Assembly (NCBI RefSeq): GCF_030028105.1
Contig: NC_092398.1
Location: 24,319,649-24,383,648 of the forward strand
Length of the DNA: 64,000 nt
Reading direction: 5' to 3'
Source of the DNA: Mobula birostris
Taxonomy: Eukaryota
Shown: piece by piece, positions 1-64,000 of the stretch
Numbering within the stretch: the first letter of the stretch is position 1
How the letters are laid out: the number at the start of each line of letters is the position of its first letter
Position numbers and translations under genes: made by a program
Notes under the pieces: model-generated
Told to the model about the DNA's origin: nothing
Database searches by the model: none
What the model saw: the letters and a program-made list of their open reading frames with translations, nothing else

Positions 1-534
1 TCTCTATCTGTAGGTCTTTGTTCTGAGAAGTTTTATCCGTCTGCGTTTGAGCCAGCTTGCCTGATATATATTTGAGAACCAAAACTTATGTAAAATGTGT
101 AGCTGCTGGAGGAGTTTTTTTTTTTTTTTTTTTGCTTCTTCGCTCTTCGGTAGCGTTGCTGGAGTTCCAGCAAAGTACTAAGAAACTGATTGCGAAGATT
201 TGCCTTGAAGTCGTCATGCAGGATGCAGTGGACTAATTATACATTGTTCTCGAAAATGATAGACATTGTTTTCTGTATATTTGAACGCTAGACAAAGGTT
301 TAAATAAGGAACTATCTGGTCATAAATTGTCCTGAAGCACGTGACATTTACTTCTGTAAAAATCCACTTGTATCTCTTGTCACGTACCATTCATGCATAA
401 GTATGGCTGAGTTTTCTTGTTTGACAGAGTCCTAAGACGCTGATTTACGAACTTGGGCTCTCCATGATATCATGTGTCAATAAAGATTTTCCGAAGCGGC
501 TCCCTTCGGGTCTGTGTACTCTTTTTCCGCGACA
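1..534 (+). repeat. 3' LTR (partial) of a further upstream provirus copy
   Basis: Near-identical to 23626-24157; AATAAA at 479; ends GCGACA followed by GTCAC (535-539). Confidence 0.9.
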
Positions 535-2654
535 GTCACGAATCACTCTAGCACTCATCATGTCTACTGGCAATGTTGGAACACAAGTGTGGAGGAGATA
601 CAGACTCCCAATGAAGAGATGGTGACCAGAGTTCGTTTATAAAATTCGAACAGAACATTCATCGCTTGGTGGATTGCCACCGTGAGACGTAGCATTCCCA
701 AAACTGGGATCGCGCGATCACGTCTAATTGGAAGACTGCTAACATAAGTAACATGGAATCTCCGAGCCTATCAAAATAAAATGAGCAAGTCTAAACAGAA
801 AGCACCGGGACCGCATCCCAAAGAGCGAGTCACTCGAGAAAAAAAAAGTAGGAAGAAATGTCAATCATTGACGTCTCGTTAAAGTTAACGAATTCGGGTG
901 CGCCAATACTCTCAGAGCTCAACACGCTCCTGGACTCCGCAAAGTCAGCGGCATTACGACCCGAGTAGGCGGTCACTTCCGACGGATGTACTGTATACGT
1001 GCGGCTGCTCTCCTCTTACGCAGATGAAAAGACGTTTTCCATCTTCTGAGATTAATGTGATTATTGGAGTGTATTTTGTATTGGTTTCCTTCAGGTTTTC
1101 GGTATTTCTTTCTTGTGGCCGATTGCCGGTGGGCTGAGCAGGTAATTGTTGCATGTAGAAGGCGATGTTGGGGAATTTGGAGTCACTGTCCCTGTTCCTT
1201 TCAGAAAGTAAGGGGTCGAAAACCTAATGTGTACGGAGTCTATGATTGTTATTGTGGCCGATTCTTTTTTTAATGCCCGCAAGGGGGAATATTGGGGTCC
1301 TCGAGTTACTTTTCTATTTTTTCCGTGCCGAATACTCTGGGGGAGTCGATGTGTTTTCTTTCATCAACATCTACGGTCTTTCTGTATTTAATCGCTATCC
1401 GTAGTAAACAAATATCATCATTTAATCACACATGCAGCGAAAATAAGAGAGATGACAGTGATATGATTAAATTATACTGAGTCAACACCCTCCACTATGT
1501 CAACAATTCACAATTTCACCCAGGGGGCGACCCTGCTGTTTGTCCTGGGGTTAAGAACTGGGGAAGAAGGCGGGACCACGAACATCAGAAGCCCCACCCA
1601 CCCACCCGACTCAACTTTTTAAATTAGTTGGCTTCTTAATGCAGTCTGTCCTTCTCTCCTCAGTGACAGGTCCCAACAGCACCACTCCGCTCATTGGTAT
1701 CTCCCGTCACAGCGCTCTCCCACTCGCTCAGCTCCCACTCAGTGGTCGCGCCCGCGCGTATGAACAAAACATGCCGACGAGATAGAAGTCCATTGCCAAT
1801 ATAGACAACCGGCTTCCACTTGTATCCTTTGGTGGATAAACATCAACCGGGTGCTTTAGCACAACGGACGAGCTAAGCGGTCGGGTGTAGTGAATGCCGA
1901 TTCACCGCTCGGAAAACAGACGACAGACACGAACACCGCGAGGCCGCGCCGACTTTCCTGAACTGAAAATGCGCAGTGGGTGGGGGCTTCTGGGGAATGT
2001 ACTCTAGATGTTATTGCTTACAGGGCATGCGCTGCGTTGCGGAGCATCCTGAGGAATATAGTAGATTCGGAATACTTCAACTGCGTATGCGATATAGCTC
2101 ATGAGCTCTTTGGGAGTCCTGCACCCTCCTGGAAGTTCTTGTTTCACAATCTTATAAGGTCTCAATGATTTCTGCACGTTAGACTAGAAATTGCCAGTAC
2201 AACTTCAAAAGTTAATTTCATTTATCTATGAGATCCAATAAGGCCGGTAAATTTTCCCCAATCCCAACAGCCCTACAGAAAGATGGGGGTGAACTGCGCC
2301 CTTGAATCGCCACAGTCTGTTGAAAGGGACTGCTGGGGCCGAGGATGCAGGGTTCAGAGCCGTTGACGGTGATGGATTTCATTTAACTTGCCCGTGATCG
2401 AATGGCAGAGCAGACTTGATCGGCCGGCTGGTCTCATTCTCTTGCCTTAAGGTCTTATGAAGTTGGGACAGCGGATGGCTCTTAGGTGGTTCGTACTGTT
2501 CGCTGCCGCCCCGCCCCCTGCGGGAAAAGCAGCAGGGTTGAGTGGGGGTGTTACCGGAATTGTCCGGGCGAGCAAACGATCTGAATTGTGCGGACATACA
2601 CTGTCCGCCAGTGTTGGAGACTGGTGTCTGACGTCAGGAGTGGCAGGTGAGGGT

Positions 2655-2875
2655 CTTCTTGTCACACGAGTCAAGCTTGTTAGCCCTGAGCTGTGCCCCA
2701 AACCTAGAAGACGAGTCGATCACTCTTAGTTTGGGGTCTATCATTTGACTTGCTTGGCATGGGTGACCCTAACGAGAGCGAAAACATAAATCTCTGACTC
2801 CAGCCGTCAAAGCTCGCTGGGCCAGTGAGGCAAGCAAGCCGCCAAACTCAACGACTGTCTTCTTGTGGTCCTGTT
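2655..2875 (-). mobile_element. Degenerate RTE-clade retrotransposon 5' UTR remnant (also 26278-26498, 53018-53238)
   Basis: Minus strand reads ...GCTGGAGTCAG...TAGGGTCACCCATGCCAAGCAAGTCA...CAGCTCAGGGCTAACAAGC, resembling RTE/Expander 5' ends as recalled; not verified by search. Confidence 0.45.
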
Positions 2876-3010
2876 GGCCGGCGGTGTGGTAAAGAGAAAT
2901 GGCTTGGAGAGGGGGCAAGCCCATATCCATTGGATCAGTGAATGTGAGGGGTCGACTAAGGTACTAAGAATCACAAAGGGACGGCCCAGTGATGGGCACT
3001 GCAACAACGA

Positions 3011-3290
3011 CTCCCAAGATCAGACACAGAGTGAAGCCCGTTCTACATTCTCTCATCCTATACTTCCAGGGTCAGACACAGAATGAAGGGCTCTCCTAAT
3101 CGTTCCATAACACATTCCCCGAGTCAGACACAGAGTGCAGCACCCTCCCCACTGTCCCATCACACTCTCCCGGGGTCAGGCAGAGCGTGAAGTTCCCTCC
3201 ACAGCGTCCAATCGCACACTCTATGGATCAGACACAAAGTGAAGCTCCCTTTACGCCGTCCCATCACCCACTACCAGCGTCAGACACAGT
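3011..3290 (+). repeat. 52-bp minisatellite, ~5.3 degenerate copies
   Basis: CAGACAC(A) core at 3021, 3073, 3125, 3177 (degenerate), 3229, 3281. Confidence 0.9.
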
Positions 3291-4378
3291 GAGTTCCAGT
3301 GAGGAAGAAATCACTGATAGTCTCCATGTACTATCTGTGAAACTCCTGTTCACATATGGTTCGGATTTCTGCAGCATTCATGGACTCACGGTCTCAGACT
3401 ATATTTTTTTGTCTGAGTGTATTTACTGATATCTTATATGCACGTGCAAACATTTATATTGTTTTGTTATGTTTGCTGTTGGTATTTTTTGTTTACCTTG
3501 GCCCCGGAGTAACGCTGTTGCGTTCGGCTATAATCATGTATGCTTGATTAACAATTAAATGAAACTATGAAATGTGGATGCAAAGGCTCATGGCGTCGTA
3601 GTTAAACATTGGGGAACGTAATTCCAAAGCATGGTCACACTGGAGACAACATCTCAGAGATTCCCTTCGAGGCACTTCGGCCGAGCGGCAGTGGTGGGGA
3701 CAGATATGGAACTTTTTCAACGAGAGTATCTTCCCCCTTTGCATCAGGGACCGAGAGAGGAGGCTATCGCTCAGTGCGTTCAGAACACAACATGTTGAAG
3801 AATGAAACACGGGAACTGGTCCTACAAGCACACCATTTCTGTGATAACCCGACCCCAAACTACATTAATCTCTTCAAACTTAGTGCATATCTCTTCATTC
3901 CATTCAATTTTAGACACCATAGACTATTAGACATAGAAGCAGAATAAGGCCATTCAGCTCATCGAGTCTGATTTATCATCCACCTCAGCAACATTCTCTG
4001 GTCTTCTATCCATATACTAGGACACGTTTTCTCAATCGAGAGATCGGCAACCTCCAGGGTAGCGGGGTGGAGATAAATATCTACCAAAAGAGGTGGAAGA
4101 CGCTCCTTCCCTCCGGTAGCCTGCAGGTCACCATTAGGCACGCTGTAACACATGCTTTGTTCTCCTGATCAGTGTCACATGGAACCGCGAGGGCAGTTGG
4201 TATGTGTAGCGGGTGTATGTCACAGATTCTGACTGAGCAACCTGTGATGCCAGGCAGACAATCTCAGAAGGACATTGATAATGGCTGGGTTAAACCATCT
4301 TGTAAAGATACTGGCCAGTAGAAGGCACACGAAAACGGCGGCGACTTTCCGGAAGAGAAAATGCGCTTTTGGTGGAAG

Positions 4379-4506
4379 AACACACACAAAATGCCGGTGG
4401 AACGCAGCAGGCCAGGCAGCATCAGAGGAAGAAATACAATCAACGTTTCGGGCCGAGACCTTTCGTCAGGACGAACTGAAAGAAGAGTGAGTAAGAAATT
4501 TGAAGT
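4379..4506 (-). mobile_element. Penelope-like terminal fragment with hammerhead ribozyme motif (also 28002-28129, 54742-54869)
   Basis: Reverse complement of the PLE end at 17530-17661; minus strand GTC-CTGACGA-AAGGTCTCGGCCC-GAAAC-GTT-GA. Confidence 0.75.
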
Positions 4507-4515
4507 GGTTGTCCT

Positions 4516-5155
4516 GCTGGATGTAGTCTACAATGCTGTTGCTTACAGGGTGTGCGCTCCGTTGTGAAGGATGTCGGGAAATGTATTAAATGAGGAATAA
4601 TTCAACCGCGCATGCTCTATAGCAAATGGGGTTAATTTCAGAAATTAACCACGTGGCCTCCTTCTAACTTAACTTCTCAACAATGAAAGGAAATGCTTTG
4701 TTATTCACTGCTCTCTGAGTAAAATATTATCTCATGATGTCAACACCTCAACTTCCTAATATTGAGCTTCCTGGAACTACAAACCCAGAGTGTCTCTACC
4801 GATGTGGAGTAACTCATCTCTTCTGTTCATTGGGAATTAAGACCGCACCTTTGCTAAATCAGCATCCAAATTCCGCACAAGAAACAACTCCTCAAAATAA
4901 CTCGATCACCCAATGAATTCGACCGTCCATCACTGTTCAGGTCCTGTGCAAGGCTACTCCCATGCGCCCAAGGGAATTTAACGTCTGAGTGCAAGTATCC
5001 AAACCTGCGGAGGACCGCGACGGAGCCGGAGATTTCAGGCAAAGGTGAGATGAATTTCCACGGGATTCAGATAACAGATACTGAGATAGTGTAGACAGTC
5101 AGAATCGCTTTCCCATTGTGGGAGCAACATTGAGAGGAAAGCTTATATTTATCAT
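4516..5155 (+). repeat. Older paralogue of the putative GPCR promoter/exon-1 module (also 28139-28778, 54879-55518)
   Basis: 4626-5060 aligns with 10363-10800 and 5075-5155 with 11050-11132; 4516-4625 aligns with 1990-2100; splice donor AAG|GTGAGA at 5044/5045. Confidence 0.75.
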
Positions 5156-5239
5156 GAGGTCATGAGGACATGATTATTTTGGTATCAGAGAGTGTAATGT
5201 CCTGGTTCATATTTTTACCGTTATTTTGTAAGTATTTCA

Positions 5240-6010
5240 TTTTAGTCTTCAGCCTCCAAGTTCACGAAACCAAATCCTTAACTATCGACTCCAATATCTT
5301 CCCAACCACTGCGGTCAGACTAATTGGCCTACAATATTCTTTCTTCTTCCTCTCTCCATTTTTGAGGAGTCTAATGACGTTTGCAATTTTACAGTCTTCG
5401 GACCTATTCCAAAAACCAGTGATCCTTGAAAGATCATTACGATTGCCTTTGCAATCTCTTCAGCTACCTCTTTCTGAGCACTGGGGTGTACACCATCAGG
5501 TCTATGTGACTCATCCACGTTCAGACCTATCAGTTTGCCAAGGATCTTTACCCCAGTAATGTTAACTTCACACACTTCATGATCCACGATACACGAACGG
5601 TATGTTGCTTCCGTGCTGCCAGGATAAAGAATGTCTCTGAAACGATCCAAGGACATTCCCAAAGACGACAGGGGACAGCCAAACGTATTACTTCCTATTG
5701 GCACGAATAAAATAGGGAGACAAAGTGACGAGGTCCTGAAGAGACATTTTAGGGAATTCGGTAGAAACTAAGAAACAAGACTTTCAGGGTGCTAATCGCT
5801 GAATTGCTAACTGTGTCATGCGCCAGTCATTGTAGGAATAGGAAGAATTGGCAGATGATGACGTAATTGATGAACTAGTGCAGAGGGCACGCAGGAACTT
5901 AGATTCATCGGACATTGGGATCTCTTCTGGTGAAGGTATGACTTGTACAAAAGGGACTGATTACACCTGAACCCGAGATGGTCCAATATCCTTTCGTGGC
6001 TGAAAGAGGA
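5240..6010. mobile_element. CR1 fragments: ORF2 piece (-, ~5240-5575) abutting an ORF1 SGNH-esterase piece (+, ~5578-6010); also 28863-29633, 55603-56373
   Basis: ORF 5315-5704(-) LIGLNVDESHRPDGVHP..KEVAEEIA; the + piece aligns with the reverse complement of 19130-19550. Confidence 0.75.
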
Positions 6011-6189
6011 TTTTTCAGTAGCTAGCAGCTTAATGTCCAAGGTTTTACAGTGTAGCGCAAGGACAGGCAGGACGGCAGAAGTTGTGGCGTTGGTGTGATG
6101 CTGAAAAAAATGAATTGAAATCATTAGTAAGAGGTGACAATGGAAAGAAGGTTATTGAATCTTTGTGGATTCACTGTGAGAATTCGGAT

Positions 6190-7378
6190 ACAATCCCGAA
6201 AATAATTTGGCTTATTGAGATTTTTCTATCGAGTATCATTTTTCTAATTATTTTTAAACGCTCTACGATTGATATGGCTTTTAAAGAACAGGATGTATTA
6301 AGTATTAAATGCTTTCAGGACTTGTTTGTAGAGGGAAGTATCTTATCGTTTGAACAACTCTCAACGAAATACAGTTTACCTAAAACTCATTTTTTTCTTT
6401 GATACCTACAAATAAGAGATTTTTGACGGTGTCAAATAAGAATATTTCCCAAAAGCCCTGAGAAGAACCTACTGGATGCATTTTTTAATTTGATTTTTTT
6501 TAATAATGGATCTATATCTACTGTCTAAAATATGCTGTAGAGAATGAGAATTGTTCCTTCAGATACAATAAAAAAATACTTTGGGAACAAGATTTACAGA
6601 TTTCAATTTCTGAGTAAACTTGGAATCAAATTTATAAATTGGTTAACACTTCATCGTTATGTGCCCGCCACTCTGTCCTACAATTTAAAGTGGTACATTG
6701 CGCCCATATGACCAAGGATAAATTGCCTCGCTTTTATTTAGGTGTATCTCCGTTTTGTGATCAATGTAATAATGGAGAAGCTTCACTCATTTACATGTTT
6801 TGGACATGTCCGAGTCTTGAAAAATATTGGAAAGAAGTACTTCAAACCTTCTTGATACTTTTCAAAATATACTTTAAAACTAATCCTTTGACACTTTTAT
6901 TTGGTATTGTTGGAGGAAACGATATCATTTTGGAGTCATCTGACTTGCATATTTGGCCTTTATTTATCCTATGGCCAGAAGGACAATCTTGCTCAAATGG
7001 AAAGCTGTGTCCCCACCCATTCACTCTCAATCGTCTCGTGATGTCATGTCATGTATAAATGTAGAGAACATTCGATGTTTAATCTCTGAATCCAGCAAAG
7101 ACTTTCAAACATTGTAGGTAACTTGTGTGAATGATTTTCTAAACATTTGATTTGCTGTTAAACCACAGATGATGACTGAAACTTTTTTTCATTTTTTTCT
7201 TTACTAATCATCTTCGGTCTTGGTAGTGAGTAACATTTTTAATATAACAAAATTACTATATTTCAATCTTACGTATTAATTAATCAGTATGAATATAGCG
7301 TAAGGAGTCATTATGTGCAATATATTTTTTCCTGTACACTGTATTCTTATATGCAAAATTAATAATAAAAATATTGGA
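6190..7378 (+). mobile_element. L1-clade LINE 3' fragment (also 29813-31000, 56553-57740)
   Basis: SFEQLSTKYSLPKTHFF, LQFKVVH, SPFCDQC...MFWTCPSLEKYW (C-terminal Cys-rich domain of L1 ORF2), AT-rich 3' UTR and A-rich end. Confidence 0.8.
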
Positions 7379-7439
7379 AAGGAGTCGTTGTGGAGAGAAT
7401 CTTCCTGTTAGGTTGAAAGGAGGTTTAAAAGTTTGAGGG

Positions 7440-9207
7440 AGCCATGGTTTTCAAGGGATATTGCAAGCTTGGTTTTGAAAAAGATAGGGATCTACAATAA
7501 ATATATGCAGCTTGGAGTTAATGAGGTGCTCGAGAAATATAAAGAACGTAAAAAAGAATCTTAAGAAAGAAATTGGAAGTGCTAAAATAAGATAGGAGGC
7601 TACTTTAGCAAGTAGATAAAAATAAATCCAAAGGGTTTCTACAGTTGTACTAATAGTAAATGGATAGTGAGGGATATAATTGGTCTCTCAGAGAATCAGA
7701 GTGGACGGCTATATGGGGAGCCAAAAGAAAGGGGGAGATTTTGAACAATTTCTTTTCTTCGGTATTCACTAAGGAGAAGGATTTTGAATTGTGTAAGGTA
7801 AAGGAAACCAGACGGGTATTTATGGAAAGTACGACGATTAAAGTAAAGCAAGTATTAGCGCTGTTGAGGAATCTAAAAGTGTATAAGTTTCTGGGTCTGG
7901 ACAAGATATTCACTAGGACCTTGAGGGAAGTTAGTGTGGAAATCGCAGGGGCTCTGACAGAAATATTTCAAATATCATTAGAAACGGGGTTGGATGTTGC
8001 CAGAGGATTGCCATATTGCTCATGTTGTTCCATTGTTTAAAACGGGTTCTAAGACTATATCTAGCAATTATCGGCTTGTGAGTTTGACGTAAGTGGTGGG
8101 TAAATTGATGGAAGTATTCTTAGAGAAGCTATATACAATTATCTGGATAGACAGGGCTGATTAGAGACAGTCATCCTGGATTTGTGCGTGGAAGGTCATG
8201 TTTGACAAATCTTATAGAATGTTTGATTAGGTTACTCGGAAAGTTGACGAGGGTAAGGCGTTGGATGTTGTCTGTATGGATTTCAGTAAAGCCTTAGACA
8301 AAATTCCACACGGAAGGTTAGTTAGGAAGGTTCAATCGTTAGGCATTAATTTCGATGTAGTATAATGGATTCAGCAGTGGCTGAAAGATGGCAGATAGAG
8401 TTTAATGCTGAAAGATGAGAGGTGCTACATTTTGGTGGGACTAATCAAAATAGGACATACATGGTATATGGTAGGGCATTGAAGAATGCAGTAGAACAGA
8501 GGGATCTAGGAATAATGGTGCATAGTTCCCTGAAGGTGGAATCTCATGTGATAGGGTGGTGAAGAAAGCTTTTGGTATGCTGGCCTTCATTAATTAGAGC
8601 ATTGAGTATAGTAGTTGGGATGTAATGTTGAAATTGTATAAGGCATTGGTGTGGCCAGATTTGGAGTATTGTGTACAGTTCTGGTCACCGAATTATCGGG
8701 AAGATGTCAATAAAATTGGGAGAGTACAGAGGAGATTTATTAAAACGTTACCTGTGTTTCATCTCCTAAGTTACAGATAAAGGTTTAACAAGTTAGGTCT
8801 TTGTTCTTTGGAGCAGAGAATGATGCGAAGGGACTTGAAAGAGGTATTTAAAATTATGAAGGGGATGGATAGAGTTGACGTGGATAGGCTTTTTCCATTT
8901 GAGAGTGGGAGAGATTCAAACAAGAGAACATGAGTTGAGAGTTAAAGGGAAAAAGTTTAGGGGTAACATGAGGGGTAACTTCTTTACTCAGAGAGTGGTA
9001 GCTGTGTGGAACGAGCATCCAGCAGAAATGGAGCAGGTTTGATGTTGTCGTGTAAAGTAAATTTGGATAGATATATGGACAGGAAAGGAATCGGGGGTTA
9101 TGGCTGAGTGCAGGTCGGTGGAGCAAGGTGAGAGTAACAGATCGGCACGGACTAGAAGGGCCTAGATGGCCTGTTTCCGTGCTGTAATTGCTATATGGTT
9201 ATATGGA
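7440..9207 (+). mobile_element. CR1 LINE, 5'-truncated and internally deleted
   Basis: EILNNFFSSVFTKE, GPDKIF.R.LRE, DVV.MDFSKA.DK.PH, LEYCVQFWSP; short repeat tail TATGGTTATATGG. Confidence 0.88.
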
Positions 9208-9229
9208 TAGAGCTAAAAAAAAAAAACTG

Positions 9230-10362
9230 CAAGTGTAAGAAGTCCCTGTCTTAGTCGCTGAAGAACTGAGGGAAAAGTTTAAGGTAAAAGAACCCTAAGG
9301 GTAAAGTGATCATATTATGATTGAATTTATCCTGAAGAACTTGCTCTGAACACATGTGTATCAGGTACGACTGCAGAATATAGGTAAGTAGAGTGACCGC
9401 AGAATATAGGTAATTAGAGTCATGAGAGAGGCGTTGGCCAGAATAGATAGGAAAAGAACACTTTGGACGTTGGTAGAACCGCAATGGCTGGAATTTCCGG
9501 AAGCAGCTCGGAAGGCGCAGAATATAAACATCCCAACAGAAGGAAGTATTCTCAAGGCACAATGAAACAATCGTGGGCAAGAAAAGAAGTTAACGCCAAC
9601 AGAAATCCAAACGGTAACCAAAAATACAGCGAGATTTACTAGGAATTCAGAGGATTAGGTAGCTTTGAAAAACCAACAGAAGAAACCTAAAAAGTAATTG
9701 AAGATGGAATACGAAGGTAAACTGACCAATAAAATTAAAGAGGATACCAAATATTTCCTACGATAAGTAAAGTGTAAAAGAGAGACAAGAATGGATGTTG
9801 GGCCTCAGTAAATAAATGCTGTTGAGTTAGTAATGGGGGACACGGAATTGGTAGATGATCTGAATAAATATTTTTCATCTCTACTCACTGTGGAAGACAC
9901 GAGCAGGATGGGTGTGAATTCACTATTCCTCGACAGCAAGTTCTGGGGTAAATCGAAGGACTGGGATAGATCAGTCATCTGGAACAGATGGAGTAATCAC
10001 AAAAAGAAACTCTGCACTGTCCCATCATACAATGTCCGGCAGAAATAAATCCCGTGGCCTCTAATAAATGGAAGGTTTTATTCTTCATTCCTCTCTGAGT
10101 GAAGTATTATCTCATGATGACAACACGTGAAATTGTGCATATTGAGCTTCTTGTAACTTCAAACCCAGAGTGTTTGGACGGCTGTAAAAAGATGCTGGAG
10201 ATGTACTAAAGGCGGACGCGCAAACGGCGGACCACCTGAATAGGTATTTTCCATCAGTGTTCACTGTGGAAGACACCAGCATGAAGTGTCGGAATTCACT
10301 ATTCCTTGATAGAAAGTTCTGGGGAATCAAAAGGTCTGAAGGTAGATAAATCACCTGACCTT
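9230..10362 (+). mobile_element. Older CR1 ORF2 fragments, interleaved with a partial promoter-module copy (10045-10175)
   Basis: DDLNKYFSSLLTVEDT (9833 ORF), second LNRYFPSVFTVEDT at ~10235, GLKVDKSP. Confidence 0.7.
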
Positions 10363-10787
10363 ATGGGGTCAATTTCAGAAATTTACCACGTGATCGCTTT
10401 ATCTACTTTACTTCTCAAAAACAAGAGGAAATGTTTTTTCCCTCTGTGCTTTCTGAGTAAAGCATTATCTCATGATTTCAACAACTCAACTTCTTTATAT
10501 TGAGCTTCCTGGATCTTCAAACCCAGAGAGTCTCTACCGAGGTGGACGAACTCATCTTTTCGCTCATTCGGAACCAAGGCCCCATCTTTACTAAATCAGC
10601 ATCCAAATTCAGCACAAGACACAACTCCTCGATCTACCTCGAGTACTTAGGAAATCCCACCGTCCGTCTCTGTGCAAGTCCCGTTCAAGATTACTTTCGT
10701 GCGCTCAGGAGAACTTAACGTCTAAGTACAAGACTCCAAAACTGCTGAGGACCGGGAAGGAGCCGGAGGTTCCAGGGAAAGGTGAGA
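10363..10787 (+). promoter_or_regulatory. Putative promoter and non-coding exon 1 of the GPCR (also ~33984-34408, ~60724-61147)
   Basis: Block duplicated locally, ending in a consensus donor AAG|GTGAGA (10781/10782); candidate acceptor after a long pyrimidine tract at CAG 12143-12145 or 12148-12150; E-box CACGTG 10387 and ETS-like AAGAGGAAAT 10423. No transcript evidence. Confidence 0.5.
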
Positions 10788-11569
10788 TGCATTTCCACGG
10801 GTTTTATATTAATTTGGAAATGTGGTGGCTGATCAGGGATCATCAGCGTGGCGGCGTTGTGGAAGGAGGCCTGCCTTACTACTTTCGGGAGGTTTTTCAG
10901 GAGAGTATATTCTCTTAGGCAATGAAGGCAGGGCAGTGGGATTATCAATATGCAGTTCAGTGAGGAGAACTTCAGAGGTTAGAAAGCCTGGGCTTGTTTT
11001 CCATGCGGCGGAAAGCAGCTTACGGATGGCCTAACAAAGGAAATTAAGATACTAGCTATAGAGATGGTGCAGACAGGTAGAATCGCTTTTTCATTGTAGG
11101 AGCAACATTGAGGGTAAGGCTTATATTTATCTCGAGCGGAGACTTAACCGAATATAAAGGCTAGGCTATTTTAAAGTTTATTTTAATTTTTAGTTAGATT
11201 TGGAGATAAAGTACGGTAATCAGCCCTTCCGACCCGACGAGACCGTGCCGCCCAATTACTGTCATGTGATCAATTAACCTACTGGCGTCTCGAGTTTCTG
11301 GGGTTGACAGGTTTGTCATATGAGGCACTCACTTCTACTCACTGAAATTCAGAAGAATTGGTGGGCGGGGGGGATGTCTTCATAGAAAGCTGTTCAATGT
11401 GAAAAGGCCTCGAAAGAGTGGATGTAGAATAGATGTTTCCTATGGGAAGTAGGCTAAGACTAGACGACACAGCCGCAGAATGCAGGGCCGTTCTTTTAAC
11501 AGGGAGCTTATGAGCACTTTGGAAAGCCATTCTACAGTACTCTGCAAAGTGTCTTAGGCACATACTGTA

Positions 11570-11755
11570 TTTAGAGACACACGTGGAGCAGCCCTTTCTG
11601 CCATCTAGCCCGCACCGCCAGCAGCCAACCTATTTAATCGCAGCCTTTTCGCAGGATATTTTACAATGATCAAATAACCTCATAACTAGTACGTCTGTTG
11701 AACGTGGAGAAACCGGAGTACCCGGAGCAAACTCACACGGTCTCGGGAACTTGTA
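11570..11755 (-). mobile_element. V-SINE/HE1-like SINE fragment (also 35191-35376, 61930-62115)
   Basis: GAAACCGGAGTACCCGGAG.AAAC.CAC motif characteristic of the reverse complement of V-SINE central domains. Confidence 0.6.
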
Positions 11756-12233
11756 TCAGTGGTTGTAGCAACCTGATCACCCTAATCCAGTAGAATATTC
11801 TCCTGGCTGCAGAGGATGATACAGGATCAAAATAACGGCTGTGTTCGGGTGGATACCCTTCATAGGGAACGCCTCCGTGGCACTTTGTTTCACGTGGGGA
11901 GGATAAAACACGGGCAGCCACCACACGGTATTTGACAGTTCTGGGCGGCCGGGGTCCAGCGGCAAGTAATGAAAGAAGATTGTGGTCTCTGCGCTGCAGC
12001 AGACTTACTCCACCTTCACTGCCATATTACGTGTCCTGTTTCCGTTCCGTGTGGCTATCTTCCTTCTTCGTTCTCTCCTTCTCTCCTCAATACCTCTTCG
12101 CTCAATTATTCAACCCTCTAACTTCCACAATTTTTCCACCACCAGATCAGACATATCGCTCTCTGAAGGAGTGTCCAATTCGACGTTCACTGGGAATCTC
12201 TCCCCCAACAATTTCGCGACCGGTAGATTCAGA

Positions 12234-13076
12234 ATGGAGTGGGGAGCACCTTCCGTCATGACAACGGTCATCCTTATCCTTACCGTCCTACTGGGCGCCC
12301 CGGGAAACGGCGCAGTCATCTGGGTGACGGGCTTCAAGATGAAAAGTAACGTCTGGAATGTGTGCTTCCTGAACCTGGCTGTGGCTGACCTGATTTATTG
12401 CCTGTGTCTCCCCTTATACACTATTCTCCAGCTTAAACCCATTTATTTTTGGCTGGTTGTATTACCCACTATGTTCCTAGTCGCTTTTGCCAGCCTATAT
12501 CTGTTATGCCTGATCAGCATCTACCGCTGCCTGGCTATTACACGGCCCATATGGTTCCAGCAACATCTGAGCCTCGCATGGGTTCGTGTGACCTGCTTCG
12601 TGGTCTGGGTCATAGCCATCGTCATCTTTATGCTTGTATTCTTCTCTTGGTATTTTTCCGTGTGTGCGCTAATTTGGATCACGTTCACCTTCGCCCTCCC
12701 GCCTCTTGTAATTATGATCATTTGCTACGCCTTCGTTGGCCGGAGGCTGCAAGGGGTCAGGCTCGCTGAGTCCAGGAAGCCCATACGCCTGATCGTGACC
12801 ACGGTCGCCGCATTTATGATCTGCTGGCTCCCCAGCACTCTCTACGCCCTCATACCAAACGCCTACATGCAGAGTCATTTTAACTGGTATATACTCACTG
12901 AGGCCCTGGCCTCATTCAACAGCGCCCTCAACCCTCTTATCTACGTCTTCGCCGGCAGCGACTTCCGTCAGGTCTTCAGGCGCTCCATGTTTGCCTCGCT
13001 CCTGCTGGCCTTCACCGAGCATGAGCCAAAGGGTGAGACCGAGACCCGCAATTCCACCTCAAATACGAATGTCTGA
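12234..13076 (+). CDS. Class A GPCR, chemoattractant receptor family (C3aR/FPR/CMKLR1-like), copy 1; 280 aa from the first ATG (frame open from GTG at 11982)
   Basis: 7 hydrophobic segments: TM1 LGAPGNGAVIWVTGFKMK, TM2 FLNLAVADL, TM3 ASLYLLCLISIYRC, PIW in ICL2, TM5 ..IMIICY, TM6 FMICWLP, TM7 LASFNSALNPLIYVFAG, helix 8 DFRQVFRRS. ATG 12234 has a strong Kozak context (agaATGG). Exact orthology cannot be assigned by eye. Confidence 0.9.
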   Translation: MEWGAPSVMTTVILILTVLLGAPGNGAVIWVTGFKMKSNVWNVCFLNLAVADLIYCLCLPLYTILQLKPIYFWLVVLPTMFLVAFASLYLLCLISIYRCLAITRPIWFQQHLSLAWVRVTCFVVWVIAIVIFMLVFFSWYFSVCALIWITFTFALPPLVIMIICYAFVGRRLQGVRLAESRKPIRLIVTTVAAFMICWLPSTLYALIPNAYMQSHFNWYILTEALASFNSALNPLIYVFAGSDFRQVFRRSMFASLLLAFTEHEPKGETETRNSTSNTNV

Positions 13077-13594
13077 TAGAATACCTCGTGGGCCCTCAGC
13101 CGACCAATATCTCCTGACTACAGACACAGTGGACAGTCGGCTGCAAATATGGTCAGCACTGGAGGCTTTCCTGTACGCTTCTTCCAATCTCTTAGAACAT
13201 AGAGCGTAGAACAGTACAGCTCAGGGACAGGCCATTCGGCCTACTATTGTCGGATCAATTAAATTATTAAATTACTGGCCAATTAATCTAATCCCCTCTG
13301 AATACCCAATGTCGATATCCTTCCAATTAGCTCATTTCGCCGACATAAACATCCCTGAAAAGTCTCTGAGCTATCTGTCTTTACCATCATCCCAGTCAGC
13401 GTATACCAAGCACGCACCACTCTCTCTGTGTAAACTACTTGCCCCTCCCATCTCCCTTGTAATTACGCAGTCTCCTCTTAAATGCATGGCCTTTGGTGTT
13501 AGACATTTCAACCTTCGGTAAAATATACTGTTGCTCTGTGCCTTTCATAACCTACCAAAATTCCATCAGGTCTCCCCTCTCTTTTCGCTGGCCC

Positions 13595-14100
13595 AGTCTT
13601 CATTCGGATACAACAATCCATGGTCTCGTCCACTGTCGAGATGAGGCCACACTCAAGTTGGAGGAACAATAACTTATATTGCATTTGGGTACATCCAACT
13701 TGCTGACATGTACGTAGATTTCTCAAAATTCCAGTCATGCCCTCCCTCCTACACCGCTCCCCATCGCCTTTTTCCTCTCTCACATTGCCTGCACATCTCC
13801 TCCCTCTGTTGCTCCTTCCACCTTATCTTTCCTTCATGGGCTTCTTTCCACTCCCCTTCTCGAGCCCTATATTTCTTTCACCAATCAACTTTCCAGCTCT
13901 TTACTTTATCCCTTGCCCCGGTTTGACGTATTACCTTGCGTTTCACTCTCCCCCTCCCTATCTTTTAATTCTGCACCTCATCTTTTCCTCACGGTCCTGC
14001 TGAAGGAACTCAACCCGAAAGGTCGAATGCACATTTCTCCATAAATCTTCAGAAATTTCTGTTTGTTTCTCAGAATTCCACCATCTGCAGTTTCTCTGTT
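13595..14100 (+). mobile_element. Older Penelope-like 3' fragment (also 37216-37721)
   Basis: 13615-13735 aligns with GIY-YIG C-terminal DNA at 17140-17260; pyrimidine-rich tail; degenerate hammerhead at 13993-14028. Confidence 0.75.
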
Positions 14101-14457
14101 TGTAATCTGGCACATCCATTCCACATCAACTCTGTCTAGGCCTTTCAATATTCCAAATGATTTAATGACATCACATTCATCCTTCTGAATTCCAGAGATA
14201 CAGACCCGGAGCTATCAAAGCTTCTTTCTATGATGACCTTTTCATTACCGGAATTATCTTTCTGAACCTCTCCTGAAACCGCTCCAACGCCAGCACTTCT
14301 TTTCTTAGATGAGGAGCGCAAACTGTTCACAATACTCAAGCGAGGACTCACCGGTGCTTTATAAAGCCTCAGCATCACATCCCTTCTCCTGTATTCCAGA
14401 CCTCTTGAAATGAACACTACCATTACATTTGCCTTCTTCACCACCGATTCTACGTAT

Positions 14458-17400
14458 CAGACCATAAGGCCATAAGACAAAGGAGCAGAAGTCTGCCATT
14501 CGGCCCATCGAGTCTCCTCAGCCATTTTATCATGAGCTGATCCATTCTCCCATTTAGTACCACTCCCCCGCCTTCTCACCATAATCTTTGATGCCCTGGC
14601 TACTCAGGTACCTATCAATCTGTGCCTTAAGTACACCTAATATCTTGACGTCCACTGCTGCCCGTGGCAACAAATTCCATAGCTTCACCACACTCTGGCT
14701 AAAAAATTTCTTCTCATTTCTGTTCTGAATGGGCGGCCTTCAATCCTTAAGTCATGCCCTCTCGTACTAGACTCCCCAATCATGGGAAACAGCTTTGCCA
14801 TATTCGCTCTGTCGATGGCTTTCAACTTTCGAAATGTTTCTATGAGGTCTCCCCTCGTTCGTCTAAACTCCAAGGAATACAGTCCAAGAGCGTACAAACG
14901 TTCTTCATATGTTAACCCTCTCATTTCCTGAATCATTCTAGGGAATATTCTCTGTACCCTCTCCAACGTCAGCATGTCCTTTTCTTAAATAAGGAGACCA
15001 AAACTGCCCACAGTACTCCAAGTGAAGTCTCACCAGCGACTTATAAAGCCTCAACATCACATTCCTGCTCCAATACTCTATTCCTCTTGAAATGAATGCA
15101 AACATTGCATTTGCCTTCTTCACCACCGACTCAACCTGGAGGTTAATCTTAAGGCTATCCTGTGTGAGGACTCCCAAGTCCCGTTGCATCTCAGAAGTTA
15201 TAATTATTTCCCCATTTAAATAATAGTCTGCCCGTTCATTTTTTTTTCTGCCAAATTGCATCACCAAACACTTTCCAACACTGTGTTTCATTTGTCACTT
15301 CTCTTTGTTTCCTCAGCACCACCGGCCCCTCCACCTACCTTCGTATCGTCAGCAAACTTAGCCACAAATCCATCTATTCCATAATCCCAATCGTTGATGT
15401 ACCAATTAAAAAGAAGCGGCCCCAGCACGGACCCCTGTGGAACACTACTGGTAACCGGCAGCCAACCAGAATAGGATCCCTTTATTCCCAGTCTCTGTTT
15501 CCTGCCAATCAGCCAACGCTCTTTCCACGTATTTAACTTTCTCATAATCCCATGGGCTCTGATCTTGTTAAGTAGCCTCATGTGTGGCACCATGTGAAAG
15601 GCCTTCTGAAAATCCAAATATACAACATCCACTGCATCTCCCTTGTCCAACCTACTTGTAATTTCTTGAAAAAATTGTCATATCTTTGTCAGGCAGGATT
15701 TTCCTTTAAGGAATCCATGCTGAGTTCTGCCGACCTTGTTATTTGTCTCCAGGTGCTCTGTAACGTCATCCTTGACAACTCGTTTCTGCATACCACGACA
15801 CGGTTTATCCTACCCCACCCCATCCCCCATTCAATCCCTTCCTACCTATGATCGTGACACTTCTCACGCTCTTAAACTTTTCGATGATTTTAAGTTCCCT
15901 GACCCCACCTTTTTATTTTTCCCATGCATGTCCAGTCCCTATATACTTCTATTACCCATCGGGAAGGTCGTAAAGATCTCCGCTTCTTTTTGGATTCGAC
16001 ACCTAATCAGTTCCCCTCTGCCACCATTCTGCTCCTTATAGCGGAATTAGTTCTTACTCTTAATAAGTCTTCCTCCAAAGTAAAGGTGTAGCTATGGGCA
16101 CCCGTATGGGTCCTAGCTATACCTGTCGTTTTGTTGGTTTTTGCAACAATCTATGTTCCAAACCTATTCTGGTATCTGTCCCCAACTTTCCCTTCGCTAC
16201 ATGGACGACTGCATTGGTGCTGCTTCCAGCACGCATGCTGAGCACGTTGACTTAATTAACTTTGCCTCCAACCTTCACCCTGACCTCAAGTTTACCTGGT
16301 CCATTTCCGACATCTACCGCCCCTTTTTAGATCTTTCTGTCTCTATCTATGTTGACAGCTTATCTATAGATGTCTACTAGAGGCCGACTCACTCTCACAG
16401 CTATCTGGACTATTCCTCTTCTCACCCTGTCTCTTGCAAAAATGCCATCTCCTCCTCGCAATTCCTCCGTCTCCGCCGCATGTGCTCTCAGGATGAGGCT
16501 TTTCATTCCAGGACGAGGGAGATGGCCTCCTTTATTAAAGAAAGGGGCTTCCCTTCCTCCACCATCAACTCTGCTCTCAAGCGCATCTTCCCCATTTCAC
16601 GCACATCTGCTCTCACTCCATCCTTCCGTCACCCCACTAGGAATAGGATTCCCCTGATCCTCACCTACCACCCCACCAGCCTCCAGGTCCAACATATTAT
16701 TCTCCGTAACTTCGGCCACCTGCAACGGGATCCTACCACTAAGCACGTCTTTCCCTCCTCCCCCTCTCTGCTTTCCGCATGGATCGCTCCCTTCGCGACT
16801 CCCTTGTCCATTCGTCCCTCCATCCCTCCCCACTGATCTCCCTCCTGGCACTTCTCCTTGCAAGCGGAACAAGTGCTACACATGCATTTACACTTCCTCC
16901 CTTACCACCATTCAGGGCCCCAGACAGTCCTTCCAGGTGAGGCGACACTTCACCTTTGAGTCGGCTGGGGTGATATACTGCTTCCAGTGTTCCCGATGTG
17001 GCCTTCTGTATATTGGTGAGACCCAATGCAGACTGGGAGCTCGTTTTGCTGAACAGCAACGCTCTGTCCTCCAGAGAAAGCAGGATCTCCCAGTGGCCAC
17101 ACATTTTAATTCCACATCACATTCCCATTCTGATATGAGTATCCACGGCCTCCTCCACTGTAAAGATGAAGCCACACTCAGGTTGGAGAAACAAAACCTT
17201 ATATTCCGTGTGGGTAGCCTCCAACCTGATGGCATGAACACTGACTTCTCTAACTTCCGCTAGTGCCCTACGTCCCCCTCGTACCCCATCCGTTATTTAT
17301 TTATATACACACGTTCTTTCTCTCTCTCTCCTCTTTCTCCTTCTGTCTCTCTGACTGTACCCCTTGCCTATCCTCTGTGTTTTACCTCCCTCCCCCTTTT

Positions 17401-19620
17401 CCTCCTGCCTGGGCCTCCTGTCCCATGATCCTGTCATATCACTTTTGCCAATCACCTGTCCAGCTCTTAGCTCCATCCCTCTCTCTCCTGTCTTCTCCTA
17501 TCATCTTGGATCTCCCCCTCCTCCTCCCACTTTCAAATCTCTGACTAGCTCTTCCTTCAGTTAGTCGTGACGAAGGGTCTCGGCCAGAAACGTCGACTGT
17601 ACCTCTTCCTAGAGATGCTACCTGGCCTGCTGCGTACACCAGCTGCTTTGATGTGTGTTGCTTGAGTACTTTCTCTGTCGTAATTGTGACTGCTCACACT
17701 TCTCTTCCCTGCCACCTTTGAGTGTCCGTTATACGGATAATTTTCTCCTCAGTGAGGACTGATGCAAAATACTCGTTCAGTTCCACCGCCATCTCCTTAT
17801 CTCCCATTACAATTTCTCCAACATCATTTTCTATCGGTCCTATACCTAGCCTCACCTGTCTTTTTCTCTTCATATACTTGAAAAAGCTTTTAGTATCCTC
17901 TTTGATATTATCTGCTAGCTTCCTTTCATAGTTAATGCTTTCCCTCTTAATGACCTTCTTAGTTTCCTATTGCAAAGTTTTAAAAACTTCCCAATCCTCT
18001 GTCTTCCCACTAATTTTTACTTCCTTGTATGCCCCCTCCATTGTTGTAACTTTGACTATGGCTTTTTCCATTCAAAAATTTCTTCTTTTTTGGAATACAC
18101 CTGTCTTGCACCTTTCTCACTTCTCGCATAAACTCCAGCCACTACCGCTCTGCCGTCCTTCCTGCCAGTGTCCCTTTCTAGTCAACTTTGACCAGTTCCT
18201 CTCTCATGCCGCTGTAATTTCCTTTACTCCACTGAGATACTGACACATCGGATTTCGGCTTCCCTTTTTTCAGATTTCACAGTGAACTCAATCATGTTAT
18301 GATCATTGTCTCCTAAGGGTTCCTTCATCTCAATTTCTCTAATCACCTCGGGTTCATTACACAATACCCAATCCAGTACAGCCGATCCCCTAGTGGGATC
18401 AACAACCTGTTCTAAAAAGCCATCTCGCAGACATTCTACAAATTCTCTTTCTTGAAATCCAGTGCCGACCTGATTTTCCCAATCCACTCGCATGTTAAAA
18501 TCTCCCACAATTTTCATAACATTGCCCTTCTGTCAAGGTTTTTCCATTTCCTTTTGGAAATGTGTAGTACACATTACTGCAGCGGTTTGGAGATCTATAA
18601 ATAACTGCCATCAGGGTCTTCTTACCCCTGCGATTTCTTCGCTCAACCCATAAAGATCCCGTACCTTCCGATCCTATATCACCTCTTTTTAATCATTTAA
18701 TATCATTTCTTACTAATAAACCCACGCCTCCCCCTCTGCCTACCTTCCTATCCTTCCGGTACAGCGTGTGTCCTTGGACGTTCAGCTCCCAGAGACATGC
18801 ATCATTTAGCCAGTTCTCAGTAATGGCCACAATATCATACCTGCCAATCTGTAGCTGTACGACAAGGTGATCCACCTTATTCCTTATGCTGCGTGCATTT
18901 CAATATAACACCTGAAGACCAGTATGTGGTACTTTTCGCTTTGGTTTCGCTGCAACCTTATTACACTGCAACTCATCCCGATGGCTACAAATTTGCCCCA
19001 TCACCTGCCTGTCTTTCCTGGCATTTTTACTGCTCACTATCTTGGATTTGTTTATGTTTTCCCCTTCCTCCGCTCTATCATTCCGGATCCCATCGCCCTG
19101 CCAAACTAGCTTAAACCCTCCCTAACAGCTCTATTAAATCTTCCCGCAAGGATATTGGTCCCCTTCGCGTTCAGTCGTAACCTGTCCCTTTTGAACAGGT
19201 CATATTTCCCCCAGAAGAGATCCCCATTATCCAAGAATCTGAAACCCTGCCCCCTGCACCGCTCTCCAAGCCATGCATTCATCTGCCTGATCTTACTATT
19301 CTTGCCCTCGCTCGCACGTGGCACAGGTAGCAATCCCGAGATTACTACCCTGCAGGTCCTGCTTCTCAGCTTCCTTCCTAACTCCCAGAAATCTCTCTTC
19401 AGGACCTCCTCCCTTGCCCTATCTATGTCATTGGTGCCAACATGTACCAAGACAACTGGCTTCTCGCCCTTCCCCTTCAGAATATTCTGGACCCGATCCG
19501 AGACATCCCGTACCCTGGCACCTGGGAGGCAACACATCATGCGGGTATCTCTATCAGGCTCACAGAATCTCCTGTTCATTCCCCTGACTATGGAATCCCC
19601 TATGACTACCTCTCTGTAGT
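14458..19620 (-). mobile_element. Near full-length decayed CR1 LINE (ORF1 SGNH esterase, APE endonuclease, RT) interrupted by a Penelope element
   Basis: ORF1 VVIGDSIVRG/VHVGTND (19106 ORF); EN DIVAITENWL, RKDR..GRGGGV, GDFN, LDWVL, DHNMI; RT VYLDFQKAF, VPQGSVLGPLLF, KFADDTK; (ACCATAAG)n tail at ~14460. A further CR1 piece lies at 14106-14457. Confidence 0.92.
15790..17661 (+). mobile_element. Penelope-like element (RT + GIY-YIG endonuclease), 5'-truncated, nested in CR1
   Basis: GVAMGTRMGPSY, LRYMDD, PFLD, CSQDEAFHSR, VIYCFQCSRCGLLYIGET..RLGARFAE, VATHFN, QPDGMN; hammerhead-type motif at 17563-17598. Confidence 0.9.
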
Positions 19621-22600
19621 GTGATTTTGAGAATATGATGGGATGTTTTGGGAAATGGATGCAGGTGGCAATGAGACACCAGCCCCATAAACAAAACAGA
19701 AAGAAAGAAAAAGAGGAGGAGCACCCTGTCACGAAGAGTCTCGATGAAAAGCAAGGCCCGGCACCACCAACCGCTCCGCCACCCTACCCACTCAGATCCC
19801 ACCCCCGCCCCCCCCAACGATGCGGGCACACGTACCATTATACCCCCGGATACCGCAAATGGTATCTCTCGAAAGGAGAGATTCTGGTCCTAATATTCTA
19901 CCAAATGGACTGATAAACGAGATAATAGAGATGGTAGCAGCCTGGGTCAGCAGAGTAACCGCACTCGGGAACAATCGGCACATCAGCTCCTGCTGAAGGA
20001 GCTGATGAACCCACACAAGGGGCAGGCGGAGGTGAAGGCAGGGAGGTATAACTGGAGGAAGGGGTACAAACCAGACACATGTCTCAACGAATGGCCATTC
20101 ACTCCTCCACCTCTCCGACAGTTCAGCCTCCAACAATAATGATAGGAGAAACAGCAATATTAAAGCCATGGACGCCTGCAGAGGCCTGAGCTTTTGTAGC
20201 TGAGCTCCCTAATCGAATAAAAAGACCAACAGCGTTCCTCAGTTGGTTGGAACAAATGTGCGAAATTTATAAGCCTCTCCCGGTAGATTTGCGGACTCCT
20301 TTTCAAACGTGCCTATGAATGCTCCTGGGCAGCTTCGAAAGATTCATTCCAGATTCCGCCCGGGAAGAATGCAGATTAGCGGAAAGATGATGAGAAAACA
20401 CCACAGGGTAACGAATCCCTGTGTTCTTGGCTGTCCAATAGAGGGAAGGACGCCATATTGTGGGCAGCACAACGGCATAGGGACTTAGGAGAAGTGACTA
20501 GATGCTTTCAGAAGAAGATTGAAGGAGCCCCTGATTTTATAGCTCGGTTTAAGAATACGTGAGAGGAGTATGCCGGAGTTCCCTTAGAGGAAAATGGGCC
20601 ATTGGCCATCCAGACTCTGCAAAATTTAATGTTGCCCCAACAAGGCAGATTTTTAAAATGCGAGATTTGAACTGGCAGGCTATGCCTTGGTCAAAACTAG
20701 TCACTACTTTGATAAACATGGAAAGGGAGGGAACCTTCGTCGCACCCGGGATGGCCTTCAAACGCATTAGACAAAATTTTACCTACAGGAACAGGAGAGG
20801 GGAAAAGAAAAACGGAGAACATAGAAAAAGAGAGTTGAAAGATCCCAGGATATGTGCCGAAGATGTGGGGAAAATGGACATTGGGCCAAAGAGTGCCGAA
20901 TTCGTGCAAAGCAGGGTCGAAGTACTTCCTATAAAGAACCCACAGATTGGACTGGACAAAACGAGAGAAGGGTGACCTCCTTCTCTTATAGCAACCCTTT
21001 CCCACTGGAATATGGGTCCCAGGGGAGGTGGTGGTATAGGGAACGGTCATATCACTTTCCCAAGACTCCGAAACGCAACCCATGGTAAATCTTAGAATAG
21101 GAGACACTCACTTGGTGGACACTGGCGCTACCCTGTCCTCTGTACCCCCACCCTGGGATTACCCCTGAGCCAGAACAGGTTAGGAACCGTAGTGGTAGCC
21201 GGAATCCCACTGTCAGAACTCTTATCGAAGAAGTTCCCCTTGTCCCTGGGAGACACTTGTATACAAGAAACTTTGATAGTCTCCAATACTACTCCCTTGC
21301 CGCTGTTGGGATGCCAAGCTCTGTGTAAGGTAGGAACTACTATTTACCGCTCTCCTCAGGGCATGTACATGGAAGTACCCTCGCCCCGGACGCATCAGTT
21401 AACGTCCCTGTTTCTCAACCACGAGGCCAAACTCGACCTGGTATTGTAATGCTGGCAACTCGAGGGCAACCCCGACACAGTTAAGATGTACCGGCTGCGG
21501 CCAGAACTTGAGGGGCTGGCGCCGACGGCTCGCACTGAAGCTTTGTGGGGCTTGTTGCAAGTGGTCCGATACTACTCCCGTTTACACTGCACCGCCTGGT
21601 ACACAACGACAGATTATCCAGAATACCGAGAAAAGGCGTACACCCACGAAGGGCTGAAAGCTGAGATACACCCAGACCCTTATCTATATTTTGAGAAGGA
21701 AGGGCTGGGTATCCCGTTACGCCTGACCGCAGAGTAGCAACCCCTGTCCCACCTGGGACCTGCGTCAATACCTCACCTACCCCTTGCTGTACGGCCTCCC
21801 TATCAGGAGAAACAGATAGGCCCAATGATGAAATGGTTGCAATCAGCCCCTATTAACGAGTGCATTGGGGACTTTGAATGGAACGGGCCTGAGGAGGGAA
21901 GAATACACCTTCCGGGAACATCCCGCCAGTTGGAGGACACCCTAACCGAATTTCAACGACAACAACTGCCCGAGCCGCCAGGCCATAGGAGCCCTTCAGC
22001 ATTGGAAAGGGTAAATGCAGACTTGTGGGCCCTCCACAAGACACACGTGGGTCGAGTGCTCACTGCGAGAGACCTCTGTGTCAAGCTAAAAATGAATGCT
22101 GTATTACCATGTGTTAGGCAGTATCGACTAGCAGCTAAGGCAGAAGAAGGCATAGCCCCGGTCAGGGACTCTCTGCTCCAACAGGGGGTTCTCAAGCCTA
22201 CCGTCAGCCCCTGTACACACCAGTACTGCCTATACCTAAAGTTGGACGGCCCAATGAGCATTGCAATTCCCATAGCACCGGTGGTACCTGACGTCAGTAT
22301 GATTGTTCATCCATTCCCTCTGATGCTACTGTCTACACTGTGGTCGACCTGTGCTCCGCGTTTTTTTTCTATTCCTCTCCATCCGGATAGCCAGTATTTG
22401 TTTGCCTTCACATACAAAGGGCATCAGTATACCTGGACCCGATGCCCCAGGGGTATACCGAAATTCCGGCCGTGTACGCTGCTGCCGTTGAACATGACTG
22501 AGACAAGTGTCATCTGGGAGAAAGTTCTATATTAATACAATACGCCGACGATCTGTTGGTGGCGTCAGCTACACTGGCAGAGTGTGTAAAAGACTCAGTG

Positions 22601-24157
22601 ACCCTACTCCAGTTCCTAGCTGCCCGAAGTCATTGGTGGCTAAATCCAAGCTGCAATTTTGTCAGTCACAAGTGCAGTACCTCGGGTTTTCATTGAAGGC
22701 TGGGAATCGAGAGATCGGAGCGGACCGAATACAGACCATTTTACGGATACCGACGCCAAAAACGAAAAAATTCGGGTCGACGGTCAGCTAACAACAGGCA
22801 GAGTCCAGCGGGACTGAGGATGTAGTGGTTGACCGGAGTGGTGTTCATAGGAGCGTTGATTCAGGTGGTGGGAGGGAGCAACACTAACACCTTATTGTTT
22901 CTCTGCCATCCGTATGCTAATAGGTAAAGCTGGGAGCATGCTGCGTATGGGCCGAAATTCCCCAGCTGGTAAAACGATGATCCGTATGTCGGTGGTCCCT
23001 CTTAACCTAAGTGAAGTGACATCAGTAGTTTTGTTTAGTGGGGGCAGGAATGGTTGCAGTGTCAATGGTTCTGAGAACTGGCCAGGATGGCCTTCTGGCT
23101 TTGAAGGATGGTACTATCGGCCTTCTTCCCGCAACCCGTCCAACCTATGGTCAGGAGTTAGTGTAACTCCACCGCAGCGGAACAGTAAAAAAAAACTTCT
23201 GTTACTGCAATAAGAATTAGAGCTGCCCTTACCAAGTAGGGGATTTCTCCTGCTCAAAAATAAGACTGCCTCTGATGACACTCTACCCCGTCCCCTTAAT
23301 GGCAGTTACCCGAAATGATGGAAGACACAGCCGGCAAGGAGCATCTGCTGAGGTGAAGAGGTGTACCCAGGGAAGAAAATACCATTCTGCGATGCATATA
23401 AATTCCCTTATGAGGAGGAGGAGAAAATACCACAGTAAAGAGTGTTAATCTCGAAGATTAACAAGGAGGGAACTATGGAAGAAAAATATCAAAGCTTTAC
23501 ATTGTAATGGACATTGAGGGAATAATGAATTGTTTTTAAATGTTAAATCGAAGTCTATAATCATTTATCTGTAATTAATGTACTCTGTGTGACTGAACTG
23601 TGCCTTGTAACAGAGATATAAAAAATCTCTATCTGTAGTTCTTTGTTCTGAGAAGTTTTATCCGTCTGCGTTTGAGCCAGCTTGCCTGATATATATTTGA
23701 GAACCAAAACTTATGTAAAATGTGTAGCTGCTGGAGGAGTTTTTTTTTTTTTTTTTGCTTCTTCGCTCTTCGGTAGCGTTGCTGGAGTTCCAGCAAAGTA
23801 CTAAGAAACTGATTGCGAAGATTTGCCTTGAAGTCGTCATGCAGGATGCAGTGGACTAATTATACATTGTTCTCTAAAATGATAGACATTGTTTTCTGTA
23901 TATTTGAACGCTAGACAAAGGTTTAAATAAGGAACTATCTGGTCATAAATTGTCCTGAAGCACGTGACATTTACTTCTGTAAAAATCCACTTGTATCTCT
24001 TGTCACGTACCATTCATGCATAAGTATGGCTGAGTTTTCTTGTTTGACAGAGTCCTAAGACGCTGATTTACGAACTTGGGCTCTCCATGATATCATGTGT
24101 CAATAAAGATTTTCCGAAGCGGCTCCCTTCGGGTCTGTGTACTCTTTTTCCGCGGCA
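19621..24157 (+). mobile_element. Same ERV in unit 1, 5'-deleted (no 5' LTR, PBS or gag start)
   Basis: Colinear with 46393-50898: PTAPPPY 19767-19787, CCHC ~20855, DTG 21118, YADD 22541, 3' LTR 23474-24157 then GTCAC. Confidence 0.92.
23474..24157 (+). repeat. 3' LTR of the unit-1 provirus
   Basis: Near-identical to 50218-50898; preceded by the PPT. Confidence 0.92.
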
Positions 24158-26633
24158 GTCACGAATCACTCTAGCACTCATCATGTCTACTGGCAATGTT
24201 GGAACACAAGTGTGGAGGAGATACAGACTCCCAATGAAGAGATGGTGACCAGAGTTCGTTTATAAAATTCGAACAGAACATTCATCGCTTGGTGGATTGC
24301 CACCGTGAGACGTAGCATTCCCAAAACTGGGATCGCGCGATCACGTCTAATTGGAAGACTGCTAACATAAGTAACATGGAATCTCCGAGCCTATCAAAAT
24401 AAAATGAGCAAGTCTAAACAGAAAGCACCGGGACCGCATCCCAAAGAGCGAGTCACTCGAGAAAAAAAAAGTAGGAAGAAATGTCAATCATTGACGTCTC
24501 GTTAAAGTTAACGAATTCGGGTGCGCCAATACTCTCAGAGCTCAACACGCTCCTGGACTCCGCAAAGTCAGCGGCATTACGACCCGAGTAGGCGGTCACT
24601 TCCGACGGATGTACTGTATACGTGCGGCTGCTCTCCTCTTACGCAGATGAAAAGACGTTTTCCATCTTCTGAGATTAATGTGATTATTGGAGTGTATTTT
24701 GTATTGGTTTCCTTCAGGTTTTCGGTATTTCTTTCTTGTGGCCGATTGCCGGTGGGCTGAGCAGGTAATTGTTGCATGTAGAAGGCGATGTTGGGGAATT
24801 TGGAGTCACTGTCCCTGTTCCTTTCAGAAAGTAAGGGGTCGAAAACCTAATGTGTACGGAGTCTATGATTGTTATTGTGGCCGATTCTTTTTTTAATGCC
24901 CGCAAGGGGGAATATTGGGGTCCTCGAGTTACTTTTCTATTTTTTCCGTGCCGAATACTCTGGGGGAGTCGATGTGTTTTCTTTCATCAACATCTACGGT
25001 CTTTCTGTATTTAATCGCTATCCGTAGTAAACAAATATCATCATTTAATCACACATGCAGCGAAAATAAGAGAGATGACAGTGATATGATTAAATTATAC
25101 TGAGTCAACACCCTCCACTATGTCAACAATTCACAATTTCACCCAGGGGGCGACCCTGCTGTTTGTCCTGGGGTTAAGAACTGGGGAAGAAGGCGGGACC
25201 ACGAACATCAGAAGCCCCACCCACCCACCCGACTCAACTTTTTAAAGTAGTTGGCTTCTTAATGCAGTCTGTCCTTCTCTCCTCAGTGACAGGTCCCAAC
25301 AGCACCACTCCGCTCATTGGTATCTCCCGTCACAGCGCTCTCCCACTCGCTCAGCTCCCACTCAGTGGTCGCGCCCGCGCGTATGAACAAAACATGCCGA
25401 CGAGATAGAAGTCCATTGCCAATATAGACAACCGGCTTCCACTTGTATCCTTTGGTGGATAAACATCAACCGGGTGCTTTAGCACAACGGACGAGCTATG
25501 CGGTCGGGTGTAGTGAATGCCGATTCACCGCTCGGAAAACAGACGACAGACACGAACACCGCGGGGCCGCGCCGACTTTCCTGAACTGAAAATGCGCAGT
25601 GGGTGGGGGCTTCTGGGGAATGTACTCTAGATGTTATTGCTTACAGGGCATGCGCTGCGTTGCGGAGCATCCTGAGGAATATAGTAGATTCGGAATACTT
25701 CAACTGCGTATGCGATATAGCTCATGAGCTCTTTGGGAGTCCTGCACCCTCCTGGAAGTTCTTGTTTCACAATCTTATAAGGTCTCAATGATTTCTGCAC
25801 GTTAGACTAGAAATTGCCAGTACAACTTCAAAAGTTAATTTCATTTATCTATGAGATCCAATAAGGCCGGTAAATTTTCCCCATTCCCAACAGCCCTACA
25901 GAAAGATGGGGGTGAACTGCGCCCTTGAATCGCCACAGTCTGTTGAAAGGGACTGCTGGGGCCGAGGATGCAGGGTTCAGAGCCGTTGACGGTGATGGAT
26001 TTCATTTAACTTGCCCGTGATCGAATGGCAGAGCAGACTTGATCGGCCGGCTGGTCTCATTCTCTTGCCTTAAGGTCTTATGAAGTTGGCTAAGCGGATG
26101 GCTCTTAGGTGGTTCGTACTGTTCGCTGCCGCCCCGCCCCCTGCGGGAAAAGCAGCAGGGTTGAGTGGGGGTGTTACCGGAATTGTCCGGGCGAGCAAAC
26201 GATCTGAATTGTGCGGACATACACTGTCCGCCAGTGTTGGAGATTGGTGTCTGACGTCAGGAGTGGCAGGTGAGGGTCTTCTTGTCACACGAGTCAAGCT
26301 TGTTAGCCCTGAGCTGTGCCCCAAACCTAGAAGACGAGTCGATCACTCTTAGTTTGGGGTCTATCATTTGACTTGCTTGGCATGGGTGACCCTAACGAGA
26401 GCGAAAACATAAATCTCTGACTCCAGCCGTCAAAGCTCGCTGGGCCAGTGAGGCAAGCAAGCCGCCAAACTCAACGACTGTCTTCTTGTGGTCCTGTTGG
26501 CCGGCGGTGTGGTAAAGAGAAATGGCTTGGAGAGGGGGCAAGCCCATATCCATTGGATCAGTGAATGTGAGGGGTCGACTAAGGTACTAAGAATCACAAA
26601 GGGACGGCCCAGTGATGGGCACTGCAACAACGA

Positions 26634-26913
26634 CTCCCAAGATCAGACACAGAGTGAAGCCCGTTCTACATTCTCCCATCCTATACTTCCGGGGTCAGAC
26701 ACAGAATGAAGGGCTCTCCTAATCGTTCCATAACACATTCCCCGAGTCAGACACAGAGTGCAGCACCCTCCCCACTGTCCCATCACACTCTCCCGGGGTC
26801 AGGCAGAGCGTGAAGTTCCCTCCACAGCGTCCAATCGCACACTCTATGGATCAGACACAAAGTGAAGCTCCCTTTACGCCGTCCCATCACCCACTACCAG
26901 CGTCAGACACAGT
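26634..26913 (+). repeat. 52-bp minisatellite (unit 2)
   Basis: Copy of 3011-3290. Confidence 0.9.
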
Positions 26914-29900
26914 GAGTTCCAGTGAGGAAGAAATCACTGATAGTCTCCATGTACTATCTGTGAAACTCCTGTTCACATATGGTTCGGATTTCTGCAGCAT
27001 TCATGGACTCACGGTCTCAGACTATATTTTTTTGTCTGAGTGTATTTACTGATATCTTATATGCACGTGCAAACATTTATATTGTTTTGTTATGTTTGCT
27101 GTTGGTATTTTTTGTTTACCTTGGCCCCGGAGTAACGCTGTTGCGTTCGGCTATAATCATGTATGCTTGATTAACAATTAAATGAAACTATGAAATGTGG
27201 ATGCAAAGGCTCATGGCGTCGTAGTTAAACATTGGGGAACGTAATTCCAAAGCATGGTCACACTGGAGACAACATCTCAGAGATTCCCTTCGAGGCACTT
27301 CGGCCGAGCGGCAGTGGTGGGGACAGATATGGAACTTTTTCAACGAGAGTATCTTCCCCCTTTGCATCAGGGACCGAGAGAGGAGGCTATCGCTCAGTGC
27401 GTTCAGAACACAACATGTTGAAGAATGAAACACGGGAACTGGTCCTACAAGCACACCATTTCTGTGATAACCCGACCCCAAACTACATTAATCTCTTCAA
27501 ACTTAGTGCATATCTCTTCATTCCATTCAATTTTAGACACCATAGACTATTAGACATAGAAGCAGAATAAGGCCATTCAGCTCATCGAGTATGATTTATC
27601 ATCCACCTCAGCAACATTCTCTGGTCTTCTATCCATATACTAGGACACGTTTTCTCAATCGAGAGATCGGCAACCTCCAGGGTAGCGGGGTGGAGATAAA
27701 TATCTACCAAAAGAGGTGGAAGACGCTCCTTCCCTCCGGTAGCCTGCAGGTCACCATTAGGCACGCTGTAACACATGCTTTGTTCTCCTGATCAGTGTCA
27801 CATGGAACCGCGAGGGCAGTTGGTATGTGTAGCGGGTGTATGTCACAGATTCTGACTGAGCAACCTGTGATGCCAGGCAGACAATCTCAGAAGGACATTG
27901 ATAATGGCTGGGTTAAACCATCTTGTAAAGATACTGGCCAGTAGAAGGCACACGAAAACGGCGGCGACTTTCCGGAAGAGAAAATGCGCTTCTGGTGGAA
28001 GAACACACACAAAACGCCGGTGGAACGCAGCAGGCCAGGCAGCATCAGAGGAAGAAATACAATCAACGTTTCGGGCCGAGACCTTTCGTCAGGACGAACT
28101 GAAAGAAGAGTGAGTAAGAAATTTGAAGTGGTTGTCCTGCTGGATGTAGTCTACAATGCTGTTGCTTACAGGGTGTGCGCTCCGTTGTGAAGGATGTCGG
28201 GAAATGTATTAAATGAGGAATAATTCAACCGCGCATGCTCTATAGCAAATGGGGTTAATTTCAGAAATTAACCACGTGGCCTCCTTCTAACTTAACTTCT
28301 CAACAATGAAAGGAAATGCTTTGTTATTCACTGCTCTCTGAGTAAAATATTATCTCATGATGTCAACACCTCAACTTCCTAATATTGAGCTTCCTGGAAC
28401 TACAAACCCAGAGTGTCTCTACCGATGTGGAGTAACTCATCTCTTCTGTTCATTGGGAATTAAGACCGCACCTTTGCTAAATCAGCATCCAAATTCCGCA
28501 CAAGAAACAACTCCTCAAAATAACTCGATCACCCAATGAATTCGACCGTCCATCACTGTTCAGGTCCTGTGCAAGGCTACTCCCATGCGCCCAAGGGAAT
28601 TTAACGTCTGAGTGCAAGTATCCAAACCTGCGGAGGACCGCGACGGAGCCGGAGATTTCAGGCAAAGGTGAGATGAATTTCCACGGGATTCAGATAACAG
28701 ATACTGAGATAGTGTAGACAGTCAGAATCGCTTTCCCATTGTGGGAGCAACATTGAGAGGAAAGCTTATATTTATCATGAGGTCATGAGGACATGATTAT
28801 TTTGGTATCAGAGAGTGTAATGTCCTGGTTCATATTTTTACCGTTATTTTGTAAGTATTTCATTTTAGTCTTCAGCCTCCAAGTTCACGAAACCAAATCC
28901 TTAACTATCGACTCCAATATCTTCCCAACCACTGCGGTCAGACTAATTGGCCTACAATATTCTTTCTTCTTCCTCTCTCCATTTTTGAGGAGTCTAATGA
29001 CGTTTGCAATTTTACAGTCTTCGGACCTATTCCAAAAACCAGTGATCCTTGAAAGATCATTACGATTGCCTTTGCAATCTCTTCAGCTACCTCTTTCTGA
29101 GCACTGGGGTGTACACCATCAGGTCTATGTGACTCATCCACGTTCAGACCTATCAGTTTGCCAAGGATCTTTACCCCAGTAATGTTAACTTCACACACTT
29201 CATGATCCACGATACACGAACGGTATGTTGCTTCCGTGCTGCCAGGATAAAGAATGTCTCTGAAACGATCCAAGGACATTCCCAAAGACGACAGGGGACA
29301 GCCAAAAGTATTACTTCCTATTGGCACGAATAAAATAGGGAGACAAAGTGACGAGGTCCTGAAGAGACATTTTAGGGAATTCGGTAGAAACTAAGAAACA
29401 AGACTTTCAGGGTGCTAATCGCTGAATTGCTAACTGTGTCATGCGCCAGTCATTGTAGGAATAGGAAGAATTGGCAGATGATGACGTAATTGATGAACTA
29501 GTGCAGAGGGCACGCAGGAACTTAGATTCATCGGACATTGGGATCTCTTCTGGTGAAGGTATGACTTGTACAAAAGGGACTGATTACACCTGAACCCGAG
29601 ATGGTCCAATATCCTTTCGTGGCTGAAAGAGGATTTTTCAGTAGCTAGCAGCTTAATGTCCAAGGTTTTACAGTGTAGCGCAAGGACAGGCAGGACGGCA
29701 GAAGTTGTGGCGTTGGTGTGATGCTGAAAAAAATGAATTGAAATCATTAGTAAGAGGTGACAATGGAAAGAAGGTTATTGAATCTTTGTGGATTCACTGT
29801 GAGAATTCGGATACAATCCCGAAAATAATTTGGCTTATTGAGATTTTTCTATCGAGTATCATTTTTCTAATTATTTTTAAACGCTCTACGATTGATATGG

Positions 29901-31061
29901 CTTTTAAAGAACAGGATGTATTAAGTATTAAATGCTTTCAGGACTTGTTTGTAGAGGGAAGTATCTTATCGTTTGAACAACTCTCAACGAAATACAGTTT
30001 ACCTAAAACTCATTTTTTTCTTTGATACCTACAAATAAGAGATTTTTGACGGTGTCAAATAAGAATATTTCCCAAAAGCCCTGAGAAGAACCTACTGGAT
30101 GCATTTTTTAATTTGATTTTTTTTAATAATGGATCTATATCTACTGTCTAAAATATGCTGTAGAGAATGAGAATTGTTCCTTCAGATACAATAAAAAAAT
30201 ACCTTGGGAACAAGATTTACAGATTTCAATTTCTGAGTAAACTTGGAATCAAATTTATAAATTGGTTAACACTTCATCGTTATGTGCCCACCACTCTGTC
30301 CTACAATTTAAAGTGGTACATTGCGCCCATATGACCAAGGATAAATTGCCTCGCTTTTATTTAGGTGTATCTCCGTTTTGTGATCAATGTAATAATGGAG
30401 AAGCTTCACTCATTTACATGTTTTGGACATGTCCGAGTCTTGAAAAATATTGGAAAGAAGTACTTCAAACCTTCTTGATACTTTTCAAAATATACTTTAA
30501 AACTAATCCTTTGACACTTTTATTTGGTATTGTTGGAGGAAACGATATCATTTTGGAGTCATCTGACTTGCATATTTGGCCTTTATTTATCCTATGGCCA
30601 GAAGGACAATCTTGCTCAAATGGAAAGCTGTGTCCCCACCCATTCACTCTCAATCGTCTCGTGATGTCATGTCATGTATAAATGTAGAGAACATTCGATG
30701 TTTAATCTCTGAATCCAGCAAAGACTTTCAAACATTGTAGGTAACTTGTGTGAATGATTTTCTAAACATTTGATTTGCTGTTAAACCACAGATGATGACT
30801 GAAACTTTTTTTCATTTTTTTCTTTACTAATCATCTTCGGTCTTGGTAGTGAGTAACATTTTTAATATAACAAAATTACTATATTTCAATCTTACGTATT
30901 AATTAATCAGTATGAATATAGCGTAAGGAGTCATTATGTGCAATATATTTTTTCCTGTACACTGTATTCTTATATGCAAAATTAAAATAAAAATATTGGA
31001 AAGGAGTCGTTGTGGAGAGAATCTTCCTGTTAGGTTGAAAGGAGGTTTAAAAGTTTGAGGG

Positions 31062-32829
31062 AGCCATGGTTTTCAAGGGATATTGCAAGCTTGGTTTTGA
31101 AAAAGATAGGGATCTACAATAAATATATGCAGCTTGGAGTTAATGAGGTGCTCGAGAAATATAAAGAACGTAAAAAAGAATCTTAAGAAAGAAATTGGAA
31201 GTGCTAAAATAAGATAGGAGGCTACTTTAGCAAGTAGATAAAAATAAATCCAAAGGGTTTCTACAGTTGTACTAATAGTAAATGGATAGTGAGGGATAAA
31301 ATTGGTCCCTCAGAGAATCAGAGTGGACGGCTATATGGGGAGCCAAAAGAAAGGGGGAGATTTTGAACAATTTCTTTTCTTCGGTATTCACTAAGGAGAA
31401 GGATTTTGAATTGTGTAAGGTAAAGGAAACCAGACGGGTATTTATGGAAAGTACGACGATTAAAGTAAAGCAAGTATTAGCGCTGTTGAGGAATCTAAAA
31501 GTGTATAAGTTTCTGGGTCCGGACAAGATATTCACTAGGACCTTGAGGGAAGTTAGTGTGGAAATCGCAGGGGCTCTGACAGAAATATTTCAAATATCAT
31601 TAGAAACGGGGTTGGATGTTGCCAGAGGATTGCCATATTGCTCATGTTGTTCCATTGTTTAAAACGGGTTCTAAGACTATATCTAGCAATTATCGGCTTG
31701 TGAGTTTGACGTAAGTGGTGGGTAAATTGATGGAAAGTATTCTTAGAGAAGCTATATACAATTATCTGGATAGACAGGGCTGATTAGAGACAGTCATCCT
31801 GGATTTGTGCGTGGAAGGTCATGTTTGACAAATCTTATAGAATGTTTGATTAGGTTACTCGGAAAGTTGACGAGGGTAAGGCGTTGGATGTTGTCTGTAT
31901 GGATTTCATAAAGCCTTAGACAAAATTCCACACGGAAGGTTAGTTAGGAAGGTTCAATCGTTAGGCATTAATTTCGTTGTAGTATAATGGATTCAGCAGT
32001 GGCTGAAAGATGGCAGATAGAGTTTAATGCTGAAAGATGAGAGGTGCTACATTTTGGTGGGACTAATCAAAATAGGACATACATGGTATATGGTAGGGCA
32101 TTGAAGAATGCAGTAGAACAGAGGGATCTAGGAATAATGGTGCATAGTTCCCTGAAGGTGGAATCTCATGTGATAGGGTGGTGAAGAAAGCTTTTGGTAT
32201 GCTGGCCTTCATTAATTAGAGCATTGAGTATAGTAGTTGGGATGTAATGTTGAAATTGTATAAGGCATTGGTGCGGCCAGATTTGGAGTATTGTGTACAG
32301 TTCTGGTCACCGAATTATCGGGAAGATGTCAATAAAATTGGGAGAGTACAGAGGAGATTTATTAAAACGTTACCTGTGTTTCATCTCCTAAGTTACAGAT
32401 AAAGGTTTAACAAGTTAGGTCTTTGTTCTTTGGAGCAGAGAATGATGCGAAGGGACTTGAAAGAGGTATTTAAAATTATGAAGGGGATGGATAGAGTTGA
32501 CGTGGATAGGCTTTTTCCATTTGAGAGTGGGAGAGATTCAAACAAGAGAACATGAGTTGAGAGTTAAAGGGAAAAAGTTTAGGGGTAACATGAGGGGTAA
32601 CTTCTTTACTCAGAGAGTGGTAGCTGTGTGGAACGAGCATCCAGCAGAAATGGAGCAGGTTTGATGTTGTCGTGTAAAGTAAATTTGGATAGATATATGG
32701 ACAGGAAAGGAATCGGGGGTTATGGCTGAGTGCAGGTCGGTGGAACAAGGTGAGAGTAACAGATCGGCACGGACTAGAAGGGCCTAGATGGCCTGTTTCC
32801 GTGCTGTAATTGCTATATGGTTATATGGA
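31062..32829 (+). mobile_element. CR1 LINE (unit 2 copy)
   Basis: Copy of 7440-9207. Confidence 0.88.
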
Positions 32830-35800
32830 TAGAGCTAAAAAAAAAAACTGCAAGTGTAAGAAGTCCCTGTCTTAGTCGCTGAAGAACTGAGGGAAAAGTT
32901 TAAGGTAAAAGAACCCTAAGGGTAAAGTGATCATATTATGATTGAATTTATCCTGAAGAAATTGCTCTGAACACATATGTATCAGGTACGACTGCAGAAT
33001 ATAGGTAAGTAGAGTGACCGCAGAATATAGGTAATTAGAGTCATGAGAGAGGCGTTGGCCAGAATAGATAGGAAAAGAACACTTTGGACGTTGGTAGAAC
33101 CGCAATGGCTGGAATTTCCGGAAGCAGCTCGGAAGGCGCAGAATATAAACATCCCAACAGAAGGAAGTATTCTCAAGGCACAATGAAACAATCGTGGGCA
33201 AGAAAAGAAGTTAACGCCAACAGAAATCCAAACGGTAACCAAAAATACAGCGAGATTTACTAGGAATTCAGAGGATTAGGTAGCTTTCAAAAACCAACAG
33301 AAGAAACCTAAAAAGTAATTGAAGATGGAATACGAAGGTAAACTGACCAATAAAATTAAAGAGGATACCAAATATTTCCTACGATAAGTAAAGTGTAAAA
33401 GAGAGACAAGAATGGATGTTGGGCCTCAGTAAATAAATGCTGTTGAGTTAGTAATGGGGGACACGGAATTGGTAGATGATCTGAATAAATATTTTTCATC
33501 TCTACTCACTGTGGAAGACACGAGCAGGATGGGTGTGAATTCACTATTCCTCGACAGCAAGTTCTGGGGTAAATCGAAGGACTGGGATAGATCAGTCATC
33601 TGGAACAGATGGAGTAATCACAAAAAGAAACTCTGCACTGTCCCATCATACAATGTCCGGCAGAAATAAATCCCGTGGCCTCTAATAAATGGAATGTTTT
33701 ATTCTTCATTCCTCTCTGAGTGAAGTATTATCTCATGATGACAACACGTGAAATTGTGCATATTGAGCTTCTTGTAACTTCAAACCCAGAGTGTTTGGAC
33801 GGCTGTAAAAAGATGCTGGAGATGTACTAAAGGCGGACGCGCAAACGGCGGACCACCTGAATAGGTATTTTCCATCAGTGTTCACTGTGGAAGACACCAG
33901 CATGAAGTGTCGGAATTCACTATTCCTTGATAGAAAGTTCTGGGGAATCAAAAGGTCTGAAGGTAGATAAATCACCTGACCTTATGGGGTTAATTTCAGA
34001 AATTTACCACGTGATCGCTTTATCTACTTTACTTCTCAAAAACAAGAGGAAATGTTTTTTCCCTCTGTGCTTTCTGAGTAAAGCATTATCTCATGATTTC
34101 AACAACTCAACTTCTTTATATTGAGCTTCCTGGATCTTCAAACCCAGAGAGTCTCTACCGAGGTGGACGAACTCATCTTTTCGCTCATTCGGAACCAAGG
34201 CCCCATCTTTACTAAATCAGCATCCAAATTCAGCACAAGACACAACTCCTCGATCTACCTCGAGCACTTAGGAAATCCCACCGTCCGTCTCTGTGCAAGT
34301 CCCGTTCAAGATTACTTTCGTGCGCTCAGGAGAACTTAACGTCTAAGTACAAGACTCCAAAACTGCTGAGGACCGGGAAGGAGCCGGAGGTTCCAGGGAA
34401 AGGTGAGATGCATTTCCACGGGTTTTATATTAATTTGGCAATGTGGTGGCTGATCAGGGATCATCAGCGTGGCGGCGTTGTGGAAGGAGGCCTGCCTTAC
34501 TACTTTCGGGAGGTTTTTCAGGAGAGTATATTCTCTTAGGCAATGAAGGCAGGGCAGTGGGATTATCAATATGCAGTTCAGTGAGGAGAACTTCAGAGGT
34601 TAGAAAGCCTGGGCTTGTTTTTCATGCGGCGGAAAGCAGCTTACGGATGGCCTAACAAAGGAAATTAAGATACTAGCTATAGAGATGGTGCAGACAGGTA
34701 GAATCGCTTTTCCATTGTAGGAGCAACATTGAGGGTAAGGCTTATATTTATCTCGAGCGGAGACTTAACCGAATATAAAGGCTAGGCTATTTTAAAGTTA
34801 ATTTTAATTTTTAGTTAGATTTGGAGATAAAGTACGGTAATCAGCCCTTCCGACCCGACGAGACCGTGCCGCCCAATTACTGTCATGTGATCAATTAACC
34901 TACTGGCGTCTCGAGTTTCTGGGGTTGACAGGTTTGTCATATGAGGCACTCACTTCTACTCACTGAAATTCAGAAGAATTGGTGGGCGGGGGGGAAGTCT
35001 TCATAGAAAGCTGTTCAATGTGAAAAGGCCTCGAAAGAGTGGATGTAGAATAGATGTTTCCTATGGGAAGTAGGCTAAGACTAGACGACACAGCCGCAGA
35101 ATGCAGGGCCGTTCTTTTAACAGGGAGCTTATGAGCACTTTGGAAAGCCATTCTACAGTACTCTGCAAAGTGTCTTAGGCACATACTGTATTTAGAGACA
35201 CACGTGGAGCAGCCCTTTCTGCCATCTAGCCCGCACCGCCAGCAGCCAACCTATTTAATCGCAGCCTTTTCGCAGGATATTTTACAATGATCAAATAACC
35301 TCATAACTAGTACGTCTGTTGAACGTGGAGAAACCGGAGTACCCGGAGCAAACTCACACGGTCTCGGGAACTTGTATCAGTGGTTGTAGCAACCTGATCA
35401 CCCTAATCCAGTAGAATATTCTCCTGGCTGCAGAGGATGATACAGGATCAAAATAACGGCTGTGTTCGGGTGGATACCCTTCATAGGGAACGCCTCCGTG
35501 GCACTTTGTTTCACGTGGGGAGGATAAAACACGGGCAGCCACCACACGGTATTTGACAGTTCTGGGCGGCCGGGGTCCAGCGGCAAGTAATGAAAGAAGA
35601 TTGTGGTCTCTGCGCTGCAGCAGACTTACTCCACCTTCACTGCCATATTACGTGTCCTGTTTCCGTTCCGTGTGGCTATCTTCCTTCTTCGTTCTCTCCT
35701 TCTCTCCTCAATACCTCTTCGCTCAATTATTCAACCCTCTAACTTCCACAATTTTTCCACCACCAGATCAGACATATCGCTCTCTGAAGGAGTGTCCAAT

Positions 35801-35854
35801 TCGACGTTCACTGGGAATCTCTCCCCCAACAATTTCGCGACCGGTAGATTCAGA

Positions 35855-36697
35855 ATGGAGTGGGGAGCACCTTCCGTCATGACAACGGTCATCCTTATCC
35901 TTACCGTCCTACTGGGCGCCCCGGGAAACGGCGCAGTCATCTGGGTGACGGGCTTCAAGATGAAAAGTAACGTCTGGAATGTGTGCTTCCTGAACCTGGC
36001 TGTGGCTGACCTGATTTATTGCCTGTGTCTCCCCTTATACACTATTCTCCAGCTTAAACCCATTTATTTTTGGCTGGTTGTATTACCCACTATGTTCCTA
36101 GTCGCTTTTGCCAGCCTATATCTGTTATGCCTGATCAGCATCTACCGCTGCCTGGCTATTACACGGCCCATATGGTTCCAGCAACATCTGAGCCTCGCAT
36201 GGGTTCGTGTGACCTGCTTCGTGGTCTGGGTCATAGCCATCGTCATCTTTATGCTTGTATTCTTCTCTTGGTATTTTTCCGTGTGTGCGCTAATTTGGAT
36301 CACGTTCACCTTCGCCCTCCCGCCTCTTGTAATTATGATCATTTGCTACGCCTTCGTTGGCCGGAGGCTGCAAGGGGTCAGGCTCGCTGAGTCCAGGAAG
36401 CCCATACGCCTGATCGTGACCACGGTCGCCGCATTTATGATCTGCTGGCTCCCCAGCACTCTCTACGCCCTCATACCAAACGCCTACATGCAGAGTCATT
36501 TTAACTGGTATATACTCACTGAGGCCCTGGCCTCATTCAACAGCGCCCTCAACCCTCTTATCTACGTCTTCGCCGGCAGCGACTTCCGTCAGGTCTTCAG
36601 GCGCTCCATGTTTGCCTCGCTCCTGCTGGCCTTCACCGAGCATGAGCCAAAGGGTGAGACCGAGACCCGCAATTCCACCTCAAATACGAATGTCTGA
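35855..36697 (+). CDS. Chemoattractant-family GPCR, copy 2
   Basis: Protein identical to copy 1 (ORF 35603-36697). Confidence 0.9.
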   Translation: MEWGAPSVMTTVILILTVLLGAPGNGAVIWVTGFKMKSNVWNVCFLNLAVADLIYCLCLPLYTILQLKPIYFWLVVLPTMFLVAFASLYLLCLISIYRCLAITRPIWFQQHLSLAWVRVTCFVVWVIAIVIFMLVFFSWYFSVCALIWITFTFALPPLVIMIICYAFVGRRLQGVRLAESRKPIRLIVTTVAAFMICWLPSTLYALIPNAYMQSHFNWYILTEALASFNSALNPLIYVFAGSDFRQVFRRSMFASLLLAFTEHEPKGETETRNSTSNTNV

Positions 36698-38078
36698 TAG
36701 AATACCTCGTGGGCCCTCAGCCGACCAATATCTCCTGACTACAGACACAGTGGACAGTCGGCTGCAAATATGGTCAGCACTGGAGGCTTTCCTGTACGCT
36801 TCTTCCAATCTCTTAGAACATAGAGCGTAGAACAGTACAGCTCAGGGACAGGCCATTCGGCCTACTATTGTCGGATCAATTAAATTATTAAATTACTGGC
36901 CAATTAATCTAATCCCCTCTGAATACCCAATGTCGATATCCTTCCAATTAGCTCATTTCGCCGACATAAACATCCCTGAAAAGTCTCTGAGCTATCTGTC
37001 TTTACCATCATCCCAGTCAGCGTATACCAAGCACGCACCACTCTCTCTGTGTAAACTACTTGCCCCTCCCATCTCCCTTGTAATTACGCAGTCTCCTCTT
37101 AAATGCATGGCCTTTGGTGTTAGACATTTCAACCTTCGGTAAAATATACTGTTGCTCTGTGCCTTTCATAACCTACCAAAATTCCATCAGGTCTCCCCTC
37201 TCTTTTCGCTGGCCCAGTCTTCATTCGGATACAACAATCCATGGTCTCGTCCACTGTCGAGATGAGGCCACACTCAAGTTGGAGGAACAATAACTTATAT
37301 TGCATTTGGGTACATCCAACTTGCTGACATGTACGTAGATTTCTCAAAATTCCAGTCATGCCCTCCCTCCTACACCGCTCCCCATCGCCTTTTCCCTCTC
37401 TCACATTGCCTGCACATCTCCTCCCTCTGTTGCTCCTTCCACCTTATCTTTCCTTCATGGGCTTCTTTCCACTCCCCTTCTCGAGCCCTATATTTCTTTC
37501 ACCAATCAACTTTCCAGCTCTTTACTTTATCCCTTGCCCCGGTTTGACGTATTACCTTGCGTTTCACTCTCCCCCTCCCTATCTTTTAATTCTGCACCTC
37601 ATCTTTTCCTCACGGTCCTGCTGAAGGAACTCAACCCGAAAGGTCGAATGCACATTTCTCCATAAATCTTCAGAAATTTCTGTTTGTTTCTCAGAATTCC
37701 ACCATCTGCAGTTTCTCTGTTTGTAATCTGGCACATCCATTCCACATCAACTCTGTCTAGGCCTTTCAATATTCCAAATGATTTAATGACATCACATTCA
37801 TCCTTCTGAATTCCAGAGATACAGACCCGGAGCTATCAAAGCTTCTTTCTATGATGACCTTTTCATTACCGGAATTATCTTTCTGAACCTCTCCTGAACC
37901 CGCTCCAACGCCAGCACTTCTTTTCTTAGATGAGGAGCGCAAACTGTTCACAATACTCAAGCGAGGACTCACCGGTGCTTTATAAAGCCTCAGCATCACA
38001 TCCCTTCTCCTGTATTCCAGACCTCTTGAAATGAACACTACCATTAACTTTGCCTTCTTCACCACCGATTCTACGTAT

Positions 38079-41000
38079 CAGACCATAAGGCCATAAGACA
38101 AAGGAGCAGAAGTCTGCCATTCGGCCCATCGAGTCTCCTCAGCCATTTTATCATGAGCTGATCCATTCTCCCATTTAGTACCACTCCCCCGCCTTCTCAC
38201 CATAATCTTTGATGCCCTGGCTACTCAGGTACCTATCAATCTGTGCCTTAAGTACACCTAATATCTTGACGTCCACTGCTGCCCGTGGCAACAAATTCCA
38301 TAGATTCACCACACTCTGGCTAAAAAATTTCTTCTCATTTCTGTTCTGAATGGGCGGCCTTCAATCCTTAAGTCATGCCCTCTCGTACTAGACTCCCCAA
38401 TCATGGGAAACAGCTTTGCCATATTCGCTCTGTCGATGGCTTTCAACTTTCGAAATGTTTCTATGAGGTCTCCCCTCGTTCGTCTAAACTCCAAGGAATA
38501 CAGTCCAAGAGCGTACAAACGTTCTTCATATGTTAACCCTCTCATTTCCTGAATCATTCTAGGGAATATTCTCTGTACCCTCTCCAACGTCAGCATGTCC
38601 TTTTCTTAAATAAGGAGACCAAAACTGCCCACAGTACTCCAAGTGAAGTCTCACCAGCGACTTATAAAGCCTCAACATCACATTCCTGCTCCAATACTCT
38701 ATTCCTCTTGAAATGAATGCAAACATTGCATTTGCCTTCTTCACCACCGACTCAACCTGGAGGTTAATCTTAAGGCTATCCTGTGTGAGGACTCCCAAGT
38801 CCCGTTGCATCTCAGAAGTTATAATTATTTCCCCATTTAAATAATAGTCTGCCCGTTCATTTTTTTTCTGCCAAATTGCATCACCAAACACTTTCCAACA
38901 CTGTGTTTCATTTGTCACTTCTCTTTGTTTCCTCAGCACCACCGGCCCCTCCACCTACCTTCGTATCGTCAGCAAACTTAGCCACAAATCCATCTATTCC
39001 ATAATCCCAATCGTTGATGTACCAATTAAAAAGAAGCGGCCCCAGCACGGACCCCTGTGGAACACTACTGGTAACCGGCAGCCAACCAGAATAGGATCCC
39101 TTTATTCCCAGTCTCTGTTTCCTGCCAATCAGCCAACGCTCTTTCCACGTATTTAACTTTCTCATAATCCCATGGGCTCTGATCTTGTTAAGTAGCCTCA
39201 TGTGTGGCACCATGTGAAAGGCCTTCTGAAAATCCAAATATACAACATCCACTGCATCTCCCTTGTCCAACCTACTTGTAATTTCTTGAAAAAATTGTCA
39301 TATCTTTGTCAGGCAGGATTTTCCTTTAAGGAATCCATGCTGAGTTCTGCCGACCTTGTTATTTGTCTCCAGGTGCTCTGTAACGTCATCCTTGACAACT
39401 CGTTTCTGCATACCACGACACGGTTTATCCTACCCCACCCCATCCCCCATTCAATCCCTTCCTACCTATGATCGTGACACTTCTCACGCTCTTAAACTTT
39501 TCGATGATTTTAAGTTCCCTGACCCCACCTTTTTATTTTTCCCATGCATGTCCAGTCCCTATATACTTCTATTACCCATCGGGAAGGTCGTAAAGATCTC
39601 CGCTTCTTTTTGGATTCGACACCTAATCAGTTCCCCTCTGCCACCATTCTGCTCCTTATAGCGGAATTAGTTCTTACTCTTAATAAGTCTTCCTCCAAAG
39701 TAAAGGTGTAGCTATGGGCACCCGTATGGGTCCTAGCTATACCTGTCGTTTTGTTGGTTTTTGCAACAATCTATGTTCCAAACCTATTCTGGTATCTGTC
39801 CCCAACTTTCCCTTCGCTACATGGACGACTGCATTGGTGCTGCTTCCAGCACGCATGCTGAGCACGTTGACTTAATTAACTTTGCCTCCAACCTTCACCC
39901 TGACCTCAAGTTTACCTGGTCCATTTCCGACATCTACCGCCCCTTTTTAGATCTTTCTGTCTCTATCTATGTTGACAGCTTATCTATAGATGTCTACTAG
40001 AGGCCGACTCACTCTCACAGCTATCTGGACTATTCCTCTTCTCACCCTGTCTCTTGCAAAAATGCCATCTCCTCCTCGCAATTCCTCCGTCTCCGCCGCA
40101 TGTGCTCTCAGGATGAGGCTTTTCATTCCAGGACGAGGGAGATGGCCTCCTTTATTAAAGAAAGGGGCTTCCATTCCTCCACCATCAACTCTGCTCTCAA
40201 GCGCATCTTCCCCATTTCACGCACATCTGCTCTCACTCCATCCTTCCGTCACCCCACCAGGAATAGGGTTCCCCTGATCCTCACCTACCACCCCACCAGC
40301 CTCCAGGTCCAACATATTATTCTCCGTAACTTCGGCCACCTGCAACGGGATCCTACCACTAAGCACGTCTTTCCCTCCTCCCCCTCTCTGCTTTCCGCAT
40401 GGATCGCTCCCTTCGCGACTCCCTTGTCCATTCGTCCCTCCATCCCTCCCCACTGATCTCCCTCCTGGCACTTCTCCTTGCAAGCGAAACAAGTGCTACA
40501 CATGCATTTACACTTCCTCCCTTACCACCATTCAGGGCCCCAGACAGTCCTTCCAGGTGAGGCGACACTTCACCTTTGAGTCGGCTGGGGTGATATACTG
40601 CTTCCAGTGTTCCCGATGTGGCCTTCTGTATATTGGTGAGACCCAATGCAGACTGGGAGCTCGTTTTGCTGAACAGCAACGCTCTGTCCTCCAGAGAAAG
40701 CAGGATCTCCCAGTGGCCACACATTTTAATTCCACATCACATTCCCATTCTGATATGTGTATCCACGGCCTCCTCCACTGTAAAGATGAAGCCACACTCA
40801 GGTTGGAGGAACAAAACCTTATATTCCGTGTGGGTAGCCTCCAACCTGATGGCATGAACACTGACTTCTCTAACTTCCGCTAGTGCCCTACGTCCCCCTC
40901 GTACCCCATCCGTTATTTATTTATATACACACGTTCTTTCTCTCTCTCTCCTCTTTCTCCTTCTGTCTCTCTGACTGTACCCCTTGCCTATCCTCTGTGT

Positions 41001-43240
41001 TTTTCCTCCCTCCCCCTTTTCCTACTGCCTGGGCCTCCTGTCCCATGATCCTCTCATATCACTTTTGCCAATCACCTGTCCAGCTCTTAGCTCCAACCCT
41101 CTCTCTCCTGTCTTCTCCTATCATCTTGGATCTCCCCCTCCTCCTCCCACTTTCAAATCTCTGACTAGCTCTTCCTTCAGTTAGTCGTGACGAAGGGTCT
41201 CGGCCAGAAACGTCGACTGTACCTCTTCCTAGAGATGCTACCTGGCCTGCTGCGTACACCAGCTGCTTTGATGTGTGTTGCTTGAGTACTTTCTCTGTCG
41301 TAATTGTGACTGCTCACACTTCTCTTCCCTGCCACCTTTGAGTGTCCGTTATACGGATGATTTTCTCCTCAGTGAGGACTGATGCAAAATACTCGTTCAG
41401 TTCCACCGCCATCTCCTTATCTCCCATTACAATTTCTCCAGCATCATTTTCTATCGGTCCTATACCTAGCCTCACCTGTCTTTTTCTCTTCATATACTTG
41501 AAAAAGCTTTTAGTATCCTCTTTGATATTATCTGCTAGCTTCCTTTCATAGTTAATGCTTTCCCTCTTAATGACCTTCTTAGTTTCCTATTGCAAAGTTT
41601 TAAAAACTTCCCAATCCTCTGTCTTCCCACTAATTTTTACTTCCTTGTATGCCCCCTCCATTGTTGTAACTTTGACTATGGCTTTTTCCATTCAAAAATT
41701 TCTTCTTTTTTGGAATACACCTGTCTTGCACCTTTCTCACTTCTCGCATAAACTCCAGCCACTACCGCTCTGCCGTCCTTCCTGCCAGTGTCCCTTTCTA
41801 GTCAACTTTGACCAGTTCCTCTCTCATGCCACTGTAATTTCCTTTACTCCACTGAGATACTGACACATCGGATTTCGGCTTCCCTTTTTTCAGATTTCAC
41901 AGTGAACTCAATCATGTTATGATCATTGTCTCCTAAGGGTTCCTTCATCTCAATTTCTCTAATCACCTCGGGTTCATTACACAATACCCAATCCAGTACA
42001 GCCGATCCCCTAGTGGGATCAACAACCTGTTCTAAAAAGCCATCTCGCAGACATTCTACAAATTCTCTTTCTTGAAATCCAGTGCCGACCTGATTTTCCC
42101 AATCCATTCGCATGTTAAAATCTCCCACAATTTTCATAACATTGCCCTTCTGTCAAGGTTTTTCCATTTCCTTTTGGAAATGTGTAGTCCACATTACTGC
42201 AGCGGTTTGGAGATCTATAAATAACTGCCATCAGGGTCTTCTTACCCCTGCGATTTCTTCGCTCAACCCATAAAGATCCCGTACCTTCCGATCCTATCTC
42301 ACCTCTTTTTAATCATTTAATATCATTTCTTACTAATAAACCCACGCCTCCCCCTCTGCCTACCTTCCTATCCTTCCGGTACAGCGTGTGTCCTTGGACG
42401 TTCAGCTCCCAGAGACATGCATCATTTAGCCAGTTCTCAGTAATGGCCACAATATCATACCTGCCAATCTGTAGCTGTACGACAAGGTGATCCACCTTAT
42501 TCCTTATGCTGCGTGCATTTCAATATAACACCTGAAGACCAGTATGTGGTACTTTTCGCTTTGGTTTCGCTGCAACCTTATTACACTGCAACTCATCCCG
42601 ATGGCTACAAATTTGCCCCATCACCTGCTTGTCTTTCCTGGCATTTTTACTGCTCACTATCTTGGATTTGTTTATGTTTTCCCCTTCCTCCGCTCTATCA
42701 TTCCGGGTCCCATCGCCCTGCCAAACTAGCTTAAACCCTCCCTAACAGCTCTATTAAATCTTCCCGCAAGGATATTGGTCCCCTTCGCGTTCAGTCGTAA
42801 CCTGTCCCTTTTGAACAGGTCATATTTCCCCCAGAAGAGATCCCCATTATCCAAGAAACTGAAACCCTGCCCCCTGCACCGCTCTCCAAGCCATGCATTC
42901 ATCTGCCTGATCTTACTATTCTTGCCCTCGCTCGCACGTGGCACAGGTAGCAATCCCGAGATTACTACCCTGCAGGTCCTGCTTCTCAGCTTCCTTCCTA
43001 ACTCCCAGAAATCTCTCTTCAGGACCTCCTCCCTTGTCCTATCTATGTCATTGGTACCAACATGTACCAAGACAACTGGCTGCTCGCTCTTCCCCTTCAG
43101 AATATTCTGGACCCGATACGAGACATCCCGTACCCTGGCACCTGGGAGGCAACACATCATGCGGGTATCTCTATCAGGCTCACAGAATCTCCTGTTCGTT
43201 CCCCTGACTATGGAATCCCCTATGACTACCTCTCTGTAGT
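38079..43240 (-). mobile_element. Near full-length decayed CR1 LINE (unit 2)
   Basis: Copy of 14458-19620. Confidence 0.92.
39410..41281 (+). mobile_element. Penelope-like element (unit 2)
   Basis: Copy of 15790-17661. Confidence 0.9.
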
Positions 43241-43249
43241 TCCGATAAC

Positions 43250-44620
43250 TACAAATTAACCTTTAAATGTTTCCTTTGCATCTCTGATTTTCGGATTTTC
43301 TCCCCATTTAGAAAATAGTCAACACATTCTTTCTGCTTCCCAAGTGCATGATGATACATTGTCCAACATAATATTTTATTTTCCACTTTCATGCTCATTC
43401 CGCAAGTCTGTCTAAGTCCTTCGGCATCCTATCTGTTTCAACGCTGACTGCCGCTCCATCATCCATCTTATCAACTTCAAACTTGGCAAAAAAGCCATCT
43501 ATTCCGTCATCTAAATTACTGATACACAGCATTAAAAGAAGCGTGCCCGGCACCAAACCCTGCAGAACACTGCTAGTTACTGGCAACCAACCATAAGAGG
43601 ATCCTTTCATTCCCACTCACAGCCTCCTACCAATTCACCAATGCACTAACCGCGCCAGTAACTCCTAATTTGGTAAGCAGCCTCAGTTGTGACATCGTGT
43701 CAAAGGCCTTCAGAAAGTCGAAACATACAGCATCCTCTGCATCCACTGTTTATATCTTATGTATCCTCAAAAATCTCCAACAGGTAAGATTTTCCCTTGG
43801 GGAAACCATGCTGACTTTGCCCTATCTGGTCCTGTGTCGCCAAATAAATTCCTTTACTCCATTGAAGTACTGCTACATCACCCTCCATTTTCTCCCTATC
43901 AAATTTCAATTTGAATTCAGCCATATTGTGATTACTGCCTCCAGTTTATTACATAACCCAGTCCAGTATAGCTGATCACCAAGTAGGCTCAATGAAAAAG
44001 TGTTCTACAGAGCCATCTCCCAGGCATACAACAAACTCACTCCCTTGAGATCCATTTCCAACCTGATTTTCCCAATCGAACTGCATGTTCAAATCACCCA
44101 TGACAATCATAAAATTGCCCTTTTGACATGCCTTTTTTATTTCCTGTTGTAATCTGTGGTCCACAACCCAGCTACTCTTAGGGCGCCGATGTATATCTGC
44201 CATCAGAGTTATTTTACCCTTGCAGTTGCTTAACTCAGCCCAGAAGAATTCAAAATCTTCCGATTCTATGTCACATCTTTCTACTGATTTGATGCCAGTC
44301 TTTGCCAGCAGAGCCGTGCCACCCCCTCCGCCTTCCTTCCTATCCCTCTAATGCAATGTGCAGCCTTAGATATTTAGCTCCCAACTGCAATCTTCCTTCA
44401 GCCAGGGCTTGTAATGTGCACAATATCGTACCTGATCATTTCTAACCGTGCAACAGGATCATCTACCTTATTTCTTTTACTCCGTGGTTTGAGATATAGC
44501 ATATTGCGGAATGTATTTGCTCCTATTTTTTGATTCTGCATTTCTAACGCACCTATAATCAGCCCGCTGGCTGCAATTATGTCCAATCATTTGCCTACCA
44601 TTCCTGACTGCACGCTATTT
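43250..44620 (-). mobile_element. Older CR1 ORF2 fragments present only in unit 2
   Basis: ORFs 43395, 43976 and 44398 (-): WLPVTSSVLQG, IVMGDLN, RNKVDD..YDIV. Confidence 0.8.
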
Positions 44621-45110
44621 TTGTTTGGTTTTTATTTTTTGCCACCGTCCTATCCTGAGTTTTTAAAGTCAACATCAATCCAATACTTAAGATATATCAA
44701 TGCCATCTGACCAGGAGAGAGGTTATCTTTGCGAAACTTTCTGGAGGAAATTACTTCAGCAATGTGGACTAAGCTGAGGTCTACCGACAGATGGAGATGG
44801 AAGAAGAGTCCAAAGTATTTCTCAGTATAAATACTCACAAACAGCCTTATCGCTGTAATAGGCTTATTTGGCAGTAAAATCTACACCTGCTCTCAGGCAG
44901 AACACTATGGGCCAGGTATTGCAAGGCTCCCAGGGAGTTACAGACATCATGGTTACCAGTAAATATGACAATGAACATCTCCAAAGTCCATGAAACCGTT
45001 GAAAGGATTAAAAGATTTGGGGCTCTGAGCACGACACATATTCTGTACACTTCTGCCAACTACCTGTCATTTAGATCATTCATTTAGAATTTAAGCGTAT
45101 ATGAAGTCAC

Positions 45111-45783
45111 TATGGAAGAGAAATATCAATGGTTTACATTGTAATGGGCATTGAGGGAATAATGAATTGTTTTTAAATGAGAACTCGAAATCTATAAGCA
45201 TTTATCTGTAATTAACGTACTCTGTGTGACTGAAATGCGCCCTGCAGCCGAGATACAAAAATAACTGTATTTGTACTTCCTTGTTCTGAGAATTTTCATG
45301 TTTCTGCGTTTGCGCCAGCTTGCCTGATATACCTTCGAGAACTAACACTTAGGTAAAATGTGTAGCTGCTCAACGACATTTTTTTTGCTACTTCGCTATT
45401 CGGTAGCGTTGCTGGAGTTCCGCTAAAAATACTGAGAAACTGATTGCTAAGCTTTGCCTTGAAGTCGTCATGCAGAACGCAGTGTACTACTTATACATGG
45501 TCTTCCAAAATGTTAGACATTGTTCTCCGTAAATGCTAGACAAAGGTTCAAATAAAGAATTATCTGGTCATACAATGTCGCGAGGCACGTGACCATAGTG
45601 TTGTAAAAATCCACCTCAGTGTCTCTTCTCACGTACCATTCATGTATAAATATGACCGAGATTTCTTGTATGACAGAGTTCCAAGACCCCGCTTTCAGGG
45701 GTTCGGGCTCGCTTTGATATCATGTATCAATAAAGATTATCGGAAGCAGCTTCTTCGAGTCCGAGTATGCTGTTTCCGCGACA
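45111..45783 (+). repeat. 5' LTR of the ERV (unit 2 only)
   Basis: Starts TATGGAAG and ends CCGCGACA; TATAAA at 45645, AATAAA at 45729; homologous to 50218-50898; followed by the PBS. Confidence 0.92.
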
Positions 45784-45786
45784 AAT

Positions 45787-45804
45787 TGGCGATGAGGATG
45801 TGAT
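45787..45804 (+). promoter_or_regulatory. Primer-binding site, tRNA-Ser(GCT)
   Basis: TGGCGATGAGGATGTGAT matches 16/18 nt of TGGCGACGAGGATGGGAT, the complement of the vertebrate tRNA-Ser(GCT) 3' end as recalled; 3 nt downstream of the LTR. Confidence 0.8.
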
Positions 45805-46058
45805 CATCTTTAGTATCCAAACACGTTCCAAGTCAGGAGGGAATTGCTGGACGGGTACTATTTTAGCCGGATCTCTGAAAAAAGGACCCGAGCGGAAAGA
45901 GGGGAGCTTCCAAGGGGACTGAAATTGTAAAAGGAAGAGTACCGTTCAGAAGATGAAGGAACGGAGAAGTTGCTGAGGAAACTCTAAACCGGTGAGCGCT
46001 GCAGAGAAGCTCTCGGGGAAATAAGCGGGCGCGCGGCGTAACTCTTCTTTTTCAGACG

Positions 46059-47830
46059 ATGGGAACTGTCTGCAGTCGGGCGTCTGCTACTGCTCCTGCA
46101 GACCCGCCCCAACGAGCAAGATCGCGTTGGGCCTTGAACGTAAGTAGGAAAACCGTGAAACGGATGAAAACTGTGAAGAAAGCTCGGCAGAATGGAGGAG
46201 ATCCCTTGATACCCCCGGAGTCACGAGCAGACACGGTAATTCGGGAAACAGGTGACGACCGATACGCTGTAACTTTTAGCAAAGATCTGTACGGCTGGTC
46301 GCAGGGAGACTGGCCGTACGGAGGGAGTTTTAAAATTGATTTGCAACAGACCTGTTGGGACGAGGTAGCGAATGGAAATGGGAACCCTAAGTGTGATTTT
46401 GAGAATATGATGGGATGTTTTGGGAAATGGATGCGGGTGGCAATGAGACACCAGCCCCATAAACAAAAGAGAAAGAAAGAAAAAGAGGAGGAGCACCCTG
46501 TCACGAAGAGTCTCGATGAAAAGCAAGGCCCGGCACCACCAACCGCTCCGCCACCCGACCCACCCAGACACCCCCCCCCCCCCCCCAACGATGCGGGCAC
46601 ACGTACCATTATACTCCCGGATACCGCAAATGGTATCTCTCGAAAGGAGAGATTCTGGTCCTAATATTCTACCAAATGGACTGATAAACGAGATAATAGA
46701 GATGGTAGCAGCCTGGGTCAGCAGAGTAACCGCACTCGGGAACAATCGGCACATCAGCTCCTGCTGAAGGAGCTGATGAACCCGCACAAAGGGCAGGCGG
46801 AGGGGAAGGCAGGGAGGTATAACTGGAGGAAGGGGTACAAACCAGACACATGTCTCAACGAATGGCCATTCACTCCTCCACCTCTCCGACAGTTCAGCCT
46901 CCAACAATAATGATAGGAGAAACAGTAATATTAAAGCCATGGACGCCTGCAGAGGCCTGAGCTTTTGTAGCTGAGCTCCCGAAACGAATAAAAAGACCAA
47001 CAGCGTTCCTCAGTTGGTTGGAACAAATGTGCGAAATTTATAAGCCTCTCCCGGTAGATTTGCGGACTCCTTTTCAAACGTGCCTATGAATGCTCCTGGG
47101 CAGCTTCGAAAGATACATTCCAGATTCCGCCCGGGAAGAATGCAGATTAGCGGAAAGATGATGAGAAAACACCACAGGGTAACGAATCCCTGTGTTCTTG
47201 GCTGTCCAGTAGAGGGAAGGACGCCATATTGTGGGCAGCACAACGGCATAGGGACTTAGGAGAAGTGACTAGATGCTTTCAGAAGAAGATTGAAGGAGCC
47301 CCTGATTTTATATGCCTGAGTTCTCTTAGAGGAAAATGGGCCATTGGCCATCTAGACTCTGCAAAATTTAATGTTGCCCCAACAAGGCAGATTTTTAAAA
47401 TGCGAGATTTGAACTGGCAGGCTATGCCTTGGTCAAAACTAGTCACTACTTTGATAAACATGGTAAGGGAGGGAACCTTCGTCGCACCAGGGATGGCCTT
47501 CAAACGCATTAGACAAAATTTTACCTACAGGAACAGGGTAGGGGAAAAGAAAAACGGAGAACATAGAAAAAGAGAGTTGAAAGATCCCAGGATATGTGCC
47601 GAAGATGTGGGGAAAATGGGCATTGGGCCAAAGAGTGCCGAATTCGTGCAAAGCAGGGTCGAAGTACTTCCTATAAAGAACCCACAGAATGGACTGGACA
47701 AAACGAGAGAAGGGTGACCTCCTTCTCTTATAGCAACCCTTTCCCACTGGAATATGGGTCCCAGGGGAGGTGGTGGTATAGGGAACGGTCATATCACTTT
47801 CCCAAGACTCCGAAACGCAACCCATGGTAA
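46059..47830 (+). pseudogene. gag: ERV gag (frameshifted, with stops)
   Basis: MGTVCS myristoylation-type start, matrix-like WPYGGSF, PTAP late domain, zinc knuckle CRRCGENGHWAKEC (CX2CX4HX4C) at ~47597. Confidence 0.85.
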
Positions 47831-49534
47831 ATCTTAGAATAGGAGACACTCACTTGGTGGACACTGGCGCTACCCTGTCCTCTGTACCCCCACCCTGGGA
47901 TTACCCCTGAGCCAGAACAGGTTAGGAACCGTAGTGGTAGCCGGAATCCCACTGTCAGAACTCTTATCGAAGAAGTTCCCCTTGTCCCTGGGAGACACTT
48001 GTATACAAGAAACTTTGATAGTCTCCAATACTACTCCCTTGCCGCTGTTGGGATGCCAAGCTCTGTGTAAGGTAGGAACTACTATTTACCGCTCTCCTCA
48101 GGGCATGTACATGGAAGTACCCTCGCCCCGGACGCATCAGTTAACGTCCCTGTTTCTCAACCACGAGGCCAAACTCGACCTGGTATTGTAATGCTGGCAA
48201 CTCGAGGGCAACCCCGACACAGTTAGGATGTACCGGCTGCGGCCAGAACTTGAGGGGCTGGCGCCGACGGCTCGCACTGAAGCTTTGTGGGGCTTGTTGC
48301 AAGTGGTCCGATACTACTCCCGTTTACACTGCACCGCCTGGTAGACAACGACAGATGATCCAGAATACCGAGAAAAGGCGTACACCCACGAAGGGCTTAA
48401 AGCTGAGATACACCCAGACCCTTATCTATATTTTGAGAAGGAAGGGCTGGGTATCCCGTTACGCCTGACCGCAGAGTAGCAACCCCTGTCCCACCTGGGA
48501 CCTGCGTCAATACCTCACCTACCCCTTGCTGTACGGCCTCCCTATCAGGAGAAACAGATAGGCCCAATGATGAAACGGTTGCAATCAGCCCCTATTATCG
48601 AGTGCATTGGGGACTTTGAATGGAACGGGCCTGAGGAGGGAAGAATACACCTTCCAGGAACATCCCGCCAGTTGGAGGACCCCCTAACCGAATTTCAACG
48701 ACAACAACTGCCCGAGCCGCCAGGCCATAGGAGCCCTTCAGCATTGGAAAGGGTAAATGCAGACTTGTGGGCCCTCCACAAGACACACGTGGGTCGAGTG
48801 GTCACTGCGAGAGACCTCTGTGTCAAGCTAAAAATGAATGCTGTATTACCATGTGTTAGGCAGTATCGACTAGCAGCTAAGGCAGAAGAAGGCATAGCCC
48901 CGGTCAGGGACTCTCTGCTCCAACAGGGGGTTCTCAAGCCTACCGTCAGCCCCTGTACAGACCAGTACTGCCTATACCTAAAGTTGGACGGCCCAATGAG
49001 CATTGCAATTCCCATAGCACCGGTGGTACCTGACGTCAGTATGATTGTTTCATCCATTCCCTCTGATGCTACTGTCTACACTGTGGTCGACCTGTGCTCC
49101 GCGTTTTTTTTCTATTCCTCTCCATCCGGATAGCCAGTATTTGTTTGCCTTCACATACAAAGGGCATCAGTATACCTGGACCCGATGCCCCAGGGGTATA
49201 CCGAAATTCCGGCCGTGTACGCTGCTGCAGTTGAACATGACTGAGACAAGTGTCATCTGGGAGAAAGTTCTATATTAATACAATACGCCGACGATCTGTT
49301 GGTGGCGTCAGCTACACTGGAAGAGTGTGTAAAAGACTCAGTGACCCTACTCCAGTTCCTAGCTGCCCGAAGTCATTGGTGGCTAAATCCAAGCTGCAAT
49401 TTTGTCAGCCACAAGTGCAGTACCTCGGGTGTTCATTGAAGGCTGGGAATCGAGAGATCGTAGCGGACCGAATACAGACCATTTTACAGACACCGACGCC
49501 AAAAACGAAAAAATTCGGGTCGACGGTCAGCTAA
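47824..49534 (+). pseudogene. pol: ERV pro-pol: protease, 2H-phosphodiesterase-like insert, RT (truncated before RNase H/integrase)
   Basis: LVDTGATLS (DTG at 47860), LLG; LHCTA (48327) and PHLPLAV (48516); RT VVDLCSAFF/SIPLHPDSQYLFAFTYKGHQYTWTR, QYADDLLVA (49284), KLQFCQPQVQYLG; several stops and frameshifts. Confidence 0.9.
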
Positions 49535-49990
49535 CAACAGGCAGAGTCCAGCGGGACTGAGGATGTAGTGGTTGACCGGAGTGGTGTTCATAGGAGCGTT
49601 GATTCAGGTGGTGGGAGGGAGCAACACTAACACCTTATTGTTCCTCTGCCATCCGTATGCTGATAGGTAAAGCAGGGAGCATGCTGCGTATGGGCCGAAA
49701 TTCCCCAGCTGGTAAAACGATGATCCGTATGTCGGTGGTCCCTCTTAACCTAAGTGAAGTGACATCAGTAGTTTTGTTTAGTGGGGGCAGGAATGGTTGC
49801 AGTGTCAATGGTTCTGAGATCTGGCCAGGATGGCCTTCTGGCTTTGCAGGATGGTACTATCGGCCTTCTTCCCGCAACCCGTCCAACCTATGGTCAGGAG
49901 TTAGTGTAACTCCACCGCAGCGGAACAGTAAAAAAAAAACTTCTGTTACTGCAATAACAATTAGAGCTGCCCTTACCAAGTAGGGGATTT
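49535..49990 (+). pseudogene. Probable env SU remnant
   Basis: Lies between truncated RT and the PPT; Cys/Trp/Gly pattern (YC..., GCSVNGSE.WPGWPSG..GWYYRP) reminiscent of class I SU N-termini; no TM region seen. Confidence 0.4.
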
Positions 49991-50206
49991 CTCCTGCTCA
50001 AAAATAAGACTGCCTCTGATGACACTCTACCCCGTCCCCTTAATGGCAGTTACCCGAAATGATGGAAGACACAGCCGGCAAGGAGCATCTGCTGAGGTGA
50101 AGAGGTGTACCCAGGGAAGAAAATACCATTCTGCGATGCATATAAATTCCCTTATGAGGAGGAGGAGGAAATACCACAGTAAAGAGTGTTAATCTCGAAG
50201 ATTAAC

Positions 50207-50216
50207 AAGGAGGGAA
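50207..50216 (+). promoter_or_regulatory. Polypurine tract
   Basis: AAGGAGGGAA immediately before the 3' LTR start at 50218 (same at 23463-23472). Confidence 0.8.
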
Positions 50217-50217
50217 C

Positions 50218-50898
50218 TATGGAAGAAAAATATCAAAGCTTTACATTGTAATGGACATTGAGGGAATAATGAATTGTTTTTAAATGTTAAATCGAAGTCT
50301 ATAATCATTTATCTGTAATTAATGTACTCTGTGTGACTGAACTGTGCCTTGTAACAGAGATATAAGAAATCTCTATCTGTAGTTCTTTGTTCTGAGAAGT
50401 TTTATCCGTCTGCGTTTGAGCCAGCTTGCCTGATATATATTTGAGAACCAAAACTTATGTAAAATGTGTAGCTGCTGGAGGAGTTTTTTTTTTTTTTGCT
50501 TCTTCGCTATTCGGTAGCGTTGCTGGAGTTCCAGCAAAGTACTAAGAAACTGATTGCGAAGATTTGCCTTGAAGTCGTCATGCAGGATGCAGTGGACTAA
50601 TTATACATTGTTCTCTAAAATGATAGACATTGTTTTCTGTATATTTAAATGCTAGACAAAGGTTTAAATAAGGAACTATCTGGTCATAAATTGTCCTGAA
50701 GCACGTGACATTTACTTCTGTAAAAATCCACTTGTATCTCTTGTCACGTACCATTCATGCATAAGTATGGCTGAGTTTTCTTGTTTGACAGAGTCCTAAG
50801 ACGCTGATTTTCGAACTTGGGCTCTCCATGATATCATGTGTCAATAAAGATTTTCCGAAGCGGCTCCCTTCGGGTCTGTGTACTCTTTTTCCGCGACA
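50218..50898 (+). repeat. 3' LTR of the unit-2 provirus
   Basis: Homologous to the 5' LTR; AATAAA at 50843; ends ...GCGACA followed by TSD GTCAC. Confidence 0.92.
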
Positions 50899-53373
50899 GT
50901 CACGAATCACTCTAGCACTCATCATGTCTACTGGCAATGTTGGAACACAAGTGTGGAGGAGATACAGACTCCCAATGAAGAGATGGTGACCAGAGTTCGT
51001 TTATAAAATTCCAACAGAACATTCATCGCTTGGTGGATTGCCACCGTGAGACGTAGCATTCCCAAAACTGGGATCGCGCGATCACGTCTAATTGGAAGAC
51101 TGCTAACATAAGTAACATGGAATCTCCGAGCCTATCAAAATAAAATGAGCAAGTCTAAACAGAAAGCACCGGGACCGCATCCCAAAGAGCGAGTCACTCG
51201 AGAAAAAAAAAGTAGGAAGAAATGTCAATCATTGACGTCTCGTTAAAGTTAACGAATTCGGGTGCGCCAATACTCTCAGAGCTCAACACGCTCCTGGACT
51301 CCGCAAAGTCAGCGGCATTACGACCCGAGTAGGCGGTCACTCCCGACGGATGTACTGTATACGTGCGGCTGCTCTCCTCTTACGCAGATGAAAAGACGTT
51401 TTCCATCTTCTGAGATTAATGTGATTATTGGAGTGTATTTTGTATTGGTTTCCTTCAGGTTTTCGGTATTTCTTTCTTGTGGCCGATTGCCGGGGGGCTG
51501 AGCTGGTAATTGTTGCATGTAGAAGGCGATGTTGGGGAATTTGGAGTCACTGTCCCTGTTCCTTTCAGAAAGTAAGGGGTCGAAAACCTAATCTGTACGG
51601 AGTCTTTGATTGTTATTGTGGCCGATTCTTTTTTTAATGCCCGCAAGGGGGAATATTGGGGTCCTCGAGTTATTTTTCTATTTTTTCCGTGCCGAATACT
51701 CTGGGGGAGTCGATGTGTTTTCTTTCATCAACATCTACGGTCTTTCTTTATTTAATCGCTATCCGTAGTAAACAAATATCATCATTTAATCACACATGCA
51801 GCGAAAATAAGAGAGATGACAGTGATATGATTAAATTATACTGAGTCAACACCCTCCACTATGTCAACAATTCACAATTTCACCCAGGGGGCGACCCTGC
51901 TGCTTGTCCTGGGGTTAAGAACTGGGGAAGAAGGCGGGACCACGAACATCAGAAGCACCACCCACCCACCCGACTCAACTTTTTAAAGTAGTTGGCTTCT
52001 TAATGCAGTCTGTCCTTCTCTCCTCAGTGACAGGTCCCAACAGCACCACTCCGCTCATTGGTATCTCCCGTCACAGCGCTCTCCCACTCGCTCAGCTCCC
52101 ACTCAGTGGTCGCGCCCGCGCGTATGAACAAAACATGCCGACGAGATAGAAGTCCATTGCCAATATAGACAACCGGCTTCCACTTGTATCCTTTGGTGGA
52201 TAAACATCAACCGGGTGCTTTAGCACAACGGACGAGCTATGCGGTCGGGTGTAGTGAATGCCGATTCACCGCTCGGAAAACAGACGACAGACACGAACAC
52301 CGCGGGGCCGCGCCGACTTTCCTGAACTGAAAATGCGCAGTGGGTGGGGGCTTCTGGGGAATGTACTCTAGATGTTATTGCTTACAGGGCATGCGCTGCG
52401 TTGCGGAGCATCCTGAGGAATATAGTAGATTCGGAATACTTCAACTGCGTATGCTCTATAGCTCATGAGCTCTTTGGGAGTCCTGCACCCTCCTGGAAGT
52501 TCTTGTTTCACAATCTTATAAGGTCTCAATGATTTCTGCACGTTAGACTAGAAATTGCCAGTACAACTTCAAAAGTTAATTTCATTTATCTATGAGATCC
52601 AATAAGGCCGGTAAATTTTCCCCATTCCCAACAGCCTCCAGAAAGATGGGGGTGAACTGCGCCCTTGAATCGCCACAGTCTGTTGAAAGGGACTGCTGGG
52701 GCCGAGGATGCAGGGTTCAGAGCCGTTGACGGTGATGGATTTCATTTAACTTGCCCGTGATCGAATGGCAGAGCAGACTTGATCGGCCGGCTGGTCTCAT
52801 TCTCTTGCCTTAAGGTCTTATGAAGTTGGGACAGCGGATGGCTCTTAGGTGGTTCGCACTGTTCGCTGCCGCCCCGCCCCCTGCGGGAAAAGCAGCAGGG
52901 TTGAGTGGGGGTGTTACCGGAATTGTCCGGGCGAGCAAACGATCTGAATTGTGCGGACATACATTGTCCGCCAGTGTTGGAGATTGGTGTCTGACGTCAG
53001 GAGTGGCAGGTGAGGGTCTTCTTGTCACACGAGTCAAGCTTGTTAGCCCTGAGCTGTACCCCAAACCTAGAAGACGAGTCGATCACTCTTAGTTTGGGGT
53101 CTATCCTTTGACTTGCTTGGCATGGGTGACCCTAACGAGAGCGAAAACATAAATCTCTGACTCCAGCCGTCAAAGCTCGCTGGGCCAGTGAGGCAAGCAA
53201 GCCGCCAAACTCAACGACTGTCTTCTTGTGGTCCTGTTGGCCGGCGGTGTGGTAAAGAGAAATGGCTCGGAGAGGGGGCAAGCCCATATCCATTGGATCA
53301 GTGAATGTGAGGGGTCGACTAAGGTACTAAGAATCACAAAGGGACGGCCCAGTGATGGGCACTGCAACAACGA

Positions 53374-53653
53374 CTCCCAAGATCAGACACAGAGTGAAGC
53401 CCGTTCTACATTCTCTCATCCTGTACTTCCGGGGTCAGACACAGAATGAAGGGCTCTCCTAATCGTTCCATAACACATTCCCCGAGTCAGACACAGAGTG
53501 CAGCACCCTCCCCACTGTCCCATCACACTCTCCCGGGGTCAGGCAGAGCGTGAAGTTCCCTCCACAGCGTCCAATCGCACACTCTATGGATCAGACACAA
53601 AGTGAAGCTCCCTTTACGCCGTCCCATCACCCACTACCAGCGTCAGACACAGT
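53374..53653 (+). repeat. 52-bp minisatellite (unit 3)
   Basis: Copy of 3011-3290. Confidence 0.9.
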
Positions 53654-56600
53654 GAGTTCCAGTGAGGAAGAAATCACTGATAGTCTCCATGTACTGTCTG
53701 TGAAACTCTTGTTCACATATGGTTCGGATTTCTGCAGCATTCATGGACTCACGGTCTCAGACTATATTTTTTTGTCTGAGTGTATTTACTGATATCTTAT
53801 ATGCACGTGCAAACATTTATATTGTTTTGTTATGTGTTGCTGTTGGTATTTTTTGTTTACCTTGGCCCCGGAGTAACGCTGTTGCGTTCGGCTATAATCA
53901 TGTATGCTTGATTAACAATTAAATGAAACTATGAAATGTGGATGCAAAGGCTCATGGCGTCGTAGTTAAACATTGGGGAACGTAATTCCAAAGCATGGTC
54001 ACACTGGAGACAACATCTCAGAGATTCCCTTCGAGGCACTTCGGCCGAGCGACAGTGGTGGGGACAGATATGGAACTTTTTCAACGAGAGTATCTTCCCC
54101 CTTTGCATCAGGGACCGAGAGAGGAGGCTATCGCTCAGTGCGTTCAGAACACAACATGTTGAAGAATGAAACACGGGAACTGGTCCTACAGCACACCATT
54201 TCTGTGATAACCCGACCCCAAACTACATTAATCTCTTCAAACTTAGTGCATATCTCTTCATTCCATTCAATTTTAAACACCATAGACTATTAGACATAGA
54301 AGCAGAATAAGGCCATTCAGCTCATCGAGTCTGATTTATCATCCACCTCAGCAACATTCTCTGGTCTTCTATCCATATACTAGGACACGTTTTCTCAATA
54401 GAGAGATCGGCAACCTCCAGGGTAGCGGGGTGGAGATAAATATCTACCAGAAGAGGTGGAAGACGCTCCTTCCCTCCGGTAGCCTGCAGGTCACCATTAG
54501 GCACGTTGTAACACCTGCTTTGTTCTCCCGATCAGTGTCACAGGGAACCGCGAGGGCAGTTGGTATGTGTAGCGGGTGTATATCACAGATTCTGACTGAG
54601 CAACCTGTGATGCCAGGCAGACAATCTCAGAAGGACATTGATAATGGCTGGGTTAAACCATCTTGTAAAGATACTGGCCAGTAGAAGGCACACGAAAACG
54701 GCGGCGACTTTCCGGAAGAGAAAATGCGCTTTTGGTGGAAGAACACACACAAAATGCCGGTGGAACGCAGCAGGCCAGGCAGCATCAGAGGAAGAAATAC
54801 AATCAACGTTTCGGGCCGAGACCTTTCGTCAGGACGAACTGAAAGAAGAGTGAGTAAGAAATTTGAAGTGGTTGTCCTGCTGGATGTAGTCTACAATGCT
54901 GTTGCTTACAGGGTGTGCGCTCCGTTGTGAAGGATGTCGGGAAATGTATTAAATGAGGAATAATTCAACCGCGCATGCTCTATAGCAAATGGGGTTAATT
55001 TCAGAAATTAATCACGTGGCCTCCTTCTAACTTAACTTCTCAACAATGAAAGGAAATGCTTTGTTATTCACTGCTCTCTGAGTAAAATATTATCTCATGA
55101 TGTCAACACCTCAACTTCCTAATATTGAGCTTCCTGGAACTACAAACCCAGAGTGTCTCTACCGATGTGGAGTAACTCATCTCTTCTGTTCATTGGGAAT
55201 TAAGACCGCACCTTTGCTAAATTAGCATCCAAATTCCGCACAAGAAACAACTCCTCAAAATAACTCGATCACCCAATGAATTCGACCGTCCATCACTGTT
55301 CAGGTCCTGTGCAAGGCTACTCCCATGCGCCCAAGGGAATTTAACGTCTGAGTGCAAGTATCCAAACCTGCGGAGGACCGCGACGGAGCCGGAGATTTCA
55401 GGCAAAGGTGAGATGAATTTCCACGGGATTCAGATAACAGATACTGAGATAGTGTAGACAGTCAGAATCGCTTTCCCATTGTGGGAGTAACATTCAGAGG
55501 AAAGCTTATATTTATCATGAGGTCATGAGGACATGATTATTTTGGTATCAGAGAGTGTAATGTCCTGGTTCATATTTTTACCGTTATTTTGTAAGTATTT
55601 CATTTTAGTCTTCAGCCTCCAAGTTCACGAAACCAAATCCTTAACTATCGACTCCAATATCTTCCCAACCACTGCGGTCAGACTAATTGGCCTACAATAT
55701 TCTTTCTTCTTCCTCTCTCCATTTTTGAGGAGTCTAATGACGTTTGCAATTTTACAGTCTTCGGACCTATTCCAAAAACCAGTGATCCTTGAAAGATCAT
55801 TACGATTGCCTTTGCAATCTCTTCAGCTACCTCTTTCTGAGCACTGGGGTGTACACCATCAGGTCTATGTGACTCATCCACGTTCAGACCTATCAGTTTG
55901 CCAAGGATCTTTACCCCAGTAATGTTAACTTCACACACTTTATGATCCACGATACACGAACGGTATGTTGCTTCCGTGCTGCCAGGATAAAGAATGTCTC
56001 TGAAACGATCCAAGGACATTCCCAAAGACGACAGGGGACAGCCAAAAGTATTACTTCCTATTGGCACGAATAAAATAGGGAGACAAAGTGACGAGGTCCT
56101 GAAGAGACATTTTAGGGAATTCGGTAGAAACTAAGAAACAAGACTTTCAGGGTGCTAATCGCTGAATTGCTAACTGTGTCATGCGCCAGTCATTGTAGGA
56201 ATAGGAAGAATTGGCAGATGATGACGTAATTGATGAACTAGTGCAGAGGGCACGCAGGAACTTAGATTCATCGGACATTGGGATCTCTTCTGGTGAAGGT
56301 ATGACTTGTACAAAAGGGACTGATTACACCTGAACCCGAGATGGTCCAATATCCTTTCGTGGCTGAAAGAGGATTTTTCAGTAGCTAGCAGCTTAATGTC
56401 CAAGGTTTTACAGTGTAGCGCAAGGACAGGCAGGACGGCAGAAGTTGTGGCGTTGGTGTGATGCTGAAAAAAATGAATTGAAATCATTAGTAAGAGGTGA
56501 CAATGGAAAGAAGGTTATTGAATCTTTGTGGATTCACTGTGAGAATTCGGATACAATCCCGAAAATAATTTGGCTTATTGAGATTTTTCTATCGAGTATC

Positions 56601-57801
56601 ATTTTTCTAATTATTTTTAAACGCTCTACGATTGATATGGCTTTTAAAGAACAGGATGTATTAAGTATTAAATGCTTTCAGGACTTGTTTGTAGAGGGAA
56701 GTATCTTATCGTTTGAACAACTCTCAACGAAATACAGTTTACCTAAAACTCATTTTTTTCTTTGATACCTACAAATAAGAGATTTTTGACGGTGTCAAAT
56801 AAGAATATTTCCCAAAAGCCCTGAGAAGAACCTACTGGATGCATTTTTTAATTTGATTTTTTTTAATAATGGATCTATATCTACTGTCTAAAATATGCTG
56901 TAGAGAATGAGAATTGTTCCTTCAGATACAATAAAAAAATACCTTGGGAACAAGATTTACAGATTTCAATTTCTGAGTAAACTTGGAATCAAATTTATAA
57001 ATTGGTTAACACTTCATCGTTATGTGCCCACCACTCTGTCCTACAATTTAAAGTGGTACATTGCGCCCATATGACCAAGGATAAATTGCCTCGCTTTTAT
57101 TTAGGTGTATCTCCGTTTTGTGATCAATGTAATAATGGAGAAGCTTCACTCATTTACATGTTTTGGACATGTCCGAGTCTTGAAAAATATTGGAAAGAAG
57201 TACTTCAAACCTTCTTGATACTTTTCAAAATATACTTTAAAGCTAATCCTTTGACACTTTTATTTGGTATTGTTGGAGGAAACGATATCATTTTGGAGTC
57301 ATCTGACTTGCATATTTGGCCTTTATTTATCCTATGGCCAGAAGGACAATCTTGCTCAAATGGAAAGCTGTGTCCCCACCCATTCACTCTCAATCGTCTC
57401 GTGATGTCATGTCATGTATAAATGTAGAGAACATTCGATGTTTAATCTCTGAATCCAGCAAAGACTTTCAAACATTGTAGGTAACTTGTGTGAATGATTT
57501 TCTAAACATTTGATTTGCTGTTAAACCACAGATGATGACTGAAACTTTTTTTCATTTTTTTCTTTACTAATCATCTTCGGTCTTGGTAGTGAGTAACATT
57601 TTTAATATAACAAAATTACTATATTTCAATCTTACGTATTAATTAATCAGTATGAATATAGCGTAAGGAGTCATTATGTGCAATATATTTTTTCCTGTAC
57701 ACTGTATTCTTATATGCAAAATTAAAATAAAAATATTGGAAAGGAGTCGTTGTGGAGAGAATCTTCCTGTTAGGTTGAAAGGAGGTTTAAAAGTTTGAGG
57801 G

Positions 57802-59569
57802 AGCCATGGTTTTCAAGGGATATTGCAAGCTTGGTTTTGAAAAAGATAGGGATCTACAATAAATATATGCAGCTTGGAGTTAATGAGGTGCTCGAGAAAT
57901 ATAAAGAACGTAAAAAAGAATCTTAAGAAAGAAATTGGAAGTGCTAAAATAAGATAGGAGGCTACTTTAGCAAGTAGATAAAAATAAATCCAAAGGGTTT
58001 CTACAGTTGTACTAATAGTAAATGGATAGTGAGGGATAAAATTGGTCCCTCAGAGAATCAGAGTGGACGGCTATATGGGGAGCCAAAAGAAAGGGGGAGA
58101 TTTTGAACAATTTCTTTTCTTCGGTATTCACTAAGGAGAAGGATTTTGAATTGTGTAAGGTAAAGGAAACCAGACGGGTATTTATGGAAAGTACGACGAT
58201 TAAAGTAAAGCAAGTATTAGCGCTGTTGAGGAATCTAAAAGTGTATAAGTTTCTGGGTCCGGACAAGATATTCACTAGGACCTTGAGGGAAGTTAGTGTG
58301 GAAATCGCAGGGGCTCTGACAGAAATATTTCAAATATCATTAGAAACGGGGTTGGATGTTGCCAGAGGATTGCCATATTGCTCATGTTGTTCCATTGTTT
58401 AAAACGGGTTCTAAGACTATATCTAGCAATTATCGGCTTGTGAGTTTGACGTAAGTGGTGGGTAAATTGATGGAAAGTATTCTTAGAGAAGCTATATACA
58501 ATTATCTGGATAGACAGGGCTGATTAGAGACAGTCATCCTGGATTTGTGCGTGGAAGGTCATGTTTGACAAATCTTATAGAATGTTTGATTAGGTTACTC
58601 GGAAAGTTGACGAGGGTAAGGCGTTGGATGTTGTCTGTATGGATTTCATAAAGCCTTAGACAAAATTCCACACGGAAGGTTAGTTAGGAAGGTTCAATCG
58701 TTAGGCATTAATTTCGTTGTAGTATAATGGATTCAGCAGTGGCTGAAAGATGGCAGATAGAGTTTAATGCTGAAAGATGAGAGGTGCTACATTTTGGTGG
58801 GACTAATCAAAATAGGACATACATGGTATATGGTAGGGCATTGAAGAATGCAGTAGAACAGAGGGATCTAGGAATAATGGTGCATAGTTCCCTGAAGGTG
58901 GAATCTCATGTGATAGGGTGGTGAAGAAAGCTTTTGGTATGCTGGCCTTCATTAATTAGAGCATTGAGTATAGTAGTTGGGATGTAATGTTGAAATTGTA
59001 TAAGGCATTGGTGCGGCCAGATTTGGAGTATTGTGTACAGTTCTGGTCACCGAATTATCGGGAAGATGTCAATAAAATTGGGAGAGTACAGAGGAGATTT
59101 ATTAAAACGTTACCTGTGTTTCATCTCCTAAGTTACAGATAAAGGTTTAACAAGTTAGGTCTTTGTTCTTTGGAGCAGAGAATGATGCGAAGGGACTTGA
59201 AAGAGGTATTTAAAATTATGAAGGGGATGGATAGAGTTGACGTGGATAGGCTTTTTCCATTTGAGAGTGGGAGAGATTCAAACAAGAGAACATGAGTTGA
59301 GAGTTAAAGGGAAAAAGTTTAGGGGTAACATGAGGGGTAACTTCTTTACTCAGAGAGTGGTAGCTGTGTGGAACGAGCATCCAGCAGAAATGGAGCAGGT
59401 TTGATGTTGTCGTGTAAAGTAAATTTGGATAGATATATGGACAGGAAAGGAATCGGGGGTTATGGCTGAGTGCAGGTCGGTGGAGCAAGGTGAGAGTAAC
59501 AGATCGGCACGGACTAGAAGGGCCTAGATGGCCTGTTTCCGTGCTGTAATTGCTATATGGTTATATGGA
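57802..59569 (+). mobile_element. CR1 LINE (unit 3 copy)
   Basis: Copy of 7440-9207. Confidence 0.88.
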
Positions 59570-62500
59570 TAGAGCTAAAAAAAAAAACTGCAAGTGTAAG
59601 AAGTCCCTGTCTTAGTCGCTGAAGAACTGAGGGAAAAGTTTAAGGTAAAAGAACCCTAAGGGTAAAGTGATCATATTATGATTGAATTTATCCTGAAGAA
59701 ATTGCTCTGAACACATATGTATCAGGTACGACTGCAGAATATAGGTAAGTAGAGTGACCGCAGAATATAGGTAATTAGAGTCATGAGAGAGGCGTTGGCC
59801 AGAATAGATAGGAAAAGAACACTTTGGACGTTGGTAGAACCGCAATGGCTGGAATTTCCGGAAGCAGCTCGGAAGGCGCAGAATATAAACATCCCAACAG
59901 AAGGAAGTATTCTCAAGGCACAATGAAACAATCGTGGGCAAGAAAAGAAGTTAACGCCAACAGAAATCCAAACGGTAACCAAAAATACAGCGAGATTTAC
60001 TAGGAATTCAGAGGATTAGGTAGCTTTGAAAAACCAACAGAAGAAACCTAAAAAGTAATTGAAGATGGAATACGAAGGTAAACTGACCAATAAAATTAAA
60101 GAGGATACCAAATATTTCCTACGATAAGTAAAGTGTAAAAGAGAGACAAGAATGGATGTTGGGCCTCAGTAAATAAATGCTGTTGAGTTAGTAATGGGGG
60201 ACACGGAATTGGTAGATGATCTGAATAAATATTTTTCATCTCTACTCACTGTGGAAGACACGAGCAGGATGGGTGTGAATTCACTATTCCTCGACAGCAA
60301 GTTCTGGGGTAAATCGAAGGACTGGGATAGATCAGTCATCTGGAACAGATGGAGTAATCACAAAAAGAAACTCTGCACTGTCCCATCATACAATGTCCGG
60401 CAGAAATAAATCCCGTGGCCTCTAATAAATGGAAGGTTTTATTCTTCATTCCTCTCTGAGTGAAGTATTATCTCATGATGACAACACGTGAAATTGTGCA
60501 TATTGAGCTTCTTGTAACTTCAAACCCAGAGTGTTTGGACGGCTGTAAAAAGATGCTGGAGATGTACTAAAGGCGGACGCGCAAACGGCGGACCACCTGA
60601 ATAGGTATTTTCCATCAGTGTTCACTGTGGAAGACACCAGCATGAAGTGTCGGAATTCACTATTCCTTGATAGAAAGTTCTGGGGAATCAAAAGGTCTGA
60701 AGGTAGATAAATCACCTGACCTTATGGGGTTAATTTCAGAAATTTACCACGTGATCGCTTTATCTACTTTACTTCTCAAAAACAAGAGGAAATGTTTTTT
60801 CCCTCTGTGCTTTCTGAGTAAAGCATTATCTCATGATTTCAACAACTCAACTTCTTTATATTGAGCTTCCTGGATCTTCAAACCCAGAGAGTCTCTACCG
60901 AGGTGGACGAACTCATCTTTTCGCTCATTCGGAACCAAGGCCCATCTTTACTAAATCAGCATCCAAATTCAGCACAAGACACAACTCCTCGATCTACCTC
61001 GAGCACTTAGGAAATCCCACCGTCCGTCTCTGTGCAAGTCCCGTTCAAGATTACTTTCGTGCGCTCAGGAGAACTTAACGTCTAAGTACAAGACTCCAAA
61101 ACTGCTGAGGACCGGGAAGGAGCCGGAGGTTCCAGGGAAAGGTGAGATGCATTTCCACGGGTTTTATATTAATTCGGAAATGTGGTGGCTGATCAGGGAT
61201 CATCAGCGTGGCGGCGTTGTGGAAGGAGGCCTGCCTTACTACTTTCGGGAGGTTTTTCAGGAGAGTATATTCTCTTAGGCAATGAAGGCAGGGAAGTGGG
61301 ATTATCAATATGCAGTTCAGTGAGGAGAACTTCAGAGGTTAGAAAGCCTGGGCTTGTTTTCCATGCGGCGGAAAGCAGCTTACGGATGGCCTAACAAAGG
61401 AAATTAAGATACTAGCTATAGAGATGGTGCAGACAGGTAGAATCGCTTTTCCATTGTAGGAGCAACATTGAGGGTAAGGCTTATATTTATCTCGAGCGGA
61501 GACTTAACCGAATATAAAGGCTAGGCTATTTTAAAGTTAATTTTAACTTTTAGTTAGATTTGGAGATAAAGTACGGTAATCAGCCCTTCCGACCCGACGA
61601 GACCGTGCCGCCCAATTACTGTCATGTGATCAATTAACCTACTGGCGTCTCGAGTTTCTGGGGTTGACAGGTTTGTCATATGAGGCACTCACTTCTACTC
61701 ACTGAAATTCAGAAGAATTGGTGGGCGGGGGGGAAGTCTTCATAGAAAGCTGTTCAATGTGAAAAGGCCTCGAAAGAGTGGATGTAGAATAGATGTTTCC
61801 TATGGGAAGTAGGCTAAGACTAGACGACACAGCCGCAGAATGCAGGGCCGTTCTTTTAACAGGGAGCTTATGAGCACTTTGGAAAGCCATTCTACAGTAC
61901 TCTGCAAAGTGTCTTAGGCACATACTGTATTTAGAGACACACGTGGAGCAGCCCTTTCTGCCATCTAGCCCGCACCGCCAGCAGCCAACCTATTTAATCG
62001 CAGCCTTTTCGCAGGATATTTTACAATGATCAAATAACCTCATAACTAGTACGTCTGTTGAACGTGGAGAAACCGGAGTACCCGGAGCAAACTCACACGG
62101 TCTCGGGAACTTGTATCAGTGGTTGTAGCAACCTGATCACCCTAATCCAGTAGAATATTCTCCTGGCTGCAGAGGATGATACAGGATCAAAATAACGGCT
62201 GTGTTCGGGTGGATACCCTTCATAGGGAACGCCTCCGTGGCACTTTGTTTCACGTGGGGAGGATAAAACACGGGCAGCCACCACACGGTATTTGACAGTT
62301 CTGGGCGGCCGGGGTCCAGCGGCAAGTAATGAAAGAAGATTGTGGTCTCTGCGCTGCAGCAGACTTACTCCACCTTCACTGCCATATTACGTGTCCTGTT
62401 TCCGTTCCGTGTGGCTATCTTCCTTCTTCGTTCTCTCCTTCTCTCCTCAATACCTCTTCGCTCAATTATTCAACCCTCTAACTTCCACAATTTTTCCACC

Positions 62501-62593
62501 ACCAGATCAGACATATCGCTCTCTGAAGGAGTGTCCAATTCGACGTTCACTGGGAATCTCTCCCCCAACAATTTCGCGACCGGTAGATTCAGA

Positions 62594-63436
62594 ATGGAGT
62601 GGGGAGCACCTTCCGTCATGACAACGGTCATCCTTATCCTTACCGTCCTACTGGGCGCCCCGGGAAACGGCGCAGTCATCTGGGTGACGGGCTTCAAGAT
62701 GAAAAGTAACGTCTGGAATGTGTGCTTCCTGAACCTGGCTGTGGCTGACCTGATTTATTGCCTGTGTCTCCCCTTATACACTATTCTCCAGCTTGAACCC
62801 ATTTATTTTTGGCTGGTTGTATTACCCACTATGTTCCTAGTCGCTTTTGCCAGCCTATATCTGTTATGCCTGATCAGCATCTACCGCTGCCTGGCTATTA
62901 CACGGCCCATATGGTTCCAGCAACATCTGAGCCTCGCATGGGTTCGTGTGACCTGCTTCGTGGTCTGGGTCATAGCCATCGTCATCTTTATGCTTGTATT
63001 CTTCTCTGGGTATTTTTCCGTGTGTGCGCTAATTTGGATCACGTTCACCTTCGCCCTCCCGCCTCTTGTAATTATGATCATTTGCTACGCCTTCGTTGGC
63101 CGGAGGCTGCAAGGGGTCAGGCTCGCTGAGTCCAGGAAGCCCATACGCCTGATCGTGACCACGGTCGCCGCATTTATGATCTGCTGGCTCCCCAGCACTC
63201 TCTACGCCCTCATACCAAACGACTACATGCAGAGTCATTTTAACTGGTATATACTCACTGAGGCCCTGGCCTCATTCAACAGCGCCCTCAACCCTCTTAT
63301 CTACGTCTTCGCCGGCAGCGACTTCCGTCAGGTCTTCAGGCGCTCCATGTTTGCCTCGCTCCTGCTGGCCTTCACCGAGCATGAGCCAAAGGGTGAGACC
63401 GAGACCCGCAATTCCACCTCAAATACGAATGTCTGA
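62594..63436 (+). CDS. Chemoattractant-family GPCR, copy 3
   Basis: ORF 62342-63436; differs from copy 1 at three nucleotides (62795, 63008, 63222: K>E, W>G, A>D). Confidence 0.9.
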   Translation: MEWGAPSVMTTVILILTVLLGAPGNGAVIWVTGFKMKSNVWNVCFLNLAVADLIYCLCLPLYTILQLEPIYFWLVVLPTMFLVAFASLYLLCLISIYRCLAITRPIWFQQHLSLAWVRVTCFVVWVIAIVIFMLVFFSGYFSVCALIWITFTFALPPLVIMIICYAFVGRRLQGVRLAESRKPIRLIVTTVAAFMICWLPSTLYALIPNDYMQSHFNWYILTEALASFNSALNPLIYVFAGSDFRQVFRRSMFASLLLAFTEHEPKGETETRNSTSNTNV

Positions 63437-64000
63437 TAGAATACCTCGTGGGCCCTCAGCCGACCAATATCTCCTGACTACAGACACAGTGGACAGTCGG
63501 CTGCAAATATGGTCAGCACTGGAGGCTTTCCTGTACGCTTCTTCCAATCTCTTAGAACATAGAGCGTAGAACAGTACAGCTCAGGGACAGGCCATTCGGC
63601 CTACTATTGTCGGATCAATTAAATTATTAAATTACTGGCCAATTAATCTAATCCCCTCTGAATACCCAATGTCGATATCCTTCCAATTAGCTCATTTCGC
63701 CGACATAAACATCCCTGAAAAGTCTCTGAGCTATCTGTCTTTACCATCATCCCAGTCAGCGTATACCAAGCACGCACCACTCTCTCTGTGTAAACTACTT
63801 GCCCCTCCCATCTCCCTTGTAATTACGCAGTCTCCTCTTAAATGCATGGCCTTTGGTGTTAGACATTTCAACCTTCGGTAAAATATACTGTTGCTCTGTG
63901 CCTTTCATAACCTACCAAAATTCCATCAGGTCTCCCCTCTCTTTTCGCTGGCCCAGTCTTCATTCGGATACAACAATCCATGGTCTCGTCCACTGTCGAG

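Follow-up and report, generated by a model that had tools for sequence, protein, structure and literature searches.

A tandem array of C3a receptor-like genes with a passenger provirus in the manta ray Mobula birostris

A block of about 27 kb, containing one receptor gene and one broken retrovirus, is repeated in tandem about 18 times on a chromosome of Mobula birostris, and the provirus was almost certainly carried along as a passenger. Nineteen receptor units lie on the same strand over about 0.5 Mb, and three of the 19 (U06, U07 and U08) are inside the 64-kb window (contig NC_092398.1, positions 24,319,649 to 24,383,648). One apparently env-less endogenous retrovirus (ERV) would have inserted once, 9 kb behind a ray receptor gene derived from a C3a receptor (C3aR), and the whole block would then have been multiplied, likely through repeated unequal crossing-over. 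Taken together, single insertion, block amplification and a clade of "lidless" sensor receptors form a probable explanation.

The array and its provirus

The receptor ATG codons in the window are at 12234, 35855 and 62594, and the spacings of 23.6 and 26.7 kb given by an earlier sequence-only reading were measured as 23,621 and 26,739 nt. The U06-U07 spacing is shorter because of a 3.1-kb deletion in U06, which removed the 5′ LTR (junction 19618-19620, AGT microhomology). All three receptor copies are on the + strand: U06 at 12234..13076, a 280-aa open frame from the second Met; U07 at 35855..36697, with a coding sequence identical to U06; and U08 at 62594..63436. That reading was also right that the units are near-identical (pairwise identity 99.4-99.6% over 13-20 kb in the window), that the array is open at both window ends, and that the receptor is the only host-type gene. 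In the Pfam scan of 30 long frames outside and inside the provirus, the remaining matches were esterase, endonuclease and reverse-transcriptase (RT) domains of retroelement type.

The proviral sequences are also on the + strand. The 3′ part of the U05 3′ LTR (1..534) runs off the left window end and is followed by GTCAC (535..539). U06 contains a 5′-deleted interior (19621..23473) and a 3′ LTR (23474..24157), then GTCAC at 24158-24162. U07, the only window unit with both LTRs, comprises GTCAC (45106..45110), the 5′ LTR (45111..45783), a primer-binding site (PBS, 45787..45804), a broken interior of the short form with gag and RT fragments (45805..50217), and the 3′ LTR (50218..50898), then GTCAC at 50899-50903. 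GTCAC occurs 48 times in the window; as had been claimed, it follows each of the three 3′ LTRs, and it also directly precedes the only 5′ LTR, so the motif on both sides of the provirus represents a 5-bp target-site duplication (TSD).

The element has LTRs, PBS, polypurine tract and TSD, as expected of an ERV. At 16 of its 18 bases the U07 PBS is complementary to the tRNA-Ser(GCT) 3′ end of this genome with CCA added. LTRs start with TG in older copies and TA in young copies. The pol and gag frames of the window gave no Pfam match, and the classification is taken from a longer copy (L006), whose natural fragments showed gag, RT, RNase H and integrase in retroviral order; the U07 interior lacks, at 49511-49513, about 1.9 kb of pol that longer copies contain. 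The element is nearer to retroviruses than to Ty3, and among solved structures its integrase is nearest to foamy virus and its RT to MLV. No Pfam match to env was found in the about 1 kb between integrase and 3′ LTR, where env may have decayed or been deleted. Each of the 12 interiors examined is fragmented, and the longest stop-free frame among them is 322 aa. The layout, LTR-PBS-gag (zinc knuckle)-RT-RNase H-integrase-polypurine tract-LTR, is that of vertebrate ERVs that lack env and have a tRNA-Ser primer and a 5-bp TSD. PBS type and TSD length point to class III or ERV-S-like elements, of which this is a candidate member.

The earlier proposal that one old insertion was amplified passively is strongly supported. 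Aligned over 667 sites, the two U07 LTRs show 102 differences; exactly 10 of these are in the first 120 nt, the number counted before. Over 14 pairs the two LTRs of a provirus are 15.5% apart, while 5′ LTRs differ from each other by 2.5% and 3′ LTRs by 2.8%; the units themselves differ by 3.4% on average (host DNA of U02-U17, range 0.1-5.6%) and by 0.4-0.6% in the window. Among the U-type units, the 5′ LTRs share the same host flank and the preceding GTCAC in 16/16, and GTCAC follows in 17/17 of the 3′ LTR ends listed. In the LTR tree, the 5′ LTRs form one clade (19 rows, support 98/98) and the 3′ LTRs another (17 rows, 100/99), with one damaged 3′ LTR (M6) outside both. The outermost unit, U19, has an empty site, where the two flanks meet at one GTCAC. 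In a tree with 12 provirus-bearing genes, the U19 gene region is placed outside all of them with a support of 91/91, which is below the star threshold of the tool, and a flank-only tree leaves U19 unresolved; in the outgroup test of the empty site, D2/D3 homology stops short of the site and further loci gave no match. From the common site and TSD, the separate LTR clades and the empty site in U19, we infer that one old, apparently env-less ERV was copied passively. Repeated insertion of the element beside each receptor copy has practically no probability: the site and TSD are identical in the copies, the LTRs group by end and not by element, and internal deletions are held in common. We found no support for it, and the LTR tree refutes it.

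Later changes can be placed in order. A 5.2-kb block of retroelement fragments (RT and GDSL esterase; 38074..43246 in U07, strand not assigned) is missing from U19, M1 and M5 and is therefore later than the provirus. The 5′ LTR was deleted in U06 and the 3′ LTR in U17, and solo LTRs are present in U18, M2 and M7. The order of events is gene, provirus, retroelement block, amplification and deletions, with the amplification at about one fifth of the insertion's age; the empty site, solo LTRs and nested deletions together order the whole history of the array. The proposal of a young array held, but the window represents the youngest part of it, and the same insertion is also carried by an older inverted block.

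Four-gamete incompatibility affects 3% of site pairs closer than 100 bp and 39% of those more than 10 kb apart, and the closest relative of a unit changes along its length. The units are mosaics, likely produced by unequal crossing-over. An assembly artefact of uncollapsed haplotypes is extremely unlikely as the source of the array. Over about 50 kb, U11-U12 and U13-U14 show 99.7-99.98% identity, and the single gap of the array (200 N) is within U12, outside the window; but the units are graded from 0.1 to 8.8% apart with private deletions and insertions, two haplotypes cannot yield 19 such units, and the window contains zero N, so that about two units at most are in doubt. The haplotype duplication raised as a caveat by the sequence-only reading is not supported for the whole array, and one two-unit block beside the 200-N gap may be a false duplication.

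In sequencing run X2, three pieces near-identical to the window provirus had depths of 59-63, against 3.9-6.8 for divergent pieces; in run X8, from another organism, one 96% provirus piece had a depth of 15.5 against 12-19. Such values would agree with many copies in the first organism and few in the second. Contig depth in these runs is not a copy number, and X2 may be the source of the assembly; these values were not counted as evidence.

A gene array with a passenger ERV is a known kind of structure, and this one is unusually clean. In the human RCCX modules with HERV-K(C4), tandem immune-gene modules with an ERV inside are reshaped by unequal crossing-over and gene conversion, according to PMC3595039. 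The ray array likewise consists of tandem immune-gene units with an ERV aboard; however, it has about 18 single-gene units with the ERV outside the gene, and its young units come from one filled site and show long, short, truncated and solo-LTR forms.

The receptor and its relatives

The window receptor matched Pfam PF00001 (7tm_1, 85.5 bits) and is a class A (rhodopsin-like) GPCR. Its AlphaFold model (pLDDT 81) has the seven-transmembrane fold with a TM4-TM5 loop of about three residues, and C3aR (C3AR1, PDB 8ia8 and 8i95) was its best match both in sequence, with E 1e-39, and in fold, with a TM-score of about 0.8, Z 28 and an rmsd of 2.3-2.5 over about 250 residues. The residues of the signalling core (N1.50, D2.50, R3.50, W6.48 and NPxxY) are all present in the window protein and in 73-77 of the 77 proteins of its clade.

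Of 117 proteins, 77 formed this lidless clade (SH-aLRT 99); they are from sawfish, stingrays and devil rays, and the lidless state takes a single change on the tree. The clade nested within the chondrichthyan C3aR-like proteins, a clade of 103 rows (SH-aLRT 100). The tree came from a quick, unbootstrapped search; of 126 rows, 10 were dropped as partial or mis-spliced models, and FPR, C5aR and MRGPR were not among the rows. No skate or electric ray was found among the matches listed (120 of 318). Judged by sequence, the clade descends from a C3aR-like gene.

The clade lost Cys3.25 of the TM3-ECL2 disulfide (absent in 73/77), about 25 residues of ECL2, Asp3.49 (absent in 77/77) and the C3a-binding Arg5.42, Tyr6.51 and Asp7.35. 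The window protein has Trp at 3.25, YRC for DRC, and W, S and Y at 5.42, 6.51 and 7.35, and its W4.50-P5.50 span is 32 aa; canonical fish relatives have 46-62 aa in this span, and the C3aR of birds and turtles has 89-108 aa. C3AR1 itself has an ECL2 of about 172 aa and the Cys3.25-ECL2 disulfide, whereas here there is nearly no ECL2 and no disulfide. Living intermediates have TM4-TM5 spans of 56, 40, 35 and 31 residues, and shark relatives were canonical in 8/8. R5.42, Y6.51 and D7.35 are the contacts of C3a Arg77 in C3aR, as given in PMC10518620. Among the known receptors, C3AR1 and the C5aR/FPR/CMKLR1 clan are closest; 23-24 of 25 canonical shark and ray relatives retain these contacts, and the window protein is without them. 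Databases name these proteins C3a or formyl-peptide receptor-like, yet C3a cannot bind in the known way. The earlier label "immune-type" therefore stands by descent, but not by the C3a-binding residues.

MRGPRX1-4 and MRGPRD are class A receptors that have an open pocket and lack the TM3-ECL2 disulfide, as described in PMC10286997, and the ray receptor also lacks this disulfide. In contrast, it keeps W6.48 (73/77 of the clade), which is Gly in MRGPRX1, and a TM4-TM5 disulfide is not a fixed feature in the ray clade. The MRGPR match had E 1e-20 against 1e-39 for C3aR, and C3aR, FPR and CMKLR1 score far higher. Membership in MRGPR is excluded by this weaker score and by the nesting among canonical C3aR-like proteins; as far as sequences tell, the resemblance is convergence. 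Rodent Mrg genes have undergone lineage-specific tandem expansion.

In the lidless clade the class A disulfide and lid were lost independently; intermediates survive today, and ray genomes carry many copies each. The clade is probably functional, and its members would be working G-protein-coupled sensors with an open pocket under birth-and-death evolution. Our literature search, largely outside subscription papers, found no paper on a lidless ray clade.

Reading frames, selection and upstream blocks

Dosage selection, suggested earlier for this array, was not supported: 7 of 19 receptor copies are broken, and the ancestral start codon is lost in 15/17 (ATA at 12153 in U06 and at 35774 in U07). 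The second ATG is kept in 17/17, in a context of A at -3 and G at +4. The first ATG is also missing from M1, M6 and M7, which are older paralogues with open frames, and only U16 has the ancestral start and an open frame together.

Diversifying selection, the other suggestion, was moderately supported. At codon positions 1 and 2 of the young set (8 copies), 33 of 122 sites were variable on the outer face, against 190/2605 in the flanks and 27/436 in the core. The outer-face change rate is 3.7 times the flank rate, and none of 264 shifted partitions scored as high, though the partition was drawn after the variable columns had been seen. Compared with U06/U07, U08 has three amino-acid changes (68, 139 and 210), all on the outer face, and zero silent changes. 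However, only a part of the tests gave an omega significantly above 1. When the outer face was given its own silent rate, its omega was 1.43 and lacked significance in two of three young sets (p=0.25 and 0.17) and reached 2.9 (p=0.007) only with U12/U14 left out; the older set gave 1.43 (p=0.047). For the young sets, simple N/S counts were not significant (Fisher p=0.17-0.53), and M2a was better than M1a at p=0.013 only; recombination and a multi-base change in U03 ECL1 inflate such selection tests. The codon tests left out U04 and U07 (proteins same as U03 and U06), U13, U01 and U19. In older intact paralogues core omega was 0.59 (p=4e-7 against 1).

We lean slightly towards positive selection in the young array. 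A less likely but serious reading keeps the same history with a near-neutral young array, growing and shrinking by unequal crossing-over, in which most copies decay after loss of the start codon and the glycosylated N-terminus. It agrees with the whole-gene omega of 0.80 in young copies, not different from 1 (p=0.26), with a core omega of 0.59-0.70 that is marginally or not below 1 in the young sets, and with the broken copies and lost start codons. Against it, the second ATG and its context are universally kept, the frames of M1, M6 and M7 are open though their first ATG is lost, and coding indels are rarer than in the flanks (4 gap intervals in 843 nt against 25 in 2582 nt). Neutral decay would also not pile changes 2-4.5-fold on the outer face.

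Under positive selection, the outer face would likely be diversifying for variable, non-C3a ligands; our guess is that leukocytes or skin would use them to sense peptides from microbes, parasites or damage. In general, loss of Asp3.49 raises basal activity. The lidless receptors might thus have no ligand of their own and act as constitutively active receptors or modulators, with an outer face that varies as unconstrained. The loss of Asp3.49 and the pocket residues with the signalling core kept agrees with this, but the outer-face excess over the flanks is more than relaxed constraint predicts, and we consider it unlikely. More tentatively than the selection itself, we propose that, in sawfish, stingrays and devil rays, a C3a-receptor-like gene gave rise to an MRGPR-like sensor repertoire of their own: the lid, disulfide and C3a pocket would have been lost stepwise, the core kept and the outer face diversified, and the manta array would be in mid-expansion, dated by its passenger provirus. 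If true, the origin of open-pocket, MRGPR-style sensing would become testable in steps, and the clade would point to an undescribed arm of ray immunity or chemosensation.

A conserved block upstream of U07 (33984..34425, + strand) is predicted to be a promoter and non-coding first exon; splicing would join a GT donor-like site at 34403 to an AG acceptor-like site at 35765. This block also bears on whether the provirus is more than a passenger, its same-strand LTR driving or splicing into the receptor exon of the next unit and aiding amplification. The orientation is the same in every unit, and in an NCBI model from Mobula hypostoma (P0002, XP_062891248.1) the receptor is fused to gag- and integrase-like parts of the element. 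That model may be an annotation artefact, however, the gene has its own upstream block, LTRs were lost or reduced to solo LTRs in the units named above, and the amplification came long after the insertion; an active role is very unlikely, and we retain the passenger history.

In three presumed RNA runs, only short pieces were found, about 80% alike over the receptor coding sequence. A second copy of the upstream block (80%) is located at 54989..55430 (+ strand). At the matching position the older M4 unit retains a second receptor gene, and the block is likely the promoter that such a gene left behind.

Array layout and assembly

Self-comparison revealed three tandem units in the window (C34:24,319,649-24,383,648 of a 4.0 Gb genome) with 99.4-99.6% identity and offsets of 23.6 and 26.7 kb, each containing one class A GPCR open frame (starts at 12234, 35855 and 62594), in agreement with the sequence-only reading. 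The other long frames in the window showed retroelement-type domains or no domain at all, leaving the receptor as the only host-like gene per unit, as that reading had it. The array, seen there to be open at the window ends, runs well past them: 19 same-strand units (U01-U19) were found across C34 24.19-24.69 Mb, and the window contains U06-U08. The first window unit, U06, lacks 3.1 kb including the 5′ LTR. An older block of seven units (M1-M7) lies in opposite orientation at C34 23.83-24.03 Mb, and distant paralogues (D) at C34 25.66-25.72 Mb; the U block was examined nearly complete (about 540 bases left out), the M and D blocks in part.

Haplotype duplication as the source of the whole array, raised in the same reading, was ruled out by graded divergence and private indels. 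The window contained no N bases. One two-unit block is still doubtful: U11-U12 and U13-U14 share 99.7-99.98% identity, and the array's only gap (200 N, C34 ~24.505 Mb) lies inside U12, with sides nearly contiguous when set against U14. This block is possibly a false duplication, and the real unit count may then be 17 instead of 19.

The units are mosaic. U03 is U04-like in its left part and U02-like in its right part, and U08 is first U07-like, then U02- and U04-like. Four-gamete incompatibility rose from 3% at <100 bp to 39% at >10 kb (583 informative host sites). The same mosaic pattern is described for RCCX (PMC3595039). Switch points were located in the retroelement block, around the provirus and downstream, therefore the provirus was not the sole crossover substrate.

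A 52-bp minisatellite of about five copies occurs once per unit (window 3010-3289, 26643-26912 and 53383-53652), and M3 is the opposite-strand counterpart of U18. Window 54989-55430 is an orphan copy of a promoter-like block; behind the matching block in M4 a D-type second receptor gene is still present, so the ancestral unit likely had two genes. A further cluster of related receptors was found at C34 20.2-21.2 Mb, several of them hit as two separate segments, in line with a long ECL2.

One insertion and the order of events

The one complete provirus in the window has LTRs at 45111-45783 (5′) and 50218-50898 (3′), which show 102 differences over 667 sites and, in the first 120, exactly the ten counted earlier by eye. 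GTCAC, the target-site duplication, stands ahead of this 5′ LTR and, as previously noticed, behind all three 3′ LTRs of the window. Identical host flank plus GTCAC precedes 16/16 U-type 5′ LTRs, and GTCAC follows all 17 U-type 3′ LTR ends listed; solo LTRs in U18, M2 and M7 each have it on both sides. A tree of 40 LTRs resolved a 5′ clade of 19 (support 98/98) and a 3′ clade of 17 (100/99), with the three solo LTRs clustering separately and one damaged 3′ LTR outside. U19 has an empty site, its two flanks directly joined by one GTCAC. The common flank, separate LTR clades and empty site confirm the proposed history of one old insertion amplified passively; a provirus carried along as a passenger is nothing unusual.

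The U19 gene region fell outside 12 tested provirus-bearing genes (91/91), and a flank-only tree did not resolve U19. A 5.2-kb retroelement block (window 38074-43246) is absent from U19, M1 and M5 and present in M3, U18 and U01. Together with the empty site and placement of U19, this gives the order gene, provirus, retroelement block, amplification and deletions, the last including loss of 1.9 kb of pol from U05-U07, U10, U11 and U13 and individual deletions in U06 and U17. Divergence within LTR pairs was 15.5% (14 pairs) versus a mean of 3.4% (0.1-5.6%) for host DNA of U02-U17, the inequality already suspected by eye, which makes the burst about one fifth, and the window duplications about one thirtieth, as old as the insertion. 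A 444-base deletion private to M6 also occurs on a contig from another organism, and in a Mobula hypostoma gene model pieces of the element adjoin the receptor; the insertion is thus likely older than the split of Mobula birostris and the species sharing its traces. The NCBI model XP_062891248.1 (Mobula hypostoma) fuses the receptor with gag- and integrase-like pieces of the ERV, a fusion that reflects either faulty annotation or a chimeric transcript. The M5 provirus (C34 23.957-23.968 Mb) combines a 5′ LTR of the old type with a 3′ LTR 94% like those of the young array, and is therefore recombinant.

A longer provirus copy contained fragments of zinc knuckle, RT, RNase H and integrase, arranged as in retroviruses, with no match for env. 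Among solved structures, integrase was nearest to foamy virus (8e-19, versus 9e-8 for Ty3) and RT to MLV (5e-6, versus 0.02 for Ty3). The primer-binding site, searched with a tRNA-Ser(GCT) motif, matched this genome's tRNA-Ser(GCT) at 16/18 bases. The ERV may belong to class III. All 12 interiors examined were fragmented. Exact matches of the tRNA-Ser(GCT) 3′-end motif were scattered along chromosome C17 on both strands (67/78). Two overlapping frames at window 16381-17263 and 40001-40883 had no Pfam match; by eye they resemble the C-terminal RT and GIY-YIG-type part of a Penelope-like element.

Descent of the receptor

The best match of the receptor was C3aR by both sequence and fold, and its structural model left only ~3 residues between TM4 and TM5. 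In a quick-search tree of 117 proteins (the window protein and 116 of 126 hits), 77 sequences formed a clade (SH-aLRT 99), which we call lidless for lacking the TM3-ECL2 disulfide and most of ECL2. They come from Pristis, Hypanus, Hemitrygon and Mobula, and the clade sits inside a wider set of canonical ray and shark proteins. Through its nested subclades the W4.50-P5.50 span shrinks from 56 to 40, 35 and 31-32 residues. N1.50, D2.50, R3.50, W6.48 and NPxxY were retained in 73-77 of the 77. Asp3.49 was absent in 77/77 and Cys3.25 in 73/77. Arg5.42, Tyr6.51 and Asp7.35, which hold the terminal Arg of C3a in human C3aR according to the available part of PMC10518620, were retained in 37-38 of 40 canonical proteins and replaced by varied residues in most of the clade. 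MRGPRX1 likewise has no TM3-ECL2 disulfide and an open pocket (PMC10286997), but its W6.48 is replaced, whereas most of the clade keeps it. These comparisons mark the window receptor as a C3aR descendant that is a member of neither C3aR nor MRGPR as defined, and it may work in the MRGPR manner. No description of the clade appeared among the papers that literature searches listed.

U02-U04 and U09 carry Cys atop both TM4 and TM5 (window receptor residues 136-144), and U03/U04 with two Mobula hypostoma proteins a new Cys in ECL1 (residue 69). These cysteines could conceivably pair into a substitute disulfide of the MRGPRX kind.

Change among the receptor copies

Twelve of U01-U19 keep a frame open from the second Met, which in U05 continues into a read-through tail; the other seven are broken. 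The ancestral start codon was kept in only 2/17 copies, U15 (nonsense) and U16, and the second ATG in 17/17. Both observations count against the dosage selection suggested earlier. Diversifying selection, its suggested alternative, has moderate support. Whole-gene omega was 0.80 (p=0.26 against 1), N/S counts in the young sets gave no significance, and M2a was favoured over M1a (p=0.013). Dividing the codons into 61 on the outer face and 218 others, a partition not drawn blind and in tests that recombination and multi-base changes inflate, gave omega of 1.6-3.9 and 0.53-0.63, respectively, under a shared silent rate. With separate silent rates, outer-face omega was 1.43 (p=0.25) in the young set, 2.9 (p=0.007) excluding U12/U14, 1.43 (p=0.17) including broken copies and 1.43 (p=0.047) in older paralogues, where core omega was 0.59 (p=4e-7). 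Shifted partitions scored as high in 0/264 cases for the young sets and 6/264 for the old. Positive selection on the outer face is likely on these codon comparisons, and the concentration of change there is solid: among eight young copies, positions 1+2 varied at 0.27 per site on the outer face, 0.073 in the flanks and 0.062 in the core.

Follow-up and report, generated by a model that had tools for sequence, protein, structure and literature searches.

What kind of receptor is encoded at positions 12234 to 13076 of a 64,000-base stretch of the Mobula birostris genome (hereafter the window), and is it still a working one? The segment (copy 1) is a 280-codon open frame in a single exon, matched end to end by Pfam 7tm_1 (E = 5.6e-24) and predicted to form the seven-helix fold of a class A (rhodopsin-like) G-protein-coupled receptor (GPCR). 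An earlier reading of the letters alone (the original prediction) had taken it for a stripped-down chemoattractant receptor. All gene features described below lie on the forward strand; generic residue numbers were counted from the anchor residues, and motif names follow standard knowledge.

The residues named in the original prediction are present. Position 3.25 is Trp (W73, TGG at 12450, 25 residues back from R98 at 3.50) and aligns without gaps to C3.25 of normal-loop paralogues. Y3.49-R3.50-C3.51 replaces DRC (12522 to 12530); TM6 reads CWLPST (12822 to 12839), with W6.48 and P6.50 kept and Y6.51 and H6.52 lost; and the NPxxY motif remains as NPLIY (12930 to 12944). TM4 does run into TM5 through few residues, the W4.50-Y5.58 span being 40 in copy 1 versus 64 in 14 of 19 normal chondrichthyan relatives and 54 to 62 in the other 5. 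Two of the claims needed narrowing. The Trp codon is one base from Cys, as stated, but carries no mark of a recent slip: Trp is the commonest residue at 3.25 in the reduced-loop family defined below (29 of 72, sawfish members included), which rules out a recent single C-to-W change. The ECL1 WxFG motif is indeed absent from copy 1, but its absence is not specific, since the xFG part is also missing from all 18 normal-loop shark and ray relatives (WPRDNVLC and similar); only the chimaera protein has WPYG. Copy 1 is missing the ECL1 Trp, and its stretch from 2.50 to 3.50 is six residues shorter (46 versus 52). By the alignment and a predicted model, the shortened, five-residue ECL1 and W3.25 in place of C3.25 occupy 12429 to 12452, the most variable segment among young copies of the gene. 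ECL2 is predicted from the model and a deletion series to be a three-residue turn, S138-W139-Y140 (12645 to 12653).

A homologue search returned 137 proteins, and the top 84 of the 120 listed came from five species only: two Mobula species, the stingrays Hemitrygon akajei and Hypanus sabinus, and the sawfish Pristis pectinata. Reduced-loop relatives occur in these four rays and one sawfish; among the named matches there was no skate protein, and the one electric-ray protein found (P0097) has normal loops. The W4.50-Y5.58 spans fall into classes of 64 (normal), 45 to 48, 43, and 38 to 40 residues, which within the M. birostris genome are nested in-frame deletions, the first removing 16 residues that include the ECL2 cysteine. 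The aligned sequences thus indicate that ECL2 was shortened stepwise. All 12 sawfish proteins belong to the 45-to-48 class, and the three reduced classes occur together in each stingray and each Mobula species; the additional six-residue ECL1 deletion is, among reduced-loop proteins, found in Mobula only. An assembly error or a hidden intron behind the short ECL2 was ruled out, because the in-frame deletions are common to many paralogues and five species.

Residues were tabulated for 72 reduced proteins (copy 1 and 71 database proteins) and 19 normal chondrichthyan proteins, leaving out ten truncated or mis-modelled reduced proteins and two mis-spliced normal ones. Asp at 3.49 is found in none of the 72 (Y in 25, C in 21, F in 11, S in 7, V in 7, and L in 1). 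C3.25 remains in four, none of which has the loop cysteine, leaving the disulfide pair in 0 of 72. Among other losses, R5.42 is left in 2 (W in 46), H6.52 in 8, Y6.51 in 9, and R4.64 in 17; the six commonest residues at 7.35 do not include D. The intracellular side and core are largely intact, with N1.50, D2.50, and R3.50 each kept in 71 of the 72, W4.50 in 70, P5.50 in 67, Y5.58 in 68, W6.48 in 69, P7.50 in 70, and F6.44, P6.50, N7.49, and Y7.53 in all. The normal proteins have C3.25, D3.49, R4.64, R5.42, and H6.52 in 19 of 19 and Y6.51 and D7.35 in 18 of 19. One protein left out of the table, P0094, reads DQH in an uncertain alignment.

Human C3aR has been described as needing R340 (5.42), Y393 (6.51), D417 (7.35), R161, and Y174 for C3a signalling (PMC12084609, PMC7615941). 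At the C3a-binding sites 4.64, 5.42, 6.51, and 7.35, copy 1 has W, I, S, and Y in place of R, R, Y, and D, although the assignment of 5.42 can shift by one residue (to W148) owing to a one-residue insertion in TM5. Three features of a C3a receptor are missing from copy 1: the C3.25-ECL2 disulfide, the binding residues, and the D3.49-R3.50-C3.51 motif. Since residues that C3aR needs for C3a are lost, copy 1 is unlikely to bind C3a, in line with the original view that it is probably not a true C3a receptor.

A phylogeny, proposed as a check by the original prediction, was run on a selection of 43 of 83 proteins over 300 columns, with sparsely filled loop columns removed. It bears out the predicted lineage-specific family: the reduced proteins of rays and sawfish are monophyletic (100/99) and nest among the batoid genes (95/93), whose sister group is formed by the shark genes (100/99). 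The chimaera gene branches next (100/98), and the chondrichthyan branch as a whole (100/98) sits within the C3aR/C5aR clade (98/97). A quick tree of all 83 proteins has the same shape. MRGPRs make up a separate clade (100/100) outside the C3aR/C5aR clade, with four starred branches between them and the reduced proteins, and a grouping of the reduced proteins with MRGPRs was rejected by an AU test (28 rows, quick LG+G4 tree; p = 0.0175). Descent from MAS/MRGPR is therefore rejected, the likeness to MRGPRs is convergent, and the comparison with MAS receptors drawn in the original prediction holds as an analogy only. As to affinity of the chondrichthyan branch with C3aR or with C5aR1, neither was rejected (AU p = 0.289 and 0.336; 28 rows); in the 43-protein tree the branch joins tetrapod C3aR at 80/81. 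The trees show the family descending from a C3a/C5a-type complement receptor by way of a normal-loop gene.

A profile search over 50%-identity representatives (116 complete alignments, of which 107 were representatives and 9 were added controls) gave two further batoid members and eight other noncontrol proteins without C3.25 or the loop cysteine. Seven of those eight were identified as four frog proteins (two labelled FPR-like), two unnamed proteins, and one lizard MRGPR. Loss of the disulfide thus recurs in expanded chemoattractant receptors, but the frog proteins keep DRC or DRW.

Copy 1 was modelled with AlphaFold2 on 150 sequences (mean pLDDT, 89.6; pTM, 0.87). This model was used instead of an earlier fold on 70 full-length reduced-loop sequences (mean pLDDT, 61.8), structure searches with which placed C3aR, C5aR1, and FPR first but with little discrimination. 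The model has seven helices, with TM4 at residues 114 to 137, a turn at 138 to 140, TM5 from 141, an ECL1 at 66 to 70, and no beta-hairpin or strand. Its best structural matches among 48,161 chains were C5aR1 (Z = 27.8; rmsd, 2.1; 250 aligned) and C3aR (Z = 26.6; rmsd, 2.5; 245 aligned), and MRGPRD and MAS1 scored Z = 24.4 and 24.0. In a sequence search of solved structures C3aR came out best (E = 7e-40), then FPR2 (E = 3e-34) and CMKLR1, with MRGPRX4 at E = 6e-21; the TM4-TM5 stretch alone gave nothing significant against solved structures. The pocket is predicted to be uncapped, as the original prediction of an open pocket had it, and lined mostly by hydrophobic residues (W3.25, L3.29, M3.32, F3.33, A3.36, S6.51, T6.52, Y7.35, and E7.39 form the lining) above an intact W6.48 switch. 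The MAS-like shallow pocket also raised there fits less well. In MRGPRs, shallowness is attributed to packing of G6.48 on Y3.36 and depends on G/S6.48 together with Y3.36 (PMC10286997); W6.48 and A3.36 in copy 1 make such a pocket unlikely.

Likeness to known systems can be set against these results. Besides the structural matches, copy 1 shares with C3aR and C5aR1 a single coding exon after a predicted 5'-UTR intron and the kept intracellular motifs. It differs from them in the missing C3.25-ECL2 disulfide, an ECL2 of about three residues, Y3.49, the loss of R4.64, R5.42, Y6.51, and D7.35, a predicted N-terminus of about four residues, and the tens of tandem copies. With MAS1 and the MRGPRs (MRGPRX1, MRGPRX2, and MRGPRD) it has in common the absence of C3.25, a short ECL2 (the 4.50-5.58 span is 43 to 49 in eight MRGPR-labelled proteins), and tandem expansion, and with MrgD a nonacidic residue at 3.49 (PMC9287403). 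Apart from forming a separate clade, the reduced-loop family differs in keeping W6.48, P5.50, and Y5.58, whereas MRGPRs are described with G/S6.48 and a TM4-TM5 disulfide (PMC10286997, PMC9287403). That bond (C4.64 with C5.32/5.33) is impossible in copy 1, which has W at 4.64 and only C144 at the top of TM5; two cysteines do lie across the TM4-TM5 turn in the young paralogues L008 to L011 and in the database relative P0002. MAS1 and its relatives are reported as absent from cartilaginous fishes in the whale shark genome paper (PMC8455134).

FPR1/2, rodent Fpr-rs, and CMKLR1 belong to the same chemoattractant group, and FPRs share the lineage-specific duplication and fast-evolving outer domains (10.1101/2021.08.02.454796), but FPRs and CMKLR1 fall outside the clade that holds the reduced-loop family. 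Across the nonchondrichthyan relatives in the alignment, C3.25 is present in 57 of 59 and D3.49 in 56 of 59. Melanocortin receptors have W6.48 and are not known to show tandem diversification. They form an unrelated class A branch and were absent among the 50 structural matches listed, which excludes nothing. They resemble copy 1 in their short ECL2, lack of C3.25, and large open peptide vestibule (PMC9287403), and by this analogy they would be the closest architectural counterpart of an uncapped pocket with W6.48, nearer than MRGPRs.

The window as a whole (1 to 64000) is a head-to-tail segmental duplication whose units, about 23.6 and 26.7 kb long, are 99.4 to 99.6% identical and carry one receptor gene each; the array extends past the window on both sides. 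A second coding sequence (35855 to 36697), 23.6 kb downstream, is identical to copy 1 at all bases. The third (62594 to 63436), 26.7 kb further on, differs from copy 1 at three bases, each of which alters a residue of an outer loop (K68E, W139G, and A210D). The 280-codon frame is open in all three, so none is a pseudogene with a disrupted frame. A search of the genome itself scored 138 of 270 candidates and yielded 119 matches, the strong ones lying on one contig (C34) at 20.2 to 21.2 and 23.8 to 25.7 Mb. Besides seven normal-loop paralogues, this chromosome carries 38 loci or fragments, comprising 24 that are unbroken, 13 broken or partial, and 1 with a frameshift at the start; three fragments among the 38 (L047 to L049) have no assignable loop type. 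The seven normal-loop paralogues (L032, L033, and L037 to L041; 21.0 to 21.16 Mb) are intact and carry C3.25, DRC or DRY, the ECL2 cysteine, and CWLPYH. Two things had escaped the original prediction: the three near-identical copies in the window and a former N-terminus of 27 codons upstream of the frame.

Upstream of copy 1, a 5' noncoding exon is predicted at 10541 to 10781 (10541 being a provisional 5' end), ending at a consensus donor (AAG/GTGAGA). The segment has 37 genome matches, all within the receptor cluster on C34; the donor GT at 10782 is kept in 21 of 22 aligned copies, and the database gene model of P0002 joins the equivalent segment to the coding exon. The predicted 5'-UTR intron runs from 10782 to 12145, with a pyrimidine tract and AG at 12144 to 12145, and in paralogues the equivalent acceptor adjoins the start ATG (≤10 bases on). 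The former N-terminal coding stretch (12146 to 12233; two N-glycosylation sequons) follows. Copy 1 has ATA in place of its ancestral ATG (12153 to 12155), and the prediction is therefore that the stretch forms untranslated leader. That ATG is kept in 2 of 17 young-array copies (L006 and L007) and in most database relatives; N1.50 is residue 52 in relatives with the ancestral start, preceded by 51 residues with N-glycosylation sequons. ATG is absent from both 10541 to 10781 and 12146 to 12233, so the one at 12234 would be the first of the spliced message. It stands in a strong context (AGAATGG) about four residues ahead of TM1. On this sequence evidence, and with the splice itself predicted, 12234 to 13076 is likely the coding sequence, and its product would lack the glycosylated N-terminus. 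Two ATTAAA hexamers (13258 to 13271) are candidate polyadenylation signals, judged from the letters. Three sequence runs (contigs of uncertain type, possibly DNA) covered mainly repeats, with the coding sequence represented by low-depth or divergent pieces, and among the joints listed in them none fell at the predicted splice sites.

Selection was assessed with our own codon models on paralogues of the same genome, with relative branch lengths fixed and scaled from nucleotide trees; the models ignore recombination and gene conversion among paralogues. Core omega was 0.21 in the normal class, 0.28 in the deep reduced class, and 0.54 in both the 43 class and the older 39-40 class, below 1 in all four (p < 0.004), and 0.78 in the youngest array, which holds copy 1 (p = 0.36 versus 1). 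Across the reduced family the signalling core is thus under purifying selection, and change on the outer face is faster. Outer-face omega was 0.19 in normal genes and 0.69 to 1.27 in reduced ones, none of the latter differing from 1. Amino-acid relative to synonymous steps differed between outer face and core over 22 intact reduced genes (Fisher p = 1e-5); the contrast was absent in the seven normal genes (p = 0.75), the young array (p = 0.54), and the 39-40 class (p = 0.16). M2a fitted better than M1a for the reduced sets (p = 0.002 to 3e-20), with no such gain for normal genes (p = 0.74). The site models gave a class of omega 3.8 to 6.3 in the reduced sets, and 18 of 21 flagged sites lay on the outer face.

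For the young array, rates were also compared with the flanks. In 10 intact young copies, outer-face nondegenerate sites carry 52 changes versus 25.6 expected (P = 3e-6), and codons 58 to 81 carry 30 versus a mean of 10.3 and a maximum of 19 in flank windows of the same size. Synonymous change at outer-face fourfold sites is raised too (12 versus 5.7 expected), and on its own rate scale the young-array outer-face omega is 0.91 to 0.94, not above 1; local gene conversion or multi-base changes could therefore mimic positive selection. At core nondegenerate sites there were 71 changes versus 75.8 expected from the flank rate in all 17 young copies and 43 versus 53.7 (P = 0.08) in the 10 intact ones. 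Premature stops in the 17 number 1 versus 5.7 expected (P = 0.023). Indels show no depletion in the coding sequence, where 843 bases hold 4 patterns, versus 8 in the 1245 bases upstream and 14 in the 1116 bases downstream. The coding tree has a length of 0.25, and those of the flanks 0.21 and 0.20. Across 13 young copies, residues deep in the pocket hardly vary, in contrast to the rim. A shared-dS partition model for the young array (outer-face omega, 1.52; core, 0.56) was not relied on, because its figures depend on equal synonymous rates, as the flank comparison and free-rate models indicate. These rates are fairly read as those of an old family, constrained in its core and relaxed or diversifying on its outside, followed by a young burst of copies that may or may not be functional.

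The explanation we prefer, with a probability of about 0.6, is that copy 1 is a recent tandem copy in a complement-receptor-derived family of rays and sawfish, whose members are likely diversifying, uncapped-pocket sensors on immune cells with ligands other than C3a. The family would have arisen from a C3a/C5a-type receptor by losing the ECL2 lid, the TM3-ECL2 disulfide, D3.49, and the complement-binding residues, with the G-protein-side motifs retained. Gi coupling and leukocyte expression may be inherited from the parent, going by descent and the analogy with FPRs; loss of the D3.49-R3.50 bond may lower the activation barrier; and the ligands could come from microbes, parasites, or damaged tissue. 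The complement job likely stays with the normal-loop paralogues 3 Mb away, and the reduced-loop family turns over by birth and death. That copy 1 itself makes a working receptor has about an even chance. A more ambitious form of this explanation, which we hold tentatively and at clearly less than even odds, is that rays and sawfish built an MRGPR-like repertoire from a complement receptor, with dozens of danger sensors that have an open pocket, are readily triggered, and evolve under diversifying selection. Loss of the lid, of the disulfide, and of the D3.49 lock would then date to the base of the clade, with stepwise trimming continuing from there.

Against this stands the view that copy 1 and the young array are largely drifting toward pseudogenes, whatever older members do, old functional genes having been multiplied by 24- to 30-kb segmental duplication faster than selection acts. 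It is a serious contender, if one we would not bet on. The original prediction had named a pseudogene as the outcome if close homologues had normal loops and the lineage, besides being unexpressed, evolved at a ratio near 1; the homologues lack normal loops, but the youngest-array core omega is not distinguishable from 1. Drift would also explain the coding tree no shorter than the flanks, the undepleted indels, the many broken copies, and the loss of the ancestral ATG from all but two copies, one of which has a stop. It sits poorly with the depletion of stops, the near-invariant deep pocket beneath a variable rim, the second ATG in a strong context behind a predicted leader without an upstream ATG, and the same six-residue ECL1 deletion in intact genes of the second Mobula species (P0002 and P0003). 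A different possibility, which we consider unlikely, is that these receptors signal constitutively, without a ligand, and maintain a Gi tone in immune cells that is adjusted through the number of copies. Asp at 3.49 is gone from every reduced protein and R3.50 nearly always kept, N3.35 is V in copy 1, and there are precedents in MrgD, which has Q3.49 and high basal activity and is discussed alongside D3.49 mutants of several GPCRs cited with raised basal activity (PMC9287403), and in human C3aR, described as highly active at rest (PMC12084609). But D2.50, S3.39, W6.48, and N7.45 are kept, substitution of D3.49 in CXCR1 (D134N/V) is reported to abolish binding and signalling (PMC4372616), and if signalling needed no ligand, the faster amino-acid change of the outer face would have no explanation. 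Constitutive activity, which the original prediction had offered as an alternative to an open pocket, is by analogy plausible in the reduced-loop receptors but not assured.

Other functions could produce a variable exterior. Co-option for chemosensation in the skin or the olfactory organ, comparable to that of FPRs in the rodent vomeronasal organ, is improbable in our judgement: tandem expansion with a variable outside and a conserved inside is a chemosensory signature too, and mouse vomeronasal neurons are reported to express FPR family members (PMC4240171), but the parent genes are immune receptors, and the terms FPR, C3a, and MRG did not turn up in the available text of a paper on catshark sensory organs, a weak point. 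We give slightly less credence still to an outer face that was stripped, and goes on changing, under pressure from pathogen antagonists or toxins that bind the loops of C3aR, C5aR, or FPR and must be evaded, or to copies acting as decoys for these, rather than to the gain of new agonists. Concentration of the variation in the loop rims rather than the deep pocket would suit it, as would the repeated positive selection on mammalian FPR outer domains and the altered binding of a staphylococcal inhibitor described for them (10.1101/2021.08.02.454796). Complement binding should then persist, yet R4.64, R5.42, Y6.51, and D7.35 are lost in copy 1, and the normal-loop genes, the obvious targets, show no acceleration of the outer face.

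The interest of the locus lies in the family; copy 1 alone may be a drifting duplicate. The TM3-ECL2 disulfide is stated to be kept in >90% of class A GPCRs (PMC9287403). Disulfide-less families such as MRGPRs, melanocortin receptors, and CB1 stand far from disulfide-bearing relatives, whereas the reduced-loop family has parent, intermediates, and end products on one chromosome at 40 to 65% identity. This series would permit a direct test of which change frees a receptor from the disulfide, and the effect of D3.49 loss on basal activity and the shift in ligand choice could be tested with it. If rays and sawfish did build an MRGPR-like repertoire, the 64-, 48-, 43-, and 39-residue intermediates would be a natural record of a class A GPCR shedding its most conserved disulfide. 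Should leukocytes express these receptors, they would form an unrecognised part of ray innate immunity. Database labels such as "C3a receptor-like" or "FPR-like" mask the loss of complement-binding residues in most members.

A full-text literature search, covering few subscription papers, found no published description of a reduced-loop batoid family. The available text of a vertebrate GPCR survey (PMC6504862) reports fast evolution and many internal duplications in this receptor group and does not contain the word "cartilaginous". Gene-family tables in ray genome papers could list the expansion under its database name. The batoid family is real and apparently undescribed, of the C3aR/C5aR kind by descent, no C3a receptor judging from its residues, and MRGPR-like only by convergence. 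The losses of C3.25 and the loop cysteine in frogs are similar though less complete.

The two candidate start codons, the ancestral ATG (ATA in the window gene, 12153-12155) and the ATG at 12234, are lost in a complementary fashion among Mobula birostris receptor loci L012-L013, L016, L018-L020, L017, and L030. L017 and L030 retain only the first of the two ATGs, most others only the second, and in L018-L020 a different upstream methionine, as read from the sequence, serves as start. This pattern may reflect selection for retaining one start. At the other end of the gene, a 1-base deletion at the stop codon of locus L004 makes the C-terminus 44 residues longer.

In each unit, sequence comparison located the predicted 5′ exon module a second time, at 4626-5067 (donor GT at 5045) and at the equivalent place in the other units, some 5.7 kb upstream of the module at 10541-10781. 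The two modules are 80% identical to each other, and the upstream one has its own AAG|GTGAGA donor; it is a possible alternative first exon.

Two cysteines lie on either side of the ECL2 turn in the young paralogues L008-L011 (codons 136 and 144, window numbering) and in P0002, a relative from a second Mobula species, whereas the window receptor copies have only C144 of this pair. MRGPRs have a TM4-TM5 disulfide, and the two cysteines of L008-L011 and P0002 could form a similar bond. Four reduced-loop stingray proteins (P0033, P0035, P0037, and P0042) carry C3.25 without any ECL2 cysteine, judged from the alignment a likely reversion from Trp. Compared by sequence features, further relatives among the chemoattractant receptors, four frog proteins (P0393, P0408, P0413, and P0429) and two unnamed ones (P0421 and P0431), lack C3.25 or the ECL2 cysteine and retain DRC/DRW; these losses are probably independent. 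The normal-loop C3aR/C5aR-like gene is itself multicopy in M. birostris, with seven intact copies (L032-L033 and L037-L041) whose ECL2 is short (W4.50-Y5.58 span, 64), unlike the very long ECL2 of tetrapod C3aR.

Near-identical unit pairs (L010/L011, L012/L013, and L027/L028) at 24.25-24.58 Mb of contig C34 point either to duplication of blocks one or two units long or to false assembly duplications. Every unit of the window duplication carries retrotransposon remnants (15291-15677, 18227-18532, and 19106-19783, minus strand; 30241-30678, plus strand), with Pfam types comprising reverse transcriptase, endonuclease, an SGNH/GDSL esterase-type ORF, and zf-RVT; remnant ORFs at 16381-17263 (plus strand) gave no match in the Pfam search. 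A 3.1-kb stretch limited to the second unit (43241-46389), with LINE-like endonuclease remnants inside, leads into a proline-rich ORF (45996-46664) that appears retroelement-like by eye and had no Pfam match. The database model of P0002 places similar sequence at the receptor N-terminus, an extension that is probably a gene-prediction artefact.

What the first reader, a model, noticed from the sequence alone, without database searches (positions are those of the whole stretch)
21450..21840. 2H-phosphodiesterase-like domain embedded between retroviral protease and RT
Seen: ORFs 21192, 21486 and 21825 share one frame, broken only by single stops. Between protease and RT they read ...YSRLHCTAWY...(63 aa His to His)...ASIPHLPLAVRPPYQEKQIGPMMK. 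HCT (21585) is a canonical HxT motif like CNPase LHCT; HLP (21774) is one base from HLS or HLT. The same is at 48327/48516, with an extra stop. Known: paired HxT/S motifs define 2H phosphoesterases; coronavirus ns2 and rotavirus VP3 use this fold to destroy 2-5A; 2H domains have been noted in some teleost retroviral polyproteins. Inference: this retrovirus packaged a nucleotide-messenger-degrading or RNA/tRNA-end-processing enzyme in Pol, a possible innate-immune antagonist whose function is uncharacterised to my knowledge. These copies are dead.
Basis: partly seen in the sequence, partly recalled or inferred. Interest (0 to 1): 0.8.

Follow-up and report, generated by a model that had tools for sequence, protein, structure and literature searches.

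The report
CNPase-like enzyme inside fish retrovirus Pol
A long-dead endogenous retrovirus, likely in a cartilaginous-fish genome, carries between its protease and reverse transcriptase a conserved domain predicted to fold like the host enzyme CNPase, which in the active virus likely opened cyclic-phosphate ends of RNA rather than destroying the immune messenger 2-5A; such domains were already noted in bony-fish retroviruses.

Summary
Window 21420-21959 is a ~175-aa domain between protease and RT of a decayed gamma/epsilon-like provirus. Read with X at its two stops and folded with 116 relatives, it gives a confident model (pLDDT 90) whose best match is vertebrate CNPase (Z 15.3, rmsd 3.5 Å over 176 residues). 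All other 2H enzymes, including ns2, VP3, AKAP18 and the cGAMP phosphodiesterases, score Z 7.1 or less. Paired His-x-Thr/Ser motifs occur in 107 of 150 database hits (shuffles: 15); this copy's second motif has decayed. The copy at 48327/48516 is a 99%-identical segmental duplicate, not independent support. The idea of a 2-5A antagonist is weak: the fold is CNPase-type, and the domain is conserved in teleost and newt retroviruses whose host lineages reportedly lost OAS-RNase L. The best reading is a virion-packaged 2',3'-cyclic phosphodiesterase (untested). 2H/CNPase domains in fish retroviruses are in print (Mazumder 2002 and Basta 2009, via reviews), and this scan reported the same thing four times on other genomes. 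Verdict: real, a new member of a known kind, function open.

The parts
21420..21959 (+). CNPase-type 2H phosphoesterase domain of Pol (broken by two in-frame stops)
   Evidence: AF2 model pLDDT 90.1, pTM 0.84; Foldseek CNPase E 4e-6, TMq 0.69; VIA Z 15.3 to 2xmi
21585..21593 (+). first 2H motif, His-Cys-Thr (canonical)
   Evidence: His in 22 of 24 own-genome rows and 86 of 92 database rows of alignment A2
21774..21782 (+). second 2H motif, degenerate here (His-Leu-Pro)
   Evidence: canonical in dispersed relatives and in one older duplicate of the same insertion, L017
21807..21845 (+). helix after the second motif strand, placed like CNPase helix alpha7
   Evidence: helix 130-142 in the model; Gly at His2+15 in 78 of 86 database rows and in host CNPase
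19618..21050 (+). gag remnant (5'-truncated in this array unit) with nucleocapsid zinc knuckle at about 20855-20899
   Evidence: zf-CCHC E 4.3e-6; junction 19618 matches 46390
21080..21419 (+). retroviral protease remnant, frameshifted; active-site motif at 21118-21129
   Evidence: sequence; RVP E 7.7e-7 in the colinear relative L022
21990..22770 (+). reverse transcriptase remnant, frameshifted, cut by an internal deletion that removed RNase H, integrase and most or all of env
   Evidence: RVT_1 weak in the window; older duplicates continue into RNase H and integrase past the break; RT of relative L022 is closest to MLV RT, E 1e-38
23474..24157 (+). 3' LTR of the finding's copy, followed by GTCAC at 24158-24162
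45111..45783 (+). 5' LTR of the second copy, preceded by target-site duplication GTCAC (45106-45110)
   Evidence: LTR-LTR K2P 0.171 over 669 sites
45787..45804 (+). primer-binding site, 16 of 18 matches to host tRNA-Ser(GCU) 3' end
48162..48701 (+). second copy of the 2H domain (segmental duplicate, three stops)
50218..50898 (+). 3' LTR of the second copy, preceded by a polypurine tract and followed by GTCAC (50899-50903)

Best explanation
This is a dead gamma/epsilon-like endogenous retrovirus whose Pol carries, between protease and RT, a domain predicted to have the CNPase-type 2H fold; in the active virus it was likely packaged with Gag-Pol and likely worked as a 2',3'-cyclic phosphodiesterase. 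It would open cyclic-phosphate ends to a 2'-phosphate and a free 3'-OH, either on RNA inside the particle (primer tRNA, nicked genome, breaks that RT must extend from) or on small 2',3'-cyclic nucleotides. Shown: position, conservation of both motifs across relatives, decay of this copy. Predicted: the fold and its closeness to CNPase. Inferred: origin by capture of a CNPase-like catalytic domain, packaging, release by the viral protease, catalytic activity and substrate.
For: Fold: CNPase is the only Z>=8 match among 48,161 chains (15.3, rmsd 3.5, 176 aligned; next 7.1). All rows shown among the 50 Foldseek PDB matches with E<=0.001 are CNPase or goldfish RICH. CNPase-specific features: a helix right after the second motif strand, which PMC4643303 calls unique to CNPases among 2H enzymes and links to stereospecificity; Gly at His2+15 in 78 of 86 database rows, as in host CNPase; an aromatic at His1+5 (Phe235 position) in 66 of 86. 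Conservation: motif pair in 107 of 150 hits vs 14.6 in shuffles, and in 12 of 20 aligned dispersed own-genome copies, many only 23-32% identical to the window. Position: all 36 long hits are Pol proteins; 17 have protease upstream, 27 have RT downstream, 13 have both. The fold also occurs in three viral-library entries, two named walleye retrovirus Env. CNPase gives 2'-phosphate products (PMC4643303), and 2H enzymes heal cyclic RNA ends (PMC9503650).
Against: No activity was tested, and 2H folds switch substrates readily. Sequence identity to CNPase is only 14-18%. PF05881 matched none of the 26 copies and only the host gene in the genome; profile comparison with the host exon gave probability 2.7%, E 0.017. 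CNPase Arg307 (His2-2) is Arg in 0 of 90 rows, and the Val321 position is Lys/Arg in 67 of 89, so the pocket differs. Most retroviruses replicate without such a domain (recalled), so it is not a core RT requirement. The model is of a dead copy with X at the breaks; a first model from 26 rows reached only pLDDT 58 and Z 5.2.
Confidence: 0.55

Rival explanations
1. The domain destroys a cyclic dinucleotide or other nucleotide messenger (cGAMP, as poxvirus cGAMP PDE and phage Acb1 do) and so dampens STING sensing of reverse-transcribed DNA.
For: The viral cGAMP-cleaving 2H enzymes are fold relatives (7t27 Z 5.9, 9bkq Z 5.2). cGAS-STING is present across jawed fish (recalled), unlike OAS-RNase L. 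A basic residue at the Val321 position could suit a larger, more charged substrate.
Against: These enzymes score about 10 Z units below CNPase. The alpha7 helix would narrow the cleft (inference). Gag-Pol copy number per particle is low (recalled).
Confidence: 0.15
2. The domain is a 2',5'-phosphodiesterase that degrades 2-5A and blocks RNase L, like coronavirus ns2 and rotavirus VP3.
For: Same superfamily (4z5v Z 6.8, 6o3v Z 5.8, 4rpt Z 5.5). The host has an OAS cluster of about 7 genes on C36. A cartilaginous fish has a coupled OASa-RNase L pair (PMC10400998).
Against: The fold is far closer to CNPase. The domain is conserved in retroviruses of Danio, Perca, Corythoichthys, Hypomesus and Pleurodeles, lineages reported to have lost OASa and RNase L. 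A PF06479 search of this host found only two IRE1-type genes among 26 scored candidates, which is weak evidence of absence.
Confidence: 0.08
3. The domain works on ADP-ribose-1''-2''-cyclic phosphate or related NAD-derived products, together with the macro domains that some fish retroviruses carry.
For: Plant CPDase 1fsi is a fold relative (Z 6.0). Macro domains are reported in epsilon-like fish ERVs (PMC4977317). 2H domains are implicated in cADPr processing (PMC9503650).
Against: No macro domain in the 36 long hits (Pfam E<=1e-4) or in this provirus. CPDase scores far below CNPase.
Confidence: 0.1
4. The domain is mainly a binding module or decoy, for example against host CNP, an interferon-induced protein that binds Gag and blocks HIV-1 assembly.
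For: Host CNP restricts HIV-1 assembly through Gag (Wilson 2012, as summarised in PMC3832489). The viral domain mimics CNP's catalytic fold.
Against: Both catalytic motifs are strongly conserved, which argues for catalysis. The domain lacks CNP's N-terminal domain and membrane anchor. No evidence was seen that CNP restricts fish retroviruses.
Confidence: 0.07

Closest known systems
2H/CNPase domains of fish retroviruses (Mazumder et al. 2002, via PMC9503650; Basta et al. 2009, via PMC4977317; neither original was held)
   Same: A 2H phosphoesterase domain in epsilon-like fish retroviruses and ERVs. Teleost Pol proteins with the same domain in the same place are found by profile search. Walleye dermal sarcoma virus, named in PMC9503650, is a structural hit.
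   Different: The host here is likely a cartilaginous fish: the best hit is a sawshark protein at E 2.5e-38, next 2e-14. The reviews do not state the position in Pol or any activity. The walleye hits are labelled Env polyprotein, not Pol.
Vertebrate CNPase / fish RICH catalytic domain (PDB 2xmi, 1woj, 2i3e; Pfam PF05881)
   Same: Predicted fold (Z 15.3), two HxT/S motifs, helix after motif 2, Gly at His2+15, aromatic at His1+5.
   Different: 14-18% identity; no PF05881 match; no PNK-like N-terminal domain or prenylation tail; Arg307 absent; shorter loop before motif 2; encoded without introns inside a viral polyprotein.
Viral 2',5'-phosphodiesterases (MHV ns2, rotavirus VP3, AKAP7/18) and cGAMP PDEs (Acb1, penguinpox PDE)
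   Same: 2H superfamily, virus-encoded.
   Different: Structural scores of Z 5.2-6.8, far below CNPase; the host range of the retroviral domain does not follow OAS-RNase L.

Membership tests
2H phosphoesterase superfamily | two His-x-Thr/Ser motifs | tested here: met
   Met for the family: 107 of 150 hits, 12 of 20 dispersed own-genome copies. In the window's own copy the second motif has decayed.
2H phosphoesterase superfamily | two-lobed 2H fold | tested here: met
   Model pLDDT 90; ranks 1-19 of the wide search are known 2H structures
CNPase (vertebrate CNP/RICH) | closest fold, with helix alpha7 after the second motif | tested here: met
   Z 15.3 vs 7.1 or less; helix 130-142; Gly spacing. 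The equivalence to alpha7 is inferred from position; coordinates were not inspected.
CNPase (vertebrate CNP/RICH) | sequence family PF05881 | tested here: not met
   0 of 26 copies, 0 of 36 long hits; the genome search finds only the host gene
CNPase (vertebrate CNP/RICH) | substrate-site residues Tyr168, Phe235, Arg307, Val321 | tested here: inconclusive
   Aromatic on the first strand in 63 of 65 rows and at the Phe235 position in 66 of 86; Arg307 in 0 of 90; Val321 position mostly Lys/Arg. Equivalences are by motif spacing.
CNPase (vertebrate CNP/RICH) | hydrolyses 2',3'-cyclic phosphate to 2'-phosphate | not testable with these tools
   needs an enzyme assay
Viral 2',5'-PDE (ns2/VP3/AKAP7 type) | closest structural neighbour among 2H enzymes | tested here: not met
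   Z 5.2-6.8 vs 15.3 for CNPase
Viral 2',5'-PDE (ns2/VP3/AKAP7 type) | cleaves 2-5A; host has OAS-RNase L | tested here: inconclusive
   Host OAS present; RNase L not found; activity untested
Class I (gamma/epsilon-like) endogenous retrovirus | LTRs with target-site duplication, tRNA primer-binding site, gag-pro-pol order | tested here: met
   LTR pair, 5-bp GTCAC duplication, tRNA-Ser(GCU) site 16 of 18; zinc knuckle, protease, RT
Class I (gamma/epsilon-like) endogenous retrovirus | RT groups with gamma/epsilon retroviruses | tested here: inconclusive
   RT of L022 best matches MLV RT (E 1e-38; foamy 7e-26; HERV-K/HIV weaker); no tree was built, and epsilon RTs are not in the PDB set

The most novel reading that the evidence does not exclude
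Fish and amphibian retroviruses captured a CNPase catalytic domain early in jawed-vertebrate evolution and placed it at least twice (in Pol between protease and RT; in Env of the walleye viruses), so that each particle carries an end-healing enzyme. It turns nuclease-cut, cyclic-phosphate ends of primer tRNA or genome back into 3'-OH ends that RT can extend: a retroviral RNA-repair counter-defence that mirrors phage tRNA repair.
Probability: 0.22. Interest if true: 0.75.

Novelty: new member of a known kind. Interest (0 to 1): 0.38.

Why it matters
An extra enzyme inside retroviral Pol, kept with both catalytic motifs across cartilaginous-fish, teleost and newt retroviruses, points to an unstudied step in retroviral replication or host conflict. 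The structural tie to CNPase, whose own physiological substrate is unsettled and which restricts HIV-1, makes a simple assay informative for both. The locus itself is a dead, duplicated passenger and adds little beyond one more host lineage.

Tried and rejected
Sequence-only searches of the window domain found nothing: Pfam 0 families, PDB one chance hit at E 2, word-index search 0 of 602 candidates, profile A1 against PDB 0. Pfam on 26 copies gave only weak single-member hits to 2_5_RNA_ligase2 (E 0.023) and LigT_PEase (E 0.24) among eight unrelated weak families. The profile of A2 against PDB showed only protease and RT among the 60 of 275 matches displayed. The first fold (26 rows) was poor: pLDDT 58, no Foldseek match at E<=0.001. 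Word-index searches with P0004 and P0025 added 0 and 3 proteins. The ESM Atlas gave no result. Rejected: the second window copy as independent evidence; the degenerate second motif as a family trait (canonical in relatives); a domesticated host gene (stops, frameshifts, LTRs 17% diverged). RNase L was not found in the host, but the search scores only top candidates. Fungal Trl1 CPDase was not listed in the wide search, which does not exclude it. No RT or 2H tree, dN/dS or expression analysis was done. PMC8672886 (zebrafish ERV survey) has no mention of the domain in its main text; its supplements were not read.

Full report
Observation. The motifs and frame are as described: His-Cys-Thr at 21585, His-Leu-Pro at 21774, one frame from 21096 to 22535 with stops at 21447 and 21735. 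The protease active-site motif and the RT catalytic motif lie in other frames, so pol is also frameshifted. The second copy (48327/48516) belongs to a 99.2%-identical segmental duplicate and adds no independent support. Alone, the window's motifs are weak: one HxT/S plus a His at this spacing arises in 17% of shuffles, and Pfam and PDB sequence searches were blank.

The element. The second array unit holds both ends of the provirus: a 5' LTR (45111-45783), a primer-binding site matching host tRNA-Ser(GCU) at 16 of 18 bases, gag with a zinc knuckle, protease, the domain, a part of RT, a polypurine tract and a 3' LTR (50218-50898), flanked by a 5-bp duplication GTCAC. The LTRs differ by K2P 0.171 over 669 sites, so the insertion is old; no rate was applied. 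The finding's copy has lost the 5' LTR and the start of gag. Both window copies lack RNase H and integrase, which older duplicates still show. The RT of a colinear relative is closest to MLV RT (E 1e-38; foamy 7e-26), which fits a gamma/epsilon-like virus; no tree was built. The genome is 4.0 Gb. The best database relative is a sawshark protein, and another is from a bamboo shark, so the host is likely a cartilaginous fish (inference).

Copies in this genome. A protein search gave 81 matching rows, a lower bound since 150 of 281 candidates were scored. Twenty copies lie in one region of C34. In 17 of them the second motif reads as in the window, in 2 it is otherwise degenerate, and in 1 older duplicate it is canonical; that duplicate shares the 5' flank of the window's provirus. 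The loss is therefore post-insertion decay. I fetched 29 dispersed loci and aligned 20 in A2, leaving out 9 with frameshifts or partial cover; 12 of the 20 keep both canonical motifs, although many are only 23-32% identical to the window.

Relatives elsewhere. A profile of 26 copies found 169 proteins at E<=0.001 among 1.84 billion. Of the 150 listed, 107 carry two HxT/S motifs 55-70 aa apart, against a mean of 14.6 and a maximum of 26 in 200 shuffles; 21 of the 43 misses have a motif in their first 60 residues and may be cut short. All 36 hits longer than 420 aa are Pol proteins: protease upstream in 17, RT downstream in 27, both in 13. Of 20 clusters looked up, 7 carried names: sawshark, bamboo shark, two Danio species, pipefish, perch, smelt and the newt Pleurodeles give 8 in all when cluster members are counted. 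Alignment A2 used 93 of the 150 hits, 58 of them picked for having motifs, so its column counts lean towards conservation; one search is the unbiased count.

Fold. With 26 rows the model was poor (pLDDT 58), yet its top Foldseek rows were plant CPDase and CNPase. With 117 rows it reached pLDDT 90.1 and pTM 0.84. Foldseek gave 50 PDB matches at E<=0.001, and all rows shown are CNPase or RICH (best E 4e-6, TMq 0.69). The wide search gave CNPase Z 15.3 (rmsd 3.5, 176 aligned), then other 2H enzymes at 7.1 or less: ns2 6.8, plant CPDase 6.0, Acb1 5.9, VP3 5.8, penguinpox cGAMP PDE 5.2, AKAP18 5.2. In the viral library the three matches at E<=0.001 are an unnamed entry (Q2VF30, TMq 0.77) and two walleye retrovirus entries labelled Env.

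CNPase features. PMC4643303 (passages read) says helix alpha7 and the loop before it are unique to CNPases among 2H enzymes, names Tyr168 and Phe235 as crucial for binding, and gives a 2'-phosphate product. The model has a helix at the matching place (130-142). A Gly at His2+15 is shared by host CNPase and 78 of 86 database rows; an aromatic at His1+5 is in 66 of 86. Against this: Arg307 is absent (0 of 90), the Val321 position is mostly basic (67 of 89), identity is 14-18%, and PF05881 does not match. The domain thus works like a CNPase by fold but is not a PF05881 member.

How it likely works. Shown: a conserved two-motif domain in Pol between protease and RT. Predicted: a CNPase-type fold. 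Inferred: it was made as part of Gag-Pol, packaged, perhaps released by the protease, and opened 2',3'-cyclic phosphates to 2'-phosphate and 3'-OH. A free 3'-OH is what RT needs, so healing of primer tRNA or genome breaks is my preferred substrate, with small cyclic nucleotides as the alternative (0.55 together). The 2-5A reading is weakened by the fold and by host range: PMC10400998 (passages read) reports loss of OASa and RNase L in ray-finned fishes and in Anura plus Caudata, where many named relatives come from. This host has OAS genes; RNase L was not found, which is weak evidence. cGAMP cleavage (0.15), ADP-ribose cyclic phosphate processing (0.10), 2-5A cleavage (0.08) and a decoy against host CNP (0.07; PMC3832489 passages) remain open.

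What is known. PMC4977317 (passages) states that some epsilon-like fish ERVs encode a CNPase or a macro domain, citing Basta 2009. PMC9503650 (passages) lists 2H domains in fish retroviruses and walleye dermal sarcoma virus, citing Mazumder 2002. Neither original, nor Wilson 2012, was held, so I could not see whether they give the position in Pol. PMC5434554 was seen as a listing and two passages and added nothing; PMC8672886 and PMC2790309 were term-searched without a relevant hit. Ten literature searches showed no functional test of the retroviral domain and no report of it in cartilaginous fish; the library lacks most subscription papers, and no supplements were read. This scan has four earlier reports of the same domain in other shark and ray genomes, all reaching a similar reading; they are not independent evidence.

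Verdict. A real CNPase-type 2H domain in the Pol of a dead fish endogenous retrovirus: a new member of a known kind, function untested, interest 0.38.

Noticed in passing
window 11973-13076, 35594-36697, 62333-63436 (+): An intact single-exon chemoattractant-type GPCR frame (best PDB match C3a receptor, E 5e-43; also FPR2 and CMKLR1) in all three array units. The roughly 24-27 kb tandem array is probably a receptor gene cluster in which the provirus is a passenger.
   Followed up: partly
G000 C34:23.83-24.65 Mb: At least 20 copies of the domain region: 17 on + at 24.20-24.65 Mb and 3 older ones on - at 23.83-23.99 Mb (83-88% nt identity to the window; 2 of the 3 shown to share the 5' flank). 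Decay steps can be ordered along the array history.
   Followed up: partly
G000 C36:30.62-30.91 Mb (L054-L057): A tandem cluster of about 7 OAS1_C-containing genes; no RNase L found by PF06479, only two IRE1 genes.
   Followed up: partly
viral structure library, Q9WHI8 and A4GTG3: Walleye epidermal hyperplasia virus 1 and walleye dermal sarcoma virus entries labelled Envelope polyprotein match the model (TMq 0.70 and 0.66), so the same fold seems to sit in Env there. The best hit, Q2VF30, is unnamed in the tool.
   Followed up: no
G000 C17:5-85 Mb: 67 of 79 matches to the tRNA-Ser(GCU) 3'-end pattern are scattered singly along one contig; the one checked lies beside a tRNA-Pro, which suggests a dispersed tRNA-carrying repeat.
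   Followed up: no
window 19109-19783 (-) and other minus-strand remnants: A GDSL/SGNH esterase-like frame (E 3e-10) next to endonuclease and RT remnants, typical of CR1/L2-type LINE ORF1 (label recalled).
   Followed up: no
G000 C38:43.56-43.57 Mb (L051-L053): The host CNPase gene; its catalytic domain is split over three exons, with both motifs intact.
   Followed up: partly

Follow-up and report, generated by a model that had tools for sequence, protein, structure and literature searches.

The 64,000-nucleotide stretch of Mobula birostris DNA analysed here (the window) carries three copies of a receptor gene that we read as young ray members of the C3aR lineage from which the TM3-ECL2 disulfide, nearly all of ECL2 and the anaphylatoxin pocket have been lost. 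We give a probability of about 0.55 to this reading, in which the short-loop receptors would form a ray-specific branch of the C3aR-like lineage and, jointly, the excess of changes in their extracellular loops would reflect diversifying selection, with surplus copies decaying. Judged from the paralogue comparisons below, this loop-focused selection is likely confined to the class with the shortest loops, where it would be superimposed on weak constraint and a birth-and-death process. An earlier note on this DNA had drawn attention to three loop differences between copies, a point that is ordinary when taken alone because loop-focused positive selection in chemoattractant-receptor clusters is already known. 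It missed something more unusual: the receptor has nearly dispensed with ECL2, is devoid of the TM3-ECL2 disulfide and has lost its start codon.

In the window, segmental units of 23.6-26.7 kb with pairwise identities of 99.2-99.6% stand in tandem, and each unit carries one single-exon class A GPCR (starts at 12234, 35855 and 62594; genes, units and loops are all on the + strand). Unit 1 (1..19620, partial) shows 0.34% substitutions relative to unit 2 (23626..43240), and unit 3 (46390..64000, partial) shows 0.63%, unevenly distributed. The gene in unit 2 is spaced 23,621 from copy 1 and 26,739 from copy 3, and the 3.1 kb difference in unit length is explained by the stretch at 43.2-46.4 kb. 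Copy 2 (35855..36697) equals copy 1 (12234..13076; K68, W139, A210) exactly over the gene, with zero substitutions from copy-1 position 11375 to 13773. Copy 3 (62594..63436) is a short-loop receptor of 280 aa (7tm_1, E 2.5e-24). Private substitutions are patchy, copy 3 being most divergent over unit positions 1-5.6 kb and copy 1 over 5.6-11.4 kb; within 29.2-32.7 kb a single site separates copy 2 from copy 3. This patchiness suggests unequal crossing-over or conversion tracts. Retroelement-like remnants lie between the units (19106-19579, - strand; 21825-22535, + strand; 46052-46940; 48567-49133, + strand). They include a GDSL/SGNH-type ORF (Pfam Lipase_GDSL_2, E 1.6e-9), of a kind typical of LINE ORF1, and broken pol-like ORFs for which the RVT_1 match reaches only E 0.12.

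Assignment of the product to class A rests on a Pfam 7tm_1 match above cut-off and on seven helices plus helix 8 in an AlphaFold model made from 108 sequences (pLDDT 86.8, pTM 0.83). The core residues N25, D52, R98, W125, P157, W198, P200, N233, P234 and Y237 align, and the helix-core signalling motifs N1.50, D2.50, R3.50, CWxP and NPxxY are intact, so that G-protein coupling is plausible. Predicted ECL1 (residues 66-72; 62789..62809) is 6 residues shorter than in most relatives, with a tryptophan in place of the disulfide cysteine at 3.25. Predicted ECL2 (residues 138-140; 63005..63013) has about 3 residues and no cysteine, and predicted ECL3 spans residues 206-215 (63209..63238). Together the three loops amount to 20 of 280 residues, and the model predicts a seven-helix bundle with an uncovered pocket and a rim made of these 20 residues.

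Canonical elasmobranch relatives retain C3.25, the ECL2 cysteine, R4.64, R5.42 and D3.49 in 25/25 proteins and D7.35 in 24/25. Among 76 short-loop ray proteins, C3.25 is missing from 72 and the ECL2 cysteine from 75, R5.42 is lost in 73, D7.35 in 75 and D3.49 in all 76. In C5aR1 the residues Arg4.64, Arg5.42 and Asp7.35 grip the ligand C-terminus, a role described for this triad in C5aR1 and C5aR2 (10.1101/2025.11.01.685996). At these three positions the window copies have G or W (4.64), I, or W with a one-residue insertion (5.42), and Y (7.35), and residue 139 (4.64 by count from W125) is the last remnant of the anaphylatoxin-pocket triad. The span from W4.50 to P5.50 is 47-57 residues in 7/7 sharks and in canonical ray genes, and then 41, 36 and 32/33 residues in nested ray clades. 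In one Hypanus protein (P0017) this span is just 24 residues, with a further deletion into helices 4/5. Several proteins (L010, L011, L013, L014; P0002, P0003) have new cysteines at 136, 140 or 69 beside the C144 of the clade, possibly forming a substitute disulfide.

The gene model differs from the 1095-nt frame used in the earlier note. Segment 62342-62505 of this frame leads into a branch-point-like CTCTAAC motif (62476-62482), a pyrimidine tract and an AG (62504-62505), together a predicted 3' splice site (62476..62505), and the ancestral start ATG, 27 codons upstream of 62594, is replaced by ATA (62513..62515). From these intron-like signals and the ATA we predict a coding part of 843 nt that starts at 62594, or of 924 nt in copies that retain the upstream ATG. 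A 364-aa protein from the full frame was rejected, as its upstream part is intron-like and the phase differs between paralogues. The next ATG (62594, the second in-frame; MEWG...) has a strong Kozak context, with A at -3 and G at +4, and sits four residues ahead of helix 1. The three window copies would yield an N-terminally truncated protein of 280 aa.

A DNA search of the 4.0 Gb M. birostris genome returned 53 matches, and 40 of 43 candidates were scored, making all copy counts lower bounds. We found at least 17 young copies with 92-100% identity inside 0.44 Mb, at least 7 older genes that share their loop class (L018-L024) and at least 5 genes of the 36-residue class (L025-L029), plus fragments. 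Further searches added 4 genes of the 41-residue class and 7 canonical genes 3-4 Mb away. The window gene is one of about two dozen neighbouring copies. The ancestral start ATG is kept in 2 of the 17 young copies (L008, L009) and in most older paralogues, and is gone in the other 15. Five young copies are broken, four by frameshifts and one by a stop (L004, L005, L012, L015, L009), L007 has lost its stop codon, and L008, with 307 aa, is the only young copy that combines the upstream ATG with an intact frame. In four older genes (L019, L020, L023, L024) the ancestral ATG is lost and a new in-frame ATG lies a few codons downstream (G-M-C-N), which suggests that the N-terminal tail matters; the clade of the window copies has no replacement ATG. 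Three runs guessed to be RNA gave no near-identical cover of the coding region, which is evidence neither way. One of them (X21, flagged as probably DNA) holds a high-depth piece resembling the canonical paralogues, and run X22 gave low-depth pieces and a 1705-nt contig with spacing consistent with a 41-class paralogue.

Trees were built with FastTree on 123 helix-only rows and with IQ-TREE on 69/123 rows. In the FastTree result the 76 short-loop proteins of Pristis, Hypanus, Hemitrygon and Mobula form one clade (SH 0.86). IQ-TREE support is 72 for the short-loop clade, 100 for this clade plus a canonical Pristis gene, 100 for the 36 and 32 classes together and 47 for the 32 class alone. The short-loop clade sits among disulfide-bearing ray receptors (UFBoot 100 with P0076) and is nested with strong support inside an elasmobranch C3aR-like clade, which is itself sister to tetrapod C3aR with SH 0.97 but UFBoot 67. 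Teleost 'C3aR' groups with C5aR1 in the IQ-TREE tree. In a profile search with 41-class proteins, short-loop members occurred only in Pristis, Hypanus, Hemitrygon and Mobula among the 120 matches listed, which held no skate protein. In rays, at least 7 canonical C3aR-like genes that retain the full pocket triad lie together in a tandem cluster (L035-L041), and sharks have one canonical C3aR-like protein each among the matches listed.

C3aR1 and its canonical elasmobranch relatives are the best matches in both sequence (phmmer E 3.9e-40) and fold (Foldseek TM 0.83), and structural matching to C3aR gave VIA Z 28.9 and an rmsd of 2.0 Å over 249 aligned residues, tied with C5aR1, GPR30 and FPR2. 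C3aR and the ray genes share a single coding exon and the intact helix-core motifs. Unlike C3aR, the ray genes have no C3.25-ECL2 disulfide and an ECL2 of about 3 residues (the W4.50-P5.50 span is 91-197 in tetrapod C3aR). They have lost R5.42 and D7.35, R4.64 is variable and DRY has become YRC; the N-terminal tail is lost in 15/17 young copies, and the genes form a multi-copy array with loop omega>1 under shared dS. The closest named proteins are Mobula 'C3a anaphylatoxin receptor-like' and 'FPR-like' entries (automatic annotations, 95% identity), and several ray proteins bear automatic 'FPR-like' names. An FPR identity was rejected because of the missing disulfide and because the ray proteins group with C3aR-like sequences and not with the lungfish FPR2-like protein, in trees that contained no mammalian FPR.

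MRGPRs are known for tandem expansion with pseudogenes and for positively selected outer faces. MRGPRX1-4 and MRGPRA also do without the canonical TM3-ECL2 disulfide and have an open pocket (PMC10286997), and hedgehog MRGPRA has a short W4.50-P5.50 span (36). The ray receptors keep W6.48 (71/76; W198 in the window copies), whereas MRGPRX1 has G6.48, which shapes its shallow pocket, and the MRGPR cysteine pair 4.64-5.32 is absent from them (4.64 Cys in 0/76). Orthology was rejected, as the sampled MRGPR (n=1, an unstable long branch) never joins the short-loop ray clade, and on these alignments and trees the resemblance appears to be convergence. The FPR clusters (FPR1-3, mouse Fpr-rs) belong to the same chemoattractant-receptor group and form lineage-specific tandem clusters with pseudogenes, with positively selected sites near the binding pocket (PMC6155412); unlike the ray genes, FPRs retain the disulfide and a full ECL2. 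We found no description of the ray short-loop family in the literature searched, where supplementary gene-family tables could list the expansion: C3a, formyl, GPCR and chemotactic have 0 occurrences in the main text of 10.64898/2026.10.27.761883, PMC11057056 matched only in its reference list, and PMC6504862 says nothing about sharks.

Comparison of 12234-13076 with 62594-63436 confirmed that copies 1 and 3 differ by exactly three changes, none of them silent. These are K68E (62795 A>G; the E of copy 3 is derived, and the site falls in the omega>1 class with posterior 0.89-0.99), W139G (63008 T>G) and A210D (63222 C>A). The AlphaFold model bears out the placement of one change in each extracellular loop, since the predicted limits given above put residue 68 in ECL1, 139 in ECL2 and 210 in ECL3. 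At the unit background (70 in 13,630), 4.3 substitutions are expected in 840 nt, so that the three observed are no excess. The probability that 3/3 would be non-synonymous is 0.40, and this aspect of the pattern is unremarkable; the probability that 3/3 would fall in loops is 3.6e-4, a post hoc figure. We agree with the earlier note that three sites are not conclusive alone.

Polarisation against 14 further young paralogues altered one of its claims. The trend to a more acidic surface arose from comparing the copies without polarising the changes. Among young copies D210 prevails, with the derived A only in copies 1-2, and K68 prevails, with E only in copy 3 (and in two M. hypostoma proteins), leaving E68 as the sole derived acid gain of the three. 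Codon 139, an ancestral CpG, encodes R in older copies and canonical relatives and runs from R to G to W among young copies, with W in 4 copies. W139 is a derived state of copies 1-2, as A210 is, and the direction given in the earlier note is wrong at these two sites. Site 63008 shows all four bases across the 17 copies and is the sole such site in the loops or in 2,624 flank sites. It is extremely improbable that the three differences stem from errors of assembly or consensus, or that copies 1 and 2 were falsely duplicated. The 62795 G is present in one copy only, and neither it nor 63222 C was seen among the contig matches listed, an absence that is unproven because contigs drop minority alleles. 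Both 63008 alleles, however, occur in assembled contigs from one sample (T in run X1, G in run X2) and in several copies, 63222 C is common to two copies despite 66 differences between them elsewhere, E68 is found again in M. hypostoma proteins, and the array-wide pattern is independent of the three sites.

The preferred reading, diversifying selection on the loops, is carried by this array-wide pattern. With more copies the substitutions were not random across domains: among 15 distinct young copies, the 60 loop nucleotides held 34 derived alleles against 9.8 expected (p<1e-5), the expectation being tree-free and taken from random flank windows of matching sizes. In the youngest 8 copies there were 15 loop alleles against 2.5 expected, 14 non-synonymous and 1 synonymous. 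The excess persisted without CpG sites (19 vs 6.4, p=2.5e-4), with clusters merged into single events (23 vs 8.0, p=1.5e-5) and under both filters (14 vs 5.3, p=8e-4). The loops of the youngest copies change about three to six times faster than flanking DNA. Changes at codons 68-70, 139 and 209-211 are recurrent and multi-state.

Codon models were fitted with our own GY94 code (F3x4, rescaled M0 branch lengths, naive empirical Bayes), with the identical duplicates L003 and L014 and the fragment L030 dropped and frameshift or stop codons treated as missing. M2a was favoured over M1a with p=1e-9 for 16 sequences and 0.013 for the 10 open copies, and M8 over M8a with p=6e-11 and 0.0016, respectively. 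M8 posteriors exceeded 0.75 at sites 41, 65, 68, 69, 70, 74, 139 and 211 for all copies, and at 68, 70 and 139 for open copies. Six of the eight sites belong to ECL1, counting positions up to 2 residues away, or to the ECL2/ECL3 core; site 41 is outside. Of the three codons singled out earlier, 68 and 139 are among the top M2a/M8 sites; 210 is not, but its neighbour 211 is. These site models are inflated by recombination (PHI-type p=0.006 over 1.8 kb, 0.28 within the CDS) and by two-base codon changes, which occur at several loop codons. In a partition with shared dS and model-defined loops, omega was 3.6 in the loops and 0.78 elsewhere, and loop omega remained significant at 2.96 without the three codons of the earlier note. 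The canonical disulfide-bearing cluster in the same genome, used as a control, gave 0.87 in the loops and 0.34 in the rest. In the 36-class control loop omega was 1.05 and ECL3 invariant; its sequence LVSTFSTPIP is unchanged in five diverged paralogues (L025-L029), and ECL1 and the top of TM3 vary (M2a p=0.002).

A serious rival, which we rate as unlikely, holds that the young Mobula array is largely redundant and decaying, and that the loop excess comes from short conversion tracts from diverged donors plus clustered mutation in tolerant loops (omega ~1). When loop dS was left free in the young clade, the loop synonymous rate was 3.4-fold higher (p=0.0015) and loop omega fell to 1.19 (p=0.62 vs 1); open young copies gave 3.4-fold and 1.12. 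The proposal of loop-focused diversifying selection in the earlier note is thus partly supported: the loop excess outlasts the addition of copies, but synonymous loop changes are raised too, so that within the young clade selection cannot be told cleanly apart from local conversion or clustered mutation. Non-loop non-synonymous sites vary about as much as the flanks (pN 0.14-0.22 vs 0.16), so purifying selection is weak (omega 0.53-0.78). The broken copies and lost start codons, the mosaic identity along units and the PHI-type signal all suit decay with conversion, and the broken copies as a set are also loop-enriched (18 alleles vs 5.1 expected, some changes predating inactivation). Neutral decay, however, predicts no above-flank rate at three separate, structurally defined spots, and the excess outlasts CpG removal and cluster merging. 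Raised dS beside selected sites is, moreover, also expected in theory where selection shields loop haplotypes from homogenisation.

Two further results speak against conversion and decay. Older 32-class paralogues (4 genes) reach a loop omega of 3.1, and of 2.4 (p=0.034) with free dS, at a dS ratio of 1.3. Less favourable to selection, freeing dS across all 9 older open paralogues yielded p=0.025 under one loop definition and p=0.056 under another. The loops ±4 residues took 20/45 of the non-synonymous changes on terminal open branches, 17/49 on internal branches and 8/46 on terminal broken branches, against an expectation of 16%. Enrichment was thus lacking on the terminal branches of broken copies, and open and broken terminal branches differed (Fisher p=0.0065); with narrow loops the difference (11/45 vs 7/46) was not significant (p=0.30).

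Under the preferred reading of diversifying loops, stepwise loss of the disulfide, nearly all of ECL2 and the anaphylatoxin-binding residues would have left an open ligand pocket that diversifying selection retunes. The receptors would no longer read C3a or C5a and may act as a limited set of innate sensors on leukocyte- or mast-cell-like cells, tuned to variable ligands such as peptides or small molecules of microbial, parasite or damage origin. Unequal crossing-over would create copies, gene conversion would shuffle them and selection would favour new rims, with many copies lost by birth and death. Alternatively, the loop changes might serve to evade binding of the receptor by a pathogen product (toxin, receptor antagonist or entry factor) and not to gain new ligands, with extra copies perhaps serving as decoys. 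Toxins are known to target chemoattractant receptors, changes to several states recur at codons 68-70, 139 and 209-211, and loss of ECL2 and the N-terminus removes exposed surface. We find this improbable: no binder is known, and the residues of the anaphylatoxin pocket had disappeared well before the young array arose, which points to a changed ligand, although sequence data cannot tell escape from ligand retuning.

A sensory (skin, gill or olfactory) or ligand-independent role in place of an immune one is less probable still. Loss of D3.49 often raises basal activity, and all 76 short-loop proteins have lost it. Sensory neurons express MRGPRs, which are the analogue of these receptors in architecture (PMC10286997). 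Against this, the ancestry of the genes lies in a leukocyte receptor family, and constitutive activity would leave the loop diversification unexplained.

The preferred reading of a diversifying C3aR offshoot admits a bolder extension, which we offer tentatively and hold to be doubtful: rays may have independently evolved an MRGPR-like sensor repertoire from the complement C3a receptor. The receptor would have been pared down in steps that took away the disulfide, the anaphylatoxin pocket, ECL2, a part of ECL1 and, last, the N-terminus, giving a minimal GPCR of 280 residues with about 24 extracellular residues. Its rim would be caught up in a continuing arms race, and it would sense a varied range of microbial, parasite or venom-type ligands. 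The unusual part of the finding is the architecture, in that one genome holds canonical C3aR-like genes (7 sampled) together with 41-, 36- and 32/33-residue classes. This amounts to a natural deletion series that shows how a class A receptor can lose lid and disulfide, and may thereby exchange a conserved complement ligand for a repertoire that diversifies. If the receptors are functional, dozens of ray proteins named 'C3aR-like/FPR-like' in databases would be mis-named, the family would represent a second, independent route to the MRGPR-like design, and its members would be testable candidates for innate sensing in rays.
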